Shown here piece after piece: positions 1 to 59,102 of a stretch of 59,102 nt of DNA (its first letter is position 1; every line of letters begins with the position of its first letter). Source of the stretch: Kiritimatiellia bacterium. Its GTDB lineage: Bacteria > Verrucomicrobiota > Kiritimatiellia > RFP12 > UBA1067. The position numbers and the translations under genes are program-made. The stretch spans positions 1-59,102 of the forward strand of contig JAGYOL010000002.1 in the NCBI GenBank assembly GCA_018399555.1. The letters are read 5' to 3'. The notes under the pieces were generated by a model. That model made no database searches, was not told the DNA's origin, and saw nothing but the letters and a program-made list of their open reading frames with translations.

Positions 1-345
1 GCGGGCACGCTTTGGCATGACCGCTTCAAAAGCGTTCTGGTGGAGGAGAGCGAGAGTGCGCAGGTGACAGTGGCGGCGTATATCGATCTTAATCCGGTGC
101 GGGCGGGGGCGGTGGAGGACCCGAAAGAGTATCGCTGGTCGGGCTACGGTGAGGCGGTCGGACGGGGAGGTCGATCTCTGGATGGAATCTGCAAGTTATT
201 TTGTGGTATGGATTTGAATAAGGGCAAGGTTCTGGCGCAATATCGCAAACGCGGGGCGCGGCGAATGCAGAGTGGTCGATGCCGTTGGAACGGACTGTGT
301 GTGGCAGGGGAGCTGCGTTCTGAAGCTGTCTGTAGCCGCAGTTGA
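1..345 (+). CDS. IS200/REP-associated (Y1-type) transposase-family protein, 3' fragment; the 5' end lies outside the window
   Basis: Frame 1 is open from base 1 (AGTLWHDRFKSVLVEE...VAAYIDLNPVRAG...YRWSGYGE). This motif string is typical of transposase-IS200-like/RayT superfamily proteins. The track ORF 40..345 is only the part after an internal GTG. Confidence 0.5.
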   Translation, partial: AGTLWHDRFKSVLVEESESAQVTVAAYIDLNPVRAGAVEDPKEYRWSGYGEAVGRGGRSLDGICKLFCGMDLNKGKVLAQYRKRGARRMQSGRCRWNGLCVAGELRSEAVCSRS

Positions 346-517
346 ATCTGGATTGGGGTCCACAGTCTCGAAAGTTACGGCAGTGTTATTCCGCAGGGCC
401 GAACTTCGCGTGGAGTGAAGGTTGCTCTTTGTTTTTATTTGTTTCGTGGTTTAATCATTACCGCAAAGAGGGTAAGAGTTTCAGGTCAACTCAAGGGTGT
501 GACTAAGCTTCCGGGAA

Positions 518-1636
518 TCACGACATTACTGGCAGTATTACGGAGAAGGTGGATCCTCTGCCCGGTTCGGAATTCAGTTGTATTTCGCCGCCGTGTTCGG
601 TCAGAATGGTACGGGCGATGCTTAATCCCAATCCGGTGCCTTTGCCACGCGGCTTGGTGGTTTGAAACGCTTTGAAAATCTTCTTCTGCTGATCCGGGGC
701 GATACCCTCACCGGTATCAATTACATCGCATTGCCAGCAAGGTTGATAGTGCTTTATCTCTCTTGTTATTGAAATATTCAAGCGGCGGCATTTACAGGCG
801 GACATGGCGTCGCAGGCATTCGCAAAAAGGTTGAGGAAAACCTGTTCGATCTGATTGCGATCGCCCCTGACCCAGTGTCGGCCTTTGATAACCGGGCAGC
901 ACACTTCGATCTTATTTTTTCGAATACGGTATGCCAGAATGCAAAGTGCGTCATTGATCGGGTCAAACAGGTCAACCGTAATATGACTCTCTTTGACGCC
1001 GCGCATGAAGTCACGCAACCTTGTGGTCAGATGTTCCATTGTTTCGGTAGATTCGCGGATGGTGTCGCAGGCTGTAAAAATCTGGTCGTTGAGTTCATCC
1101 CGGTTTATTTCCGTGTTTCGGAAAAGCTGCTCCAGCACTGTGTTGGCCAGCATGACCGCTGAGAGGGGGTTGTTGAGATCATGTACCACACCTGCCGCCA
1201 GCTCGCCGACTGCCGCCAGACGTCCGGCGTGAATAAGGCTCTCTTGCATCTCCTTTAATTTACGCAAATCGCGTGATATTGTAAATGTCTGCAGGAAGGC
1301 GCCTTGAGTGTCGCGAATCGCCAGTGTTCGCAGTTCGACCGGGATGCGGGTGCCGTCTTTTGCGACAAAAAGGCTTTCAACACTCTTTTCACCGGTACGC
1401 TTGATCTCTTTGAAACCTTGTTGAACCGCTTCCCACACCTCTGCGGCATAGAGTCGGCTTATGTTCATACCTGCAAGCTCTTCGTCGGTATAGCCCAGCA
1501 TTTCATTTGCCTTGCGATTGAAAAATATTATGTCTCCCCGTTCATCCACCGAGTGAATCATATCCGGAAAGTTATCCAGCAGCATACTGAAAAGGGTTGT
1601 TGAGCTGGTTGCTATGTTATCCTCGCTGAAAAACAT
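518..1636 (-). CDS. Cytoplasmic PAS-domain sensor histidine kinase (HisKA + HATPase_c), no transmembrane segment
   Basis: PAS-like N-terminus (FPDMIHSVDERGDIIFFNRKANEMLGYT). H-box VHDLNNPL, N-box NLFANACDAM, G-boxes DTGEGI and GTGLGLSIA. ATG preceded by GGAGGA. Confidence 0.9.
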   Translation of the reverse strand: MFFSEDNIATSSTTLFSMLLDNFPDMIHSVDERGDIIFFNRKANEMLGYTDEELAGMNISRLYAAEVWEAVQQGFKEIKRTGEKSVESLFVAKDGTRIPVELRTLAIRDTQGAFLQTFTISRDLRKLKEMQESLIHAGRLAAVGELAAGVVHDLNNPLSAVMLANTVLEQLFRNTEINRDELNDQIFTACDTIRESTETMEHLTTRLRDFMRGVKESHITVDLFDPINDALCILAYRIRKNKIEVCCPVIKGRHWVRGDRNQIEQVFLNLFANACDAMSACKCRRLNISITREIKHYQPCWQCDVIDTGEGIAPDQQKKIFKAFQTTKPRGKGTGLGLSIARTILTEHGGEIQLNSEPGRGSTFSVILPVMS

Positions 1637-1729
1637 AAATTCCTCCGTTGTAAAACGCCGTTTATCCGATGGGTTGCAGGCAATCCGTCGGGCGATTATG
1701 AAACTTTTTCATTAAGGCAATATCCGATG

Positions 1730-4700
1730 TTACGGCGTCACAAGCCGCACACGATAAAATCGACTTTTGTGAGCGGGGGCGTTGGTGTCACACCACTCCA
1801 TGCTGGTTTGGTTGTAAAGTGCTTCCCAGGGCCCGTTAGTGGTTATTACAGCGTTTTCAACCAGCGAGGTGACTGCTATGATCTGATAACTTCGTCCGCC
1901 GACGGTGCTCCAGCGCATAGCGGCCTGTGTGGTGTTAGTCGGCCCTGAAACGAACCTCAAAAAATCAAGCGTATTAGTGGGGTCGGTTCCGCATAGGTAT
2001 TCGTGCAGATTGTTCACTCCGTCGGAATCGCTGTCGGCTGTTTTCGACATGCCCCCTGGAAAGTATAGGTTTTCCCAGGTATCCGCTACCGAATTGCTGT
2101 TGGCATCCACTGGGGTCAGGTAAAGAGTATCAAGGTCAACTTCAGCTCCGGTTATCCGGTTGCTGACTGCTCCCGGCAGGATGTACGGCTCATAACCGGC
2201 GAGAGTGAGTTGCATGTCCCAGTTACATGCGCCGAGGATAATATCGGATGGCAGAAGTCCGTCCACTCCGCTCAGCCAGTTGGTGCTGTAATCGGTCAGT
2301 ATCATATTGCCGGTCACTACGGTGCCGGTGAGTGAACCGCTGGTTGCGGTGAAGGATATCTGCGCGTTTTTCAGGAAGGCGTGCGTCCATGCGTCGCGCA
2401 CCACACCGGAGCTGATCCTGAGCGTTGAAAGCATTTCAAATCCGGCCATGCGCCAGCCGCCGTCAATTTCGACCAGCCGGGGATTGGCGTAGTAAATATT
2501 GGTCAGGCTTGTCACCTGATCGGGGAGAAGAGGATCTTCGCGTGCGATAAAGTCATCTGGTTCAGGCACACTGACCAGATAGGTGCCGTTGGTGAGACCG
2601 GAAAAAACCACACTTTTTGAGCCGTTGAACTGCATTGTTCCTGTGCCTTCGACGGTGACTGTGGTGTCTGTTGGCAGTGCACTGGTGTGAACATCATCGA
2701 CACCGAGAACAATCAACGAGCCGAGACCGTCGGCTGCCGGAATTTCGATACTGAGTTCATAGGTGCCGATCGGGGTATTGGTTGATGCTGTGTAGAGAGT
2801 CACGCATGTCAGGTACCAGCCGGATTCGGGGAAGTCGATACCGGTGTATTCGCCGTAATCCGAACCCTCTTCATCCACATGATCAATCAGTTGGAGTTTT
2901 CCGTCGGGAAGCTCGCGATAGATGGCGAGTACAGTATCCAGATCATCACTGAAGTGATAGGTTTCAAAATCATAAATGAAGTTTGTGACGAGGTAGACAC
3001 GAGTCCAGTCGGTGTCGCCAACGGAGTGGAAGTTACGCTGTTGCGCGATGCCGTGATAGAGTGCGGCTGTTTGCGGCGTATCATCCGGTTCACAGGCATC
3101 GGGCAGGATTATTTCAGTTTGCACAGGTTCACTTAGCGAGCCTAGCTCATCCTGCGCGTAGAATGTGAGTATATGGGTGCCAGGCAGCAGGAATGCGGTG
3201 CTTTGTGCCTCGTGGCGTCCGGTGATTGCGTTCCACGTCAGCGTGATAGTGTCGAGGGTGTTGGTGGCACAGCCGGTCGGTGGTGTCACCACACACCAGA
3301 CATCTGAAATTGTGTTCATGCCGGCAATGCCTGATGCCCAGATTGTTATCGGTGCTCCGGGGGCAGGCAGTGCGCTTACGGGCATGACTGCGCCGATTTC
3401 AGGGGAGTCAGCGCCGGTGACAAAGGCGGAGCCGAGCGTGGTTGCGTTGGCCAGCACGCCGTCGACATTCTTCTCATTGGCTGTGCCGTTGTTGTTGTCG
3501 TCAATCTGCGCCCTCTGTCTGATGCCGCCGCTGACGCGCCGGATGGCTCGCCGGGCATCGGTATAGGCGTACCCCAGAGTCTTGCCTGCGATGATACCGG
3601 CCAGCAGATATTGCGAAAAACTGACTGTGCCTCCGTTGGCAAGCAGTGCTTCGCGTGCTGGCTGGCTGGAAGCTATGACAATGCGAGATGCATCCGGGTT
3701 GATGGCGGTTTGATCCGAAGCCAGTGACGTAAGATAGGTACCTGCGCCTGAGAAATCAAGGATGACGTTTATCGGAACGGGGTTTGTTGCCTGATAAGCG
3801 TCAAGCCAGGTGGCGAGCTGATTGGTGCTCAGGCACTCAGACTCGTTCAACCTGAAGGTGTTGTTTACGCCCTCTCCGAGCAGGTAGAGCGTCAGTCGGT
3901 CAGTAGTGTTGGTTGTTGCCCAGGCCAGAGCTTCCTGAATGGCGGCGGTATTGGGTTCTGCGAATACGTCGCTGTAGCCGTCGTCGTCCAAGTCCTGCTC
4001 GGTGTCGGGTGAAATAATACGGATATGATCGGAGGCGAACAGACGCAGACGAAAGGTGGTGTAGGCCAATTGGGTGAGATAGTCAACTGCGCTTTGATTC
4101 GATGAGTTGGTGGTACCGCCCGCCACGAATATGACACGGTCAGCATAGCCGACCTGCGAGACATAGGACTCTCTTGGAGCTGAAATATTCCCGGCTTCAT
4201 CCTGGGCGTAGAATTGAATTTTATAGGTGCCTGCCGCAGTGAAGCCGTCATAGGTGATTTCGTAGCGGCCGTTGCTGCTGTCATAGTTCAGGTCGAGTTG
4301 CGGCAGATCTGTGACTGGATTGTCGGGGTTGGGATCATGATTTGGAGGAATTACCAGGCACCAGGTCTTTGAGAGGGGATGGAGTGCCGTGACACTGCCG
4401 ATCCAGAGCGTTGCCGTCGTTTCATCAGTGAGAATCTGATTGCCGCAAATCTCACCGATTTGCGGGAGATTTTCATTGAAGGTTGAGCTTGGTCCCACAT
4501 AGGTTTCGCTCGCGACACTGTAGTCGTTGGTGGTATAGCAGCCGTCTTTATCGTCGTCGAGTTGCGCAGACTGGTAGGCGGACATGGCACTTTGGGCCAA
4601 TGAGAAGCATTGCATTACGTCGTGACCCAGCAGAACACCGGAAAAAAACGCGCCGGAGAAACTGACCAGACCTCCTGCGACAAAATAACTGGGCTGTGCA

Positions 4701-7700
4701 TCGTTACAGGCCGCTATGACAATACGCTCAGCAGTGCCGGAATAGGTTAGCTCGCTCAAAAAACTGCCTGCATAGCAGAAATCCAACAGCACGGTGACCT
4801 TCATGCCGCCACTCTCCTGCAGAGAGTCAAGCCAGGAGTCAAGTTGTGCTGCCGTAAGAATCTCATTCTGATTGAGCCGGAAGTAGCCGCAGCCCGAAGA
4901 GTTGCCGCCGTGATCCACCAAGTAGATAAATATCTGATTGGCCCCTGCCAGTTCGTTTGTGATGGCTGCGGCGGTTTCCTGCAAGCCGGATGCGGCGTCA
5001 ATATCGTCAAGTATACCATTTCCGTCCACATCCTGATCTGGAACTGGATTGAGATATATGATATTTTCTTTTGAAAAACCGCGGCAGCGCAGAGTCGCGT
5101 AGGCGTTATCGGCCAGATAGTCGGTTGTCGGCCAGAGTGTGTCATCCGCCGATTTTCTGCCGGCTACGATCATAGCTTTGCCGGCCTTGGCAAGGAGCTG
5201 TGTGCTGACAACGTCGATGCGCGAGCGTCCGAGCCGGTTGTCACGGTGCCAGGCTTCCACAACATCGGTCCGTCCGGTCATGCCGCCCGCAGTGTAGACC
5301 ACTTCTGATTCCTCGTGAGGAACAATGTCAGCTCCGCTACGATTGTGAACGAATGCCCACTGCCACCCTGATGTAGTCGAGGTTGTTGCGGTTGGAGCGA
5401 CAAGTGACTCATTTGCAGCGGAGACATTAATGTTTTTCAGAGTTACACTGGTTGCAGAGCTGATTGTGCGACGTGCCGGTGAAATCAGTAGAGCAGGTTG
5501 AAGAATTGTTGCGGCGTGCGGTACTGCGGATTTGAAATTCAGGTTTTCGTTGATCAGGAATTCGTCAGCGATGGAAACAACTCCGTCGCAATTGATGTCG
5601 CCGCGGTTATAGCCTGCAATGCCGAACTGTGACTGGCTTATCAGAAGGTCAACACTGAGAATTTCACCGTCACCGTCGCTGTCGGCGCAGCGAAGCGCGC
5701 AGAAGGTGCCTTGCTGGCTGTTGACGGTTATGCAGGCGTTTTCGCCTCCGAAGTAGGCTTCGGAGGAAACGGTGAAATCATAAACAAGTGAATCTCCTGC
5801 AAAAGTGATAGGTTCGGCAGACATAGCCGCCAGATGATTGCGGTGCCTGACCACGATATAGCAGGCACTCTGCGCAGGAAGATCGACTGCAAGTTCGGGA
5901 TTTCCGTCATCATCGACGACCCACCCGTCGCATCGCAGAAAGGCGCTGCGCGAGTACAGTGCCGCATCATTCGCCATACCCCGGAATTCGAGCAGCACCC
6001 AGTCGGTGATATTGTCGGGAATATTCGCGGCTTTGCGCCGATCGGCGGCATAGGGCGAGATTTGCGGCAGCAGAAGATTGTCATTCAGGGTGCAACTCAT
6101 TTGATTGGAGTCGGCCGCCAATGCTCCGCTCAAAAACAGTCTGACGGACAAACTCACATTAACCTCATAGGCACCGATGTCGCTGGATGTGCCGCTGATG
6201 CGCGGCTGTCCGCCACGGTCGTAGGCTTTGAACATCCAGAAGCTGTTAATTCCGGCGTCGACGCAAGGAGAATCAGAAGGCACACGAAAGTTTCCGCTCT
6301 CCGGTTTTATGAAAGAGGTGTCGAAGGAGATAGAGTTCTGATCCTGAGCGTTGGCCGCATGCCACTCCGGCAGGGATGTGAAATATTGGCGGGTGCCGGA
6401 CGCCAACTGCCATGCGCCGACTGCCGCACCGTTATCGGCGTGTAGATTGTTAAAGTCGGAGTAGTGCAGTGTACCGGGCAGAACCACCAGGCAGGCGTGT
6501 TCCGGTCGGGTGGTATGAATCAGATTATTTTTCAGCAGATTTGCCAGAGTTCCTCTGCGATTGTTATTCAATAAGTGGATGCCGTCACCACCGCAGACAA
6601 TGGTGTTGTTTTCAATGATGAACACTGTCCGGTTGCCGAAAAGATCGACGCCGCCCCTGAGTTCCAGCCCCGCTCCGTCGCCGGCGATCACATTCTGCAG
6701 AATTCGGTACTGCCCGCCGGCATTTTCGGAGCGCGGTTCAATTCTGATGGCGGCCACCGAGTTGCTCAGACAGCTGTTGCCGGTCAAGGTTACATTCCGG
6801 GCGGAGGATGCGTCAATCGCAATACCGATATCGCCATTAACGCAGGTTACATTCTCGATTTTAAGATGGTCGGCGAAAACTTGAATGCACGCGTTTGTTT
6901 TTTCTTCTCCGTCGGGCATGCGTGAAAGGATGGTTTTTTCACCGACGCCTCGAATAATGATTGGATTGTCGGCAACACCTTTGTGGGAGGGGGCTATGAC
7001 GGTGTCGCTGTTCTGGACATAAATCCCCCGATCCAGATAAACGGTGTCGCCTGCTTCAAGCGTGTAACGTGCCAGCACCTCGTCAAGCGAAGGCAGGGGC
7101 TGATCCGGTGCGGTTCCTGTGTTAAGTGTCGCGCCGGGTGCGGTGCAGTATTGATCGCCCTCTGTGGAATCGTCGTTGACATAATAGTTCCGGATTATTC
7201 GCTGAACGTAAAACAGGCTTTCGGTGGCATCAGAAACCGTGGCGTCCCGGCTGCAGATCACTCGCAGTTTCAAAGTGCCTGCGTTGAGCAATGGTGCGGG
7301 TACCTTCCAGTTGAAGGTTCCTGAAGCTGGCAGAGTGCCGGTATCGTTGATGTCAAACCACTGGCTGTCGTCGGTAGCAACCTGCAGACGGACGCTGTCA
7401 TCAGCCAGCCAACCCTGTCCGGACGAGAGCCAGGCAATGGCAAGCTCCTCGCTGTAGGTATTGCCGCCGCAGGGTGCCAGCAGCAACAGCGAACGCACAG
7501 GGCTGCTGCGTGATGCCTGCTCTGTATTACCGTAGGCACCCATGTTTATAATTCCGCCGTTAGCCGGGGGTTCTTTGTCGAGAGGCATGGCCGGGTCACC
7601 GGCATCAACACAGGGGCTGGTGGCAAAGTCAGAAACCCAGCTCCCGTTCTGCCATGAACCGCCCTGACTGCGCAGGTGGTAATCGTGCAGGCGTTGAGCG

Positions 7701-8668
7701 GTGAAAAGCGGATTGCGATTGAAGCTGTTGAGATCGAGTCCACTGATTGCTTGCCACTGTGACAGTGTCAGCTTGACTGAATAATTGGCGGCACTGAGAT
7801 CAACCACCGCGGCGGCACCGCCGTGCGCATAGAAATTATTGAAATTTGAGCTTTGCGGAATATTCAGGTCTGCGAGAGAGAGACAGGCGGACTCATCTTT
7901 AGCTGAGATTATATTGTTGATGAGCATGGTCATGCCGGGGTGTCCGCCGCAGGCGATTCCGGTTCCCTGGGAAATCGCTACGGTGTTGTTGACAACATCG
8001 AATGCGGCGCGTTTAAATCCGATACCGGCCTGCAGACTCATCCCGCCGCCGCTGCAGATGTTGTTACGGATCGAGTATGTGTCGAAGCCTTCGTCAAGGG
8101 GATCGGACAGCACCTCGATACTTAGCGATGATTGCCCGATAAAGCTGTTTTTTTCAATCCGGGCGTTACGGCAGCTTTGCGGATTGATTGTGACTGCGGT
8201 GGTTCCTCCGTAAATTTGAAAACCCTCCACATGGGTGAAGTCCTGATTTATAAAGAGAGATGGATTGGTGGACGCATCCTGGCAGATGAGGATGCTGCGG
8301 CGGTTTGCGCCGATCAGTTTGAACCATTGAGTTTCTGGTGCACCGGGTGGCGGACCGGTATCCGGTAACTCCAGGGTGTTATTCAGCGAGTATTCACCGC
8401 TGTCGACATAAATAGTGTCGCCGAACGAGGGTGCGTAGCGTACGATTACCGAGTGGATGTCCGGCAGCGGAGTCGCAGGCGTCAGTCCGTCATTGTCCGG
8501 ACTGCCGGGGGAACTGCACCAGAGGTCATTTGCGATGGAGTCGTTGTTGACGAAGTAGGTGTTCTGTGCAATGCCGGTCATTGCGATGTTCAGCCAGAGG
8601 GTGACAACCAGAAGAAAAGGCATCTGAATAGCGGTAGGTGGGACAAGTGCGAGGGTGGTTTTTCTCAT
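1730..8668 (-). CDS. Giant (2312 aa) secreted multidomain protein. Domain order: signal peptide, two right-handed beta-helix modules, dockerin-like Ca-binding repeat, two legumain (peptidase C13)-like modules each followed by an Ig-like domain, a PPC-like domain, and a thrombospondin-type-3-like DxDxDG motif near the C-terminus.
   Basis: Uninterrupted 6.9-kb ORF with a hydrophobic N-terminal signal. YFVNND..GDTIYVDSGEY and YYVNDD..GDTVYLDRGIY are beta-helix starts, and both modules end in GAYG/GAYE. DSDGDG..DINCDGVVS is dockerin-like. VDHGG/DFCYAGSF is a clan-CD dyad. CEPDDTPQTA..GDTDW is PPC-like. DSDSDGVNNLHEYLCGTDP is TSP3-like. Confidence 0.85.
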   Translation of the reverse strand: MRKTTLALVPPTAIQMPFLLVVTLWLNIAMTGIAQNTYFVNNDSIANDLWCSSPGSPDNDGLTPATPLPDIHSVIVRYAPSFGDTIYVDSGEYSLNNTLELPDTGPPPGAPETQWFKLIGANRRSILICQDASTNPSLFINQDFTHVEGFQIYGGTTAVTINPQSCRNARIEKNSFIGQSSLSIEVLSDPLDEGFDTYSIRNNICSGGGMSLQAGIGFKRAAFDVVNNTVAISQGTGIACGGHPGMTMLINNIISAKDESACLSLADLNIPQSSNFNNFYAHGGAAAVVDLSAANYSVKLTLSQWQAISGLDLNSFNRNPLFTAQRLHDYHLRSQGGSWQNGSWVSDFATSPCVDAGDPAMPLDKEPPANGGIINMGAYGNTEQASRSSPVRSLLLLAPCGGNTYSEELAIAWLSSGQGWLADDSVRLQVATDDSQWFDINDTGTLPASGTFNWKVPAPLLNAGTLKLRVICSRDATVSDATESLFYVQRIIRNYYVNDDSTEGDQYCTAPGATLNTGTAPDQPLPSLDEVLARYTLEAGDTVYLDRGIYVQNSDTVIAPSHKGVADNPIIIRGVGEKTILSRMPDGEEKTNACIQVFADHLKIENVTCVNGDIGIAIDASSARNVTLTGNSCLSNSVAAIRIEPRSENAGGQYRILQNVIAGDGAGLELRGGVDLFGNRTVFIIENNTIVCGGDGIHLLNNNRRGTLANLLKNNLIHTTRPEHACLVVLPGTLHYSDFNNLHADNGAAVGAWQLASGTRQYFTSLPEWHAANAQDQNSISFDTSFIKPESGNFRVPSDSPCVDAGINSFWMFKAYDRGGQPRISGTSSDIGAYEVNVSLSVRLFLSGALAADSNQMSCTLNDNLLLPQISPYAADRRKAANIPDNITDWVLLEFRGMANDAALYSRSAFLRCDGWVVDDDGNPELAVDLPAQSACYIVVRHRNHLAAMSAEPITFAGDSLVYDFTVSSEAYFGGENACITVNSQQGTFCALRCADSDGDGEILSVDLLISQSQFGIAGYNRGDINCDGVVSIADEFLINENLNFKSAVPHAATILQPALLISPARRTISSATSVTLKNINVSAANESLVAPTATTSTTSGWQWAFVHNRSGADIVPHEESEVVYTAGGMTGRTDVVEAWHRDNRLGRSRIDVVSTQLLAKAGKAMIVAGRKSADDTLWPTTDYLADNAYATLRCRGFSKENIIYLNPVPDQDVDGNGILDDIDAASGLQETAAAITNELAGANQIFIYLVDHGGNSSGCGYFRLNQNEILTAAQLDSWLDSLQESGGMKVTVLLDFCYAGSFLSELTYSGTAERIVIAACNDAQPSYFVAGGLVSFSGAFFSGVLLGHDVMQCFSLAQSAMSAYQSAQLDDDKDGCYTTNDYSVASETYVGPSSTFNENLPQIGEICGNQILTDETTATLWIGSVTALHPLSKTWCLVIPPNHDPNPDNPVTDLPQLDLNYDSSNGRYEITYDGFTAAGTYKIQFYAQDEAGNISAPRESYVSQVGYADRVIFVAGGTTNSSNQSAVDYLTQLAYTTFRLRLFASDHIRIISPDTEQDLDDDGYSDVFAEPNTAAIQEALAWATTNTTDRLTLYLLGEGVNNTFRLNESECLSTNQLATWLDAYQATNPVPINVILDFSGAGTYLTSLASDQTAINPDASRIVIASSQPAREALLANGGTVSFSQYLLAGIIAGKTLGYAYTDARRAIRRVSGGIRQRAQIDDNNNGTANEKNVDGVLANATTLGSAFVTGADSPEIGAVMPVSALPAPGAPITIWASGIAGMNTISDVWCVVTPPTGCATNTLDTITLTWNAITGRHEAQSTAFLLPGTHILTFYAQDELGSLSEPVQTEIILPDACEPDDTPQTAALYHGIAQQRNFHSVGDTDWTRVYLVTNFIYDFETYHFSDDLDTVLAIYRELPDGKLQLIDHVDEEGSDYGEYTGIDFPESGWYLTCVTLYTASTNTPIGTYELSIEIPAADGLGSLIVLGVDDVHTSALPTDTTVTVEGTGTMQFNGSKSVVFSGLTNGTYLVSVPEPDDFIAREDPLLPDQVTSLTNIYYANPRLVEIDGGWRMAGFEMLSTLRISSGVVRDAWTHAFLKNAQISFTATSGSLTGTVVTGNMILTDYSTNWLSGVDGLLPSDIILGACNWDMQLTLAGYEPYILPGAVSNRITGAEVDLDTLYLTPVDANSNSVADTWENLYFPGGMSKTADSDSDGVNNLHEYLCGTDPTNTLDFLRFVSGPTNTTQAAMRWSTVGGRSYQIIAVTSLVENAVITTNGPWEALYNQTSMEWCDTNAPAHKSRFYRVRLVTP
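3644..4138 (-). other. Legumain-like module 2, dyad replaced (Glu1599 at 3872..3874 for His; Ser1640 at 3749..3751 for Cys); predicted pseudo-peptidase
   Basis: RVIFVAGG...LTLYLLGEGVN...INVILDFSGAGTY...RIVIASSQ. Module 1 has 89 residues from its first residue (AMIVAG) through the His; module 2 has 89 from its first residue (RVIFVAG) through the substituted Glu. Confidence 0.6.
4682..5176 (-). other. Legumain/peptidase-C13-like module 1 with intact His/Cys dyad (His1253 at 4910..4912, Cys1298 at 4775..4777)
   Basis: AMIVAGRK...IFIYLVDHGGN...VTVLLDFCYAGSF...RIVIAACN. This is the order and spacing of the clan-CD His-Gly / Ala-Cys motifs. Confidence 0.6.
6158..7192 (-). other. Beta-helix module 2 of the giant protein (aa ~493-837)
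   Basis: RNYYVNDD...GDTVYLDRGIY start parallel to module 1, ends SDIGAYEVN. Confidence 0.6.
7526..8563 (-). other. Beta-helix module 1 of the giant protein (aa ~36-381)
   Basis: NTYFVNND...GDTIYVDSGEY start, repetitive N/G/I-rich rungs, ends INMGAYGN. Confidence 0.6.
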
Positions 8669-9297
8669 GGCTGATCCTCCTGCTGAACAGTTTCGGCTTG
8701 TGGCTGTGCCGATATTTGTGTGGCTGTGATCTGTTTTCGCAGTGTCGCAATCCGCCGTTCACATCGCTGTCGACGGTCGGCGTCATTTGCGGTCATCTGA
8801 GCCAGAATCAGGGTTTTGATGGCTGAGTGCTTTTCATCGAGGGCATTCTGGGCTTCGGCGAGTTGCCAAAGCAGCGTGAAGCGTTGTTGTGAATCCGGTT
8901 TTTTTTGCAATGCCTGACACAGAAGTAATGCGGCGTCCCTGTGTTGTTCCAGTTGTGCATAAATCCCGGCCAGATAGGCGGCAGGTTGCGGGTGACGACT
9001 GGCCACACGCCTTGCCCAAGACAGCGTTTTTGCCGGCTGTTGCATTCTGCTGTAAAGGTTGACCAGTCGGGGGGCGAGGTTCACTTCAAAGCCGATATCG
9101 CGCCGTAAAAGCTCTTCATAAGCCGCAACCGCTACGGAATTGCGTCCTTGGTTCTCAGCGGTTACCGCCTGCCGCATCAATGTTGCCGACGCATCATCGG
9201 TGCATTTTTCCGTCGCCAAGACTCCGCCGCAGGCGCACAGCAGAATCAGAGTTCCACCCAGGCGGACTCTTTTAAGTTTTATAAGTGTCAAAATCAT
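8665..9297 (-). CDS. Small secreted or lipid-anchored TPR-like helical-repeat protein
   Basis: N-terminal hydrophobic signal (LGGTLILLCACGG) and helical repeat content (AVAAYEELLRRD..., AAYLAGIYAQLEQHRDAALLL). Its stop overlaps the start of the giant gene (ATGA at 8665..8668). Confidence 0.65.
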   Translation of the reverse strand: MILTLIKLKRVRLGGTLILLCACGGVLATEKCTDDASATLMRQAVTAENQGRNSVAVAAYEELLRRDIGFEVNLAPRLVNLYSRMQQPAKTLSWARRVASRHPQPAAYLAGIYAQLEQHRDAALLLCQALQKKPDSQQRFTLLWQLAEAQNALDEKHSAIKTLILAQMTANDADRRQRCERRIATLRKQITATQISAQPQAETVQQEDQP

Positions 9298-9324
9298 TTT
9301 ATTTTAATCCCATACGTGTATCTC

Positions 9325-11106
9325 TTAAAAATGATAAATGCAGGAAAGATAGACTTCATGCCTTTCCATGTCGGTTTCCAATGTGTCTTTCTGGCCGGGA
9401 ACCAGTGTGCCCATAACGTTGTTGCCCCAGGAGTACATATAGGCCACATCGATTATAATCTTGTTGGCTCCGCGTCCGATTGAAAAGCCTGATCCCAGCG
9501 TGACGCCCCAATACTCATCCGGACGACCGATTGCGGGCCGCTGTTCCCAGGAGAGACCCGCACGAAACGGGATCTCTGTTTTCGACAGCACCCATAGATA
9601 TTCGGTGCCGGTGCGCAGTGCCCAGCAGTCATCAACAGAGTGGTCACCGTAATCGGAACCGTCAATCGGGTTGATGCGCTTTTCGCCGTCAGCCTTGAAT
9701 GAATAATCCGACCACCAGGTCTGGCTCACATCGAAAGAGGTTGAGAGTCGGTTGTTCCAGTGCCATACGGTACCGGCTGACCACTGCAGGGGAAATTCGA
9801 ATTCAACATCTTTTGATTCGTGTCGGGTGCTGGCGGCTCTGGTGTTGTCGCCTTCGGTGGTCACACTGGAATAAATTCTGCGGGATTGGCGCGCCTTGGC
9901 GGTCCAGGGCAGATCAAGGCAGAAGCCGAGAGTCAGTTTCTCATTGACATTCAGCAGAGTTCCCAAGGTGGCGTTGACACCGCGGAAACTGGTGATGCGG
10001 TCATAAACATCGTAACGTCCGGTATAGTGGATTCGCGACAGATCGGTACGGTTTTCAGAGCTTGAATACGGCGGCACTTCACCGGATTCCGGGCCGATCG
10101 GCATGTTGAGTGTGGGACTGATATACTCGCCCGTGTAACTCCAGAAACCAGAGGTGTCGCGGTAATCGGAGGTAGTGGTCAGCTTGTCGAGTGTACCGTG
10201 GTAACTGGCCTTTGTGCGTGAATGAATATCGGGCGAACCCAGTAAACCCTCCTGATAAAGGTTGAGGGCAATACCGAAAGCCAGTTTGGGAGTGGCCTGA
10301 AAAGCGAAAGCCGGTGTGATTGCCTGCACACTGCCTTCCTGCTCGAAATCCAGCCGTCCGAGAGTTGAAGAGCTGAGTGTCTGATCCAGAATTGTGGTTT
10401 TGCGGGTGGTCAGATATTCGGTCACATCCACATATCCATTGGCAGCTGCATAGCGGTTGAAGAGGGTTTCGGTGGTAGTTGAGCTTCTGGTATAACGTTC
10501 GCTGCTGGTTGCGCGGTCATGAAAGTGTGCGTGAAAGCGTTGCGAAAAATCATAAACCTCCTGGTAGTTCAAAGACAGCACTGCGGTGTGTCCGAACAGC
10601 CGTAGCGGCAGAACTGCGCTCATGTAATTCAGGGCGTGATTGCTGTATTCATCATCGCCGACTTTGTAATCGGGGTTCCCTGAGTAGTGTGACAGCCTGT
10701 CGTGTTTCAGACGGTAGACAAATGAAAACTCCGGGCGTTCGAGCTGCGTAAGCCCTGCCGGGTTCCATGAAGCTGCCGTGGCATCGTCGGCAACCGCAGT
10801 AAAGGCGCCGGCCACACCAAGAGCCCGTGCGCCTGAACCGCTGGGCAGCGGTGCTGAAAATATTGTGGGAGCCGAAAAGGGAGGTGCGGATGGTGCCGAA
10901 GGTTTCAGCAGTGAGCCGCCCTGATCAACATGCACCAGGGGGATCTCAACATCACCCGCTAATGTTGAAAGGGTGAAACTGTCCGCAATTGCCGGTGTCG
11001 GAAGAACTGCGGCAGCCGCCAGTGCAGTCCTTAATAAACGTGGTTTCCCGCGACCCTTAAATACCGCCGGAGCGGTGACTTTTTTGAGTATGCTCCTGAA
11101 ACTCAT
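9325..11106 (-). CDS. FadL/TodX-like outer-membrane beta-barrel protein
   Basis: Signal peptide. N-terminal motif GARALGVAGAFTAVADDATAASWNPAGL is typical of FadL/Toluene_X/PorV-like barrels. Alternating beta-strand pattern throughout and a C-terminal aromatic residue (…CIYHF). Confidence 0.75.
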   Translation of the reverse strand: MSFRSILKKVTAPAVFKGRGKPRLLRTALAAAAVLPTPAIADSFTLSTLAGDVEIPLVHVDQGGSLLKPSAPSAPPFSAPTIFSAPLPSGSGARALGVAGAFTAVADDATAASWNPAGLTQLERPEFSFVYRLKHDRLSHYSGNPDYKVGDDEYSNHALNYMSAVLPLRLFGHTAVLSLNYQEVYDFSQRFHAHFHDRATSSERYTRSSTTTETLFNRYAAANGYVDVTEYLTTRKTTILDQTLSSSTLGRLDFEQEGSVQAITPAFAFQATPKLAFGIALNLYQEGLLGSPDIHSRTKASYHGTLDKLTTTSDYRDTSGFWSYTGEYISPTLNMPIGPESGEVPPYSSSENRTDLSRIHYTGRYDVYDRITSFRGVNATLGTLLNVNEKLTLGFCLDLPWTAKARQSRRIYSSVTTEGDNTRAASTRHESKDVEFEFPLQWSAGTVWHWNNRLSTSFDVSQTWWSDYSFKADGEKRINPIDGSDYGDHSVDDCWALRTGTEYLWVLSKTEIPFRAGLSWEQRPAIGRPDEYWGVTLGSGFSIGRGANKIIIDVAYMYSWGNNVMGTLVPGQKDTLETDMERHEVYLSCIYHF

Positions 11107-11290
11107 ATCACAACCCGATCACTTTCAAATAACCCGCACGGTTTAAATTGTAGGCGATTAGTTCACAATAATCAACCGAGTAAAATCAAAGCTTTATCTT
11201 TTCAGTCGTTTGAAAGTGCTGGCTTCTTTCATAAGTAGAAGATATAATCACAATGTTTTTAAGTTGTGTGCAAAGTGGCGGGGTAAATCT

Positions 11291-11878
11291 GTGAACAGAG
11301 CGTGTGATCTCAATCAACCGGATATCGATGGGTTGAAGGCTAATGATGAAAGGGCCTGGGGGTGCTTTTTTTCCGAGTATGAGAGGGAGATACGCGCTGT
11401 CGCCGCTTGGCCCAAATGGCATTTTGATGCGCACACGCGCGAGGATGTCGTACAGATCATCAAAGTTGCAATCGTACAGTCAATAGAAAATCTGCACTCT
11501 GAGCAGGCTTTGCGGGCATTTGTCCGCAAAATATGCGTTCACAGATGTATTGATATGCTGCGCAGAAAGTTGCGTGAGAAGGGAAGGTTGCTGCCGCTGG
11601 GCCGATACAATGATCACGGTGAGTGGGAAAATGTTGATGTTGTCGCTGACGATGAATTTGATCCCGTTTCAGCACTCCTTCGGATCGAACGTGTTTTAGC
11701 AGTCAGAGCAGCACTGGCGCAGCTGGATGAGAGTTGTCAGCAGATGATCAGTCAATTTTATGTAGACAATCTCTCTTATCGCGAAATAGCCGAAGTTGAA
11801 GGCATATCGATCAATACGGTGGGGAGCAGACTTTCACGCTGTCTTAACAAACTCAGACCTCTCTTGAATTTTTTTTAG
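11291..11878 (+). CDS. ECF-type RNA polymerase sigma-70 family factor
   Basis: Region 2 (FFSEYEREIRAVA..EDVVQI) and region 4 HTH (LSYREIAEVEGISINTVGSRLSRCLNKLR). The track ORF begins at a TTG (11210) with no SD. The in-frame GTG at 11291 lies downstream of a perfect TATAAT (11243..11248), so it is preferred, but the start remains uncertain. Confidence 0.8.
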   Translation: MNRACDLNQPDIDGLKANDERAWGCFFSEYEREIRAVAAWPKWHFDAHTREDVVQIIKVAIVQSIENLHSEQALRAFVRKICVHRCIDMLRRKLREKGRLLPLGRYNDHGEWENVDVVADDEFDPVSALLRIERVLAVRAALAQLDESCQQMISQFYVDNLSYREIAEVEGISINTVGSRLSRCLNKLRPLLNFF

Positions 11879-11933
11879 GGAATATATTTGTTTCCCGTAC
11901 GACATTAGAACTGGTGACGGTAACAACATCGGC

Positions 11934-12770
11934 ATGGAGCCTATCCGGCAAGGAGGATGTGTGAAAGAAAGATCATCCAGCGAGATTAAAACTGTATGGG
12001 CCTATCTGCATGGCGAATTAACAGATGATGAACGTCGCCTTTTCGAGCGGCGCATGCAGATGGATGCAGAGCTGCGGTGGTTGTATGCTGATGCCGCCCG
12101 GATGAATAGTCTCCTGCGCGAGACCATACCTGCGCAGGAGAGAGCGGATTGCTCTGTTGAAGCCTTGGTCGAAGAGGCACTTTCCGTTTGGGAGCAAAGC
12201 TCATCCGGTGATGCGGAGAACTCTGAACTGGGTGGAAATGTCGAAGTTGGCAATGGTGATGTTTATAAGTTGAGTCGAGTTATGTCGACATCCAAATGGT
12301 GGAAAATCCTCTCTCATCCCGCACTCGGGTTTGGTGCCCTGGCTGCGGCTGCCGTTATTATGCTTGCCTCGCCGGGGTTACGTGGTTCCGTTCCGCTGCG
12401 ATGGGATAAAGCTGAATTCACACCGCTGGCTCTGCGTGGCCAGCATTCGACGGCGTATGACAATGGATTAACGGAGGAGGTTGCAGTTCGCTGTCGGCAG
12501 TTATTGAGGGTGAAGCTGGAACGTGAGCTGGCCGGACGCAACCTCGGTTCTCTTTCGCCCATGACGGCTTCGCTGCAATTGCGTGAACTGCGTGACGGTG
12601 CTTTTTCGTTGACGGTTAAGATACGCGCGCAGTCAGGTGTCAGTGTCGGTTTCTGGAGCGGCGACTACTCCGGGGAGGCACTCTTCAGAGAACAGGCGGG
12701 AAGCTCGGCGGCGGTCATGGCTGATGATCTTGCCGCATGGTTAGACTCATACGGGGGGGAAGATCAATGA
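11934..12770 (+). CDS. Single-pass membrane anti-sigma factor (non-zinc anti-sigma N-terminal domain, periplasmic C-terminal domain)
   Basis: N-terminus VWAYLHGELTDDERRLFERRMQMDAELR resembles the anti-sigma domain but lacks the HxxxCxxC cysteines. One TM segment (ALGFGALAAAAVIMLA). Sits immediately downstream of the ECF sigma gene. An alternative GTG start at 11961 follows AGGAGG. Confidence 0.65.
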   Translation: MEPIRQGGCVKERSSSEIKTVWAYLHGELTDDERRLFERRMQMDAELRWLYADAARMNSLLRETIPAQERADCSVEALVEEALSVWEQSSSGDAENSELGGNVEVGNGDVYKLSRVMSTSKWWKILSHPALGFGALAAAAVIMLASPGLRGSVPLRWDKAEFTPLALRGQHSTAYDNGLTEEVAVRCRQLLRVKLERELAGRNLGSLSPMTASLQLRELRDGAFSLTVKIRAQSGVSVGFWSGDYSGEALFREQAGSSAAVMADDLAAWLDSYGGEDQ

Positions 12771-14944
12771 GCAAAGTAACGCAGAAGAAAAGATACGCGT
12801 TTTCTATAATTCTGACCTGTACGTTGCTGATTGTACTTGCTGGTTGTCTGGTACCGCTCTCGGAGGAGCAGGGTGAGACCATGTACTATCATAACTGGTG
12901 GAACTACTATGAACGTGCCGTATATCGTATGTGTCAGGGCAGAATTGATGCGGCTAGTGAAGATTTTGAGCGTTGTCTGGGAGTGCGCAGCGGTGCTAAA
13001 TTCGGTAATTCACAGGACATGTGGCGTGCACGTACCTACGGACTTCATTTTCTGGAGGGATATTTCCCGAATCGGGAACTCGGTATCTGCCACTATGAAA
13101 AGAATAATATAACGCAGGCGGTTTCCTATCTCGAAATATCGTTGCGACAGGAGCCTTCCGGGCGTGCCAAGCACTATCTCAATTTGGCTCGGGGGAAATT
13201 ATATTCAGGACGGACGGTGCCGCCGCCCGGTTTTAGATTCGATACAGATATTGATGCACTTTTGACCAGTGAACGCAGCATCGAACTCTCCGGCAGTGTG
13301 GCGGGCAGAGCGTGCATACGTCGTTTGAGTGTAGGGGGGCATTCTGAATTTATCGAACTGGCGCCGCCTTCAATGAGTTTTAAACGCGTGATTACTCTTT
13401 CGCCGGGAACCAATGTGATAGCCGTCACAGCGGAGGATCTGCTTGGGCAGTCGGTTACACAACTGGTTGTCAGAGTAGCCGACCGCCAGCCGCCGCGTCT
13501 GCTGGTGCGGCGGCTGTCCAGAGTTGGCGGCGACTGGCTGTTAGAGGGGTTCTGTCGAGACGAGTACGGTCTGGCGGAGGTAACAGGAGGGTCAGCTCAG
13601 ATCTATCGCGCCGGTGGCGATGCCGACGCGGTGGAGTTTGAGGTGCCGGTTGCACTGCGTTTGACAGGCAGCGGCATCAAGTTCCGGGCGGTTGACTGTG
13701 CTGGCAATGTGCTGGTCTGCCCGCTCAATGCGGAAATGCTGCAGACAGATGAGGGCTTATCTGATCTTTCCGCGCTGCCAGTTCCGGTTGTCGGCTTTGC
13801 CGGACATCTCGCACTGGCCGCTGGTGCCGGCTGCTGTCGCTGGCTGTCCTCTCCGGAGTTTGGTAATCTGGTTAACGGCGTGTTGCCGACGGAACTGACC
13901 TCTGCCGGGGTTTATCTTCCATCCTTTGTTTTCGCCGCGGTGACCGCTTCGCCGCAGGTGGCGCAGTCAGCCGATCGCTTGCGACCCTCACTGCTGCTCA
14001 AGGATTGTCAGCCGCTGACACGCGTTTATGCGGAAGATTTTTTTCTGGATGGACGGGCCTCGGACGGCGGCGGGTTGGCCAGCGTAACCATCAATGGGGA
14101 AACACTACTGCAGGCCGGTGACGAAGGTGCGCTTAGTGCTTATTTTATGCGGCGTATTCCGTTAGATATGGGAACAAATGAATTCGAGGTGGTCGCAACG
14201 GATTTAGCTGGCAACCGCAGTGTGCGGGAGTTGAAAGTGATTCGGTTGCGTCCCGAGTATCAGGATGATGCAATGCGGCTGAGTGTCGGGGTGCCGCCGC
14301 TGACACCGGCGGATACCGGTTATGTGGGTGTGCGTATCAAACGTTCAATGGAGATGGAGCTAACCCGTCCGCCGGTGCGTTTCCGTCTGCTTGAGCGTAG
14401 CGAGGGTTGGGATTTTGTACTGCGTGAACAGGGGTTGAGTCTTTCCGACCTGGCTGATCCCTCGGCGGCGTTGCGTATCGGTAAAATGGTTCCGGCTGAA
14501 ATGCTGTTGATGGGCCGGATTTACACCGAGTCCAAAGGAATCACTATTTATGTCAAGGTTGTGGATACCTCCGAGGGTGTGATTCTGTTTGCCAGTGACG
14601 TATACACCCCGGATCCCGACCGTGTGCTGGATGAGGTTGTATCCGGACTGGTGCTCAAGGTTCAGCAGGGGTTTCCCTTGATCTCAGGCGAGGTGCTTGA
14701 ACATAAGGGTGCGACTGTGACTTTGAATGTCGGCCGTGTCGGCGGAGTTACAAAGAACAGCCGCTTTTTTGTAATAAACACACAAAATAAAGTTGATCTG
14801 GCTCACGGCCAAGTATGCCGTCAATCGGAGAAACCGGTGCAGTTGCAGATTGTGACGGTCGGGCAGGATCACAGTACAGCCCGAATCATTCCACCCGAAG
14901 CTGAAAAAATTGTGAAAGAAGGCTATTATGTCTACACCCGCTGA
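12767..14944 (+). CDS. Lipoprotein with a TPR-like region, two Ig-like domains and a C-terminal CsgG/LpoB-like plus beta-barrel (FlgT_C-like) module
   Basis: The ATG at 12767 overlaps the anti-sigma stop (ATGA). Lipobox LLIVLAGC. Ig-like segments end in GTNVIAVTAEDLLGQS and GTNEFEVVATDLAGNRS. C-terminus: FRLLERSEGWDFVLREQGLSLSDLADPSAALRIGKMVPAEMLLMGRI...YVKVVDTSEGVILFAS. Confidence 0.75.
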   Translation: MSKVTQKKRYAFSIILTCTLLIVLAGCLVPLSEEQGETMYYHNWWNYYERAVYRMCQGRIDAASEDFERCLGVRSGAKFGNSQDMWRARTYGLHFLEGYFPNRELGICHYEKNNITQAVSYLEISLRQEPSGRAKHYLNLARGKLYSGRTVPPPGFRFDTDIDALLTSERSIELSGSVAGRACIRRLSVGGHSEFIELAPPSMSFKRVITLSPGTNVIAVTAEDLLGQSVTQLVVRVADRQPPRLLVRRLSRVGGDWLLEGFCRDEYGLAEVTGGSAQIYRAGGDADAVEFEVPVALRLTGSGIKFRAVDCAGNVLVCPLNAEMLQTDEGLSDLSALPVPVVGFAGHLALAAGAGCCRWLSSPEFGNLVNGVLPTELTSAGVYLPSFVFAAVTASPQVAQSADRLRPSLLLKDCQPLTRVYAEDFFLDGRASDGGGLASVTINGETLLQAGDEGALSAYFMRRIPLDMGTNEFEVVATDLAGNRSVRELKVIRLRPEYQDDAMRLSVGVPPLTPADTGYVGVRIKRSMEMELTRPPVRFRLLERSEGWDFVLREQGLSLSDLADPSAALRIGKMVPAEMLLMGRIYTESKGITIYVKVVDTSEGVILFASDVYTPDPDRVLDEVVSGLVLKVQQGFPLISGEVLEHKGATVTLNVGRVGGVTKNSRFFVINTQNKVDLAHGQVCRQSEKPVQLQIVTVGQDHSTARIIPPEAEKIVKEGYYVYTR

Positions 14945-17054
14945 CAACAATACAAAAAACGGTTCTGCACAACCTTCTGACGCAGGTGCGAATGCGTGGA
15001 AGATCAACCGGACAGGACTCGCCGCTCCGTCTGTGAGTGAACCTCGTAAAGAGATACTGGTAAACGACGAAGAGGTTGATGGTGTGAAAGACCGCTCTCA
15101 TTCGCGAGTTGCGAGCGGGCGCGGCCGGGGTTGGCTGTTTATAAATCTCGCAGCTGGCGTGATTCTGTTTGTGGTGCTGGGATTACTCTGGGCCGAGAAG
15201 CGCAGTGCCGTCTCTGCGGCGGATGAGTCCGATCGGATAATGAGATCGGAAGGCGCTGTGAACTCAGCCGCTGCAGCCGGAGAGGCGGGCGAAATGCCGC
15301 GTTACCGTGCTCTGGTAATTGGTATCAACCGCTATTCTCAGGTGAATGGAGAGGGCTGGCCGCAGCTGCGCACCGCACGGGCGGATGCGGAGGCTGTCGC
15401 TGAAACCTTGATCAGCCGTTTCGGATTCGAGGTGCGGACCCTTCTTGATGAACAGGCCACCCGTTCAGCTGTCCTGAGTGCGTTGGATGAGATGGCCACC
15501 ACCGGTGATGACGGAGCCGACCTGATCTATTTCGCAGGTCACGGAAGTTTCGATGAGAAACTGCAGGAGGGCTATTGGATTCCGGTGGATGCGCGAAAGA
15601 GCATTGCCGGCCACGCGGCCAAAGATGGATGGTTGTGGAATTCGACGCTGACACGTCTGATCAGTGCCTCGAATGCCCGGCATGTTCTGGTGCTTTCGGA
15701 TGCCTGCTACAGCGGCTCTCTGTTTCGTGGTGACAAGCCGCTGAGTGCCGCTAGAAGCAGGGGATGGTATGAGCGTGCTATTTCGATACCGTCACGCTAT
15801 CTGATAACCAGTGGCGGGTTGGAGCCAGTGCTGGACAGCGGCACTGAACACAGTGTCTTTGCCCAACAGGTGCTCAACTATCTCAACTACAGTGAACCGG
15901 ATGTTTTTTCGGCCAACGATCTCGGGTCGGCCCTGCGGGAGCAGGTTGCATCTCTGACCGGTCAAATGGTGCAGATGGGGCCGCTGCCCCTGAGTGCCCA
16001 TGCTGGCGGCGAGTTTGTTTTCGTGCGTCACGCGCAGGGTCGCCCTCTGGCCGAATTAAAACCATCAGCAGGATTTTCTGTTGGTACGCGTGAGGCGGCC
16101 GATCGCGGTGCGGATGCGTCGTTCAGCAGAGATGAGGCACTGCGTAACGCTCTGGCACTCACCCGTGCCGGTGCCTCCAGATCAGCTGTCTCGCTGATCA
16201 ACGTTGTTTTGCAGCAGAATGCCCAGGATCAGCTGGCTCGTGCCGTTGCAGATTACATCAGGCGCAGCGAACAGAAGGAGGGACGCGACGAGTTGCGCCA
16301 GCTGATCGAGAAGATCGATGCTCGTGGAAAAACTGCGCCAGCTACGGGAAGGAATATCTCCGTTGTGCCTCCGCCCCGGGTTCTCGCCTGCCTGGGTCCT
16401 GAAATTTCATCCGGCACTCCGACTGCGGAGCACATTGCTTTGCTTTACCGTATTATGCTACGTTCCGGTTTGGAGAACCGTGTGGCACTGCGGGTGATTG
16501 AGCGTGAGGCTCTGGAAACTCTGTTGCAGGAGCAGAATCTCGGGGCATCCACGCTGGCTGATCCGCGTGCACGCCTGGCTATCGGCAAACTGCTTCCTGC
16601 CAGTCTGCTGCTGTTGGGTGATGTAATCCCCTCTGATTCGGGAGAGTTGATATACCTGCGTCTGGTGGACACCGAAACAACTCAGGTATTGGCGTCATTT
16701 TCAGCTGCACGTACGGATACGGTCGATCAGGAGAAAGTCTGTGACGATCTGACCGCCCGTATCTCGGATCGGATTGTCGCACTCAAACCCTTGACGGCAG
16801 TGGTCACAGAGCTCGCCGATACGCATCTGCGTGCCGCCCTGGGAAACTATCACGCCGTCAAAAAAGGTGCTGTCTTCACAGTTCTGTCTCGCAGACAGCG
16901 TGACAAAAAGCTGCCTGGTGATTTTGAAGAATGTGTGCTCGGCAGTGCTACGGTTAACACCCTTTCAGAGTTCTCCTGCGATCTGGATGTTGTGTGGGGT
17001 GAGGAAGCACCAGCGACGGGCAATGATCTTTGGATACGGGAGTTGTCTGAGTGA
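14928..17054 (+). CDS. Membrane-anchored periplasmic caspase-like (peptidase C14) protein with a C-terminal CsgG/LpoB-like module
   Basis: One TM segment (WLFINLAAGVILFVVLGLLWA). Caspase p20-like core RYRALVIGINRY...LIYFAGHGS (His205, 15540..15542)...VLVLSDACYSGS (Cys260, 15705..15707). The C-terminus is homologous to the upstream lipoprotein. The start overlaps the upstream gene by 17 nt. Confidence 0.85.
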   Translation: MSTPADNNTKNGSAQPSDAGANAWKINRTGLAAPSVSEPRKEILVNDEEVDGVKDRSHSRVASGRGRGWLFINLAAGVILFVVLGLLWAEKRSAVSAADESDRIMRSEGAVNSAAAAGEAGEMPRYRALVIGINRYSQVNGEGWPQLRTARADAEAVAETLISRFGFEVRTLLDEQATRSAVLSALDEMATTGDDGADLIYFAGHGSFDEKLQEGYWIPVDARKSIAGHAAKDGWLWNSTLTRLISASNARHVLVLSDACYSGSLFRGDKPLSAARSRGWYERAISIPSRYLITSGGLEPVLDSGTEHSVFAQQVLNYLNYSEPDVFSANDLGSALREQVASLTGQMVQMGPLPLSAHAGGEFVFVRHAQGRPLAELKPSAGFSVGTREAADRGADASFSRDEALRNALALTRAGASRSAVSLINVVLQQNAQDQLARAVADYIRRSEQKEGRDELRQLIEKIDARGKTAPATGRNISVVPPPRVLACLGPEISSGTPTAEHIALLYRIMLRSGLENRVALRVIEREALETLLQEQNLGASTLADPRARLAIGKLLPASLLLLGDVIPSDSGELIYLRLVDTETTQVLASFSAARTDTVDQEKVCDDLTARISDRIVALKPLTAVVTELADTHLRAALGNYHAVKKGAVFTVLSRRQRDKKLPGDFEECVLGSATVNTLSEFSCDLDVVWGEEAPATGNDLWIRELSE
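15297..15890 (+). other. Caspase/peptidase-C14-like catalytic domain of the 14928..17054 product
   Basis: His-Gly and Ala-Cys dyad motifs in canonical order and spacing (see parent CDS). Confidence 0.75.
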
Positions 17055-17056
17055 TC

Positions 17057-20000
17057 TCACAGTTCATCCTGTTCCATCACCACCCGGAAACCAGTGTCAT
17101 ATACGCTCTGCCAGAGGGGATATTCAAGTTTCTGGTCGAAACCGGCCTTGTCGGGACGGGTCGACCAGGAACCGCCGCAGGCTGCAGCCACATCGGAATG
17201 AGTGCTTTCAACCGTCCACTCACGAACGTTGCCGATGGTGTCGTGCAAGCCCCAGGTGTTGGCGGCGAGACTTGCGCAGGGGGCCGCAACGCGGAATCCG
17301 TCATCGACCGTTGCCATTGCAGGACGTCGGCGGGCTATTGCTCCGTAAGGCAGACCCCAACTGTGTTTAGCCACATTTTGGAATGATTTATCCGCCAGAT
17401 TAGCCACAACGTTGAATTCAGAAGGCTTATTTTTCCAAGCGAAGGCCGAGCTCTCTCCTGCACGTGCCAGCCAGCACCATTCGTCAGCGGTGGGCAGCCG
17501 GCAGGTTCTGCCGGTTCTGCGTGTCAGCCAGCGACAGAAACTGATTGCCGCCTGTGCCGAGACGCGGCATACGGGCTGTTGCGCCAGATTACATGGAAAT
17601 CCCCGCTCTTCAGCACTGAACTGCAGAAAATCGCCCGCTTCAATGCGGCTGTCATGTGATGGATCAAAGCAGGCATACTGTTCGTTACTCACCTCACAGA
17701 CCGATGCCCGGAAAGCTTTTGAAATTTCAGTTGTGCTCTGATCAGCAGTTATCATTCTTCCGGGCGGGATATCTCGGAACTTTATGAGCACGCCTTTGCC
17801 CAGATCGAAAGTTGTTGCATCACTACGCGGATTACAAGTTGCAACACACAGAGTTACCTGCTCTGCTTTGAGTTTTGTGTTTTTTTCAATCACAGCGCAA
17901 TCCGGTAAGGCTTTTTTGAAGGAGCCAGCGTTTGGACGTGCGGCAAAAAATGTGCCGGACTTGCTGCGCACGGCACTGTCTTCCAGGTCTTCGTCGATGC
18001 CTGCGTATGCTTTCATCAGTTCACGTCGGCGGTGGGCGAGAGAGTTGACCCGCCCGGTTCCGGCGATTTCCGTCCAGGTTCCATGTGCCGGCGTGTTCAA
18101 ATCTATCCAGGTCACAATTCGATCCCACTCTTCAGGTGTCAGAACAACTCCGTGATGACCACCCTCGAGCATCTGCACCAGTTCGGTTGTGCCAGCATGA
18201 AATTCACAGGGTGTCAGCAGATGCATGTCGCTTTCGATTGTGTGTCCGCGAACGAAGCGAAGCAGTTCGAGATACGCGGGAGGAAAGAGTGCGTTTGCAT
18301 CGTAGTACTTTGAAGGCGAGCCGGTTCTCACCATGGCACCCAGTCGCAGATCCGGACGATCAGCTGCACTGCCGTCATGACAACTTACACAGGCGCGGTC
18401 AAGAACCGACTGTACTTCGCGGTTGAAGGAGAATCCGCGTGCGGCACCATACCAGGGTTTTATTTTTACCGGCGGACGTTGCATAGCCTGCATCGCAACG
18501 CGTGGGCCTGAACTCGTGTTCTGAGGTTCATGACAACCGGTGCAACTTTGCAACTCGCCCGGCATCACAGTTGTCCAGCTACGCATAAGCTGCAGGGCGC
18601 GCCCATTTTTGTCGAGTGGTTGAAAGGCAACGGGGGTGTTGGCGGGAACCTCGAAAAAAGCCGATCCGTCCGGTTCCACCGGCACTGTACCCAGGATGCG
18701 TCTGACATCCCAGGGGCCATCCATTCCGACGCGATCCACCTGACCTCCCATACCACGATAGGAGAAGGCATAGGAGAATATCCTCAGAGCTTTGACTGTG
18801 CCGCGTGGAACGTTTTTGAGCCCGGGTCCCTGATAGACGTCTATGATTTTTGCCAGGGCTGGTTTTTCAGGATCAATGATTGATGGACGAATCGGCGGGC
18901 GCTGACGCTGCCGCAGCGGTGCGATTTCGAGCAATGCGTGCTCAGGACATTCCAGTAGGGGGGTCAGATTGTCAAATGTGTCAACCAGGTAAATTCCATA
19001 GGTCGAGTCTTTTTGCAGACGAAGCGAGACCAGATAGAAATTCTGATTCAGCGGCAAAGGGAAAAGAAACTTGGGCCAGGAGTCGCTGACCAGTCGGTCC
19101 TCGATCACCGGTTCAACTTTTTTGCCGCGTCCCGGTATGCGTTGCACCGCTCCGTCGGCTTCATGGCGGCCAAGGGAAGGATCGAAGATTACCAGTTCAC
19201 CTTCACGGCGGGTATCGTGATGACCGGAGACAATCGCCGCGAATTTATGCGGCTGTCCGGGGATCGGCTGTGCATGAAACATTGAGTTTGGCCAGTAGGA
19301 ATTGCTGCCGTAAAGTTCGCGCTGTGTAGTGCCGTCAGGGTTCATTGTAAAAAGAATACGTCCGACAAAGTGTGGGATGTCGCTGTATTCCCAGCGCAGA
19401 TACATAACACTGCCGTCGGGCAGCATAGTCGGGTCCCAGTTGTGTTCCTGATCGAATGTGATTCTGCGGATGCTCCGGTTACGCTCTTCATATTTGTATA
19501 TGTTGGCAATATGCGAACTGCCGCGTACACAAGGCACGCCGTTCATTGTGGCGGTTGAAAGAAACAGATAACTGTTATCCGCCAGCCAGCAGCCGGAATA
19601 ATTGTCCACATCATCATCCATAATTTGCATCATCGCTTTCGGCCCGCTGAGCGGATCGGTGAGTGATATCTCATAGATACGGTAACGCCCTTCTGAGGTG
19701 TTTGATGTGAACATCAGACGTTCGGCATCCCAGTGTAGCTTGAGGTGTCCGACAAAGGTTTCAGCACGATCCGGTTGCCAGAGTGTTGTAATTTCAGGTG
19801 CTGAACGAAGGTTGGTGATATATATGATACGGTTGCTTAATCCCTGACGTCCTGTTTCATGCTGATTACTCCAGTTATCGGGCAGTGCCAGGTTGTTGGT
19901 CGAACGTTCAACCGCGATAAAATTGCAGTCAGGTAGCAGAGGCAGACTTTTGAGAGCGGTGTGAACCGCTTCACAAAGCTTACGCGCGGATGGCATTGCC

Positions 20001-20242
20001 TTTTCCGGATCGGAATCAAGTTGTTCCAACAATTGGTCACGTTCCTGTGCCAAGGTGTCCAGCCAAGCATAACTTTGCGGGGTGCGGCACTTGTCCGGCC
20101 ACTCACTGTGCATATGCTCTAATGCAACTCTGACGGCTTCGGGATTGATCAGTCGCAACCGGTTCCGGATTTTCTCCGGTTCGGCAGCCTGCGTTGCTGT
20201 GAATAACAGCAGAATAGTTAGTATGACGGTCGATTTTTGCAT
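17057..20242 (-). CDS. Periplasmic multidomain protein: TolB/PD40-like beta-propeller region, two CXXCH motifs (the second in a planctomycete-cytochrome-like context) and a C-terminal FGE/SUMF1-like domain
   Basis: The track start at 20269 is TTG. The ATG at 20242 gives a clean signal peptide (MQKSTVILTILLLFTATQA). PDGSVMYLRWEY is a propeller-like repeat. CTGCH at 18530..18544 and CVSCH at 18377..18391. C-terminal motifs: RVSAQAAISFCRWL, CRLPTADEW, GNVREWT, GGSW, GFRVV. Confidence 0.85.
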   Translation of the reverse strand: MQKSTVILTILLLFTATQAAEPEKIRNRLRLINPEAVRVALEHMHSEWPDKCRTPQSYAWLDTLAQERDQLLEQLDSDPEKAMPSARKLCEAVHTALKSLPLLPDCNFIAVERSTNNLALPDNWSNQHETGRQGLSNRIIYITNLRSAPEITTLWQPDRAETFVGHLKLHWDAERLMFTSNTSEGRYRIYEISLTDPLSGPKAMMQIMDDDVDNYSGCWLADNSYLFLSTATMNGVPCVRGSSHIANIYKYEERNRSIRRITFDQEHNWDPTMLPDGSVMYLRWEYSDIPHFVGRILFTMNPDGTTQRELYGSNSYWPNSMFHAQPIPGQPHKFAAIVSGHHDTRREGELVIFDPSLGRHEADGAVQRIPGRGKKVEPVIEDRLVSDSWPKFLFPLPLNQNFYLVSLRLQKDSTYGIYLVDTFDNLTPLLECPEHALLEIAPLRQRQRPPIRPSIIDPEKPALAKIIDVYQGPGLKNVPRGTVKALRIFSYAFSYRGMGGQVDRVGMDGPWDVRRILGTVPVEPDGSAFFEVPANTPVAFQPLDKNGRALQLMRSWTTVMPGELQSCTGCHEPQNTSSGPRVAMQAMQRPPVKIKPWYGAARGFSFNREVQSVLDRACVSCHDGSAADRPDLRLGAMVRTGSPSKYYDANALFPPAYLELLRFVRGHTIESDMHLLTPCEFHAGTTELVQMLEGGHHGVVLTPEEWDRIVTWIDLNTPAHGTWTEIAGTGRVNSLAHRRRELMKAYAGIDEDLEDSAVRSKSGTFFAARPNAGSFKKALPDCAVIEKNTKLKAEQVTLCVATCNPRSDATTFDLGKGVLIKFRDIPPGRMITADQSTTEISKAFRASVCEVSNEQYACFDPSHDSRIEAGDFLQFSAEERGFPCNLAQQPVCRVSAQAAISFCRWLTRRTGRTCRLPTADEWCWLARAGESSAFAWKNKPSEFNVVANLADKSFQNVAKHSWGLPYGAIARRRPAMATVDDGFRVAAPCASLAANTWGLHDTIGNVREWTVESTHSDVAAACGGSWSTRPDKAGFDQKLEYPLWQSVYDTGFRVVMEQDEL

Positions 20243-20293
20243 GACACTTCTCTTTACAGGCGGTTTCAATCACTGGGCATGGGTTATGCCGGG

Positions 20294-21502
20294 TCAAATA
20301 GCTTTCAGTGCCTTTTTCAGATCCGCGATCAGTGTTTTCGGTTCCTCGATTCCCGCTGAGAGGCGTACGGTATTTGCGTTTACGCCGAATCCGAGTCGCC
20401 TTTCCGAGGGAAGATAGAGCATAGTTGTGAGATACGGAATACAGATCAGTGTTTCCGTGGATCCAAGACTGACGGCGTGATAGATCGAATCCAGTGAGGA
20501 AATGAATTTTTTCGCATCTTCCTGAGTTTTACCGATATCAAAAGCCATCATTCCGCCGAAACCGTTGTGCATTTGTTTCTTTGCTGTTTCGTGTCCCTGA
20601 TCGCTTTCAAGACCCGGGTAACGCAGGTTTGAGATATGCGGATTGTGTTCCAGATGACGTGCTATCTGCAGCGCGTTGGAAGCCATTTTTTCCGCCCGCA
20701 GCGAGAAGGTTTTCAATCCGCGCTCCAGCAGCGAAGCCGAATAAGCATCCAGAGTTGTGCCGATGGCCTGCCGCGTGAACCACAGAGCATCATAATGCGA
20801 TTTTGAACCTGCAATCGCGCCGGCCATCAGGTCATTGTGGCCTCCCAAGCCTTTTGTTGCGCTGTGGACAACAAGATCGGCTCCCAATTTCAAAGGGTTC
20901 TGATGAAAAGGCGTTGCGAATGTGTTATCCACAACCAGCATGGCATTGATCTTCTTTGTCATTTGAGCCAGAGAGTGGATGTCCATGATTTTGCACAATG
21001 GATTTGTCGGGGTTTCACAGAAAACCATAGCCGTGTTGGTTTTCATGTGCTTTTCAACCAGCGGCCAGTCCGAAGCATCGAGCCAGGTGATCTCCACGCC
21101 CATTCTTTCGAGAATCAGTGAAACTTTATAGTTCGCTCCGTAAATATCATGGAAAAGAATCAGATGATCTCCTGCGCTTAGGTAGGTGAGGAACACCATG
21201 GTGCAGGCGGCCATACCGCTTGTGACAATAATACAATCCTCCGCATCCTCCATCTGAGCGATAATTTTTTCCACGGATCGCACTGTCGGATTGTCATCCC
21301 GGTGATAGGTGTAACCGTCAACTTCACCGTCGGTGATCTGCCGTAGCACCTCGAATGATTCATATTCATAGTTCACCGAATTGACAATGGGCGTAACCAT
21401 GGGTTTATTGCCGTACGGTGTCAAAGGACCTTTCATCATATCAGACCTTTCAGAGAAAGAGATTGTTTTTTGCGCATCCATCCCGTAAAAATGAATACAC
21501 AT
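20294..21502 (-). CDS. Cys/Met-metabolism PLP-dependent enzyme (cystathionine gamma-synthase, methionine gamma-lyase or O-acylhomoserine sulfhydrylase family)
   Basis: Family motifs PIVNSVNYEY and VVHSATKGLGGHNDLMAG (PLP lysine). The start is uncertain, with alternative ATGs at 21481 and 21439. Confidence 0.85.
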   Translation of the reverse strand: MCIHFYGMDAQKTISFSERSDMMKGPLTPYGNKPMVTPIVNSVNYEYESFEVLRQITDGEVDGYTYHRDDNPTVRSVEKIIAQMEDAEDCIIVTSGMAACTMVFLTYLSAGDHLILFHDIYGANYKVSLILERMGVEITWLDASDWPLVEKHMKTNTAMVFCETPTNPLCKIMDIHSLAQMTKKINAMLVVDNTFATPFHQNPLKLGADLVVHSATKGLGGHNDLMAGAIAGSKSHYDALWFTRQAIGTTLDAYSASLLERGLKTFSLRAEKMASNALQIARHLEHNPHISNLRYPGLESDQGHETAKKQMHNGFGGMMAFDIGKTQEDAKKFISSLDSIYHAVSLGSTETLICIPYLTTMLYLPSERRLGFGVNANTVRLSAGIEEPKTLIADLKKALKAI

Positions 21503-21676
21503 GATATCACTGCGGCGGAGGCATTGCCATTATCTTTTCAGGGGGTCGCTGAGGGGGTCAACCCTCAAATTAAGTTTTAAGTCGTTTCTTAGTATGTGCC
21601 GGGGGCATCTCTGTTGACCTGTTTTTTCGTGATAATGGTTTCTCCGAAAGACCGAATTTTCTGGTGTTGGTGGATG

Positions 21677-22486
21677 TTATTCCATTCTCTTCTGCAGCAG
21701 TGCAGCGTCCAGCACCTGCCGGGCGGCATTGCAGCAGCGGTCAACTCCGGGTGAGTCGGTCAGAGATTTGAGATAGGTGCGGCGGAATTCCACCACTCCA
21801 CGTTCGGCTGCAATTCTCAGTGCGGAGATGTTATGAAATCCGCTGATGACCCAGCCGACCTGAATCATGATGAAGTCCGAGAGTGATTGAATAAGCGCAT
21901 AATCGACCGGCTCTCCGTTGCAGATCGATTCCACCAGCCGGGGATTGGGTGGTTCAGTGATGCTCAAGCCCCAGGTGATCTCCGGATCCCGTGCGATGCT
22001 GCCGTCGCGCACCGCTTCCTCCATGACACGGAAGATGTCCAGTTTGTCGGCGTCACGTGTCAGGTGAGTCAGCTCGGCGGAAAAGGTGTCAAGTTCAGCG
22101 GGCACCTCTTTCTTGTTATGCCATCTGACCGCTTCGATCAGATGCCGGGCGTCAGCACCCTCACACTTGCGTAGGATATCGAGTTGGCGGATAACCGCCA
22201 CACCTCTCTCCGCATGGTCAACCGACTCCGAGTCGCGATAGGTGCCGAACTCGGCAAACTGCGAAAAACGTCCGATGTCATGCAGCAGTGCGGCTGTTTC
22301 ACCGAGAGGAAAGTCGGTCTGCGTCCATTCTTCCAGACGCATAATTTCCGCGGAGTTGCGGATCACATGCCGGGTGTGACTCAGTTTGAGCTGCAGCATT
22401 GTGGACAGAGTGCCGCCATTTTCACGGAATGTATCGACGTAATGTTGAAAACGTGCGACTATCTCTTTGCTTAACTGGACTGTCAT
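21677..22486 (-). CDS. HD-domain metal-dependent phosphohydrolase
   Basis: LSHTRHV...AALLHDIGR...VDHAERG is the HD signature. No GYP motif. Confidence 0.8.
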   Translation of the reverse strand: MTVQLSKEIVARFQHYVDTFRENGGTLSTMLQLKLSHTRHVIRNSAEIMRLEEWTQTDFPLGETAALLHDIGRFSQFAEFGTYRDSESVDHAERGVAVIRQLDILRKCEGADARHLIEAVRWHNKKEVPAELDTFSAELTHLTRDADKLDIFRVMEEAVRDGSIARDPEITWGLSITEPPNPRLVESICNGEPVDYALIQSLSDFIMIQVGWVISGFHNISALRIAAERGVVEFRRTYLKSLTDSPGVDRCCNAARQVLDAALLQKRME

Positions 22487-22575
22487 TGGTGTTTATGGTA
22501 TTATGAACGGCTCAAAAAATCAACTAAGTTGCATTTGAATCTCTCAGTCGTAATGCTGTAGAATAGAGGGCAGTT

Positions 22576-23358
22576 ATGAAAAATAAAAAATGTAAGATTA
22601 TGGTTGTCGATGATGACCGCAGCCTGCTGGACACGCTTGCTGATTTTCTTGAGTTCGAGGGTTATGAGGTTCAATGTGTGACCAGCGGCGAAGATGCGCT
22701 GGTGCAGATGCGTCCTTTTCAACCCGATTTAATCGTGCTCGATATGAGTATGCCCGGCATGGGCGGCAAGGGTTTTCTCGACCGCATCACCAATCCGGAT
22801 GGCAGCACGACTTACCCGGTTGTGGTGCTGACCGCCCGTGCGGCCATGGCCGAGTATTTTGCGGATAAGAACATAGCGTCATTTCTGGCCAAGCCCTGCG
22901 ATCCTGAAGATCTGCTGATGGAGATCAGCCGCGTTCTTTTCCTGGAGACCGATGAGAGTGCCGTTGGCAGAGAACCGGTTGAAAAAACGATACGTAAAGT
23001 TGTGGTCGCGGAGAGGGATATGGAACTTAAAGCCAGGCTGAAAAGCGAGTTTTCCGCCGCCGGTTTCGAGGTGGTGACAGCGGCTGACGGTGCCGAGGCT
23101 TTTGAAAAATGTGTGGAAATCAAACCGGATGCGGTTGTGATGCGGATTGATATCGACCGGATGAACGCCAATGAGGTGGTGGCGATGCTCAAAAGGCTGC
23201 CGGGAACTGCCGAGGCTAAAGCGGTTATCTACGGCGTTGAGCTGCCTGATGTCGATCTTGATCTGGTGGCGAATTTGGCTGTGGCGCAGAACTGTCTTGT
23301 CAAAGATGCAGATGCGGATGCGATTGTCGACCGCGTGATGCATGTAACCGGGGCATGA
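22576..23358 (+). CDS. Output-less response regulator with a canonical receiver followed by a degenerate (pseudo-)receiver domain
   Basis: REC1 has VVDDD, DLIVLDMSMPGMGG, VVVLTA and LAKP. REC2 has VVAERD and DAVVMRIDIDRMN, with Arg at the phospho-acceptor position. Confidence 0.85.
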   Translation: MKNKKCKIMVVDDDRSLLDTLADFLEFEGYEVQCVTSGEDALVQMRPFQPDLIVLDMSMPGMGGKGFLDRITNPDGSTTYPVVVLTARAAMAEYFADKNIASFLAKPCDPEDLLMEISRVLFLETDESAVGREPVEKTIRKVVVAERDMELKARLKSEFSAAGFEVVTAADGAEAFEKCVEIKPDAVVMRIDIDRMNANEVVAMLKRLPGTAEAKAVIYGVELPDVDLDLVANLAVAQNCLVKDADADAIVDRVMHVTGA

Positions 23359-23491
23359 TGAGTGACAAGGATGAAGGGTGAGGGATGAATTATGAAAAGC
23401 GGTATCGTTATCGGTATCGACATAGCCTCGTATCCCGTATCGCATATCGCGTAATCCTGAACCTCGTCCCGTAAAAAAAGGATGGAAGTGT

Positions 23492-23947
23492 ATGCGTTGC
23501 CCGGATTGCGGTGGAAATGATGACAAAGTTCTCGACAGCCGTCTGGCTCGTGAAGGCAAGGCCATCCGTCGCCGTCGGCAGTGTCTGGTCTGCGATTGCC
23601 GCTTCACCACCTATGAGGAGATAGCACGCGACGAACTGCGGGTGATCAAACGTGACGGCAGAGTCGAAATCTTCGATCGTATGAAACTCGAACGCGGGCT
23701 TAAACGCGCCTGTGAAAAACGGCCGGTCTCATCGGATACAATTCATGATCTGCTTGATCGCATTATTACCGGATTCGGCGACCGCACCGAAATCACGGTT
23801 GATGAGATCGGACGGGCGGTGTTGAAGGAGCTGCACGGCATCGACCAGGTGGCTTATGTGCGCTTCGCCTCGGTCTACCGTCGCTTTGATGATGTCAGCC
23901 AGTTTCTGAATGAGATTAAAAATATAGGCACTGCGCCGGTTGATTGA
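23492..23947 (+). CDS. nrdR: Transcriptional repressor NrdR (zinc ribbon + ATP-cone)
   Basis: MRCPDCGGNDDKVLDSR...RRRQCLVCDCRFTTYE followed by an ATP-cone (VIKRDGRVEIFDRMKL...). Confidence 0.95.
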   Translation: MRCPDCGGNDDKVLDSRLAREGKAIRRRRQCLVCDCRFTTYEEIARDELRVIKRDGRVEIFDRMKLERGLKRACEKRPVSSDTIHDLLDRIITGFGDRTEITVDEIGRAVLKELHGIDQVAYVRFASVYRRFDDVSQFLNEIKNIGTAPVD

Positions 23948-24258
23948 TGATGCTGAAGTTAACCGTCTATATTCCCGCTACTCATCTTGAAGCAGTCAAA
24001 AATGCGCTCTTTGCCGCCGGTGCTGGGCGTTACCGTAACTACGATCGCTGCTGTTGGCAGGTACTCGGGCAGGGTCAGTTTCGTCCGCTCCAAGGCAGCA
24101 AGCCTTTTCTGGGTGTGATTGATGCCGATGAATATGCCGATGAATATCGTGTTGAGATGCTCTGCCCCGATGAACTGCTCTGCGATATACAGCAGGCACT
24201 GCTTGCAGCCCATCCCTATGAAGAGCCGGCCTACGATTTTGTGAAGATTGAAGGGTGA
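23947..24258 (+). CDS. Small NIF3/YqfO insert-domain-like (PII-fold) protein
   Basis: KLTVYIPATHLEAVKNALFAAGAG...YDRCCWQVLGQGQFRP...EVEMLCPDELL..HPYEEPAYDF matches the stand-alone ~100-aa NIF3-related family. The ATG overlaps the nrdR stop (TGATG); the track start at 23944 is TTG. Confidence 0.6.
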   Translation: MMLKLTVYIPATHLEAVKNALFAAGAGRYRNYDRCCWQVLGQGQFRPLQGSKPFLGVIDADEYADEYRVEMLCPDELLCDIQQALLAAHPYEEPAYDFVKIEG

Positions 24259-24650
24259 AAGTGCCCTTCAATCACTTTCGGCAACATTGGCTCGAATAAG
24301 AGTGGTTTTTTTGGCACTGTTTTTTGTGCGGTAAATGATCGGATGTATTTAAAATGGCTGAACCCGCCATACTTGTTGATTTGTGCGGAGCAGGAGGCGA
24401 GTCGCTATGCGGCTCGTCATGAAATAGCTGTTGTCGCCGATCGCGAAAAGCCGGATGAAGATGCCGCAGAGCAGTACGAACAGATTTACATAAAATACCA
24501 ACAGGCAGCCAAACTCCTCGGGGAGTGGGCGCAGTAGGGGCAGGCTTTATATGCCACGTCGTAGATAGGCGAGTGTCTGCTTTGGATCTGACATCTCGTC
24601 CACATGGTCTACAAAGTCCACTATGCCCACAAATTATTAGAGAAAACAAA

Positions 24651-27632
24651 ATGAAATTTATCGTAACGTTTTTTACCGTGCTGATGCTGTTTAGCTTTGC
24701 CTTATCATCCGAAATCCGTTTTGATTTTGAAACCGGCGATATGCAGGGTTGGAGAATTGTCGAAGGACAGTTTGGTAGAGTGATCAGCGATCGCTCTCAG
24801 CAGCATCACGATCAGAAACCATACACTAAAGAGGGCCGTTTTTTTATGTCAACCCTCGAGAATGAGGATGGCACATCACCACGCGATGCATTCACCGGTG
24901 TGATAGAGTCACCGGTCATAACTCTCCAATCAGCCGCACTCTCAATGAAGGTCGGTGGTGGTAAGGGTGCGGATGTTTGTCTGGCTGTGTGCACACTCGA
25001 CGGCAAAGAGGTTGCCTATGCCCGCGGGGATAACTCGCAGGCAATGATCGTGCGTAACTTTGAGTTGCCGGAGCTTGTGGGGCAGTCGGTGTTTTTCCGC
25101 CTTGTGGATAAAGCAACCGGCAGTTGGGGTCATATCACTCTCGATGAGCTTGTCTGTCAGGGCGCGGTCGATACGCTCGCCACCGAGCTCCGTTGGCGCA
25201 AGTTGCAATCCAGGGGCAGTTCTCTTCATCAAACCAGTGCGGAGTCAATGCGGTCCGCCATCCGGGAACTGGGTGTGATGTACGGCACTCAGTATCCCGC
25301 TGAAAAGTTTTTGCGCGAAATCGAACTGGCTGAGCAAAGCGGAAACTCCACAGCGCATGATAAGGCGGTCTCCGACGCCCTGATTAAACACAATCCGCTG
25401 CTGAACTCCGCCCCGATCCTCTTCACAACCCGCAAGCAGTATCGACCTGATCATCACAATACAGCCACCCTTTTTCAAGTCGGTGAAATCAACGCCCACA
25501 GTTACGATACACAAGGATCATTGAAAAAACTTGATGTCGTTTCCGGCAAGGTGACAACAATTTTTGATCCCGGTCAAGGTGCGACCGTGCGTGATTCGGA
25601 GATATCTTTTGATGCTGAAAAAATCATCTTCTCCATGCGTCGGGGAGCCGATGACAATTATCATATCTATACTGTCCGCAGCGACGGTACAGAGTTGAAA
25701 CAACTGACGCATGCTCCAGATGTTTCCGATATCGATCCGATCTGGCTGCCCGACGGCAATATCGTTTTTTCCGGTACTCGTGAACCCAAATACTGCATGT
25801 GTAACCGACATATTATGTGTAATCTATATCGCATGGAGGCCGACGGCGCGAATATTCACCAGATCGGGAAATCAACGCTTTTCGAAGGTCACGCCTCGTT
25901 GCTGCCTGATGGGCGGATACTCTATGACCGCTGGGAGTACGTGGATCGCAATTTCGGGGATGCCCAGGGTTTGTGGGTATGCTATCCCGATGGTACCGGC
26001 CACGCAATTTATTACGGCAACAATACCACCAGTCCGGGGGGAGTGATTGATGCCCGTTCTCTTGAAGAAGGAAATAAGGTTATTGCTGTTCTCGGTTCCT
26101 GTCATGATCGACCCTGGGGCGCACTTGGTATTATAGACCGTTCAATAGGAGTTGATGGAGCTGAGCCCGTATTGCGAACCTGGCCTGCTGATTTCAGATC
26201 GCGGATCAGTACGGAAGGTCAGGATTTCGACTCCACAAAGCACCTGAAGATAAAATATGAGGATCCCTGGCCTTTGGATGATGAACATTTCCTGTGTGCC
26301 CGTCAGACCGGTCGTGGCGAGGAGATGGGTGTTTATTATCTTGATTTGCATGGCAACGAAATTCTGGTGCATAGTGAGCAGCCTGGCTGCTATGACCCGA
26401 TGTTGCTGCGACCGCGTGTTCCGCCGCAGATTCACGCACTGCGTCGTGATTTCTCCGACCCGCAAGGCAGCGGTTCCTTCTACCTGCAGAATGTTTATAT
26501 CGGTACCCATATGAAAAATGTCAAGCAGGGTGCAATTAAATATCTGCGCATTGTCGAGTCGCCGGAAAAACGCAGCTGGGCAGCGAAATCATGGAATGGA
26601 CAGGGAGCACAGGCGCCAGCGATGAATTGGCACAGCTTTGAGAATAAGCGCATTCTGGGAACAGTTCCCGTGGAAGCGGACGGCAGTGCTTATTTCGAGG
26701 TGCCAGCTAATACCTTTCTCTTTTTTCAGGCACTGGATGAATACAAGGTGATGGTGCAGTCCATGCGTTCAGGCATCTATGTACAACCCGGCGAGAATTA
26801 CGGCTGTGTGGGCTGTCATGAAAACCGTGTGGCCGACATACCGCACACCGGGGCCCGGCCTGTGGCTTTGAAGCGTCCGCCCAGCAAACTGACGGGCTGG
26901 TTTGGTCCGCCGCGTCGTTTCAGCTTCCAGGATGAAGTGCAGCCGGTTTTCAACAAACATTGTGTCAGTTGTCATGACTACGGCAGACCGGCCGGTGAAA
27001 AGCTCAATCTGGCTGGCGACCGCGACTCAATTTTCTGCACCTCTTATGTTGATCTATGGACAAAGGGTGCGATCCGCTGTGTCGGCGGAGGGCCGGCTGA
27101 ACTGCAGGAGGCCTACTCCTGGGGCGGTAGCAGATCAGATTTGATACGGAAGGTTTTCACGGGACATGCAGATGTTAAACTGGAAGCCGAAGAACTGGAG
27201 CGTCTTGTGACCTGGGTTGATCTCAACGCACCCTATTATCCGTTTTACGAATTTTCAGGATATGGCCATAACCCGGGTGGCCGTTCACCTTTGACGGCCA
27301 AAGAGCTTGAGCAGTTGAACCGACTGACCGGTCAGAAAATCAGTTTCAACCATCGTGACAGACAGCATGCGATGATTAGCTTCGAGCGTCCGGAAAAAAG
27401 TCGTATTCTTCAACAGCTGGAAGTAGATTCCGATGCATACCGGGCCGCACTCATTCTTATCAAATCAGGTGCGGAAAGATTAAAAGTGCTTCCGCGCGCA
27501 GATATGCCGGGCTTCCGTCCGGGAGCGCAACATGTTGAGATTAATCAACGCTATCAACGGCGTCTGCAATTTGAGCGTGATGTCTATCGTGCCATCCGCG
27601 AGGGTCGTAAACTCTATGATCGGACAGAGTGA
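24651..27632 (+). CDS. Periplasmic paralog of 17057..20242: N-terminal lectin/LamG-like domain, PD40-like propeller region and two CXXCH motifs, with no FGE-like domain
   Basis: The ATG at 24651 gives a signal peptide (MKFIVTFFTVLMLFSFALS). FDFETGDMQGWRIVEGQFG is the lectin-like start. PD40-like repeats (SDGTELKQLT, LPDGNIVFS, LPDGRILYDRWEY). CVGCH at 26805..26819 and CVSCH at 26961..26975. Shares ILGTVPVEADGSAYFEVPANT and VTWVDLNAPYY with the paralog. Confidence 0.85.
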   Translation: MKFIVTFFTVLMLFSFALSSEIRFDFETGDMQGWRIVEGQFGRVISDRSQQHHDQKPYTKEGRFFMSTLENEDGTSPRDAFTGVIESPVITLQSAALSMKVGGGKGADVCLAVCTLDGKEVAYARGDNSQAMIVRNFELPELVGQSVFFRLVDKATGSWGHITLDELVCQGAVDTLATELRWRKLQSRGSSLHQTSAESMRSAIRELGVMYGTQYPAEKFLREIELAEQSGNSTAHDKAVSDALIKHNPLLNSAPILFTTRKQYRPDHHNTATLFQVGEINAHSYDTQGSLKKLDVVSGKVTTIFDPGQGATVRDSEISFDAEKIIFSMRRGADDNYHIYTVRSDGTELKQLTHAPDVSDIDPIWLPDGNIVFSGTREPKYCMCNRHIMCNLYRMEADGANIHQIGKSTLFEGHASLLPDGRILYDRWEYVDRNFGDAQGLWVCYPDGTGHAIYYGNNTTSPGGVIDARSLEEGNKVIAVLGSCHDRPWGALGIIDRSIGVDGAEPVLRTWPADFRSRISTEGQDFDSTKHLKIKYEDPWPLDDEHFLCARQTGRGEEMGVYYLDLHGNEILVHSEQPGCYDPMLLRPRVPPQIHALRRDFSDPQGSGSFYLQNVYIGTHMKNVKQGAIKYLRIVESPEKRSWAAKSWNGQGAQAPAMNWHSFENKRILGTVPVEADGSAYFEVPANTFLFFQALDEYKVMVQSMRSGIYVQPGENYGCVGCHENRVADIPHTGARPVALKRPPSKLTGWFGPPRRFSFQDEVQPVFNKHCVSCHDYGRPAGEKLNLAGDRDSIFCTSYVDLWTKGAIRCVGGGPAELQEAYSWGGSRSDLIRKVFTGHADVKLEAEELERLVTWVDLNAPYYPFYEFSGYGHNPGGRSPLTAKELEQLNRLTGQKISFNHRDRQHAMISFERPEKSRILQQLEVDSDAYRAALILIKSGAERLKVLPRADMPGFRPGAQHVEINQRYQRRLQFERDVYRAIREGRKLYDRTE

Positions 27633-28179
27633 AAAGAGTTGCTCAACACCGGTGATTTCCTGCAGCGACGGCATGTGTGTCTCTTGTGGCAGGAAACCGG
27701 GTGCTTTGTATCGGAGTTGTCCCTACTGCGGAGAGGCAGTGTGGCACTCAAACTGGCGGCGTATTCTGAGTGTGTATGCTGCTGTGTTGCTACCGCTGTT
27801 TTTGATTCTTATGCTGGCGTTTGAGCGAACTCTGCTTCTCTCTCTGTTGGCTGCCTGGCACGGATCATCCTGGCAGTTGCGTCTGTTGAGTGTAATCGCC
27901 GCCGGTGTGCTGCTGCTGCCCTATGAAGACCGGAGATTGATCTATACATCAAAATTGCAGCGACTGGGCTGGCTTTTAAATGCGTTGGCGGCTTCCGCCA
28001 TTCTTTTACTGTGTGCGCTGACTTTTGCGGTGCGGTTGCGTTTTGCGGTGGCTGGTTCAGCCGGTCATGCTGCTGTCGCAGTGATTGCGCTGAGCGGGGT
28101 TGCGGTGTTTTTTGTGTTGAACTGCGGTTGGCATCAGCTACTTGGTACCCTGTTTCTGGTGGTGGTGCTTTTGGCCTGA
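27616..28179 (+). CDS. Hypothetical membrane protein with an N-terminal zinc-ribbon (CxxC...CxxC) and ~5 TM segments
   Basis: MCVSCGRKPGALYRSCPYCGE followed by hydrophobic helices. The start is uncertain: ATG 27616 overlaps the upstream gene by 17 nt, and ATG 27673 is the alternative. Confidence 0.5.
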   Translation: MIGQSEKSCSTPVISCSDGMCVSCGRKPGALYRSCPYCGEAVWHSNWRRILSVYAAVLLPLFLILMLAFERTLLLSLLAAWHGSSWQLRLLSVIAAGVLLLPYEDRRLIYTSKLQRLGWLLNALAASAILLLCALTFAVRLRFAVAGSAGHAAVAVIALSGVAVFFVLNCGWHQLLGTLFLVVVLLA

Positions 28180-28328
28180 TCGAGAGTCTTGATTTAAGCT
28201 ACAGCAACGAGCTTTCACCCGCATGGCGGGATGAGATCCGTAAGCGATGTAACGAGATGGACAACGACACCGTCGAGTTATTGGAGGCAAACGACGTTTT
28301 TCAAAGAGCATATGCAACACTCTCATGA
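28128..28328 (+). pseudogene. Remnant of an addiction-module antitoxin (the family with ..SL..//..AW..EI.RR..E...G motifs); N-terminal helix missing and no canonical start
   Basis: LIESLDLSYSNELSPAWRDEIRKRCNEMDNDTVELLEANDVF matches the C-terminal two thirds of that family. The only in-frame start candidate is TTG 28128, which lies inside the preceding membrane-protein gene. Confidence 0.4.
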
Positions 28329-28399
28329 AACCAATTCGATTTCATCGTGATCCTGACTACTGGAAAGATCGAAAATTAGAACAAAGCAATGCAGGCTAA
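28325..28399 (+). pseudogene. Truncated RelE/ParE-type toxin gene (24 codons)
   Basis: The ATG overlaps the antitoxin stop (ATGA at 28325..28328). MKPIRFHRD... is the usual N-terminus of the partner toxin, but a TAA at 28397..28399 ends it after 24 codons. Confidence 0.35.
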
Positions 28400-28562
28400 A
28401 AATGCTCGCGCATTTTAACCTGATTGCACACGTTCGCATGATGGGAGAAGAGATTAACACAACTGTTAAAGAGACGTTGCCGGCGAAAGTGATCGCATTT
28501 CTCAAATCCGATATCGTCATTGCCGGTTGTATACTTACCTGTTGTGCAATAGCCGCAGTCGC

Positions 28563-29297
28563 TTACAGCCAGGCACAGTTGAGTACGCACAATCCGTAGA
28601 TGGCAGCGGTTTCGGCCCTCAGAACACTGGAGCCCAGCGCGACAAGTGTGGAGCCGGCATCGCGCAGACTCTCCAATTCATAGGTTGTGAAATCGCCCTC
28701 GGGGCCGGTCAGCCAAGCAACGGCGTTCGGTGGTTTTTTCAGTGCCGCGACGGCATTTTTCATTGGCATCGCGTCATCGGTCAGTGCGGCTGTAAAGAGT
28801 GCATCGAAGCGATGCAAGAGCGGCTGAGCCTCTGCAAAATTCAGCGGCGGACTCACCTGCGGAATCCAGGCACTGCCGGACTGCCGGGCAGCGTCATCAG
28901 CCACTCTTTGCCAGCGTTCAGCCTTGCTCCGGCGTTCTGCCGGAGTCAGGCGCACAATAGTTCTGGCGGATATGACGGGAATGATTTCCGAGACGCCGAG
29001 TTCGGTTGCTTTCTCGATTGTCCAGTCGCTGCGTTTACCTTTACTGATGCAAAACAGCAGCGTCAGGCGGCATGCCGGCGGCGGATGTTCCTGTACTGCG
29101 GCGCAAGGTCGCAGCGTGAGAATGTGTTTGTCGATTGTCTTAATACGGGCCTGACGGGTAAGCCCATGTCCGTCAAAGAGTTGAAGTTCGGCACCTTCCT
29201 GCAGACGCAGGACATTGCGGATATGCCGACACTGAGCACGATCCATACAAATGGAAACGCTCAGCAGTTGTTCTGTAGTAACGTGGCATCGGTGCAT
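28563..29297 (-). CDS. rsmE: 16S rRNA (uracil1498-N3)-methyltransferase RsmE
   Basis: HRCHV...LFDGHG...SKGKRSDWTIEKATELGVSEIIPV...LTGPEGDFT..E...LGSSVLRAETAAI. Confidence 0.9.
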   Translation of the reverse strand: MHRCHVTTEQLLSVSICMDRAQCRHIRNVLRLQEGAELQLFDGHGLTRQARIKTIDKHILTLRPCAAVQEHPPPACRLTLLFCISKGKRSDWTIEKATELGVSEIIPVISARTIVRLTPAERRSKAERWQRVADDAARQSGSAWIPQVSPPLNFAEAQPLLHRFDALFTAALTDDAMPMKNAVAALKKPPNAVAWLTGPEGDFTTYELESLRDAGSTLVALGSSVLRAETAAIYGLCVLNCAWL

Positions 29298-29316
29298 TGT
29301 GTTGCCGCACTAATTA

Positions 29317-30495
29317 TCACGATTTTTTCCGGAGGGCGTCGCGCCGTTTGTAAAAGTTCTCAACGCTTTTACGCAATCGGGCAGTTTCCGCGAAATTGGA
29401 TTCGCCGGATTGCTCCTCAAAATCCCTGAGTGCTTTTTTCTGCCGTGAGTTCAGCTTTACAGGGGTTTCCAGTTCGATGCGCAGGTGGAGATCGCCGGTG
29501 CGTCCGTGCAGACTTGGCATACCCTTGCCGCGTAGCCGCAGAATCTTGCCGTTAGGAGTGCCTGCCGGCAGTTTGATACGGGCATAACCGTCAGGGGTGG
29601 GAATCTGAATCTCTCCGCCAAGTGCCGCTGTAACGGGTGATACCGGCACGGAACAGGCCAGTTCGTCACCGTGCCGTTCAAAAATTTTATGTTCGCGTAC
29701 ATGCAGCACAACATAGATGTCACCGGGAGGGCCGCCGCGTATGCCGCTTTCGCCTTTGCCGGTCAGACGGAGTTTGGAGCCGGTTTCAACCCCTTTGGGT
29801 ATGCGCAGAGTGATATGACGCGGTGCTTTGACACGTCCGTTGCCGTGGCAGGTCGGACAGGGGTTTTTGACGATCGAACCTTCGCCATGACAGATCGGGC
29901 AGGGCTGTCTGACCTGAAAGAATCCTCCGCCGGCAACCACAAATCCCTGGCCGCCGCATTGCCGACAGCTCTCTCGTCCGCTGCCGGGTGCCGCTCCGCT
30001 GCCGTGACAAGCGGGACAGCTGTCGTTGATTTTAAGGTCGAGCTGCCTTTCCGAACCGAACAGAGCCTCTTCAAAGTCGATTTCAAGATCGAAGCGCAGA
30101 TCATCGCCCCGCTGTGCTCCGCCGCTGCTGCGGCGTTGGCGCCGCGAGCCGCCGCCGCCAAACATGTCGGCGAAACCGCCGCCGAAGATCGTTTCAAAGA
30201 TATCGCCGAAATCGCCGGCGTGAGTGAAATCGCGTCCGAAGTCAAAACCGCCCGGGCCGAAGGATGATTTCACCCCGTCATGACCGAACTGATCATAGCG
30301 CTGGCGTTTCTGTGTGTCGCTCAGAACCTCGTAGGCTTCGCAGACCTCTTTGAATTTTTCGCCGGCCTCCTGATTGTCCGGATTACGGTCAGGGTGATAT
30401 TTCATGGCAAGTTTCCGATAAGCTTTTTTAAGCTCATCATCCGTGGCGCTCTTGCTTACGCCCAGAATCTCATAATAATCGCGTTTGGCAGCCAT
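29317..30495 (-). CDS. dnaJ: Molecular chaperone DnaJ
   Basis: J-domain with KYHPDRN, a G/F-rich linker and four CxxCxGxG zinc-finger repeats. Confidence 0.97.
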
Positions 30496-30567
30496 ACTAA
30501 ACTTTCTTCCAGTTCAAATTGTCTAAAAGGCTCCGCGGTTGCCGGTAGCAGGTGCGGAGCCTGCGTC

Positions 30568-31173
30568 TCAGTCAGAAACATTTTCCGCATCGCTCTCGGC
30601 AGGTTGACCGCTGGAGACTATCACCTGTGCCGCCCGCATCAGATGACCGGAAAGCAGCCAGCCGCAACGCAACTGATCGATCACCCGGTTGGCAGGAACG
30701 TTAAGCGAGGGGATATAGGAGATAGCTTCATGCAGCTCAGGATTGAAATCCTCTCCGCGCGCCTCAACCGGTTCCATGCCGCAACGCTTCAAAACGGCGA
30801 TAAACTGGTCGTAAACCAACTTGATTCCGCTCACAAAAGGGTCATCTCGGTCATCAACCTTCTGTAGTGCCATCTCGAGATGATCGACAACCGGCAGGAT
30901 GTCGCCGAGCAGTCGCTCGTTGGAGCGTTTGATGTACTCTTCACGCTCACGTACCTGGCGTTTGCGGTAGTTGTCAAAGTCGGCCATCAGCCGGATATAC
31001 TGATTTTTGAGTCTGCTGATCTCATCTTCCCCGGCCTGTGCTTCTGGAGCGCAAGGCACTTCGTCAGCACTGTTTTGTTCAGTATCTTGAATCTTTTTGT
31101 CCTCGGCTGTCACCGCATCCTCAGCGTTTTGTTCTGTTTTGATATCTTTATTTTTTTTCTGCCTTTTCATCAT
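30568..31173 (-). CDS. grpE: Nucleotide exchange factor GrpE
   Basis: YIRLMADFDNYRKR...LPVVDHLE...GMEPVEARGEDFNPELHEAI. Confidence 0.95.
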   Translation of the reverse strand: MMKRQKKNKDIKTEQNAEDAVTAEDKKIQDTEQNSADEVPCAPEAQAGEDEISRLKNQYIRLMADFDNYRKRQVREREEYIKRSNERLLGDILPVVDHLEMALQKVDDRDDPFVSGIKLVYDQFIAVLKRCGMEPVEARGEDFNPELHEAISYIPSLNVPANRVIDQLRCGWLLSGHLMRAAQVIVSSGQPAESDAENVSD

Positions 31174-31211
31174 TGCTTAACCCTGCATTCCTTTTAGTAA
31201 AACGGGCAAAT

Positions 31212-31240
31212 ATTCTTTCATAACAGGTTGTTTTCGTCAA
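31212..31240 (-). promoter_or_regulatory. Candidate sigma-70-type promoter for grpE-dnaJ (TTGACG-17 nt-AAGAAT on the minus strand)
   Basis: CGTCAA at 31235..31240 and ATTCTT at 31212..31217, with 17-nt spacing, ~38 nt upstream of the grpE ATG. No CIRCE or sigma-32 consensus seen. Confidence 0.25.
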
Positions 31241-31333
31241 GTACAGGGATTTGTTTTAGAAAGCCCGCAGGGAAAGGGGTTGACTTTCGACACTTGGTTT
31301 GTAACTCTGATTTTCGAAGAAAGGAAGAATTTT

Positions 31334-31525
31334 ATGAATACGAAAGTGGATGCTGAACTCTGCATCGGCTGCGGCCTCTGCGAGGCCGGATGTCCGGAAG
31401 TTTTTGTGATGAATGACAACAATGTGGCCGAGGTCAAGGTCGAAGCTGTGCCTGGCGCAGCTGAAGGCTCCTGCCGTGAGGCGGCGGAGAATTGTCCGGT
31501 GGACGCAATTATAATCGAGGAGTGA
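31334..31525 (+). CDS. Small 4Fe-4S ferredoxin (63 aa)
   Basis: CIGCGLCEAGCP...C..AAENCPVDAI. ATG at 31334 preceded by GAAAGGAAG. Confidence 0.85.
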   Translation: MNTKVDAELCIGCGLCEAGCPEVFVMNDNNVAEVKVEAVPGAAEGSCREAAENCPVDAIIIEE

Positions 31526-31557
31526 GGGAAGTTTGATTTTCACTGTAACAGTGTAAA

Positions 31558-31608
31558 AGAAGGCGCTTAGGGACGATTGTCCTAAGCGCCTTCTGTTGTG
31601 CCTTTTTT
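31558..31608. terminator. Bidirectional intrinsic terminator between the ferredoxin gene and pckG
   Basis: AGAAGGCGCTTAGGGAC (31558..31574), GATT loop, GTCCTAAGCGCCTTCT (31579..31594). One bulged base. A T-tract follows on the plus strand (CCTTTTTTG) and TTTT follows on the minus strand. Confidence 0.65.
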
Positions 31609-31616
31609 GTTGAAGG

Positions 31617-33431
31617 CTATGAGTTCAGGCGATTTTTGAGCGCCTGCAGTTGTTCAATCATCCGGGCTGGCAGCCTTTCGCCGAATTTAGCCAGATATTT
31701 TTCGGCATCGGCCACGGTTTCCTGGTAACCTTCGATGTTGACCTTCATCAGCTCATCCCAGGTTTGAGCGGTGATATCGAGCCCGTCGAGGCAGAACTCA
31801 TCTTTTTTAGGCATCAGACCGATCGGGGTTTCATTGGCACCGACTTTGCCGGCAACGCGGTCGCACATCCATTTCAGAACGCGGCTGTTCTCACCGAAGC
31901 CCGGCCACAACCACTTGCCGTCATCGGTTTTGCGGAACCAGTTGACATAAAAGCAGCGCGGAGCTTTATCACCCAGTTGCTCGCCCATCTCGAACCAGTG
32001 CTGCATATAGTCACCGGCGTGATACCCGATAAAGGGGGTCATGGCGAAGGGATCAAAGCGCAGTTTGACATCGTGCAGATCCAATGCCGCGGCAGTCGGT
32101 TCCGAGGCGGCGGTCGCACCCATGAACACACCGTGGTTGAAGTCGAAAGCCTCGTGAACCAGCGGAACGGTAGCGGTGCGCTTTCCTCCGAAGACAAATA
32201 TATCAATCGGAACGCCGGCGGGATTCTCCCAGTCGTCACATATCACCGGGCACTGTGATGCAGGCGCAGTGAAGCGGCTGTTAGGGTGAGCACCCTTGAT
32301 TGGATTGCCGTTTTCATCGGTCATGCCGGGCTTCCAGGGATTGTTTTTCCAGTCGGTTCCGCCCGAACACTCGACACCCATGTCTTCCCACCAGACATCA
32401 CGGTCTTCGGTTACAACCACATTGGTGTAGATGCTGTTCGCTTTAAGCGAAGCCATCGCCATCGGGTTGGAGGCGTCGGATGTGCCGGGTGCCACACCGA
32501 AGAATCCATACTCGGGGTTGATGGCATAGAGGCGGCCGTCGGCTCCGGGTTTCATCCAGGCGATGTCGTCGCCGATAGTCTCAACCTTCCAGCCCGGCAC
32601 AGTTGACTGCAGCATGGCCAGATTGGTTTTGCCGCAGGCGGAGGGAAATGCCGCGGCGATGTGATAGCGTTTGCCTTCGGGACTGGTGAAGCGCAGAATA
32701 AGCATATGCTCGGCCATCCAGCCCTCCTGACGAGCGATACTGGAAGCTATGCGCAGAGCCAGGCATTTTTTGCCCAGCAGGGCGTTGCCGCCGTAGCCCG
32801 AGCCGTACGACCAGATCAGGCGCTCTTCCGGGAAGTGCGCGATATATTTATCCTCAAGCGGCGCACAGGGCCAACGACTGTCCTGTTCGCCTTCCGCCAG
32901 CGGTTTGCCGACCGAGTGCAGACAGGGAATGAAGTCGTCGTTTTTCTCGATCAGGCGCAGAACCTCGGTGGAAACGCGCGTCATGATGTGCATGTTGACC
33001 ACAACGTAGGGGCTGTCGGTAATCTCGACGGCGTTTTTTGCTATGTCGGAGCCGATCGGACCCATCGAGAAGGGGATCACATACATGGTGCGTCCCTGCA
33101 TACATCCGTCATAGAGAGCCCGCATAGTTTTCTTGAGTTCGAAGGGATCGATCCAATTATTGGTCGGACCGGCATCCTCCTCTTTAAGCGTGGCGATGTA
33201 GGTGCGCCCCTCGACACGCGCGACATCTGACGGATCAGAGTTGAAGGCGAAGCTGTTGGGTCTTTTTTCCTCGTTGAGTTTGATTGCCGCGCCGGTGCTG
33301 ACCATTTCCGCCATCAGACGGTCATACTCCTCTTTGGAGCCGTCACACCAGTAAACCTGGTCGGGTTTACACATAGCCGCCGTTTCATTAACCCAATCCA
33401 TCAGTTTCCTGTTTGTAGTAGGTGTATTCAT
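31617..33431 (-). CDS. pckG: Phosphoenolpyruvate carboxykinase (GTP)
   Basis: ~600-aa GTP-type PEPCK with the kinase-1a loop FPSACGKTNLAML and the conserved WMKPG/NPE.GFFGVAPGT blocks. Confidence 0.95.
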   Translation of the reverse strand: MNTPTTNRKLMDWVNETAAMCKPDQVYWCDGSKEEYDRLMAEMVSTGAAIKLNEEKRPNSFAFNSDPSDVARVEGRTYIATLKEEDAGPTNNWIDPFELKKTMRALYDGCMQGRTMYVIPFSMGPIGSDIAKNAVEITDSPYVVVNMHIMTRVSTEVLRLIEKNDDFIPCLHSVGKPLAEGEQDSRWPCAPLEDKYIAHFPEERLIWSYGSGYGGNALLGKKCLALRIASSIARQEGWMAEHMLILRFTSPEGKRYHIAAAFPSACGKTNLAMLQSTVPGWKVETIGDDIAWMKPGADGRLYAINPEYGFFGVAPGTSDASNPMAMASLKANSIYTNVVVTEDRDVWWEDMGVECSGGTDWKNNPWKPGMTDENGNPIKGAHPNSRFTAPASQCPVICDDWENPAGVPIDIFVFGGKRTATVPLVHEAFDFNHGVFMGATAASEPTAAALDLHDVKLRFDPFAMTPFIGYHAGDYMQHWFEMGEQLGDKAPRCFYVNWFRKTDDGKWLWPGFGENSRVLKWMCDRVAGKVGANETPIGLMPKKDEFCLDGLDITAQTWDELMKVNIEGYQETVADAEKYLAKFGERLPARMIEQLQALKNRLNS

Positions 33432-34591
33432 ATTTTTCCTTTCACTTTGTTTTCAAAATTAAAGAAGATAAACAGAGCCGCGCACAGCAACAGTGCTATG
33501 CATAGTGTCAGGGCGGAGCTGTAAGAATTTGTGAGATCAGCGAGCCAGCCTCCTACACCGGGAGCGATCAGACCGGCCACTCCGTAGGATTGGAAACACA
33601 GCGGATATAACTGAGTGAATGCGGTCACCCCGAAATAACGTGAGATATAAGAGGCATATATAACAAAATTAGATCCGAAGCTAAAACCCAGCATTCCTGC
33701 CACTGATATATGCAGCCACATCGGCAGGGTGAACAGCAGCAGGGTAGTGACCGCAGCGAAAATCACCAGCGAGAGATAGATGCTGCGGTATGCGATCTGA
33801 TCAGACAGCCAACCCCACACAACCCGACCCAGCGCATTCCCTATCGCGAAGATAGAGACAGCGACCGTCGCTGCACTTTCACTCAGTCCGGCACGCAATG
33901 TTAACGGGGTCAGATTACCGATTATCAGCAGACCGGCAAAGGTTCCTGCAAACATACCTGGAAGAATCAAGGCGAATCCGGGTGAGAGAATAGCTGTCCG
34001 CAAATTGAACGCTCTGATTTCTTCGTCATTTACATCAGGCTCGGAGAGCAGTGCGGCGGCAATCAGCAGGATCAAACCCGAGCAGAGCGCGAACCAGCGG
34101 AAAAAAACAAGTACGTTTACGCTGCGGGAGAGGGCGGCTTCGGCGATGGTGGTCAGCAGAACGGCACCGCCGCCGAAACCGGCGACCGCCACACCGGTGA
34201 CTAACCCTTTGTTGTCAGGAAACCACTTCATCCCGACTGTCAAAGGGCAGACATAGCCGAATCCGATACCGACTCCCGCCACCACACCGATTCCCAGCCA
34301 AAGCAGGGCGAAGGATCCGTTTGAGAACGATGCCAGCAGATAACCGGCTGTGAAAAGCAGCGTAGCAATGGCCGCACAGAAACGGGTGCCGCGAAGCGCG
34401 ATTACTCTGCCCGAAAACAGCATGGTTACAGTGAAGGATAAAATCGAAAATCCAAAAATGAAACCGCACTCACCCGAACTTAATTTATAATCACGCATCA
34501 GATAGGGGACAAAGATGCTCCAGGCGTAAATACCTCCCAGGATGGTCTGCAAAACACAGGCAGCCGCCAGAACAATCCATCGGTTTTTCAT
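33428..34591 (-). CDS. MFS transporter (oxalate/formate-antiporter-like subfamily)
   Basis: 12 predicted TM helices, with the N-terminal LGGIYAWS motif typical of OFA-type MFS. The stop overlaps the pckG start (ATGA). Confidence 0.88.
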   Translation of the reverse strand: MKNRWIVLAAACVLQTILGGIYAWSIFVPYLMRDYKLSSGECGFIFGFSILSFTVTMLFSGRVIALRGTRFCAAIATLLFTAGYLLASFSNGSFALLWLGIGVVAGVGIGFGYVCPLTVGMKWFPDNKGLVTGVAVAGFGGGAVLLTTIAEAALSRSVNVLVFFRWFALCSGLILLIAAALLSEPDVNDEEIRAFNLRTAILSPGFALILPGMFAGTFAGLLIIGNLTPLTLRAGLSESAATVAVSIFAIGNALGRVVWGWLSDQIAYRSIYLSLVIFAAVTTLLLFTLPMWLHISVAGMLGFSFGSNFVIYASYISRYFGVTAFTQLYPLCFQSYGVAGLIAPGVGGWLADLTNSYSSALTLCIALLLCAALFIFFNFENKVKGKI

Positions 34592-34608
34592 GGTGGTACC
34601 CTCCCCGG

Positions 34609-34905
34609 TCAGCTTTTCTGAATAAGACGAATCAGATCGGAAACCTGACGATGGGCCTCGATTGGATGGCGAAGCTGTTTTTCAGGATGGACTAGATACA
34701 CGTTGCAGCGACCCTCCCGCCGGACATCAACAAATCCGGCGTCAATCAGATCAGAGACGATGCGGTGTGTGGCGCGTTCGGTGATGCCGACTATTCCAGC
34801 AATGTCGCGCAACCGCAGATCAGGATTCCTGGCAATGCACAGAAAAACATGGGCATGATTTGTCAGAAAGGTCCAATGCAGTGAATTATCTTTGGTTTCT
34901 GCCAT
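34609..34905 (-). CDS. Winged-helix (ArsR/MarR-like) transcriptional regulator
   Basis: HTH LRDIAGIVGITERATHRIVSDLIDAGFV. The ATG at 34905 is preceded by AGAGGA; the track start at 34956 is a TTG. Confidence 0.7.
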   Translation of the reverse strand: MAETKDNSLHWTFLTNHAHVFLCIARNPDLRLRDIAGIVGITERATHRIVSDLIDAGFVDVRREGRCNVYLVHPEKQLRHPIEAHRQVSDLIRLIQKS

Positions 34906-34971
34906 ACAATTTCCTCTTTGAGCGGCGTAATTTACCAGAATTAAAGCATGAGTCAAGTATCAAGTAATAGA

Positions 34972-34995
34972 ATTCATGAAAAAAATGTCATGAAT
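34972..34995. promoter_or_regulatory. Perfect 8-bp inverted repeat (ATTCATGA-8 nt-TCATGAAT), candidate operator of the ArsR-like regulator/MFS/pckG unit
   Basis: The arms are exact reverse complements, 67-90 nt upstream of the regulator ATG. Confidence 0.35.
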
Positions 34996-35090
34996 ATGGT
35001 CACACCAGAGTGAAAATTACCGTCGTGACGCCTTATGACGGCACTTTGATTACTGAGTGCTGAATTGTCTTTGGTGCAGGATCGGTCGAC

Positions 35091-35903
35091 TTACGCACGC
35101 TTTTCCAACACGACAGGGTTGATCAACTCGCCGATACCTTCAACTGTAATTTTAACTTGGTCGCCCGGCTGAAGGTAGATCGGGGGGGTGCGGGCGAAGC
35201 CCGAGCCGGAAGGGGTGCCGGTGAAGATGGCGGTGCCGGCGGGCAAGGTGGTGCTGCCGCTGAGAAAAACAATCAGGTTACGCACACTGAAGATGTGGTT
35301 GGCAGTGGTGGAGCTCTGACGCATTTCACCGTTGACATGGGCGGTTAGCTGCAGCCTCTGCGGATCGTTGATCTCGTCCGGTGTCACAAGGCAGGGTCCC
35401 ATCGGAGCGAAGGTGGCGAATGATTTTCCGCGGCAGAACTGGCCGCCGCCGTACTCTTTCTGCCAGTCGCGGGCGGAGACATCGTTGCCGCAGGTGTAAC
35501 CCAGAACATACTCCATGGCGTTTTCCGGTGTCGCGTTACGGCACTCTCTGTTCAGAACTACCACCAGTTCGGCCTCATAGTCGACCTTGCTGCTGACCAG
35601 GTGTCTCGGAATTTCGATGGGATCGCCGGGATGCTGCAGGGATGAGTGAATTTTCATAAAAAGCACCGGAAAATCGGGCACAGGGGTGTTGAATTCAGCC
35701 GCGTGATCGGCGAAATTGAGTCCGATGGCCAGTATCAGGGGCGGTGTCACCGGCGCGAGCAGCTTGCTGACAGGCACGGATTGACCGCTGAGTCTGAAAT
35801 CGCTGAAAATATCCCCTTCGATCAACTCAGCCTGCTGCGCATCGATATATCGTCCGTAAACCGCCTGCTCAATGCCCGGTGTTTTAAATCTGATTAGTTT
35901 CAT
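35091..35903 (-). CDS. Fumarylacetoacetate hydrolase (FAH) family protein
   Basis: GLNFADHAAE...VDYEAELVVV...GYTCGNDVSARDWQ...GKSFATFAPMGP...GTPSG. Confidence 0.9.
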   Translation of the reverse strand: MKLIRFKTPGIEQAVYGRYIDAQQAELIEGDIFSDFRLSGQSVPVSKLLAPVTPPLILAIGLNFADHAAEFNTPVPDFPVLFMKIHSSLQHPGDPIEIPRHLVSSKVDYEAELVVVLNRECRNATPENAMEYVLGYTCGNDVSARDWQKEYGGGQFCRGKSFATFAPMGPCLVTPDEINDPQRLQLTAHVNGEMRQSSTTANHIFSVRNLIVFLSGSTTLPAGTAIFTGTPSGSGFARTPPIYLQPGDQVKITVEGIGELINPVVLEKRA

Positions 35904-35980
35904 CTGTTCTCTTTTACCTCAAAGCTTCATAGTAAAGTATCCGATTTCAATTACAATTCGCCGTCTGCGTTGGCCGACTC

Positions 35981-36022
35981 AAATGCTTCACAATAAACCC
36001 TAAGTTCTCTGAAATGCTTCAC
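35981..36022. repeat. Two exact copies of AAATGCTTCAC, 31 bp apart (start to start), upstream of the FAH-family gene
   Basis: Copies at 35981..35991 and 36012..36022. A related AAACCTTCAC follows at ~36035. Confidence 0.6.
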
Positions 36023-36089
36023 TACGCTCATCCAAAACCTTCACGCACTCACACACCGTTTCCATACCTTTTCATAAAACTTTTGAGAG

Positions 36090-37514
36090 TTACCGTTTGG
36101 CGGGGCCCGGAAAGTTGAATTTCGGGGTATGCGACGGAATACGTGCCTCTTTCAGAAGGGTATTGAATCGGGCTGTCAGTTCGGGGTGCTGCGCGGCGAG
36201 ATTGTTTGTTTCACCGGGATCGGTTGAAAGATCATAGAGTTCCAGCGGCGCATTCGGGCGGGTGGCCACATTATAACGCACCGCTTTCCACTTACCCTGA
36301 CGCAGCGCGACTCGACCGCCTTGTTCGTGAAACTCCCAGTAGAGATAGTCGTGCTGCCGCTGACCGGAATGGTTCATGAGGGTCGGCAGAAAAGATATGC
36401 CGTCGATTTTTTCCGACGCGGCGACGCCCGCTATGTCGGTCAGGGTAGGCAGGATATCCCAGAAAGCGGTAAGATGATCGGTAGTGGTGGAGGGACGTAT
36501 TTTGCCGGGCCAGCGGGCGATCATCGGAACGTGGATACCGCCCTCATAAAGATCGCGTTTGAAACCGCGTTGTGAAGCACTGGAGTTGAAGTACTCCGGA
36601 TCGTGTCCGCCCTCTCTGTGCGGCCCGTTGTCGGAGGTAAAGATGATCAGAGTATCCTTATCAATGTCAAGTTCCCGGAGTTTGGCTGTAATCTCGCCGA
36701 CATCATCGTCGAGTAAGCTGACCATGGCGGCGAAGGCGGCACGCGGTTCACTCTGTGAGCCGTAGGGACCCCTCCTGAACATGGGACCTTGATCGGTGCC
36801 GCGATAGGCTTTTTCCTCGCCGAATTTGCCGCGAAATTTGCGCATATAGCTTTCAGGAGCGAACATTTCAGCATGCGGCTGGACAATCGCATAGTAGCAG
36901 AAAAAGGGTTTATCCCGGTTCTCTTCGATGAATCGGAGTGTTTGCGCCTGAATCAGATCGGGTGCGTAATCGTTGCATTCCACTCCGACATTGCCCCAGA
37001 GAATCTCCCTCTGGTTGTTGTCCCAGAGAAAGTAGGGATAGTAATGGTGGGCCAGACGTTGGCAGTTGTAGCCGTAGAAGCGGTCGAAGCCCATTTTCAG
37101 AGGTTCGCTGTCGGAATTCGGCGCGCCCAGTCCCCATTTGCCGAAAACTGCGGTTTTGTAGCCGGCCTTTTTGAGCAGATGCGCAACGGTGACGGTATCG
37201 GCCGGCATAGATGACTGACCTTCCGGCTGGACCTCGGCGTTGCCGCGCACGAAGGCATGGCCGGTATGCAGACCGGTCAGCAGCGAGCAGCGCGAGGGCG
37301 CACAGACAGTACTACCTGAATAACACTGTGTGAAGAGCATGCCTTCATCGGCCAGTGCGTCTATGTGGGGTGTTTTGAATCTCTTCTGTCCAAGAGCGCT
37401 GAGATCCCCGTAACCGAGATCATCGGCCAGAATAAAAATTATGTTCGGAGCACGCGCGGTGATCGACAGGGCGGTCAGTACGACTGCTGTAAATGTGACA
37501 AAACTACGTATCAT
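36090..37514 (-). CDS. Arylsulfatase (Cys-type, formylglycine-dependent)
   Basis: Signal peptide, NIIFILADDLGYGD, CAPSRCSLLTG (CxPxR), GKWGLG. Confidence 0.92.
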   Translation of the reverse strand: MIRSFVTFTAVVLTALSITARAPNIIFILADDLGYGDLSALGQKRFKTPHIDALADEGMLFTQCYSGSTVCAPSRCSLLTGLHTGHAFVRGNAEVQPEGQSSMPADTVTVAHLLKKAGYKTAVFGKWGLGAPNSDSEPLKMGFDRFYGYNCQRLAHHYYPYFLWDNNQREILWGNVGVECNDYAPDLIQAQTLRFIEENRDKPFFCYYAIVQPHAEMFAPESYMRKFRGKFGEEKAYRGTDQGPMFRRGPYGSQSEPRAAFAAMVSLLDDDVGEITAKLRELDIDKDTLIIFTSDNGPHREGGHDPEYFNSSASQRGFKRDLYEGGIHVPMIARWPGKIRPSTTTDHLTAFWDILPTLTDIAGVAASEKIDGISFLPTLMNHSGQRQHDYLYWEFHEQGGRVALRQGKWKAVRYNVATRPNAPLELYDLSTDPGETNNLAAQHPELTARFNTLLKEARIPSHTPKFNFPGPAKR

Positions 37515-37545
37515 TACTTTCTCCTTTGATTACTTTCTCCTTTGT
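37514..37545. repeat. Tandem 16-bp duplication spanning the Shine-Dalgarno region of the sulfatase gene
   Basis: TTACTTTCTCCTTTGA (37514..37529) followed by TTACTTTCTCCTTTGT (37530..37545). On the minus strand this gives AAAGGAGAAAGTAA twice. Confidence 0.8.
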
Positions 37546-37649
37546 GTAGTGCACAGCAGTATATCAGGTAAAGGTATCCGGGCAAAGAGCCATTTGCGTC
37601 GCTGTTTTAATCGGTACGCGGTGCAGTCGGGGTTCTCAATCCTGAACCT

Positions 37650-38249
37650 CTATTCTAAGCGGGGTGCGAGCAGTGCGGTAAAGGCGGCGGAGAACAAGCC
37701 GGCGGCGGCATAGCTGTGATCTGCGATCAGTAGCAATGCTGCCGCTGCCAACAGTGCGAAAGCAGTGCTGTCATGTTTCGCGATCGAACTTTGAGTGACG
37801 CGTACACGTCCGCCCTGTGCCGGGGTGGAGCGTAATTTTATCGTTTTACGTGGCTCCACATGCAGCGGCACGGCATGATCGGCGATCCAGAGATGGCCCG
37901 AATTGATGACCGCACTGCGATGAGAGTCGGCAGCGATCAGCTCTCCGATCCGGTTGAAATCGATTGTCAGACGATTCAAACCCGGGTTGAAGATGGTCAG
38001 ATCGATTTGTTGAGAATGTGTGAGAGTATTGCTTATCAAGGCGGCTGCTGCCGCCGCCAGAAGTTCAGGATTGTGGCGCTCAGGATCATTGAGTGCAAAA
38101 AAATGCGGAGCACGGAGCTCGATCAATGTCAGCAGCCAGATGCAGATCAATGAGGTTGCGCCCGCTGCAAGCAGAACTCCCGTTGCAGTCGGAGAGCACA
38201 GCAATACCGTTCCGACCGTCGCGATTGTGAATACTTTAACTTTTTTCAT
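37650..38249 (-). CDS. Hypothetical membrane protein (TM pairs at both ends flanking a soluble beta-rich segment)
   Basis: The ATG at 38249 (MKKVKVFTIATVGTVLLCS) is preferred. No recognisable family motifs. Confidence 0.45.
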   Translation of the reverse strand: MKKVKVFTIATVGTVLLCSPTATGVLLAAGATSLICIWLLTLIELRAPHFFALNDPERHNPELLAAAAAALISNTLTHSQQIDLTIFNPGLNRLTIDFNRIGELIAADSHRSAVINSGHLWIADHAVPLHVEPRKTIKLRSTPAQGGRVRVTQSSIAKHDSTAFALLAAAALLLIADHSYAAAGLFSAAFTALLAPRLE

Positions 38250-38442
38250 CTTTAAAGCGTTTCCTAAGCACGTTACGATCTGCCTGACACTCGGATTGAA
38301 AGTGCCGCAGCACGCGGATTTACCGGTTTGCAACGGTCAGATTGTGCGTCATCATCGAATTTTTCCAAATAATCCGCTCCTGAAAGCCAGTATATGCTGG
38401 TTTTCAACCTCTTATTTTTCTATTATATACCACGAACAACTT

Positions 38443-40113
38443 ATGAAAAGAAAGACATATGTAATAGGACACCGCAACCCCGATACCGATTCGATCGTAT
38501 CGGCGGTCGCTTATGCGGAATTGAAGCGTCAGCTCGGACTCGAAAACTGCTATCCGGCACGTGCGGGCAAGCTGACCCCTCAGACCGAGTATATACTGGA
38601 ACGTTTCGGCGTTCCGGCTCCAGAGTACATATCGGACCTGATTCCCAAAGTAGGCTATTTTCTGGACAAGGAGCCGGTAACTGCCGGTGAGAGGTGCTCG
38701 CTGTGGAACGCATTGGAGATTATGGACCGCGAGAAACTAAAGATTCTACCGATTGTTGACGCCGAAGGACGCTACAAATCGGTTCTTAACTACAATGCTT
38801 TCGCCAGCAACATAATCCGGAAAATCAATCCGCACCGCAAGGCGATCATTCCGACCAGCATACCGTTGTTGATCGAAACCCTCAATGCACAGCCGGTTGT
38901 TGTCTGCAGCGACGAACAGGTTGTCAAATCGCGCATCTTGGTAGCCGGTTCCTCACTGGCATCATTCAAGGAGCACCTGCTGACAGCCATACCGGCCAAC
39001 GCGCTTGTTTTGACCGGGGATCGTGAGGATGTTCAGCGTTTCAGTATTGAAAACGGAGCCCGTGCTGTGATCATCACCAATGGCACCCCGCTCGCCAAAG
39101 GGTTGCGGGAACTAGCTGAAAAACACAGGGTGACAGTTATAATTTCACCTTATGACACCTCTTCAACGGCCTTTCTGATTCTGTATTCCACCCCAGTGGC
39201 GACGGTTGCCGATTCGCGGACAATTCCCGTGAGTGAAAATAGCTATGTACGCATGATCCGTGAGGAGCTCACACGCTCGCCCTCGCGTTCGCTGGCGGTG
39301 GTGGATGACAGTGCTCTTGTGACCGGGATTTTTTCCGAAGGCGATCTGATCCGCGAACCGAATATCGACATCATCATGGTTGATCACAATGAATTGGGAC
39401 AGGCGGTTGAGGGACTTGAGAATTACCGTATACTGGAAATTCTGGATCATCATCGACTGGGAAACTTCTCGACACGTTATCCTATCACCTTCATCAACCG
39501 GGTTGTCGGCGCGACATCAACAATTGTAGCCAGTATGTATGCGGAAAAACGCGCAGTGTTGAAACCTGAAATCGCTGGCATACTTTTGGCTGGCATTCTG
39601 ACTGACACCCTGGTGCTGCGTTCGGCGACGACCACCGAGACCGATTGCGAAATGGCGGAATATCTGGCCGGCCTGGTTGATCTGGATGTCGAGGATTTCG
39701 GGCGGGAGATATTTGAAAGTGCCAGCCGGCTGCGCAATCTCCCGGTGGATGAAATTCTGGAGTTGGACTCCAAAGATTACGAAGCCTGTGGCAGAAGATT
39801 CAATGTGAGCCAGGTTGAAATAGGTGTCGGTACCGACACCTGGGAGCGCAAAGATGAGGTTCTTTGTGCACTCAAAGAGCGTTGCGAGAAAAACAGACTC
39901 TACTTCGCGGCCCTGATGGTGACCGATATCGTAGAGATGAATTCGCTGCTGCTTATTCACGGTGCCGAAGAATTTTTAAAGAAAATGGCATTTCCCCGGC
40001 GCGAAAAGAATGTTTTTCTCTGCCGCGATATACTTTCGCGCAAGAAACAGCTTATACCGCTTTTGATCGAGCAGATGGAGAGTGTGTTGGGAGTACACGA
40101 CACCCGTTCATGA
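38443..40113 (+). CDS. ppaC: Family II (DHH) inorganic pyrophosphatase with CBS-DRTGG regulatory insert (CBS-PPase)
   Basis: [17 protein letters not shown] (DHH motif I), a CBS pair flanking a DRTGG-like LTGDRED segment, MVDHNE, LDHHR, and a DHHA2-like C-terminus. Confidence 0.85.
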
Positions 40114-40187
40114 ACCGGATGTCGTTGACGATGCCGTGCGTGCCGTTTGAACAATATGAGGTAAAAAATTTGGAGACCGATAAAATA

Positions 40188-42284
40188 ATGGATGACCTAA
40201 CAAAGATAAAAGACCAGTTGCCTGAGGAACCGCCGGCCCTGCCGGCTGAATACAAAAAAACCCGGGAAGATGAAACCGCCACCGGTTCGATGCCGCCGCG
40301 CAAGGTGATCGGAGCCTGGCTGATAGTGTTCACTGTAATGATGCTGATGCTCTACTTTCTTGTGCCGCGTCAGGGTGACAAGGTGCAGGAGATCGACCAG
40401 CTTGAATTCCGCCGGCTGGTGGAGGCCGACAAGGTGGATAAGGTGGAGATGGTGCAGGACTCCAGCGGCATAACATATCTGAAAGGGGTTCTGAAAGGCC
40501 CTGACGCACAGGATTTTAAGGTCAATCTGATTCCGTCGGAGAACCTGGAGCAATATCTGCTTGACAAGCAGATCAACTGTCCGATTGTCTATAAAAACAA
40601 TGTCCTAGGACGCATTCTGATTGAAATTCTGCCGGTAATCCTGATTCTGGGTGTACTCTACTTTTTCATTATGCGTCAGGTCAGATCATCAAGCATGGGT
40701 GCGATGAATTTCGGCAAAAGCCGGGCGAAGATGATGACCGAAGGCAAAAAGAAATTCACCTTCAAGGATGTGGCCGGTATTAAAGAGGCCAAGGAGGAGG
40801 TTCAGGAGATTGTTGAATTTCTCAAGGATCCTAAAAGATTTCAGAAGCTCGGCGGACGCATTCCCAAGGGGGTGCTGTTACTGGGGCCGCCCGGCACCGG
40901 TAAAACACTGCTGGCCAAATCGATTGCCGGTGAGGCCGGTGTGCCGTTTTTTTCCATCAGCGGTTCTGATTTCATCGAAATGTTTGTCGGTGTGGGTGCC
41001 TCGCGGGTGCGTGATATGTTCGAACAGGGTAAGAAACATGCGCCCTGTCTGATATTTATCGATGAAATTGATGCGGTCGGGCGCAGTCGTTTTTCAGGCA
41101 TGGGGGGCGGCCATGATGAGCGTGAGCAGACTTTGAACGCGATGCTGGTGGAGATGGATGGCTTTGAAACCAATGAGGGCGTCATTATTATCGCGGCTAC
41201 AAACCGGCCCGATGTGCTGGACCCCGCTCTGCTGCGTCCGGGTCGATTTGACCGCCAGATTGTGATCGACCTGCCGACGCTCGAGGGTCGCGAGGAAATT
41301 CTGCGCATGCACTCGGAAAAAATCACGCTCGGTGATGATGCCGATCTGGCTCGCATCGCCCGCGGCACAACCGGCTTCTCCGGAGCCGATCTGGCTAATC
41401 TGCTCAACGAGGCGGCTCTGGTTGCCGCACGCGCCGGCAAGGTGGCTGTTGAGCATGCTGATCTTGAAGAGGCACGTGACAAGGTGCTCTGGGGTCGCGA
41501 GCGGCGCAGTCGCACCCTGGACGAGAAGGAACTCAAGGGTACCGCCTGGCATGAATCGGGACACGCCTTGCTGCAGGTGCTGTGCGAACATGCCTATCCG
41601 CTGCATAAAGTGACGATCATTCCGCGCGGTCAGGCACTGGGTGCCACGATGAGTCTGCCCGACAGAGATGTGACCAACCGCTCGAAAAAAGAGTTTCTGG
41701 ATGATCTTGTTGTGCTGATGGGCGGCAGAATCGCCGAAGAGAAGTTTACCGATGACATCTCCACCGGTGCACGTATGGACATCCGGATGGCCAGCGATAT
41801 GGCCCATAAGATGGTCTGCGAATACGGTATGAGCGAAGAGTTCGGTTTTCAGGCCTTTGGTGAGAATGAAGAGACCTTCTTTCTTGGACGTGAATTAACC
41901 CGTCATAAGTCTTACAGTGAGGAGACCGCGCGGCGCATCGATGCCGAGGTAAGTAAAATTCTGCAAAATGCCTACCGGCGCGCTGCGGATCTGATCGAGC
42001 ATAATCAGGATAAACTTCAGATTCTGGTCGAAATGCTGCTCGAACGTGAAAGCATGGACGGTCGCGATGTCGAGGACCTGATCAGACTCGGTCGGATTCG
42101 TACACCGGAAGAGCGTGCCGAAGAGGAGGATAGAACGGAAAAGAATGCGCAGAAGCCCTCCGAGGAAGAGAACGAGCAGGTCGAAAGTGCTGCGGAGTCC
42201 GAATCTCCTTCGGCATCTTCCGAAGACCAGCCTGATGCGGCGGAAAATGAAAGTCGTGAGGTCGAGAATATCCGCAAGGAGTGA
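40188..42284 (+). CDS. ftsH: ATP-dependent zinc metalloprotease FtsH
   Basis: Two TM segments, Walker [13 protein letters not shown], Walker B IIFIDEID, SRH, HESGHAL zinc site, and an acidic C-terminal tail. An alternative start at ATG 40110 overlaps the ppaC stop. Confidence 0.95.
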
Positions 42285-43156
42285 TAGGTTTAATGCTCGG
42301 AATTCATAGACAGAGCCCGAGATTATGGAGATGCGGAGAGCGGGAACTCTCTCTGGAGGCTCCTTTGGTGATGGGCATTTTGAATGTCAGCCCTGATTCG
42401 TTCTACGATGGCGGCAGGTATCTCAATTTCGACGCGGCGGTTGAAAGAGCCCGGCAGATGGCGGACGAAGGTGCCTCTATTATCGATATCGGTGGTGAAT
42501 CAACCCGCCCCGGTGCCGATGAGATCAACGTTGAATGTGAGCTGGAGCGTGTGATACCGGTGGTCAGGGAGGTCTGCCGCAGTGTGGATGCCGCTGTTTC
42601 AATCGATACGCGTCATCTGGCGGTGGCGGCCTCCGCAGTTGATGCCGGTGCGGATATCATTAACAATATCATGCCGGTTGATGGTGATGTCGGCATGGCC
42701 GCGTTGGCCGCCGGCAGCGGTGCGGGATTGGTGGTTATGCACATGCGGGGCACACCACGGACGATGAATACGCTGACAAACTACGATGATGTCGAAAGTG
42801 ATGTTTACAATATGTTGCGTCGCAGTGTTGATTTCGTGATTGAACATGGTGTTGATCCCGCACAGACAGTGGTTGATCCGGGTATAGGGTTTGCCAAAGA
42901 GAGTGCGCATAACCTCAGACTGATTGCGCATCTGGATCGTCTGACATCAATAGCCCCCGTTTTGCTGGGTGCCTCAAGAAAAAGGTTTATCGGTGAGATC
43001 AGCGGAACACCCGGAGCGGAAGACCGTCTCGGCGGCAGTGTTGCCGCTGTACTGGAGGGGGTGCGCCGAGGAGCTTCGATTGTACGGGTGCATGACGTGC
43101 GTGAAAGTGTCCAGGCCATAGCTCTGTTTAACGCGCTGCAGGAGATCGGAGATTAA
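42281..43156 (+). CDS. folP: Dihydropteroate synthase
   Basis: [42 protein letters not shown]. The GTG start overlaps the ftsH stop; ATG 42293 is an alternative. Confidence 0.93.
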
Positions 43157-43159
43157 TCA

Positions 43160-44038
43160 ATGTTTGCAGGAATACAGATAGCATTCAATGATATCATGCA
43201 GATAATCATTCTGTATCTCGTGATATACGCTGTCATACGCTTGATCAAAGGTACGCGCAGCGCCCAGGTACTGCTGGGTTTCTGTGTGACGGTCGTATCG
43301 CTCCTGACATTCACCTACCTTTTCAACTTTGAAGTGCTGGCCCGGATAGTCTATTTTCTTCTGATATATCTTGCGTTGAGCATGGTTGTTGTTTTTCAGC
43401 AGGATATCCGCCGGATGCTGGCATTGGTCGGAGGACAGCGGTTCTTTTCACGTCAGTACACCTTGAATAATGCTCCGGTAACTGAAATGCTGACAAAAAG
43501 CATCATCAATATGTCGCGCAAGAGAATCGGGGTTCTGATTGCAATTGAACGCGGCATTTCTCTGCGGGGATATGAAGAGTCCGGTATCGGGGTTAATGCC
43601 GATTTGAGTCATGAACTGCTGGTCTCTATTTTTACGCCGCCACTGCCGCTGCACGATGGCGGCATTGTGATTCGTGATGGACGGATCGCCGCAGCGCACT
43701 GTCTGTTTCCGGTTTCCAATAAAAATGATCTGATTTCATCCGGGATGCGTCATCGTGCAGCGGTTGGTTTGAGTGAGGAGACCGACGCCGTTATTTTTGT
43801 GGTGTCGGAGGAGACCGGCACGGTTTCAATCGCCTACAACGGGAAACTGCACCGTTACACCGAGAAAGATAATGTAAACAGGATAATGCTCCGCTGGCTG
43901 CGTGTCGCGATGCCGCGTTATAAAAAGTCGGACAGCGTTTCTCTCTATGATCAGGTGTCAAACTGGCTGGCTGAGCAGATTGATGTTTACTCAGAGGCAA
44001 GTCGAAAGGAGAAGGTGCATGCAGATAAAGGTGGCTAA
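43160..44038 (+). CDS. cdaA: Diadenylate cyclase CdaA (membrane-anchored DAC domain)
   Basis: Three N-terminal TM helices. HDGGIVIRDGRIAAA, GMRHRAAVGLSEETDAVIFVVSEETGTVS. Confidence 0.92.
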   Translation: MFAGIQIAFNDIMQIIILYLVIYAVIRLIKGTRSAQVLLGFCVTVVSLLTFTYLFNFEVLARIVYFLLIYLALSMVVVFQQDIRRMLALVGGQRFFSRQYTLNNAPVTEMLTKSIINMSRKRIGVLIAIERGISLRGYEESGIGVNADLSHELLVSIFTPPLPLHDGGIVIRDGRIAAAHCLFPVSNKNDLISSGMRHRAAVGLSEETDAVIFVVSEETGTVSIAYNGKLHRYTEKDNVNRIMLRWLRVAMPRYKKSDSVSLYDQVSNWLAEQIDVYSEASRKEKVHADKGG

Positions 44039-45050
44039 GAGTATTCTATATATGCTGTTTGTCAACAACGGCTACTGGAAACTGCTTGCTCTGGTGATAG
44101 CGCTGCTGATCTATTTCAGCATCCGCTCGGATATCAGTCACATGCGGGTTCTTTCGGTGCCGGTTGAGGTGCGAACCGACGATGAAGCCGAGAATGTCGC
44201 CATCTGGTCGGTTGAGCCCCGTTCGGTCAAGGTACGCATCAGAGGTTCTTACATCAAAACCAGCGAGATCGCGCAGTCCGCTCTGAAATGCGTTATTCGT
44301 GCGCGTCACAAAAGTTCCGGTATTCTTGATCCGGTCAGGCTCAAGATTCGCGCAAAACACATTCAGGGTGCCCGGGATGTGCGGGTTGTCAATATCGAGC
44401 CGAATTATGTTGATGTTAAATTTGATGTGCCGGAAAGCATTTCACTGGCGGTGGCACCGCCGGCACTGGAGGGCATCGCACGCGGTACGGTTCGGCTTTC
44501 CTATGATTCCACCAATGCGGTGGTAACCGGTTCGCGTCGTTTGCTGCAGAGTCTGGATATAGAGAATGCCCAGGTGCAGGCCGAGCCGATCAACGTAAGC
44601 GGACGGCTGGAAAGTTTTACAACCCGTGTTCGGCTGGTTCCGCCCGGTGACTCATCAAATGTAAGTGTCGACCCGGCAGAGATTGTGGTTGACGTTTCAA
44701 TTACCAGTCAGAGGTTGACCAGAAAAATCGAGCAGGTTCCCGTTGTCATAACCCTGCCGCCAGGGTTCAACAGCCGCTGGAAAGTTGAACCATCCGCAGT
44801 CACGATTGAAGTGACCGGACGTTCGGAGGTTGTCGGAGGGCTGGATTACGGCGATATTCTGGCATCGGTCAAGGGTAATATGCCATTTCTACCCGGTTTG
44901 ACCAACGAAGTGACTGTGCTGGTGCACTCTCGGCAGGAGTTGGCGATTGATGAGGCCAAGGCCGATCCCGCCAAAGTTAAGCTTGTTGCTTTAAATCTTC
45001 CTGAAAATGAAAAAAAAGCTGACGCACCGGCCGCGTCTTCCACGCAGTAA
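44019..45050 (+). CDS. cdaR: CdaR-like regulator (YbbR-repeat protein)
   Basis: N-terminal TM segment followed by repeated beta-rich YbbR-like modules (VPV.V......V..V.P..V.V.G). ATG at 44019 follows AAGGAG and overlaps the cdaA end by 20 nt. Position immediately after cdaA. Confidence 0.72.
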   Translation: MQIKVAKSILYMLFVNNGYWKLLALVIALLIYFSIRSDISHMRVLSVPVEVRTDDEAENVAIWSVEPRSVKVRIRGSYIKTSEIAQSALKCVIRARHKSSGILDPVRLKIRAKHIQGARDVRVVNIEPNYVDVKFDVPESISLAVAPPALEGIARGTVRLSYDSTNAVVTGSRRLLQSLDIENAQVQAEPINVSGRLESFTTRVRLVPPGDSSNVSVDPAEIVVDVSITSQRLTRKIEQVPVVITLPPGFNSRWKVEPSAVTIEVTGRSEVVGGLDYGDILASVKGNMPFLPGLTNEVTVLVHSRQELAIDEAKADPAKVKLVALNLPENEKKADAPAASSTQ

Positions 45051-45059
45051 TTTATTGTC

Positions 45060-47753
45060 ATGGCTACAGATAAATCAAAGAGAAGCAAAAACAGAAAGAA
45101 CAGCGTAACCGATTCCGAAAGAAATGACTGGGAACGGCGAATCCGTATGCAGGTTCGTGGCTACATTCTGCTGCCGCTCTCGATCTTTCCGCTACTGAGC
45201 ATCATCACATATGACTGGCGGGATATCAGCTGGCTCAATTCACCGCCGTTGTCGCCGGTGTCCAACTGGATCGGACCGGTCGGTGCATGGTCGGTCTTTA
45301 TCGGCTATTCATTCATCGGCATTGCGTTGTGGGCAGTGCCGTTCTTTGTGATTCTTCTGGGTGTGCTGATGGTGACTGGACGGATCGTTTATTTTCTGCG
45401 CAGGCTGTTGTGGGTTCTGCTTTTCATAATTGCTTTGGCCTGTATGTTGCAACTGGGCAGTGAGGGCATTCTCAAGGATTTATTGAAAGATCTGAATATC
45501 TATCCGAACGCCGGCGGCATGGTCGGTTATTGGTTGATGACCTGTGCTCTGACCCGCTGGATCAGTCCGGTCGGCAGCGGAATTCTGATGCTTTGTCTGA
45601 TGTGCTTTGCGTTATTTATGACAATTGGTGTGCGCAATTTCGTGTTGCTGCTGATGTGGAGCGGCGAGAGGCTACTGCCGCGGGAAGAGGAGCAGGATGA
45701 CGATGCCGGTGCCAAAGTTGAAAAAGTTTCCGCACGCGAGGCGGCCCGTGCGGCTCGCGCCGCCGCCAAAGTGGCGCGGCGTGAAGAACGCGAGGAACAG
45801 CGCAGATTGAAGCAGGCGGAGATTGAGGCCCGGCGCAAAGAGCGCGAAACGGAGTTGAAAGCCAAAGAACAGGCTAAGCTGCGTTTGAAAGAGGCTTCGC
45901 GTAAACAGCAGCAGGAGCTTGAAATTCAGCGTATCCGTGAGCAGGCCGACCGTGCCCGTCGGGCCGCGCTTGAAGCGCAGCATAAACTCCGCACCGCTGA
46001 GAAACCGGCCGGTGAACCGAGTGTCAAACCGCGGTTGCGTTCCGTCGCTCCGCAATCCGGAGCTGATAATGATGCAGCTCAACCTTCTTCACCCAACGCA
46101 AAAAATTCGCGCCGTGCCTCCTCGGAAAATCAGACGGACAATAGTAAAGCATCGGCCAAAGAGATCGATTATATGCTGCCACCCGTTGATCTGCTGGATC
46201 CGCTGCCTGTTGACAAGGCTGATCATGGCAGCGTCGAGGAGGTTGCCGGTGAACTGGTCACAGTGCTCAACCATTTCAAGATTCCCTCTGAGGTTGTCGG
46301 AATAAAACCGGGACCGGTGGTTACACAATATGAAATCCAGCCGGCGCCACATATCCGGATTGAGCGTATTGTAAATCTCACCAACAATCTCAAGATGAGT
46401 CTCGCTGCGGCCAGTCTGCGCGTGGAGGCTCCGATCCCCGGCAAAAAAGCGGTCGGTGTCGAAATTCCCAATAAAAAAGCGCGTTTGGTAACCTTTCGAT
46501 CGGTAATTGAAAGCGATGAGTGGCAGCGGAACAAAATGAATATTCCGCTGGTGCTCGGCAAGCTGGTCTCCGGTGAGGATTTCGTTTACGACCTTACCAA
46601 GGCGCCGCATATGATGGTGGCTGGCTCAACCGGTTCCGGTAAGAGTGTCTGCTTGAATGCTTTTCTCTGCGGCATTCTGATGAGCCGCACACCGGAGCAG
46701 CTCCGACTTATCCTGATTGATCCCAAGCGGGTTGAGTTCGTCGCCTACAATGATCTGCCACATCTGCTGGTTCCCGTAATCAACGATCCCAACAAGGTGG
46801 TCTTCGGCCTGAAATGGGCCTTGAGCGAAATGGATAAACGTTATCGTCTGTTGCAGAAGGTCAGTGCCAGGAATATCGTTGACTATAACAACCGTCCGCA
46901 GGTTCGCGAGACCGATCTCTTTGACGGTGAAGTCGAGACGCAAAGCGATGACCCTGCCAAACTGCCCTACATTGTAATTGTGATCGATGAGGTGGCCGAT
47001 ATTATGAGTTCCGCCGGCAAAGAGGTGGAGCCGATTATCAACCGGTTGTGCGCACTCTCACGTGCGGTTGGTATTCATATGATTCTGGCTACGCAGCGTC
47101 CTTCGGTTGATGTGATCACCGGCACAATCAAAGCGAACATTCCCGGAAGGATAGCGTTCAAGGTTTCACAGTCTAATGACAGCCGGACTATCCTTGATTC
47201 ACCCGGAGCGGAGAATCTGATCGGTTCGGGGGATATGCTCTTTCTGCAGAGCGGTGCCGATCTGCTGCGTGTTCAGGGGGCCTGGGTTACACCGATGGAG
47301 GTCGGGCGCATAGTCTCGTATGTCAAAGAGCGTCACGCACCGGTTTATGATGAAAAACTTTCAAATCGGCTCGATAAAATCAAAGAGTGTGATCCTGAGG
47401 ATATAATGAAAGAGGACACCGTCGAAGAGAAGGCGGAGAACAACTCTGATTTGTTGCAGGAAAAACGGGAGAGTGAGCTGGAAGACCTTTACAATGACGC
47501 CATCGAGATGATCCGCGTGCATAAAAGGGTCTCCGGTGAACTGGTTCGCCGCAAACTCAAGGTCGGATATTCACGCGCCAATACCATACTTGATATGCTT
47601 GAGGAGCGCGGTGTTGTTTCACCGCTCTCTTCAACCAATACCCGTGATATACTGATTGACCTCGAACAGCCTGCTCCCGGTACGGAGCTGGGCAATCAGA
47701 GTAGCGAGGATGCTGACAGCGTTAGGGATGATGATCCGGATGATAATTTTTAG
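45060..47753 (+). CDS. ftsK: DNA translocase FtsK
   Basis: Four N-terminal TM helices, a long Arg/Glu/Ala-rich linker, the motor domain with MVAGSTGSGKSV and VIVIDEVAD, and a gamma winged-helix (ISYVKERHAP.../MLEERGVVSP). Confidence 0.95.
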   Translation: MATDKSKRSKNRKNSVTDSERNDWERRIRMQVRGYILLPLSIFPLLSIITYDWRDISWLNSPPLSPVSNWIGPVGAWSVFIGYSFIGIALWAVPFFVILLGVLMVTGRIVYFLRRLLWVLLFIIALACMLQLGSEGILKDLLKDLNIYPNAGGMVGYWLMTCALTRWISPVGSGILMLCLMCFALFMTIGVRNFVLLLMWSGERLLPREEEQDDDAGAKVEKVSAREAARAARAAAKVARREEREEQRRLKQAEIEARRKERETELKAKEQAKLRLKEASRKQQQELEIQRIREQADRARRAALEAQHKLRTAEKPAGEPSVKPRLRSVAPQSGADNDAAQPSSPNAKNSRRASSENQTDNSKASAKEIDYMLPPVDLLDPLPVDKADHGSVEEVAGELVTVLNHFKIPSEVVGIKPGPVVTQYEIQPAPHIRIERIVNLTNNLKMSLAAASLRVEAPIPGKKAVGVEIPNKKARLVTFRSVIESDEWQRNKMNIPLVLGKLVSGEDFVYDLTKAPHMMVAGSTGSGKSVCLNAFLCGILMSRTPEQLRLILIDPKRVEFVAYNDLPHLLVPVINDPNKVVFGLKWALSEMDKRYRLLQKVSARNIVDYNNRPQVRETDLFDGEVETQSDDPAKLPYIVIVIDEVADIMSSAGKEVEPIINRLCALSRAVGIHMILATQRPSVDVITGTIKANIPGRIAFKVSQSNDSRTILDSPGAENLIGSGDMLFLQSGADLLRVQGAWVTPMEVGRIVSYVKERHAPVYDEKLSNRLDKIKECDPEDIMKEDTVEEKAENNSDLLQEKRESELEDLYNDAIEMIRVHKRVSGELVRRKLKVGYSRANTILDMLEERGVVSPLSSTNTRDILIDLEQPAPGTELGNQSSEDADSVRDDDPDDNF

Positions 47754-47773
47754 TGAGATGAAAGGTTGTTGAT

Positions 47774-49021
47774 ATGGCACTGGGACGTATTTTAAGAGAG
47801 GCGCGCGAGGCGCGGGGCTTATCCATCAGTGATGTTGCCGAACATACCAATATGATGGTTCAGGTGGTCGGAGAGCTTGAAAATGAGGATTTTCACCGCA
47901 TTGCCGCACCCATTTACGGTCGTGGTTTTCTGAAACTCTATGCTGAACTTCTCGATCTGGATGTACAGCCGCTGATCGATGAGTTTATGGACATCTATAC
48001 CGGCAAGATTGTCCCGACGGTTCTGCAGAAAGAGGTTGAAGCTCCTGAATCACCGAGAATTCCGCTTGCCCGAAGTCCTGAAGAACAATTCCTCCCCCGT
48101 GAACAACCCTGTGAATCTTCGCTGGCAGAGGTGCCTGCGGCAGTTGAAAAACATGATGAGCCTGCCGTAGCTCAACCTGCTGCCGCCGGTAGTTCCGAAG
48201 TGTCGCCGCCGCGCCGCGCACCGGTTGTACCGCAGCGGGCTGTGCGTAATTTAAACACTCAACCCAAACCGGCGGATGACGATAATATTCCGTCACCCAG
48301 CCTGGCGAGCGACAGTGAGGCGGAGGAGTTGTTTAATGCTTTGTCTGCCGAGTCCGAACCGCAAAAATCCGAAAAAATTCCTCCCATGGAGAATGAGCAG
48401 AGTGCTCCCGTCGCGCTGGATGGGTCGGCAGCAATTCTCCCTGCCCCCGGTGAAGAGTTGTTCAATGAAGATGAACCCAATCTCTTCAACACCTCACCGC
48501 TGCAGGAACGTATCGCCGAAGCGCGTCGTCTGATGCAGGAGAAAGCCGACGCAGAGCAGGAGGAAATAAAAGAGAAGAAGAACGCCTCTTTGCATCTCAG
48601 TCCCAATCAGCGTCTGCCCGTTTTTCAGATAGGCGGGCGTATGGAGAAGGTTTATGAGGCGGAGAGACGCAAGGCTCCGTCGCTGAAACGCGATTCAATC
48701 CTGTTTCGGCTGAAAGATTTGTTTCGTCCGATCGGCAGAATGGCTCATAAAACCACTTTGCTAATGCCTTTTGATTTTGATGTTTCGCGTCGCGGGATGC
48801 TTGTTTACGGTCTTCTGAGTCTGCTTGTGCTGGCTTTACTCTATGGCGGAATCAGAGCTGTTTATCGACTGACCCGTGCGGAACCCGGAAGTGCGGAAGA
48901 GCAACGTCAGGTTGTAACGGAGAGAGTTATGCCTGAGAAAAGTGCCGAGAGTGTGGTCTCCGTACCAGCTAAAAATGATCAACAGCGTCCCGTGCCGCCG
49001 CCGGATATGTATATTGATTGA
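47774..49021 (+). CDS. RodZ-like cytoskeleton-associated protein (N-terminal HTH, acidic/Pro-rich linker, single TM near the C-terminus)
   Basis: LGRILREAREARGLSISDVAEHTNM...IYGRGFLKLYAELLDLD, and the TM segment GLLSLLVLALLYGGI. Confidence 0.65.
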   Translation: MALGRILREAREARGLSISDVAEHTNMMVQVVGELENEDFHRIAAPIYGRGFLKLYAELLDLDVQPLIDEFMDIYTGKIVPTVLQKEVEAPESPRIPLARSPEEQFLPREQPCESSLAEVPAAVEKHDEPAVAQPAAAGSSEVSPPRRAPVVPQRAVRNLNTQPKPADDDNIPSPSLASDSEAEELFNALSAESEPQKSEKIPPMENEQSAPVALDGSAAILPAPGEELFNEDEPNLFNTSPLQERIAEARRLMQEKADAEQEEIKEKKNASLHLSPNQRLPVFQIGGRMEKVYEAERRKAPSLKRDSILFRLKDLFRPIGRMAHKTTLLMPFDFDVSRRGMLVYGLLSLLVLALLYGGIRAVYRLTRAEPGSAEEQRQVVTERVMPEKSAESVVSVPAKNDQQRPVPPPDMYID

Positions 49022-49222
49022 CCATTGCTTGACATGTTCCGTAATTGAGAGCCTTCACCGAAGGTCAATGTAAACATGCCGGTCCTAAACGAACTTGCTG
49101 TCCTCCGGCGCAGAGCCGGTTGAAAAACCGTGCCTGCATTACTGTTCCGTACAGCGGAGCTGCCTGATCCGGGCACACTTCCGGATCGAACCTGGGTTAT
49201 AACACAGAGAAGGAGACAGAAT

Positions 49223-50776
49223 ATGCTGAAATCACTGATCACCGCAGCGATCTGCACCGGTTTTGCCACCATTGCCGCGGAAACTCCGAACATACTTTTT
49301 ATCATCGCTGATGACTGGTCTTTCGGCCATGCGGGTGTCTATGGCTGCGATTGGGTTGAAACACCCTCTTTCGATAGCATTGCCCGGGATGGAATTCTCT
49401 TTTCCAATGCCTATACCCCTTGTGCCAAATGTGCTCCATCCAGAGCGTGTATTGTCACCGGACGGAATCCCTGGCAACTGGAGGAGGCCGCCAATCACTG
49501 GTGCTATTTCCCCGTCAAATTCAAGACATTTGTCGAGGCGCTCGGTTCAAACGGCTATTTCACCGGGATGACTGCCAAGGGCTGGGCACCCGGTATCGCC
49601 CGTAATGCCGACGGCAGCAACCGCCTGATGACCGGTCGTCCGTTTAACCGGCGTAAATGCACTCCGCCCGCTAAGGGCATCAGCAGTAACGACTACGCGG
49701 CCAATTTTGCCGATTTTCTGGATGCGGCACCTGCAAACCGTCCATGGTGCTTCTGGCTGGGTTCCACTGAACCGCATCGCGGTTACGAGTTTATGAGCGG
49801 TGCATCAAAAGGGGGGAAAAGTGTTGATGATATAGACCGCGTCCCCTCGTACTGGCCGGATAACCCGACGGTTCGGCATGATATGCTGGATTATGCCTTT
49901 GAAGTCGAGCATTTCGATCGGCATATCGGACGTTCAATCGCGGAACTGGAAAAACGAGGAGTGCTTGACAATACCCTGGTGGTCGTTACCTCGGATAACG
50001 GCATGCCCTTTCCGCGTGTCAAGGGCCAGACCTACTACCACTCAAATCGTCTGCCGCTGGCGATGATGTGGAGGGAAGGCATCAAAAATCCCGGCAGAAT
50101 AATCGAGGATTATGTCAGTTTCATTGATTTTGCCGCCACCTTTTTAGATGTGGCGGGCATCACCTTGGAGCAGAGTGGCATGCAGCCGATCACCGGAAGA
50201 AGTATGACCGATATTATGTACTCAGCCGTAAGCGGACATGTTAATCCGGCGCGCGACCACCTGCTGGTCGGACGTGAACGCAACGATTACGGGCGTCCCG
50301 GTGATGTCGGCTATCCCATGCGCGGCATTATCAAAGACAACATGCTATATCTTCAGAATTTCAAGCCGGATCGTTATCCTTCCTGCAATCCTGAAACCGG
50401 TTATCTTGATGTTGACGGCAGTCCGACCAAAACTGAGGTGCTGAAAAGCAGAACTTCAGAGGCTGATAAGCGCTATTGGCAGGTCACTTTCGGCAAACGC
50501 GGTGCCGAGGAGCTCTATGATCTGAAACGGGATCAGGATTGCATGAACAACCTGGTGGGTTCCGAAAAACACAGTGCGCTTGCCGCATCCCTGAAATCAG
50601 AACTGCTTGAACATCTGCGCCGGCAGAAGGATCCGAGGGTACTCGGTAACGGCGATATTTTCGACTCGTATCCCAATGCCGACACTAAAAATGTGAACTT
50701 CTACGAACGCTACATGAGTGGCGAAAAGATGAAGGCCGGCTGGGTCAATGAATCCGATTTTGAGGTGATTGAGTGA
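49223..50776 (+). CDS. Sulfatase (Cys-type)
   Basis: ATG at 49223 after AGGAGA, signal peptide, [25 protein letters not shown]. Confidence 0.9.
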
Positions 50777-50797
50777 GGCCGCGCGTGCCTGTCTGAT

Positions 50798-51862
50798 ATG
50801 CGCACACTACTGATATCATCGCCAGCCGGAAATATTGAGGCTGAGCTTGCCGTAGTTGACAGTTGGTACGGTACCACTTTTTATCCGGCTCTCTGTGTAC
50901 TCCGGATACTCTCACATGGTGCGGTGCTAGCTGTTTCGGACGCGCTGAGGCAAAGTGACGGTGCTATCTGCCATTCACTTGAACTTTGTGACGTAACAGA
51001 ACCGCAGCTTGTTCCGATGCGGCTGGGTGATGCCGTGCAACGCGATTTGAGACTGCGGCGGCGCGGGTGCAAATCTGATTCAGAAACCCTCGATTTATGT
51101 CTGCGCGTATCGGATATCAGTGTTTATTTCACTCTCAGCGGAAGAGGCTTTGAACAGGGGATCGGGCAGAATTTTATGAGCTTTGCGCAACCCTGCCGAT
51201 TGCTTTCAAAGTCCGGCGAAACACCCTCAGTGGCCTTTGTCGGAACTGGAATGACAGCGGCTTGCTGGTACAGTGAGCGGGCTCTACATTTCGTTCTTTT
51301 CCGCCGACCCGGGGAGCTGCCGGAAAACCGTTTCAAGGTTCCCGGTTGTGCGGTGCCGCTTGAGATTGCCGATGCAGCGCATGCTGCCTGCATTTTATAC
51401 ACAAAACTGCCTTTTATGCCTGATTTATCGGTGGAACCACAGTATGGCAGTGCCGTGCGTTCATCCTTTAAATCGGCTTTTTCAATGATTCTGGAGCATT
51501 TTGGAGACGCTGATGAAGAGGATGATTTTGTGGTGCTTCGGGGCAACCCCGGAGAATTTGCGGTTGTTGCCAGACGTTGTGGCGAGAGCTGGACGGTGGC
51601 TGGCATCGCTGGCCACGCGCTGACTTTGACGGTTCGGTTTGAAGAGTTGTGGTGGCGTCTGCCGACCAACTTGCGCGCCCTGCGCTGGAGTGCATCTCTG
51701 CGGCGGGATCCGGTTCTGAATGAGTCTGCGGAGCTGGTGGACGAAACTTTCAACAGATTGGCTCCGGATGTGCGTATCGCCCTTGAAATAAAAACGAATG
51801 GCGGTTTTATGATCAAATTTAAGCCGGATAACGATCATTGCCAAACAGGAGGAGGTTGTTGA
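50798..51862 (+). CDS. Hypothetical protein with GH97-like N- and C-terminal beta-sandwich segments but no room for the catalytic barrel
   Basis: LISSPAGNIEAELAV resembles the GH97 N-domain start. GEFAVVARRCGESWTVAGIAG..LTLTVRFEEL and IALEIKTNGGFMIKFKP resemble the GH97 C-domain. Total length is only 354 aa and there is no signal peptide. Confidence 0.5.
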   Translation: MRTLLISSPAGNIEAELAVVDSWYGTTFYPALCVLRILSHGAVLAVSDALRQSDGAICHSLELCDVTEPQLVPMRLGDAVQRDLRLRRRGCKSDSETLDLCLRVSDISVYFTLSGRGFEQGIGQNFMSFAQPCRLLSKSGETPSVAFVGTGMTAACWYSERALHFVLFRRPGELPENRFKVPGCAVPLEIADAAHAACILYTKLPFMPDLSVEPQYGSAVRSSFKSAFSMILEHFGDADEEDDFVVLRGNPGEFAVVARRCGESWTVAGIAGHALTLTVRFEELWWRLPTNLRALRWSASLRRDPVLNESAELVDETFNRLAPDVRIALEIKTNGGFMIKFKPDNDHCQTGGGC

Positions 51863-51864
51863 TT

Positions 51865-52821
51865 TTGAGCTGTAATTCGGGAAAAGAGAGTGAAAAACCA
51901 TCTGTTGCAGGGCGGAGTTTCGAAGTGTGTGTGCCCGACTCGGGGGTCGACAGCCGTCTGGATCTGTGGCTGGCGCGTGTATGTCCGGGGATATCACGTG
52001 CGCGGATTCAACAGCTGATCAAAGCCGGTCGGGTTACACAGTCTGGTCAGCCGGTTAAAGCGGATTCAAATCCGGCGGCTGGTTCCTGCTACCGGATTAC
52101 CATTCCGCCTCCTCTGCCGGCGGTTCCCGAGCCGGAAGCGATCGCACTCGATGTGCTGTATGAAGACCATGACTGCATTGTGCTGAACAAACCGTCCGGG
52201 CTTGTGGTTCATCCGGCTCCCGGTCACTCATCCGGTACGCTGGTGAATGCCTTGCTGTATCACTGTCGCGATCTGCAGGGTGTCGGCGGAGTCGAGCGTC
52301 CCGGTATTGTGCACCGTCTGGATAAGGATACTTCAGGCGTGATGGCGGTGGCGAAAAATGATGCTGCTATGGCGGGGTTTGTCCGCCTCTTCCAAAGCGG
52401 CGGAATCAAAAAGGAGTATCTCGCGCTTGTGCATGGCGCACCTGAGGATGCAGATGGTATGATCAGCGGTTTGATCGGACGCGATCCACGCAACCGCAAG
52501 AAGATGGCGGTGGTTAAGGTCAACGGTAAATACGCATTGACCCGCTATCGCATCGAGCGCAGAATAGATGCGATTACATTGGTGCACTGCCGCATTGAAA
52601 CCGGACGTACCCACCAGATTCGTGTGCATCTCAAATCGCTGGGCACACCGGTAATCGGAGATGCTCTTTACGGACGAACGGCACTGGATAAAAAGTTGAG
52701 TGTCCCGCCGCAGCGTCAGATGCTGCATGCGTATCGTCTTTCGTTCCGGCATCCCGTCAGCGACGCCGAACTAGCCCTAAAAGCCCCTCTGCCCGCTGAT
52801 TTCAGGCTTTATCTGCCGTAA
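51865..52821 (+). CDS. rluD: 23S rRNA pseudouridine synthase, RluA/RluD family
   Basis: S4-like RLDLWLA and catalytic HRLDKDTSGVM, plus TGRTHQIRVHL. The TTG at 51865 lies 9 nt after AGGAGGAGG; the track start at 51838 is also TTG and overlaps the upstream gene. Confidence 0.88.
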   Translation: MSCNSGKESEKPSVAGRSFEVCVPDSGVDSRLDLWLARVCPGISRARIQQLIKAGRVTQSGQPVKADSNPAAGSCYRITIPPPLPAVPEPEAIALDVLYEDHDCIVLNKPSGLVVHPAPGHSSGTLVNALLYHCRDLQGVGGVERPGIVHRLDKDTSGVMAVAKNDAAMAGFVRLFQSGGIKKEYLALVHGAPEDADGMISGLIGRDPRNRKKMAVVKVNGKYALTRYRIERRIDAITLVHCRIETGRTHQIRVHLKSLGTPVIGDALYGRTALDKKLSVPPQRQMLHAYRLSFRHPVSDAELALKAPLPADFRLYLP

Positions 52822-52832
52822 GTAATCCTGCT

Positions 52833-54161
52833 TCAGTAACCAATGTTTTTCTTCAACTCGTCGAGTGTTTTAGCGGTTCCGATTTCGGAGTAGTGGTCGG
52901 CTTTTTCAGTGGTCAGGGCGGGTAGTGCGCCGACCGCTGCAAAGAAATCATTGCGTTCTTTCGCGCTGGCAAACAATTCGACGGCTTTATCTCCGCAGTA
53001 AGGCAGATCGGCGAACTCTGCGAGAACCGTCTGGCCCACCATTATATTGGCTCCGCGGGTAAACTCCTGCCGGTATCTGTTCAGAACTGTTCCGCTGATA
53101 TCATCCACAAAGGGCAACCCGCCCTTGTTCATCTCGGTTCCGATGTTGATCGGCATATCACGTTTGACTGCGCCCGCGACGATCTCATCGAGCTTTTTCT
53201 GTTTTAAAGCGGCGACATCCGGATTCTTGTAGTTCCAGTTGCGATCCGGAATAATATTGAGGGCCGCGCAACCCATGCCGCACATCAGATCAAGCAGTGC
53301 TTCGGCATCGGCTTCACCTCCGCTTGTACCGTCCAGCCAGGCGATTGTGGGTATTGCCCCGCACTCCCGCACCCAGCAGACAAAATCAGATGCCGGAGGG
53401 AAGGTTGCGCTGGTGGGCTGGATATATCCGATGCCGCCGCGCTTGGCCAGCGCGTTGCGTATCAGATCCTCCAGCTTGGGAATATCTCTGCGCAGCACAA
53501 TGAATTCAGCACTGGTGCATTTCAAGAGCGGGGCCCAGAACTCCGCCAGTTGCGCTTCGGCTGTGAAGTTGCGTTCCGCACACTTACGGTAGGCCCGCAC
53601 AATGTGGCGCTCTGTTGCGACGCCCCGGGGGGTCAGCGGTGTCACATCGCGTTCATAGTCGATCGCAATCGCTGGTAGCCGTTCGTTGATTCGTTCGATC
53701 AATGCCAGATTACGCCGCTGGGCACCGGCGCGCAACGCTGCGAGGGTCTGTCCGGCTGGGCTTCCGGTTTCAGGCAACGCGGTGAAACCACACCCCATGA
53801 TGTAGGTGACCCCCGGCTCACCGGGTGAGCTGATGTCGACATCACTAAGTTCAGGAACATAGGCACGGGTTTCCAGATGCACAGCGGTGCGCAGGCCTAT
53901 AATGCGGCCGGCCTCAAGGAACTCACGCATGCCGTCGAGAACGTCGAAATCGCAGAGAGCTGCGGAGTGCAGTGCCGCCGCCGCGAATTTATAGACGATA
54001 TGCGACGGTGACCATCCCTCGCTGTTGTAGGAGAAGAAAGAGTGACAGTGCATATTGAAAAGCGGAGTGCTCTTTTTGCGCGGCAGGTCTGCCGCCATTT
54101 CAAGCAGAGCTGCTCTGCGTTCCTGAGGATCAAAACTATCTATATTCAAACTCTCGTTCAT
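52833..54161 (-). CDS. PHP-domain-like metal-dependent phosphoesterase family protein (function unknown)
   Basis: N-terminal FNMHCHSFFSYNSEGWSP...ALCDFD resembles PHP motifs I-II. The rest is unassigned. Confidence 0.55.
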   Translation of the reverse strand: MNESLNIDSFDPQERRAALLEMAADLPRKKSTPLFNMHCHSFFSYNSEGWSPSHIVYKFAAAALHSAALCDFDVLDGMREFLEAGRIIGLRTAVHLETRAYVPELSDVDISSPGEPGVTYIMGCGFTALPETGSPAGQTLAALRAGAQRRNLALIERINERLPAIAIDYERDVTPLTPRGVATERHIVRAYRKCAERNFTAEAQLAEFWAPLLKCTSAEFIVLRRDIPKLEDLIRNALAKRGGIGYIQPTSATFPPASDFVCWVRECGAIPTIAWLDGTSGGEADAEALLDLMCGMGCAALNIIPDRNWNYKNPDVAALKQKKLDEIVAGAVKRDMPINIGTEMNKGGLPFVDDISGTVLNRYRQEFTRGANIMVGQTVLAEFADLPYCGDKAVELFASAKERNDFFAAVGALPALTTEKADHYSEIGTAKTLDELKKNIGY

Positions 54162-54718
54162 GGTTGGGTTCTCCGGTCGGTGTTAAGCAGTTCATAAATT
54201 ACAGGATGTTTCTTTGCCACTTCCTGCGGCGTCAATCCATCCAGCTCATGCGGGAAGACAATCCACTTATCGGTTTGTCTTACAAAAAAGTCCGGCTTCA
54301 AATTGGTCTGGTTCTGATCTGGTTTCCAGTATACAGTTGCGAAACGTATATCCAGATGATAGGGTTCCAGACGGCTCAGCACCGCTCGTGCGGTGTTGCC
54401 GGTGTCAAAAATGTCATCCACGATCAGCATGCGGCAACCCGACCGGATGGAATGAAATATTTCATCGGCATTTTCAAAAACAACCTCTTTGGCACGTTCT
54501 TTTATGCCGGTGTAGGATTGGCATTTGAGAATCCGGTGACGCGGACGCAATCCGTGATAATGTAGGAATTCGTGTACGACAACACCGACCGGTGCACCGC
54601 CGCGCCAAAGGGCGATCATATCATCGGGCTGCCAGCCGCTACGCAGAATCATGCTGGCCAGTCGGAAGCTGTCCAGCTGATAATCCTCGGCGGAGAGATA
54701 TCTCTTCTCAAAACTCAT
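54158..54718 (-). CDS. Phosphoribosyltransferase (purine PRTase-like)
   Basis: PRPP-binding loop MLIVDDIFDTGNTA. The stop overlaps the downstream start (ATGA). Confidence 0.85.
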   Translation of the reverse strand: MSFEKRYLSAEDYQLDSFRLASMILRSGWQPDDMIALWRGGAPVGVVVHEFLHYHGLRPRHRILKCQSYTGIKERAKEVVFENADEIFHSIRSGCRMLIVDDIFDTGNTARAVLSRLEPYHLDIRFATVYWKPDQNQTNLKPDFFVRQTDKWIVFPHELDGLTPQEVAKKHPVIYELLNTDRRTQP

Positions 54719-54731
54719 GTTTAAACTTTTG

Positions 54732-55592
54732 TCAGGGGCGTATCATCAATCCCAGATAAGCGTCAATGATCTGAGTGCCCCAGAACATCCAGATCATTGC
54801 TCCGGCGCAGAGATACGGGCCGAAAGGTATGCGGCTCTGCATTTTCACCCCGCCGAAGATAATCAGCAACACCCCGGCCACGCTGCCGAGCAGAGACGAT
54901 GCGAACACCGTGAAAAGCACCGCCTGCCAGCCGAAGAAGGCACCGATTGCCCCCATCAGTTTTACATCACCGAAGCCCATGGCCTCTTTTTTAAAAATAC
55001 GTGTGCCGAGCTCCGCTATCAGAAAGAGCAGCCCGAAACCGCATAGCAAACCGATTGAGCTGTGCAGCAATCCCTGCCACCAGACACTCTGGCCGTGCAT
55101 TTGTGGCACCAGAGTGCTGAGCAACGGTCCGGCGATCATGCCGCCGACAGTCACCGAATCAGGAATGATGAAGTGTTCAAAATCAACAAAAGTTCCCAGA
55201 ATGAATCCTCCTGTCACCAACCAGTAAACCGGAACAATCGCGACGTGTGGCATTGGTTGCATGTGCAGTTGCGCAGGTGCGGCCCATTTCATGAAAACCG
55301 CCAGAAAAAGCATGGCCGTCAACAGTTCCACCAGGGTGTAACGGAAAGAGATTGGCTTATGACATCCGGCGCATCTGCCGCGCAGTGCCAGCCAGCTTGC
55401 CACAGGTATGTTCTGATACCAGGGGATCATCATTCCGCAGCAGGGACAGTGCGAACGTGGTCTGACCACCGATTCATCTCGGGGAATCCGATAGATGCAG
55501 ACATTCAGAAAGCTGCCGACGCATGCGCCGAAAAAGGTGGCGAAGAGCGCCAGAACCATTCTGAAAAAGTGTAGTTCCGCTTCAGTTGTCAT
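54732..55592 (-). CDS. pilD: Prepilin peptidase / N-methyltransferase (A24 family)
   Basis: GSFLNVCIYRIP, CPCCGMMIPWYQNIP...GRCAGCHKPIS, FGDVKLMGAIGAFFGW. ATG 55592 is preferred over the GTG at 55688, which would overlap the upstream sulfatase gene. Confidence 0.9.
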   Translation of the reverse strand: MTTEAELHFFRMVLALFATFFGACVGSFLNVCIYRIPRDESVVRPRSHCPCCGMMIPWYQNIPVASWLALRGRCAGCHKPISFRYTLVELLTAMLFLAVFMKWAAPAQLHMQPMPHVAIVPVYWLVTGGFILGTFVDFEHFIIPDSVTVGGMIAGPLLSTLVPQMHGQSVWWQGLLHSSIGLLCGFGLLFLIAELGTRIFKKEAMGFGDVKLMGAIGAFFGWQAVLFTVFASSLLGSVAGVLLIIFGGVKMQSRIPFGPYLCAGAMIWMFWGTQIIDAYLGLMIRP

Positions 55593-55644
55593 AGCAATCC
55601 AGTATAGAGAGAGTTGTCCGTGCCACCAGGGGTGCGAGAGCGTG

Positions 55645-57234
55645 CTAGCGGTGCTGAGCACCGCGTTTGGCGTCAGCAAAGAGTTCACTGTTTTTAGCGT
55701 TCCATTTTGCAGCCATATCTTTTACCCGCTCGGGATATTTCCCCGCCAGGTTTTCGCATTCACTGCGGTCTTCCGCCAGATTGTAGAGTTCCCACTCGTT
55801 ATTGCCGTGTGTTTTAGCGGAAACCAGCTTCCAGTCACCCATGCGGATGGCACGGTTGCCCTCGTGTGAAAAATAGATGGGTTCACGTTCATCCATCTGC
55901 TTCGCCTTAGCGAATGAAGGCACAATGCTGCGCCCGGGCAGAGGCGGAGCTTCGCCGATCGTTTGGGCTTTGACTCCGGCGATATCAAGCAGTGTCGGCA
56001 CAATGTCGACCACATGAAAAAGATCATCACGCAGCGCATTTTTCTCTCTGATACCGTTGGGCCAATGCACGATCAGCGGTGTGCAGCAGCCACCCTCATG
56101 CACCCAGGTCTTATGCTTTTTGAAAGGGGTGTTGCTGGCATTCGACCATCCCGGTCCCAGACAGAGATAGGACTCCGCCGAACCGGGTGTCGCATCCGGG
56201 TTGTGTCCGTCGCCGCGTACCATGATTTCAGCGCTGCACCCGTTGTCCGAAAGGAAAATGATGATGGTGTCGTCAAAAGCGTTCATTGATTTGATCTGTT
56301 TGATGACCCTGCCGATCTGTTCGTCCATCTGTGCGACCATGGCGGCATGCAGTTCCATTTTGGTTGCCTGAAAACACTTTTGATCTTCGGTCAGCGTATT
56401 CCAGAGCACCGGACGGTTAACCTCGTTCGGACCGAGAACTTTAAATGCGTCGGGGAAGTGATAGGGGGGGCCTACTTCGGGTTCCACCGCTGACAGTCTG
56501 CAGTTGAATAGTTTCAGATCTCTGATGCGCTTGATCCGCTCAGCGCGTATCTGATTCCATCCGGCATCGTAACGTCCTCTGTAGGGCGCTATGCTGGCCT
56601 GTGGAACCTGCAGCGGAAAATGCGGAACTGTGAAGGCCAGATATGAGAAGAAGGGCTTGCCGGCATGATTTTTACTGTGCTCCTGCAGACATCTGATCGC
56701 GTGGTCGGCGAAGGCGGTGGAAACATAGTACTCTTCGTCTTTGTTGATCGGAGGTAATGGCTGATCATTGGCCTCGTGGTTTCCGGGGTAGAAATTATGA
56801 TCGTGATCGTGGAGCACGTAGGTTTCGTCAAAACCCCCGCCCGCCTGCGGTAGAACACCGGTCACATGCCACTTGCCCGAGATGTAACACCGGTATTCGT
56901 TTGCCTTCAAGCGTTGCGGCAGGCAGACGCCCCAATCCGGTATGCCGGGTTTCTTGCGCGGGTCGATGTTGATCTGCTGCGGATAGTAGCCGGTCATCAG
57001 AGCGGAGCGGGTCGGCCAGCAGCGGGCTGTGTTGTAGGCCTGAGTGTAGCGCAGCCCGTTGTAGGCCAGGTTGTCGAGGTGCGGTGTTTGGATTTCACCG
57101 CCGTAACATCCCAGATCGGAGTAGCCCAGATCATCCGCCATGATCAGGAGCATATTGGTTTTCCCGACTGCGGCAGAGCTGCCGGTCAGAACTATGCCGG
57201 TCAGAATTGCGATAATCCGGTGTGTTTTTTTCAT
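55645..57234 (-). CDS. Arylsulfatase (Cys-type)
   Basis: Signal peptide, MLLIMADDLGYSD, CWPTRSALMTG, GKWH. Confidence 0.92.
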   Translation of the reverse strand: MKKTHRIIAILTGIVLTGSSAAVGKTNMLLIMADDLGYSDLGCYGGEIQTPHLDNLAYNGLRYTQAYNTARCWPTRSALMTGYYPQQINIDPRKKPGIPDWGVCLPQRLKANEYRCYISGKWHVTGVLPQAGGGFDETYVLHDHDHNFYPGNHEANDQPLPPINKDEEYYVSTAFADHAIRCLQEHSKNHAGKPFFSYLAFTVPHFPLQVPQASIAPYRGRYDAGWNQIRAERIKRIRDLKLFNCRLSAVEPEVGPPYHFPDAFKVLGPNEVNRPVLWNTLTEDQKCFQATKMELHAAMVAQMDEQIGRVIKQIKSMNAFDDTIIIFLSDNGCSAEIMVRGDGHNPDATPGSAESYLCLGPGWSNASNTPFKKHKTWVHEGGCCTPLIVHWPNGIREKNALRDDLFHVVDIVPTLLDIAGVKAQTIGEAPPLPGRSIVPSFAKAKQMDEREPIYFSHEGNRAIRMGDWKLVSAKTHGNNEWELYNLAEDRSECENLAGKYPERVKDMAAKWNAKNSELFADAKRGAQHR

Positions 57235-58415
57235 TTCTTTATTCCTTTCACGAAAAAATTCATTTTTTCAACCGCCTTTTTCAGCTGATCCATTCCGGTA
57301 GCGTATGAACAGCGCAGAAAGCCCTCGCCGCAGGCACCGAAGGCGCTGCCGGGCACACAGGCCACATTCTGCTCTTCAAGCAGCCGCATCGCGAATTCAT
57401 GCGAGCTGAGTCCGCTTGAAGTGATGCAGGGAAAAACATAGAAGGCTCCGCGGGGCATAAAGCAGTCCAATCCTATCTCATTGAGCGAAGCGACAATGTA
57501 GTTGCGTCGCAGTTTATACGACTCACGCATTTTCACCACCTCGGAGGCACCGTTGCGTAGAGCTTCAAGGCCAGCCACCTGACTGATGGATGAAGCGCAC
57601 ATCATGCAGAACTGATGGATCTTCATCATGGCGTCGGTCAGCGGGACGGGGGCGCAGACATAACCCAGCCGGAAGCCGGTCATGGACCAGGCTTTCGAAA
57701 ATCCGTTGAGCAGAACAAGCCGCTCTCTGATGCGCGGGATGGATGCGAAAGATATTCGTTCGTCATTGTAAGTCAGTTCAATGTAAACTTCGTCCACAAT
57801 CAGAATGATATCATGACGTATCGCGAAATCAGCTAAAGCCTCCACATCCTCCGCGCGTAACACCGCGCCGGTCGGATTGTTGGGGAAATTAAGTAGCAGC
57901 GCACGGGTTTTCGATGTGACTTTCTTCTCCAGTTCCTCTACTGTCAGGCGGAATTCATCCTTGCGGAAGGTCTCGACCGCAACCGGAACACCGTGCGTCA
58001 TGCTGATCAGCGGTGCATAGGCGACAAATGCCGGCTCATGATAGAGCACCTCATCGCCCGGGCGTACAATCGCCCGCAGTGCCACATCCAGCGCTTCACT
58101 CACGCCGACGGTCAGCATAATTTCGTTTTCAGGGTTGTAATCGCCGCCATAGGATTTTTTGACATAAGCGGCTATTTCACGGCGCAACTCCAGCATTCCC
58201 AGATTAGAGGTGTAGCGGGTGTGACCATCTTCAATCGATTCCACCGTTTTGGCTCTGATATGCCAAGGTGTTTTGAAGTCCGGTTCACCGATACCCAGCG
58301 AGATGACATCTTTGCGTCCCGCAACGATGTCGAAAAAATCACGGATGCCTGATTTTGGCAGTCCCGCTACATGTGGAGCCACAAAACTATGGGCTGACCT
58401 GGAGTCGTTCGTCAT
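57231..58415 (-). CDS. Class I/II pyridoxal-phosphate aminotransferase (aspartate aminotransferase-like)
   Basis: SGIRDFFD, GEPDF, NPTG, NGFSKAWSMTGFRLGY (PLP lysine). The track start at 58439 is GTG. ATG 58415 still overlaps the Lrp gene by 29 nt, and GTG 58382 is another option. Confidence 0.88.
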   Translation of the reverse strand: MTNDSRSAHSFVAPHVAGLPKSGIRDFFDIVAGRKDVISLGIGEPDFKTPWHIRAKTVESIEDGHTRYTSNLGMLELRREIAAYVKKSYGGDYNPENEIMLTVGVSEALDVALRAIVRPGDEVLYHEPAFVAYAPLISMTHGVPVAVETFRKDEFRLTVEELEKKVTSKTRALLLNFPNNPTGAVLRAEDVEALADFAIRHDIILIVDEVYIELTYNDERISFASIPRIRERLVLLNGFSKAWSMTGFRLGYVCAPVPLTDAMMKIHQFCMMCASSISQVAGLEALRNGASEVVKMRESYKLRRNYIVASLNEIGLDCFMPRGAFYVFPCITSSGLSSHEFAMRLLEEQNVACVPGSAFGACGEGFLRCSYATGMDQLKKAVEKMNFFVKGIKK

Positions 58416-58866
58416 CGTTGTCACTTTCCATGAGGACACCCTGGTCCTTGTAGGTTTTCAGCATAAAATGAGTTGCGGTTGAAAGCACCCCGTCGATGGT
58501 TGCAAGTCGTCGGCTGACAAATCCGGCAACAGCCTGCAGTGAGCTGCCGCTTACAAAGAGCAGCAGGTCGTATCCCCCTGACATGAGGAAGAGGGATTCC
58601 ACCTCTTCAAACTGGGTGATACGCGAGGCGATGCTGTCGAAACCGCAATCTTTACGTGGTTGAATGCGTAGCTCAATCGCGGCCCTGACATTGTCGGTTT
58701 CGAGTTTATCTTCATTGATAATTGCTTTGAAGGCGCGGATCACCCCTTCGTCCTGATAGTTCTTTATGCGATTTTCGACATCAGAGACCGTGGTTCCCAG
58801 CTCTTTGGCCAGAGTGTCCGATGATTCGCGGGCGTTTTTCTGTAGTAGATCGAGTAGCGTGTCCAT
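58387..58866 (-). CDS. Lrp/AsnC-family transcriptional regulator
   Basis: N-terminal HTH (LLQKNARESSDTLAKELGTTVSDVENRIK) and a C-terminal RAM/AsnC_trans_reg domain. Confidence 0.9.
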   Translation of the reverse strand: MDTLLDLLQKNARESSDTLAKELGTTVSDVENRIKNYQDEGVIRAFKAIINEDKLETDNVRAAIELRIQPRKDCGFDSIASRITQFEEVESLFLMSGGYDLLLFVSGSSLQAVAGFVSRRLATIDGVLSTATHFMLKTYKDQGVLMESDNDDERLQVSP

Positions 58867-59102
58867 ACTCCGGTACCTTTCATTTAATGACTTTTCATTT
58901 TACCTAAGCAGGCGGCAGGAAGCAACTCTGCATTTTTTCCATGTTGGGCGATGAGCAAAAGTGGAATGTGCAATGATGTGCTACTATCTTTATGTACGTT
59001 TTTTCAATAACAGTTCTCATAACCTCTTTTAAATCATGATGTGGCGACCAACAAAATTAAGGAAAAATCATGCCATTTGAGGAGATTACCCAGCCGCAAA
59101 AG

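Follow-up and report, generated by a model that had tools for sequence, protein, structure and literature searches.

The window analyzed here is a 59,102-nucleotide stretch of a Kiritimatiellia contig (JAGYOL010000002.1). Seven of its open reading frames (ORFs) form two divergent operons. The four plus-strand genes, encoding an ECF sigma factor, an anti-sigma factor, a lipoprotein, and a caspase-like protein, are co-directional, and the last three overlap, by an ATGA at 12767-12770 and by 17 nt at 14928-14944. On the minus strand, the gene for a small TPR protein overlaps that for a giant secreted protein by an ATGA at 8665-8668. ORF calls and direct reading of the sequence agree with the original prediction on all seven genes, their coordinates, and their overlaps, and the signal peptide, lipobox, or transmembrane (TM) segment claimed for the exported products is present, by eye, in each. 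The features of the locus, with the basis for each, are as follows.

1730..8668, minus strand: giant secreted protein, 2312 aa, accessory or variable partner (Pfam)
1733..2746, minus strand: conserved C-terminal ~338 aa (~330) of the giant protein (locus ORFs)
3389..4111, minus strand: C13-like module 2 of the giant (aa ~1520-1760), catalytically degenerate, with GEG and DFSGAG (likeness to module 1)
4469..5191, minus strand: C13-like module 1 of the giant (aa ~1160-1400), with His/Cys motifs DHGG and DFCYAG (Peptidase_C13, E 1.7e-8, profile positions 110-189)
8665..9297, minus strand: small TPR protein with N-terminal hydrophobic signal or anchor, accessory (TPR_14)
9325..11106, minus strand: FadL/TodX-family outer-membrane barrel, 593 aa, core component (Pfam Toluene_X, profiles)
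11205..11260, no strand assigned: conserved intergenic block (alignment of 9 loci)
11291..11878, plus strand: ECF sigma factor (Sigma70_r2, Sigma70_r4_2, TIGR02937)
11934..12770, plus strand: single-pass anti-sigma factor, 278 aa (zf-HC2 orthologs, alignment)
12767..14944, plus strand: lipoprotein, lipobox LAGC (AF2 model, Foldseek, Pfam)
14928..17054, plus strand: C14 (metacaspase-type) peptidase, anchored in the inner membrane, periplasmic (Pfam, alignment)

This gene cluster is real and is conserved in Kiritimatiellia/Lentisphaerae-type bacteria. Comparison of 56 related loci, drawn from 48 species-level genomes, gives a conserved unit of five genes, encoding the FadL-family barrel, the ECF sigma factor, a zf-HC2-type anti-sigma factor, a TPR-Ig-FlgT-like lipoprotein, and a FlgT-tailed C14 peptidase. 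The arrangement of these core genes is far beyond chance; the complete set recurs in 25 loci, with 8 further loci in which the anti-sigma factor is too diverged to score. The barrel gene adjoins those for the lipoprotein and caspase in at least 33 loci, and linkage of the core holds despite altered gene order (for example, in L021, L030, and L036). One genome (MHBK01) carries four complete copies of the module, each with its own barrel, and these paralogs have diverged. The co-localization of orthologs expected by the original prediction is thus seen in related genomes. In the two evaluable loci whose peptidase carries a TIR domain (L023 and L029), there is no space for a sigma/anti-sigma pair between the barrel and lipoprotein genes, and none was seen at the kinase locus L036, where the upstream flank ends at the contig end.

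The original prediction described a module built around two clan-CD proteins, a description that does not hold across the related loci: the C13-bearing giant and the TPR gene are restricted to nearer relatives. The TPR gene, whose product scores just above the TPR_14 cut-off (24.4 versus 23.5 bits), is present in L001, L003, L006, L010-13, L023, and L042 only. Elsewhere, unrelated large proteins, a protein of ~400 aa that matches the giant over its final ~330 residues alone, or nothing replaces these genes. Since the giant occurs in nearer relatives only, its maturation, which had been put forward as one plausible role of the module, cannot be the general function. Read from its N-terminus, the giant starts with two beta-helix regions and then has a dockerin-like Ca-binding stretch. 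The C13-like modules come next, with an Ig-like domain behind each of the two, and lead into transthyretin-like domains, a TSP3-like repeat, and a final beta-sandwich whose last residues are FYRVRL. Most of the predicted domain calls in the locus are matched in Pfam, which for the giant reports Beta_helix, NosD, Disaggr_assoc, and Peptidase_C13 (31.7 bits versus a cut-off of 22.8, profile positions 109-189 only); the exceptions are PPC, with no Pfam match, and dockerin, with a match below cut-off (E 0.0026). Both legumain-like modules proposed in the giant are genuine (30% identity to each other, E 6e-40), and the His and Cys residues are found in the first alone, whose motifs are kept in 8 orthologous giants; in the second, Glu replaces His and Ser replaces Cys. 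The last ~125-130 aa of the giant constitute a widespread C-terminal domain (TSP3 plus beta-sandwich): at E<=1e-3, 6974 representative proteins match, and at E<=1e-10 the number is 450, with TSP3 repeats accounting for many of the matches. The AF2 model of the C-terminal region is weak (pLDDT 63.6), with transthyretin/CnaB-like matches.

The caspase-like protein consists of a cytoplasmic tail (residues 1-65), a TM helix (~70-90), a caspase domain (127-341), a helical linker, and a FlgT-like module (~480-708). Its assignment to family C14 is upheld by a Peptidase_C14 match over residues 127-341 (60.3 bits versus a cut-off of 21.4); CsgG matches residues 510-568 (36.1 bits). In an alignment of 58 orthologs, the dyad residues His205 (15540-15542) and Cys260 (15705-15707), as well as G206, D153, and D258, are invariant. 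The counterparts of D153 and D258 in the Arg/Lys-specific AtMC4 and MALT1 are, in the alignment, the Asp residues of GCVND and DSCHSG (AtMC4) and the equivalent Asp (MALT1). Because the dyad and the two S1-pocket Asp residues are invariant, we predict from sequence that the peptidase is catalytically intact and cleaves after Arg or Lys. The orthologs also support the earlier placement of the C14 domain outside the cytoplasm, because some are lipoproteins with the lipoprotein signal peptide immediately ahead of the caspase domain. Other orthologs have a receptor-type layout, in which the TM helix is preceded by a cytoplasmic Ser/Thr kinase or TIR domain; most orthologs have neither domain.

In the lipoprotein, TPR-like helices precede three Ig-like domains, a region that includes a disordered linker (329-401), and the C-terminal module is FlgT/LpoB/CsgG-like. 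The best Foldseek matches of its AF2 model (pLDDT 81.7) are FlgT (3W1E, E 4.8e-11), FlgT in the LPHT ring (8Z5N), and LpoB (4Q6L), and Pfam reports Glucodextran_B and a weak CsgG match (E 0.007). Residues 537-675 are 32% identical to residues 519-658 of the caspase protein, so that the FlgT-like module matches in both, by structure in the lipoprotein and by sequence in the peptidase. The likeness to FlgT, a Vibrio flagellar H-ring protein with an LpoB/CsgG/TolB-N-like fold, is one of fold only; the window proteins have no flagellar context and are therefore not FlgT orthologs. In a Desulfobacteraceae protein (L061), the TPR-Ig half and a caspase domain are joined in one chain. The barrel, correctly called FadL-like in the original prediction (Toluene_X, 46.7 bits versus a cut-off of 29.7), matches profiles of TodX, TbuX, and FadL chains. 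It has a signal peptide, a conserved N-terminal extension of ~40 aa ahead of the hatch motif, and a C-terminus (...HF) that is a canonical aromatic beta-signal, and carries no TonB-type or other known signaling domain.

The sigma factor scores above cut-off for both Sigma70_r2 and Sigma70_r4_2 and for TIGR02937 (75.3 bits versus 42.9). Its longest ORF begins at TTG 11210, and GTG 11291 is probably the true start, because the conserved non-coding block at 11205-11260 overlaps 11210-11260. This block, between the divergent operons, has the pattern GTCGTTTGAAAG..CTTCCTTCTTCC...TATAAT.GTCAATG, with GTCG, CTT.CTT.TT, and TAT..T invariant in the nine aligned loci. The block also occurs in more distant loci and is unique in the window, with 0 occurrences expected by chance. 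The minus strand reads GGAAG-N17-CGAC, resembling ECF-type -35 and -10 elements facing the barrel gene, and the plus strand carries TATAAT; we infer that the block is a promoter, of ambiguous strand and type. Generic promoter scans found no enrichment. An ASD-like helix (WAYLHGEL) lies at the N-terminus of the anti-sigma factor, and a TM helix at ~128-146 separates it from a periplasmic domain. The protein's own zf-HC2 match is below cut-off (16.8 versus 22.2), and 11 of 14 orthologs match zf-HC2 at E up to 0.1 (best 1.9e-5). In a segment that otherwise varies, all 39 aligned orthologs keep W157, R168, and G169, with R168-G169 (codons 12435-12440) lying ~20 residues outside the TM helix.

The interpretation that best fits this evidence, in which we place about half of our confidence, is a trans-envelope signaling module specific to Kiritimatiellia, Lentisphaerae, and related PVC bacteria, with the peptidase acting on the anti-sigma factor, as the original prediction suggested in proposing a protease-driven signal. 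The barrel, the lipoprotein, and the periplasmic C14 peptidase at the inner membrane would form the sensor side, and the co-transcribed ECF sigma/single-pass anti-sigma pair would be the usual output. A docking role has precedent among FadL-family barrels, BamG being one case (PMC12611786). The trigger may be an envelope or cell-surface cue, such as a surface ligand or the state of a barrel-associated surface protein, that alters the barrel/lipoprotein/peptidase assembly. The peptidase would then cut the juxtamembrane periplasmic segment of the anti-sigma factor, most plausibly after the invariant Arg168 (site-1 cleavage), and intramembrane proteolysis would free the sigma factor; the Arg-Gly motif could instead be a binding motif. 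From the conserved intergenic element, the freed sigma factor would then drive expression of the divergent operon (barrel, surface protein, and TPR protein where present) and, probably, of its own. In paralogous systems, a Ser/Thr kinase or TIR domain on the cytoplasmic side is coupled to the same periplasmic unit, beside or in place of the sigma/anti-sigma pair. Such a fusion is not obviously needed if the sole task of the peptidase is site-1 cleavage, and L033 has the barrel, lipoprotein, and caspase genes with neither a sigma factor nor a fused output domain.

The module resembles cell-surface signaling of the FecA-FecR-FecI type and regulated proteolysis in ECF systems (RseA/DegS/RseP) in its ECF sigma and single-pass anti-sigma factors, accompanying outer-membrane barrel gene, periplasmic protease as a plausible site-1 enzyme, and many paralogs per genome. 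It differs in having a FadL-type barrel rather than a TonB-dependent transducer with a signaling domain, an anti-sigma factor without a FecR domain, a clan-CD C14 protease in the same operon rather than a serine protease such as DegS or Prc, and a FlgT-like lipoprotein as obligatory partner. A sigma-E-like envelope-stress circuit would have identical operon logic, with the peptidase as DegS-like site-1 protease, the lipoprotein as RseB-like modulator, and an internal signal, namely barrel or surface protein left unassembled in the periplasm, in place of an external cue. DegS is likewise tethered to the inner membrane, and the divergent gene does encode an outer-membrane protein with an aromatic beta-signal. 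We nevertheless consider such a circuit quite improbable: the presence in one genome of up to four paralogous modules that have diverged and have separate barrels fits specific sensing better than a general stress response, kinase and TIR variants would be unexpected in a housekeeping circuit, and a Pfam search detected no PDZ-like peptide-sensing domain in the module proteins.

Another explanation, which we regard as unlikely, is a sorting or maturation machine in which the barrel, lipoprotein, and peptidase export, process, or anchor C-terminal-domain proteins and the sigma pair only controls expression. Such a machine would be a functional counterpart of the T9SS attachment complex (PorU/PorV/PorZ/PorQ), which pairs a FadL-like barrel, PorV, with a clan-CD sortase-like peptidase, PorU. 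Large secreted proteins with the giant's C-terminal domain stand beside most modules having enough flank; in Pontiella-type loci, the ~400-aa C-terminal-region protein is conserved beside the barrel. FadL-family barrels can also be protein-docking subunits, as with BamG, and dock surface proteins in the Bacteroidota BAM (PMC12611786). The barrel's own matches to PorV/PorQ-family and BamG models, however, are far below NCBIfam cut-offs and fall mainly over the generic FadL hatch motif. The window module, from a PVC bacterium rather than a member of the Bacteroidota, has no T9SS genes, and no T9SS C-terminal domain model from NCBIfam was reported for the giant. Its peptidase is C14 rather than C25-like and is inner-membrane-anchored in many orthologs, with kinase or TIR domains on the cytoplasmic side, a location that precludes PorU-like action at the cell surface. 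L018, L032, and L044 lack an adjoining C-terminal-domain protein, and the domain is so widespread that it is not a dedicated partner. The position of the sigma/anti-sigma genes inside the lipoprotein/caspase operon, cited against sorting, is typical of accessory regulators. Envelope surveillance against phage or other surface attack, with caspase, TIR, and kinase as immune-type effectors and the sigma factor inducing defense or suicide, seems very doubtful to us. All three domain types are characteristic of prokaryotic conflict systems, and orthologs of the TIR-TM-caspase type do exist. Myxococcus has a CBASS/CRISPR island governed by an ECF sigma/anti-sigma pair (PMC11506125). Yet PADLOC returned a generic caspase match and nothing for the other six proteins, the match to the EACC1-associated caspase model is weak (caspase_w_EACC1, 69.7 bits versus a cut-off of 140), and most orthologs lack TIR and kinase domains. 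The window flanks are ordinary chromosomal genes (for example, dnaJ/grpE-like genes, PEP carboxykinase, and sulfatases), and no defense or mobile-element genes were noted among matched ORFs of related loci.

We found no account of a caspase-linked sigma/barrel/lipoprotein module in the literature, in line with the novelty originally claimed. That claim needs tempering, because operons of a sigma-70-family factor and a metacaspase were already reported from Myxococcus, Anaeromyxobacter, Haliangium, Sorangium, Ralstonia, and Fibrobacter, along with TM helices or signal peptides in ~15% of prokaryotic metacaspases (Asplund-Samuelsson et al. 2012, PMC3501461). ECF54 genes occur with CHAT/subtilase genes, and proteolytic control of ECF54 has been proposed (PMC8999054). 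These systems, none experimentally characterized, likewise couple an alternative sigma factor genomically to a caspase-superfamily protease; compared by description, their reports mention neither a barrel nor a FlgT-like lipoprotein nor an anti-sigma motif, and ECF54 has no anti-sigma factor. GSU0716 (3BIJ), a PDB relative of the caspase protein, and the bacterial orthocaspases and metacaspases share its C14 fold, His/Cys dyad, and acidic S1-pocket residues. The caspase protein has in addition an anchor (TM or lipid), a helical linker, a FlgT-like module, and a fixed operon partnership.

Five genes of the window form a conserved unit. The original prediction had placed seven genes in a module centered on two clan-CD proteins; all seven open reading frames (ORFs) were found with the same boundaries, and the majority of the domain assignments proposed for them are backed by Pfam. 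The genes are as follows:

1730 to 8668, minus strand, giant protein of 2312 amino acids
8665 to 9297, minus strand, TPR gene
9325 to 11106, minus strand, FadL-family outer-membrane barrel
11291 to 11878, plus strand, ECF sigma factor
11934 to 12770, plus strand, candidate anti-sigma factor
12767 to 14944, plus strand, lipoprotein
14928 to 17054, plus strand, caspase protein

Three overlaps between neighboring genes were confirmed by direct reading: one of 17 nt at 14928-14944 and two of the ATGA type, at 12767-12770 and, on the minus strand, at 8665-8668. In a scan that included one genome per species, 79 loci were obtained, and the window proteins were matched to every ORF of these. Twenty-five of them have genes for the barrel, sigma, anti-sigma, lipoprotein, and caspase together, usually with the barrel gene divergent from the other four. 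A further eight loci have an anti-sigma too diverged to score, yet an ORF with the expected size and motif is present there (for example, in L027); contig ends truncate most of the remaining related loci. Forty-eight genomes, labelled Kiritimatiellia, Lentisphaerae, Victivallales, Pontiella or Verrucomicrobiota, account for the 56 module-type loci. At least two copies of the module are found in seven genomes, with four complete copies in MHBK01, and linkage of the core genes is kept in some loci despite an altered gene order (L021, L030, L036). Caspase-domain matches in other phyla (L057-L079) occur without the module. Similarity scores are correlated among the five components (rho 0.65-0.90); we did not count this as independent evidence, because such a correlation is expected from shared phylogeny. 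The core is a five-gene module rather than one centered on a pair of clan-CD proteins, and the giant protein and TPR gene accompany it in nearer relatives only.

Bacterial caspase homologs are abundant and have been discussed mostly for cytoplasmic functions in cell death or defense; a substrate or role is known for only a few of them. Peptidase_C14 (PF00656) matches residues 127-341 of the caspase protein with 60.3 bits against a cut-off of 21.4, as had been proposed. H205-G206 and C260, a His-Gly...Cys dyad, are invariant across 58 orthologs; Cys260 is the catalytic cysteine, in line with the original prediction. Likewise invariant are D153 and D258, which align with the Asp residues of GCVND and DSCHSG in the metacaspase AtMC4 (6W8S) and with the equivalent Asp of MALT1. 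In Arg/Lys-specific enzymes, residues at these positions form the acidic S1 pocket, and we predict a metacaspase/orthocaspase-type domain that cleaves after Arg or Lys (basic P1). The domain is most similar to GSU0716 (3BIJ); the EACC1-associated caspase model NF047832 scores 69.7 bits, below its curated cut-off of 140. CsgG matches a short stretch of the caspase protein (36.1 bits) at profile positions 43-100 of 210 only. An assignment as a CsgG curli channel was rejected, since the match does not cover the full-length profile with its transmembrane hairpin and the matched part is a common alpha/beta periplasmic subdomain.

The variable N-termini of the caspase protein indicate its topology. 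Several orthologs have a lipobox directly ahead of the caspase domain, and others have an N-terminal, cytoplasmic Ser/Thr kinase (L022, L036, L037, L042) or TIR_2 domain (L023, L026, L029, L059) ahead of the transmembrane (TM) helix. The latter layouts, in which the caspase domain is periplasmic, are formally like those of receptor kinases and Toll-like receptors. Together, these orthologs argue that the caspase and FlgT-like parts of the protein lie outside the cytoplasm. Residues 1-65 of the window's caspase protein (14928-15122, plus strand) form a short cytoplasmic tail with the motifs MSTP.DN... and G.NAWK.N..GL. This tail is kept among the TM-anchored orthologs P0009, P0029, and P0039, which suggests a function or partner in the cytoplasm.

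A FlgT-like module is shared by the caspase protein and the lipoprotein, which are 32% identical over approximately 140 residues. The model of the lipoprotein (pLDDT 81.7) contains TPR-like helices, three Ig-like domains, and a C-terminal module whose best Foldseek matches are FlgT (3W1E, E 4.8e-11; 8Z5N, E 1e-10) and LpoB. The TM-scores of the FlgT matches are low (0.24-0.26) and the rmsd is approximately 18 Å because the query is a multidomain protein, and the model predicts a FlgT fold for this module. The lipoprotein sequence has no match in the PDB, so that the predicted structure alone was informative. No flagellar genes were found among the ORFs of the window, nor among those matched in the related loci, not all of which are annotated. 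Outside the PVC group, a Desulfobacteraceae metagenome-assembled genome (MAG) encodes a single lipoprotein (L061:508-2838, plus strand) in which a homolog of the TPR-Ig half (E 1e-32) is fused to a C14 domain. This Rosetta-stone link between two genes of the window argues that the lipoprotein and the caspase protein work together.

The barrel had been predicted to be FadL-like, and its sequence assigns it to the FadL/TodX family of outer-membrane transporters: Toluene_X matches with 46.7 bits (cut-off 29.7), the protein also matches TodX, TbuX, and FadL chains, and it terminates in ...HF. Two other assignments were rejected, namely PorV/PorQ of the T9SS (PorV_fam, 34.2 against 90; PorV2, 33.2 against 325, both far under the cut-offs) and BamG (50.7 against 250). 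Ahead of the hatch motif, at residues ~45-85 of the barrel (window 9325-11106, minus strand), is a conserved Pro-rich N-terminal extension (…HVGP.G.L..P..P..P.FRPPTIF) that could be a periplasmic contact segment.

The sigma factor matches Sigma70_r2 (27.3, cut-off 24), Sigma70_r4_2 (46.9, cut-off 25.7), and TIGR02937 (75.3, cut-off 42.9). With regions 2 and 4 only, it agrees with the proposed assignment to the ECF (group 4) sigma factors; none of the ECF subgroup models attains its cut-off for this protein. The gene directly downstream is positioned as expected for an anti-sigma factor, and the single-TM topology of its product fits class I. The zf-HC2 model scores 16.8 bits against the window protein (cut-off 22.2) and matches 11 of 14 anti-sigma orthologs at E values up to 0.1 (best E, 1.9e-5). 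W157 and R168-G169 are invariant in all 39 aligned anti-sigmas, and the rest of the periplasmic juxtamembrane segment is variable. Between the divergent genes lies a block of approximately 55 bp (11205-11260) that is conserved from locus to locus and has no second copy in the window. Its minus strand looks like an ECF -35/-10 pair directed at the barrel gene, and its plus strand contains TATAAT; dyad-motif counts alone do not discriminate the strand of the element. Scanning 1500-17400 for generic sigma-70 promoters and for terminators gave no enrichment over shuffles. Because the conserved block overlaps the ORF that begins at TTG 11210, the sigma factor probably starts at GTG 11291.

We favor the interpretation that the module carries out trans-envelope signaling. 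The peptidase has an invariant active site and a predicted specificity for Arg/Lys, and the anti-sigma has an invariant Arg-Gly; besides these features, the interpretation is based on the organization of the operon, the receptor-like variants with kinase or TIR domains, and the occurrence of several paralogs in one genome. In such a mechanism, the barrel, lipoprotein, and peptidase would constitute the sensor, and the sigma/anti-sigma pair would be the usual output. We propose that the peptidase would cut the anti-sigma in a site-1 cleavage, most plausibly after Arg168, and the freed sigma would then drive the divergent operon. However, a pure site-1 role leaves the kinase and TIR fusions unexplained, and L033 is without any recognizable output. 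A strict exchange of outputs, in which TIR or kinase domains would occur only where sigma/anti-sigma is missing, holds only in part: it fits L023 and L029, and L036 as far as its cut flank shows, whereas L022, L042, and L059 have both types of output and L033 has neither. A more specific proposal, which we regard as rather unlikely, is that the module represents a new class of bacterial trans-envelope signaling. A FadL-type barrel would act together with a FlgT-like lipoprotein as the gate of a periplasmic metacaspase-type protease. This protease, cutting at the invariant Arg-Gly, would be the first member of the caspase family to serve as a site-1 protease for an anti-sigma, and the sensor would be wired interchangeably to an ECF sigma, a receptor kinase, or a TIR domain.

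Alternatively, the module could be a machine for sorting or maturation of surface proteins, similar to PorU/PorV. This explanation is weakened by the tethering of the peptidase to the inner membrane and by the inconsistency of the cargo between modules. A stress circuit of the sigma-E type, responding to unassembled barrel or cargo, was weighed as well. An envelope-surveillance defense system finds no support in the chromosomal context, and PADLOC returned only a match of the caspase protein to a generic caspase model and none for the other six proteins.

The proteins encoded beside the module vary between loci. The giant protein matches Beta_helix, NosD, and Disaggr_assoc in Pfam, and the small protein next to it matches TPR_14, as expected from its description as TPR-like. 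Beyond the nearer relatives, the neighbor is an unrelated large protein, a protein of ~400 amino acids that matches residues ~1980-2310 of the giant only, or nothing comparable. Two legumain-like modules had been proposed in the giant, and two tandem modules (30% identity, E 6e-40) are present that can safely be assigned to clan CD. The assignment to family C13 specifically is not safe: Peptidase_C13 scores 31.7 bits (cut-off 22.8) at profile positions 109-189 of 258 only. Module 1 keeps the His and Cys motifs (DHGG, DFCYAG), and module 2 has Glu and Ser in their place (GEG, DFSGAG) and thus no dyad. PPC and dockerin had also been listed for profile searches; the former gave no Pfam match, and the dockerin match is below its cut-off.

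The last ~130 amino acids of the giant (1733-2122, minus strand) comprise a TSP3-like repeat and a beta-sandwich ending in ...RFYRVRL. This terminal domain is matched by no Pfam or NCBIfam model. Its matches number 6974 representative proteins at E<=1e-3; at E<=1e-10, they comprise very large proteins of 450 representative clusters, in which it often lies exactly at the C-terminus. Being so widespread, and missing beside some copies of the module, the domain is not a partner dedicated to the module; it could be an uncharacterized surface-anchoring or sorting domain. The C-terminal region gave a weak structure model (pLDDT 63.6), and the folds that it matches (transthyretin, CnaB, SusC NTE-like) favor none of the hypotheses over the others.

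The logic of the module is similar to that of FecIRA-type cell-surface signaling and RseA/DegS-type regulated proteolysis. Unlike the former, the module is without a TonB-dependent transducer, with no Pfam matches to TonB-dependent receptor, STN, or FecR on the barrel or anti-sigma; unlike the latter, it is without a serine protease. Operons of sigma factors and metacaspases were reported in 2012 in Myxococcus and other genera, in a paper that also noted TM helices or signal peptides in many prokaryotic metacaspases (PMC3501461). CHAT and subtilase genes are found in the genomic context of ECF54 (PMC8999054), and FadL-type barrels serve as protein scaffolds in the Bacteroidota BAM (PMC12611786). 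In the main text of the ECF reclassification paper there is no mention of caspase, FadL, or CsgG, and we found no description of the five-gene module or the Arg-Gly motif in the searchable literature.

Our analysis provides a concrete hypothesis for a large conserved C14 subgroup: a predicted periplasmic Arg/Lys-specific protease with a defined partner set, for which the co-encoded anti-sigma is a candidate substrate and Arg168-Gly169 a candidate cleavage site. If this is true, the regulated proteolysis of anti-sigma factors would include a new protease class, FadL-type barrels would join the known outer-membrane signal transducers, and the module would be a main sensory system of Kiritimatiellia/Lentisphaerae-type bacteria. 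The module is seen in Pontiella MAGs; cultured Pontiella strains may carry it as well and could then provide an experimental system.

Several other genes of the window were observed. Convergent with the caspase gene is a gene (17057-20269, minus strand) for a secreted protein of 1070 amino acids. In this protein, an HZS_alpha domain (116 bits) occupies the middle and is combined with CxxCH stretches like those of cytochrome c and with an FGE-sulfatase domain; the gene is likewise adjacent in L001, and L006 has a homolog nearby. Directly downstream of the giant gene, and like it on the minus strand, a gene (518-1636) encodes a PAS-HisKA-HATPase histidine kinase that has no TM segment. Cultured bacteria of the Kiritimatiellia/Lentisphaerae type are known for degrading polysaccharides. 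Two secreted proteins (36090-37514 and 55645-57234, both minus strand) have an N-terminal sulfatase-like ADDLGY motif, as read from the translations alone, and are consistent with a Kiritimatiellia-type polysaccharide degrader.
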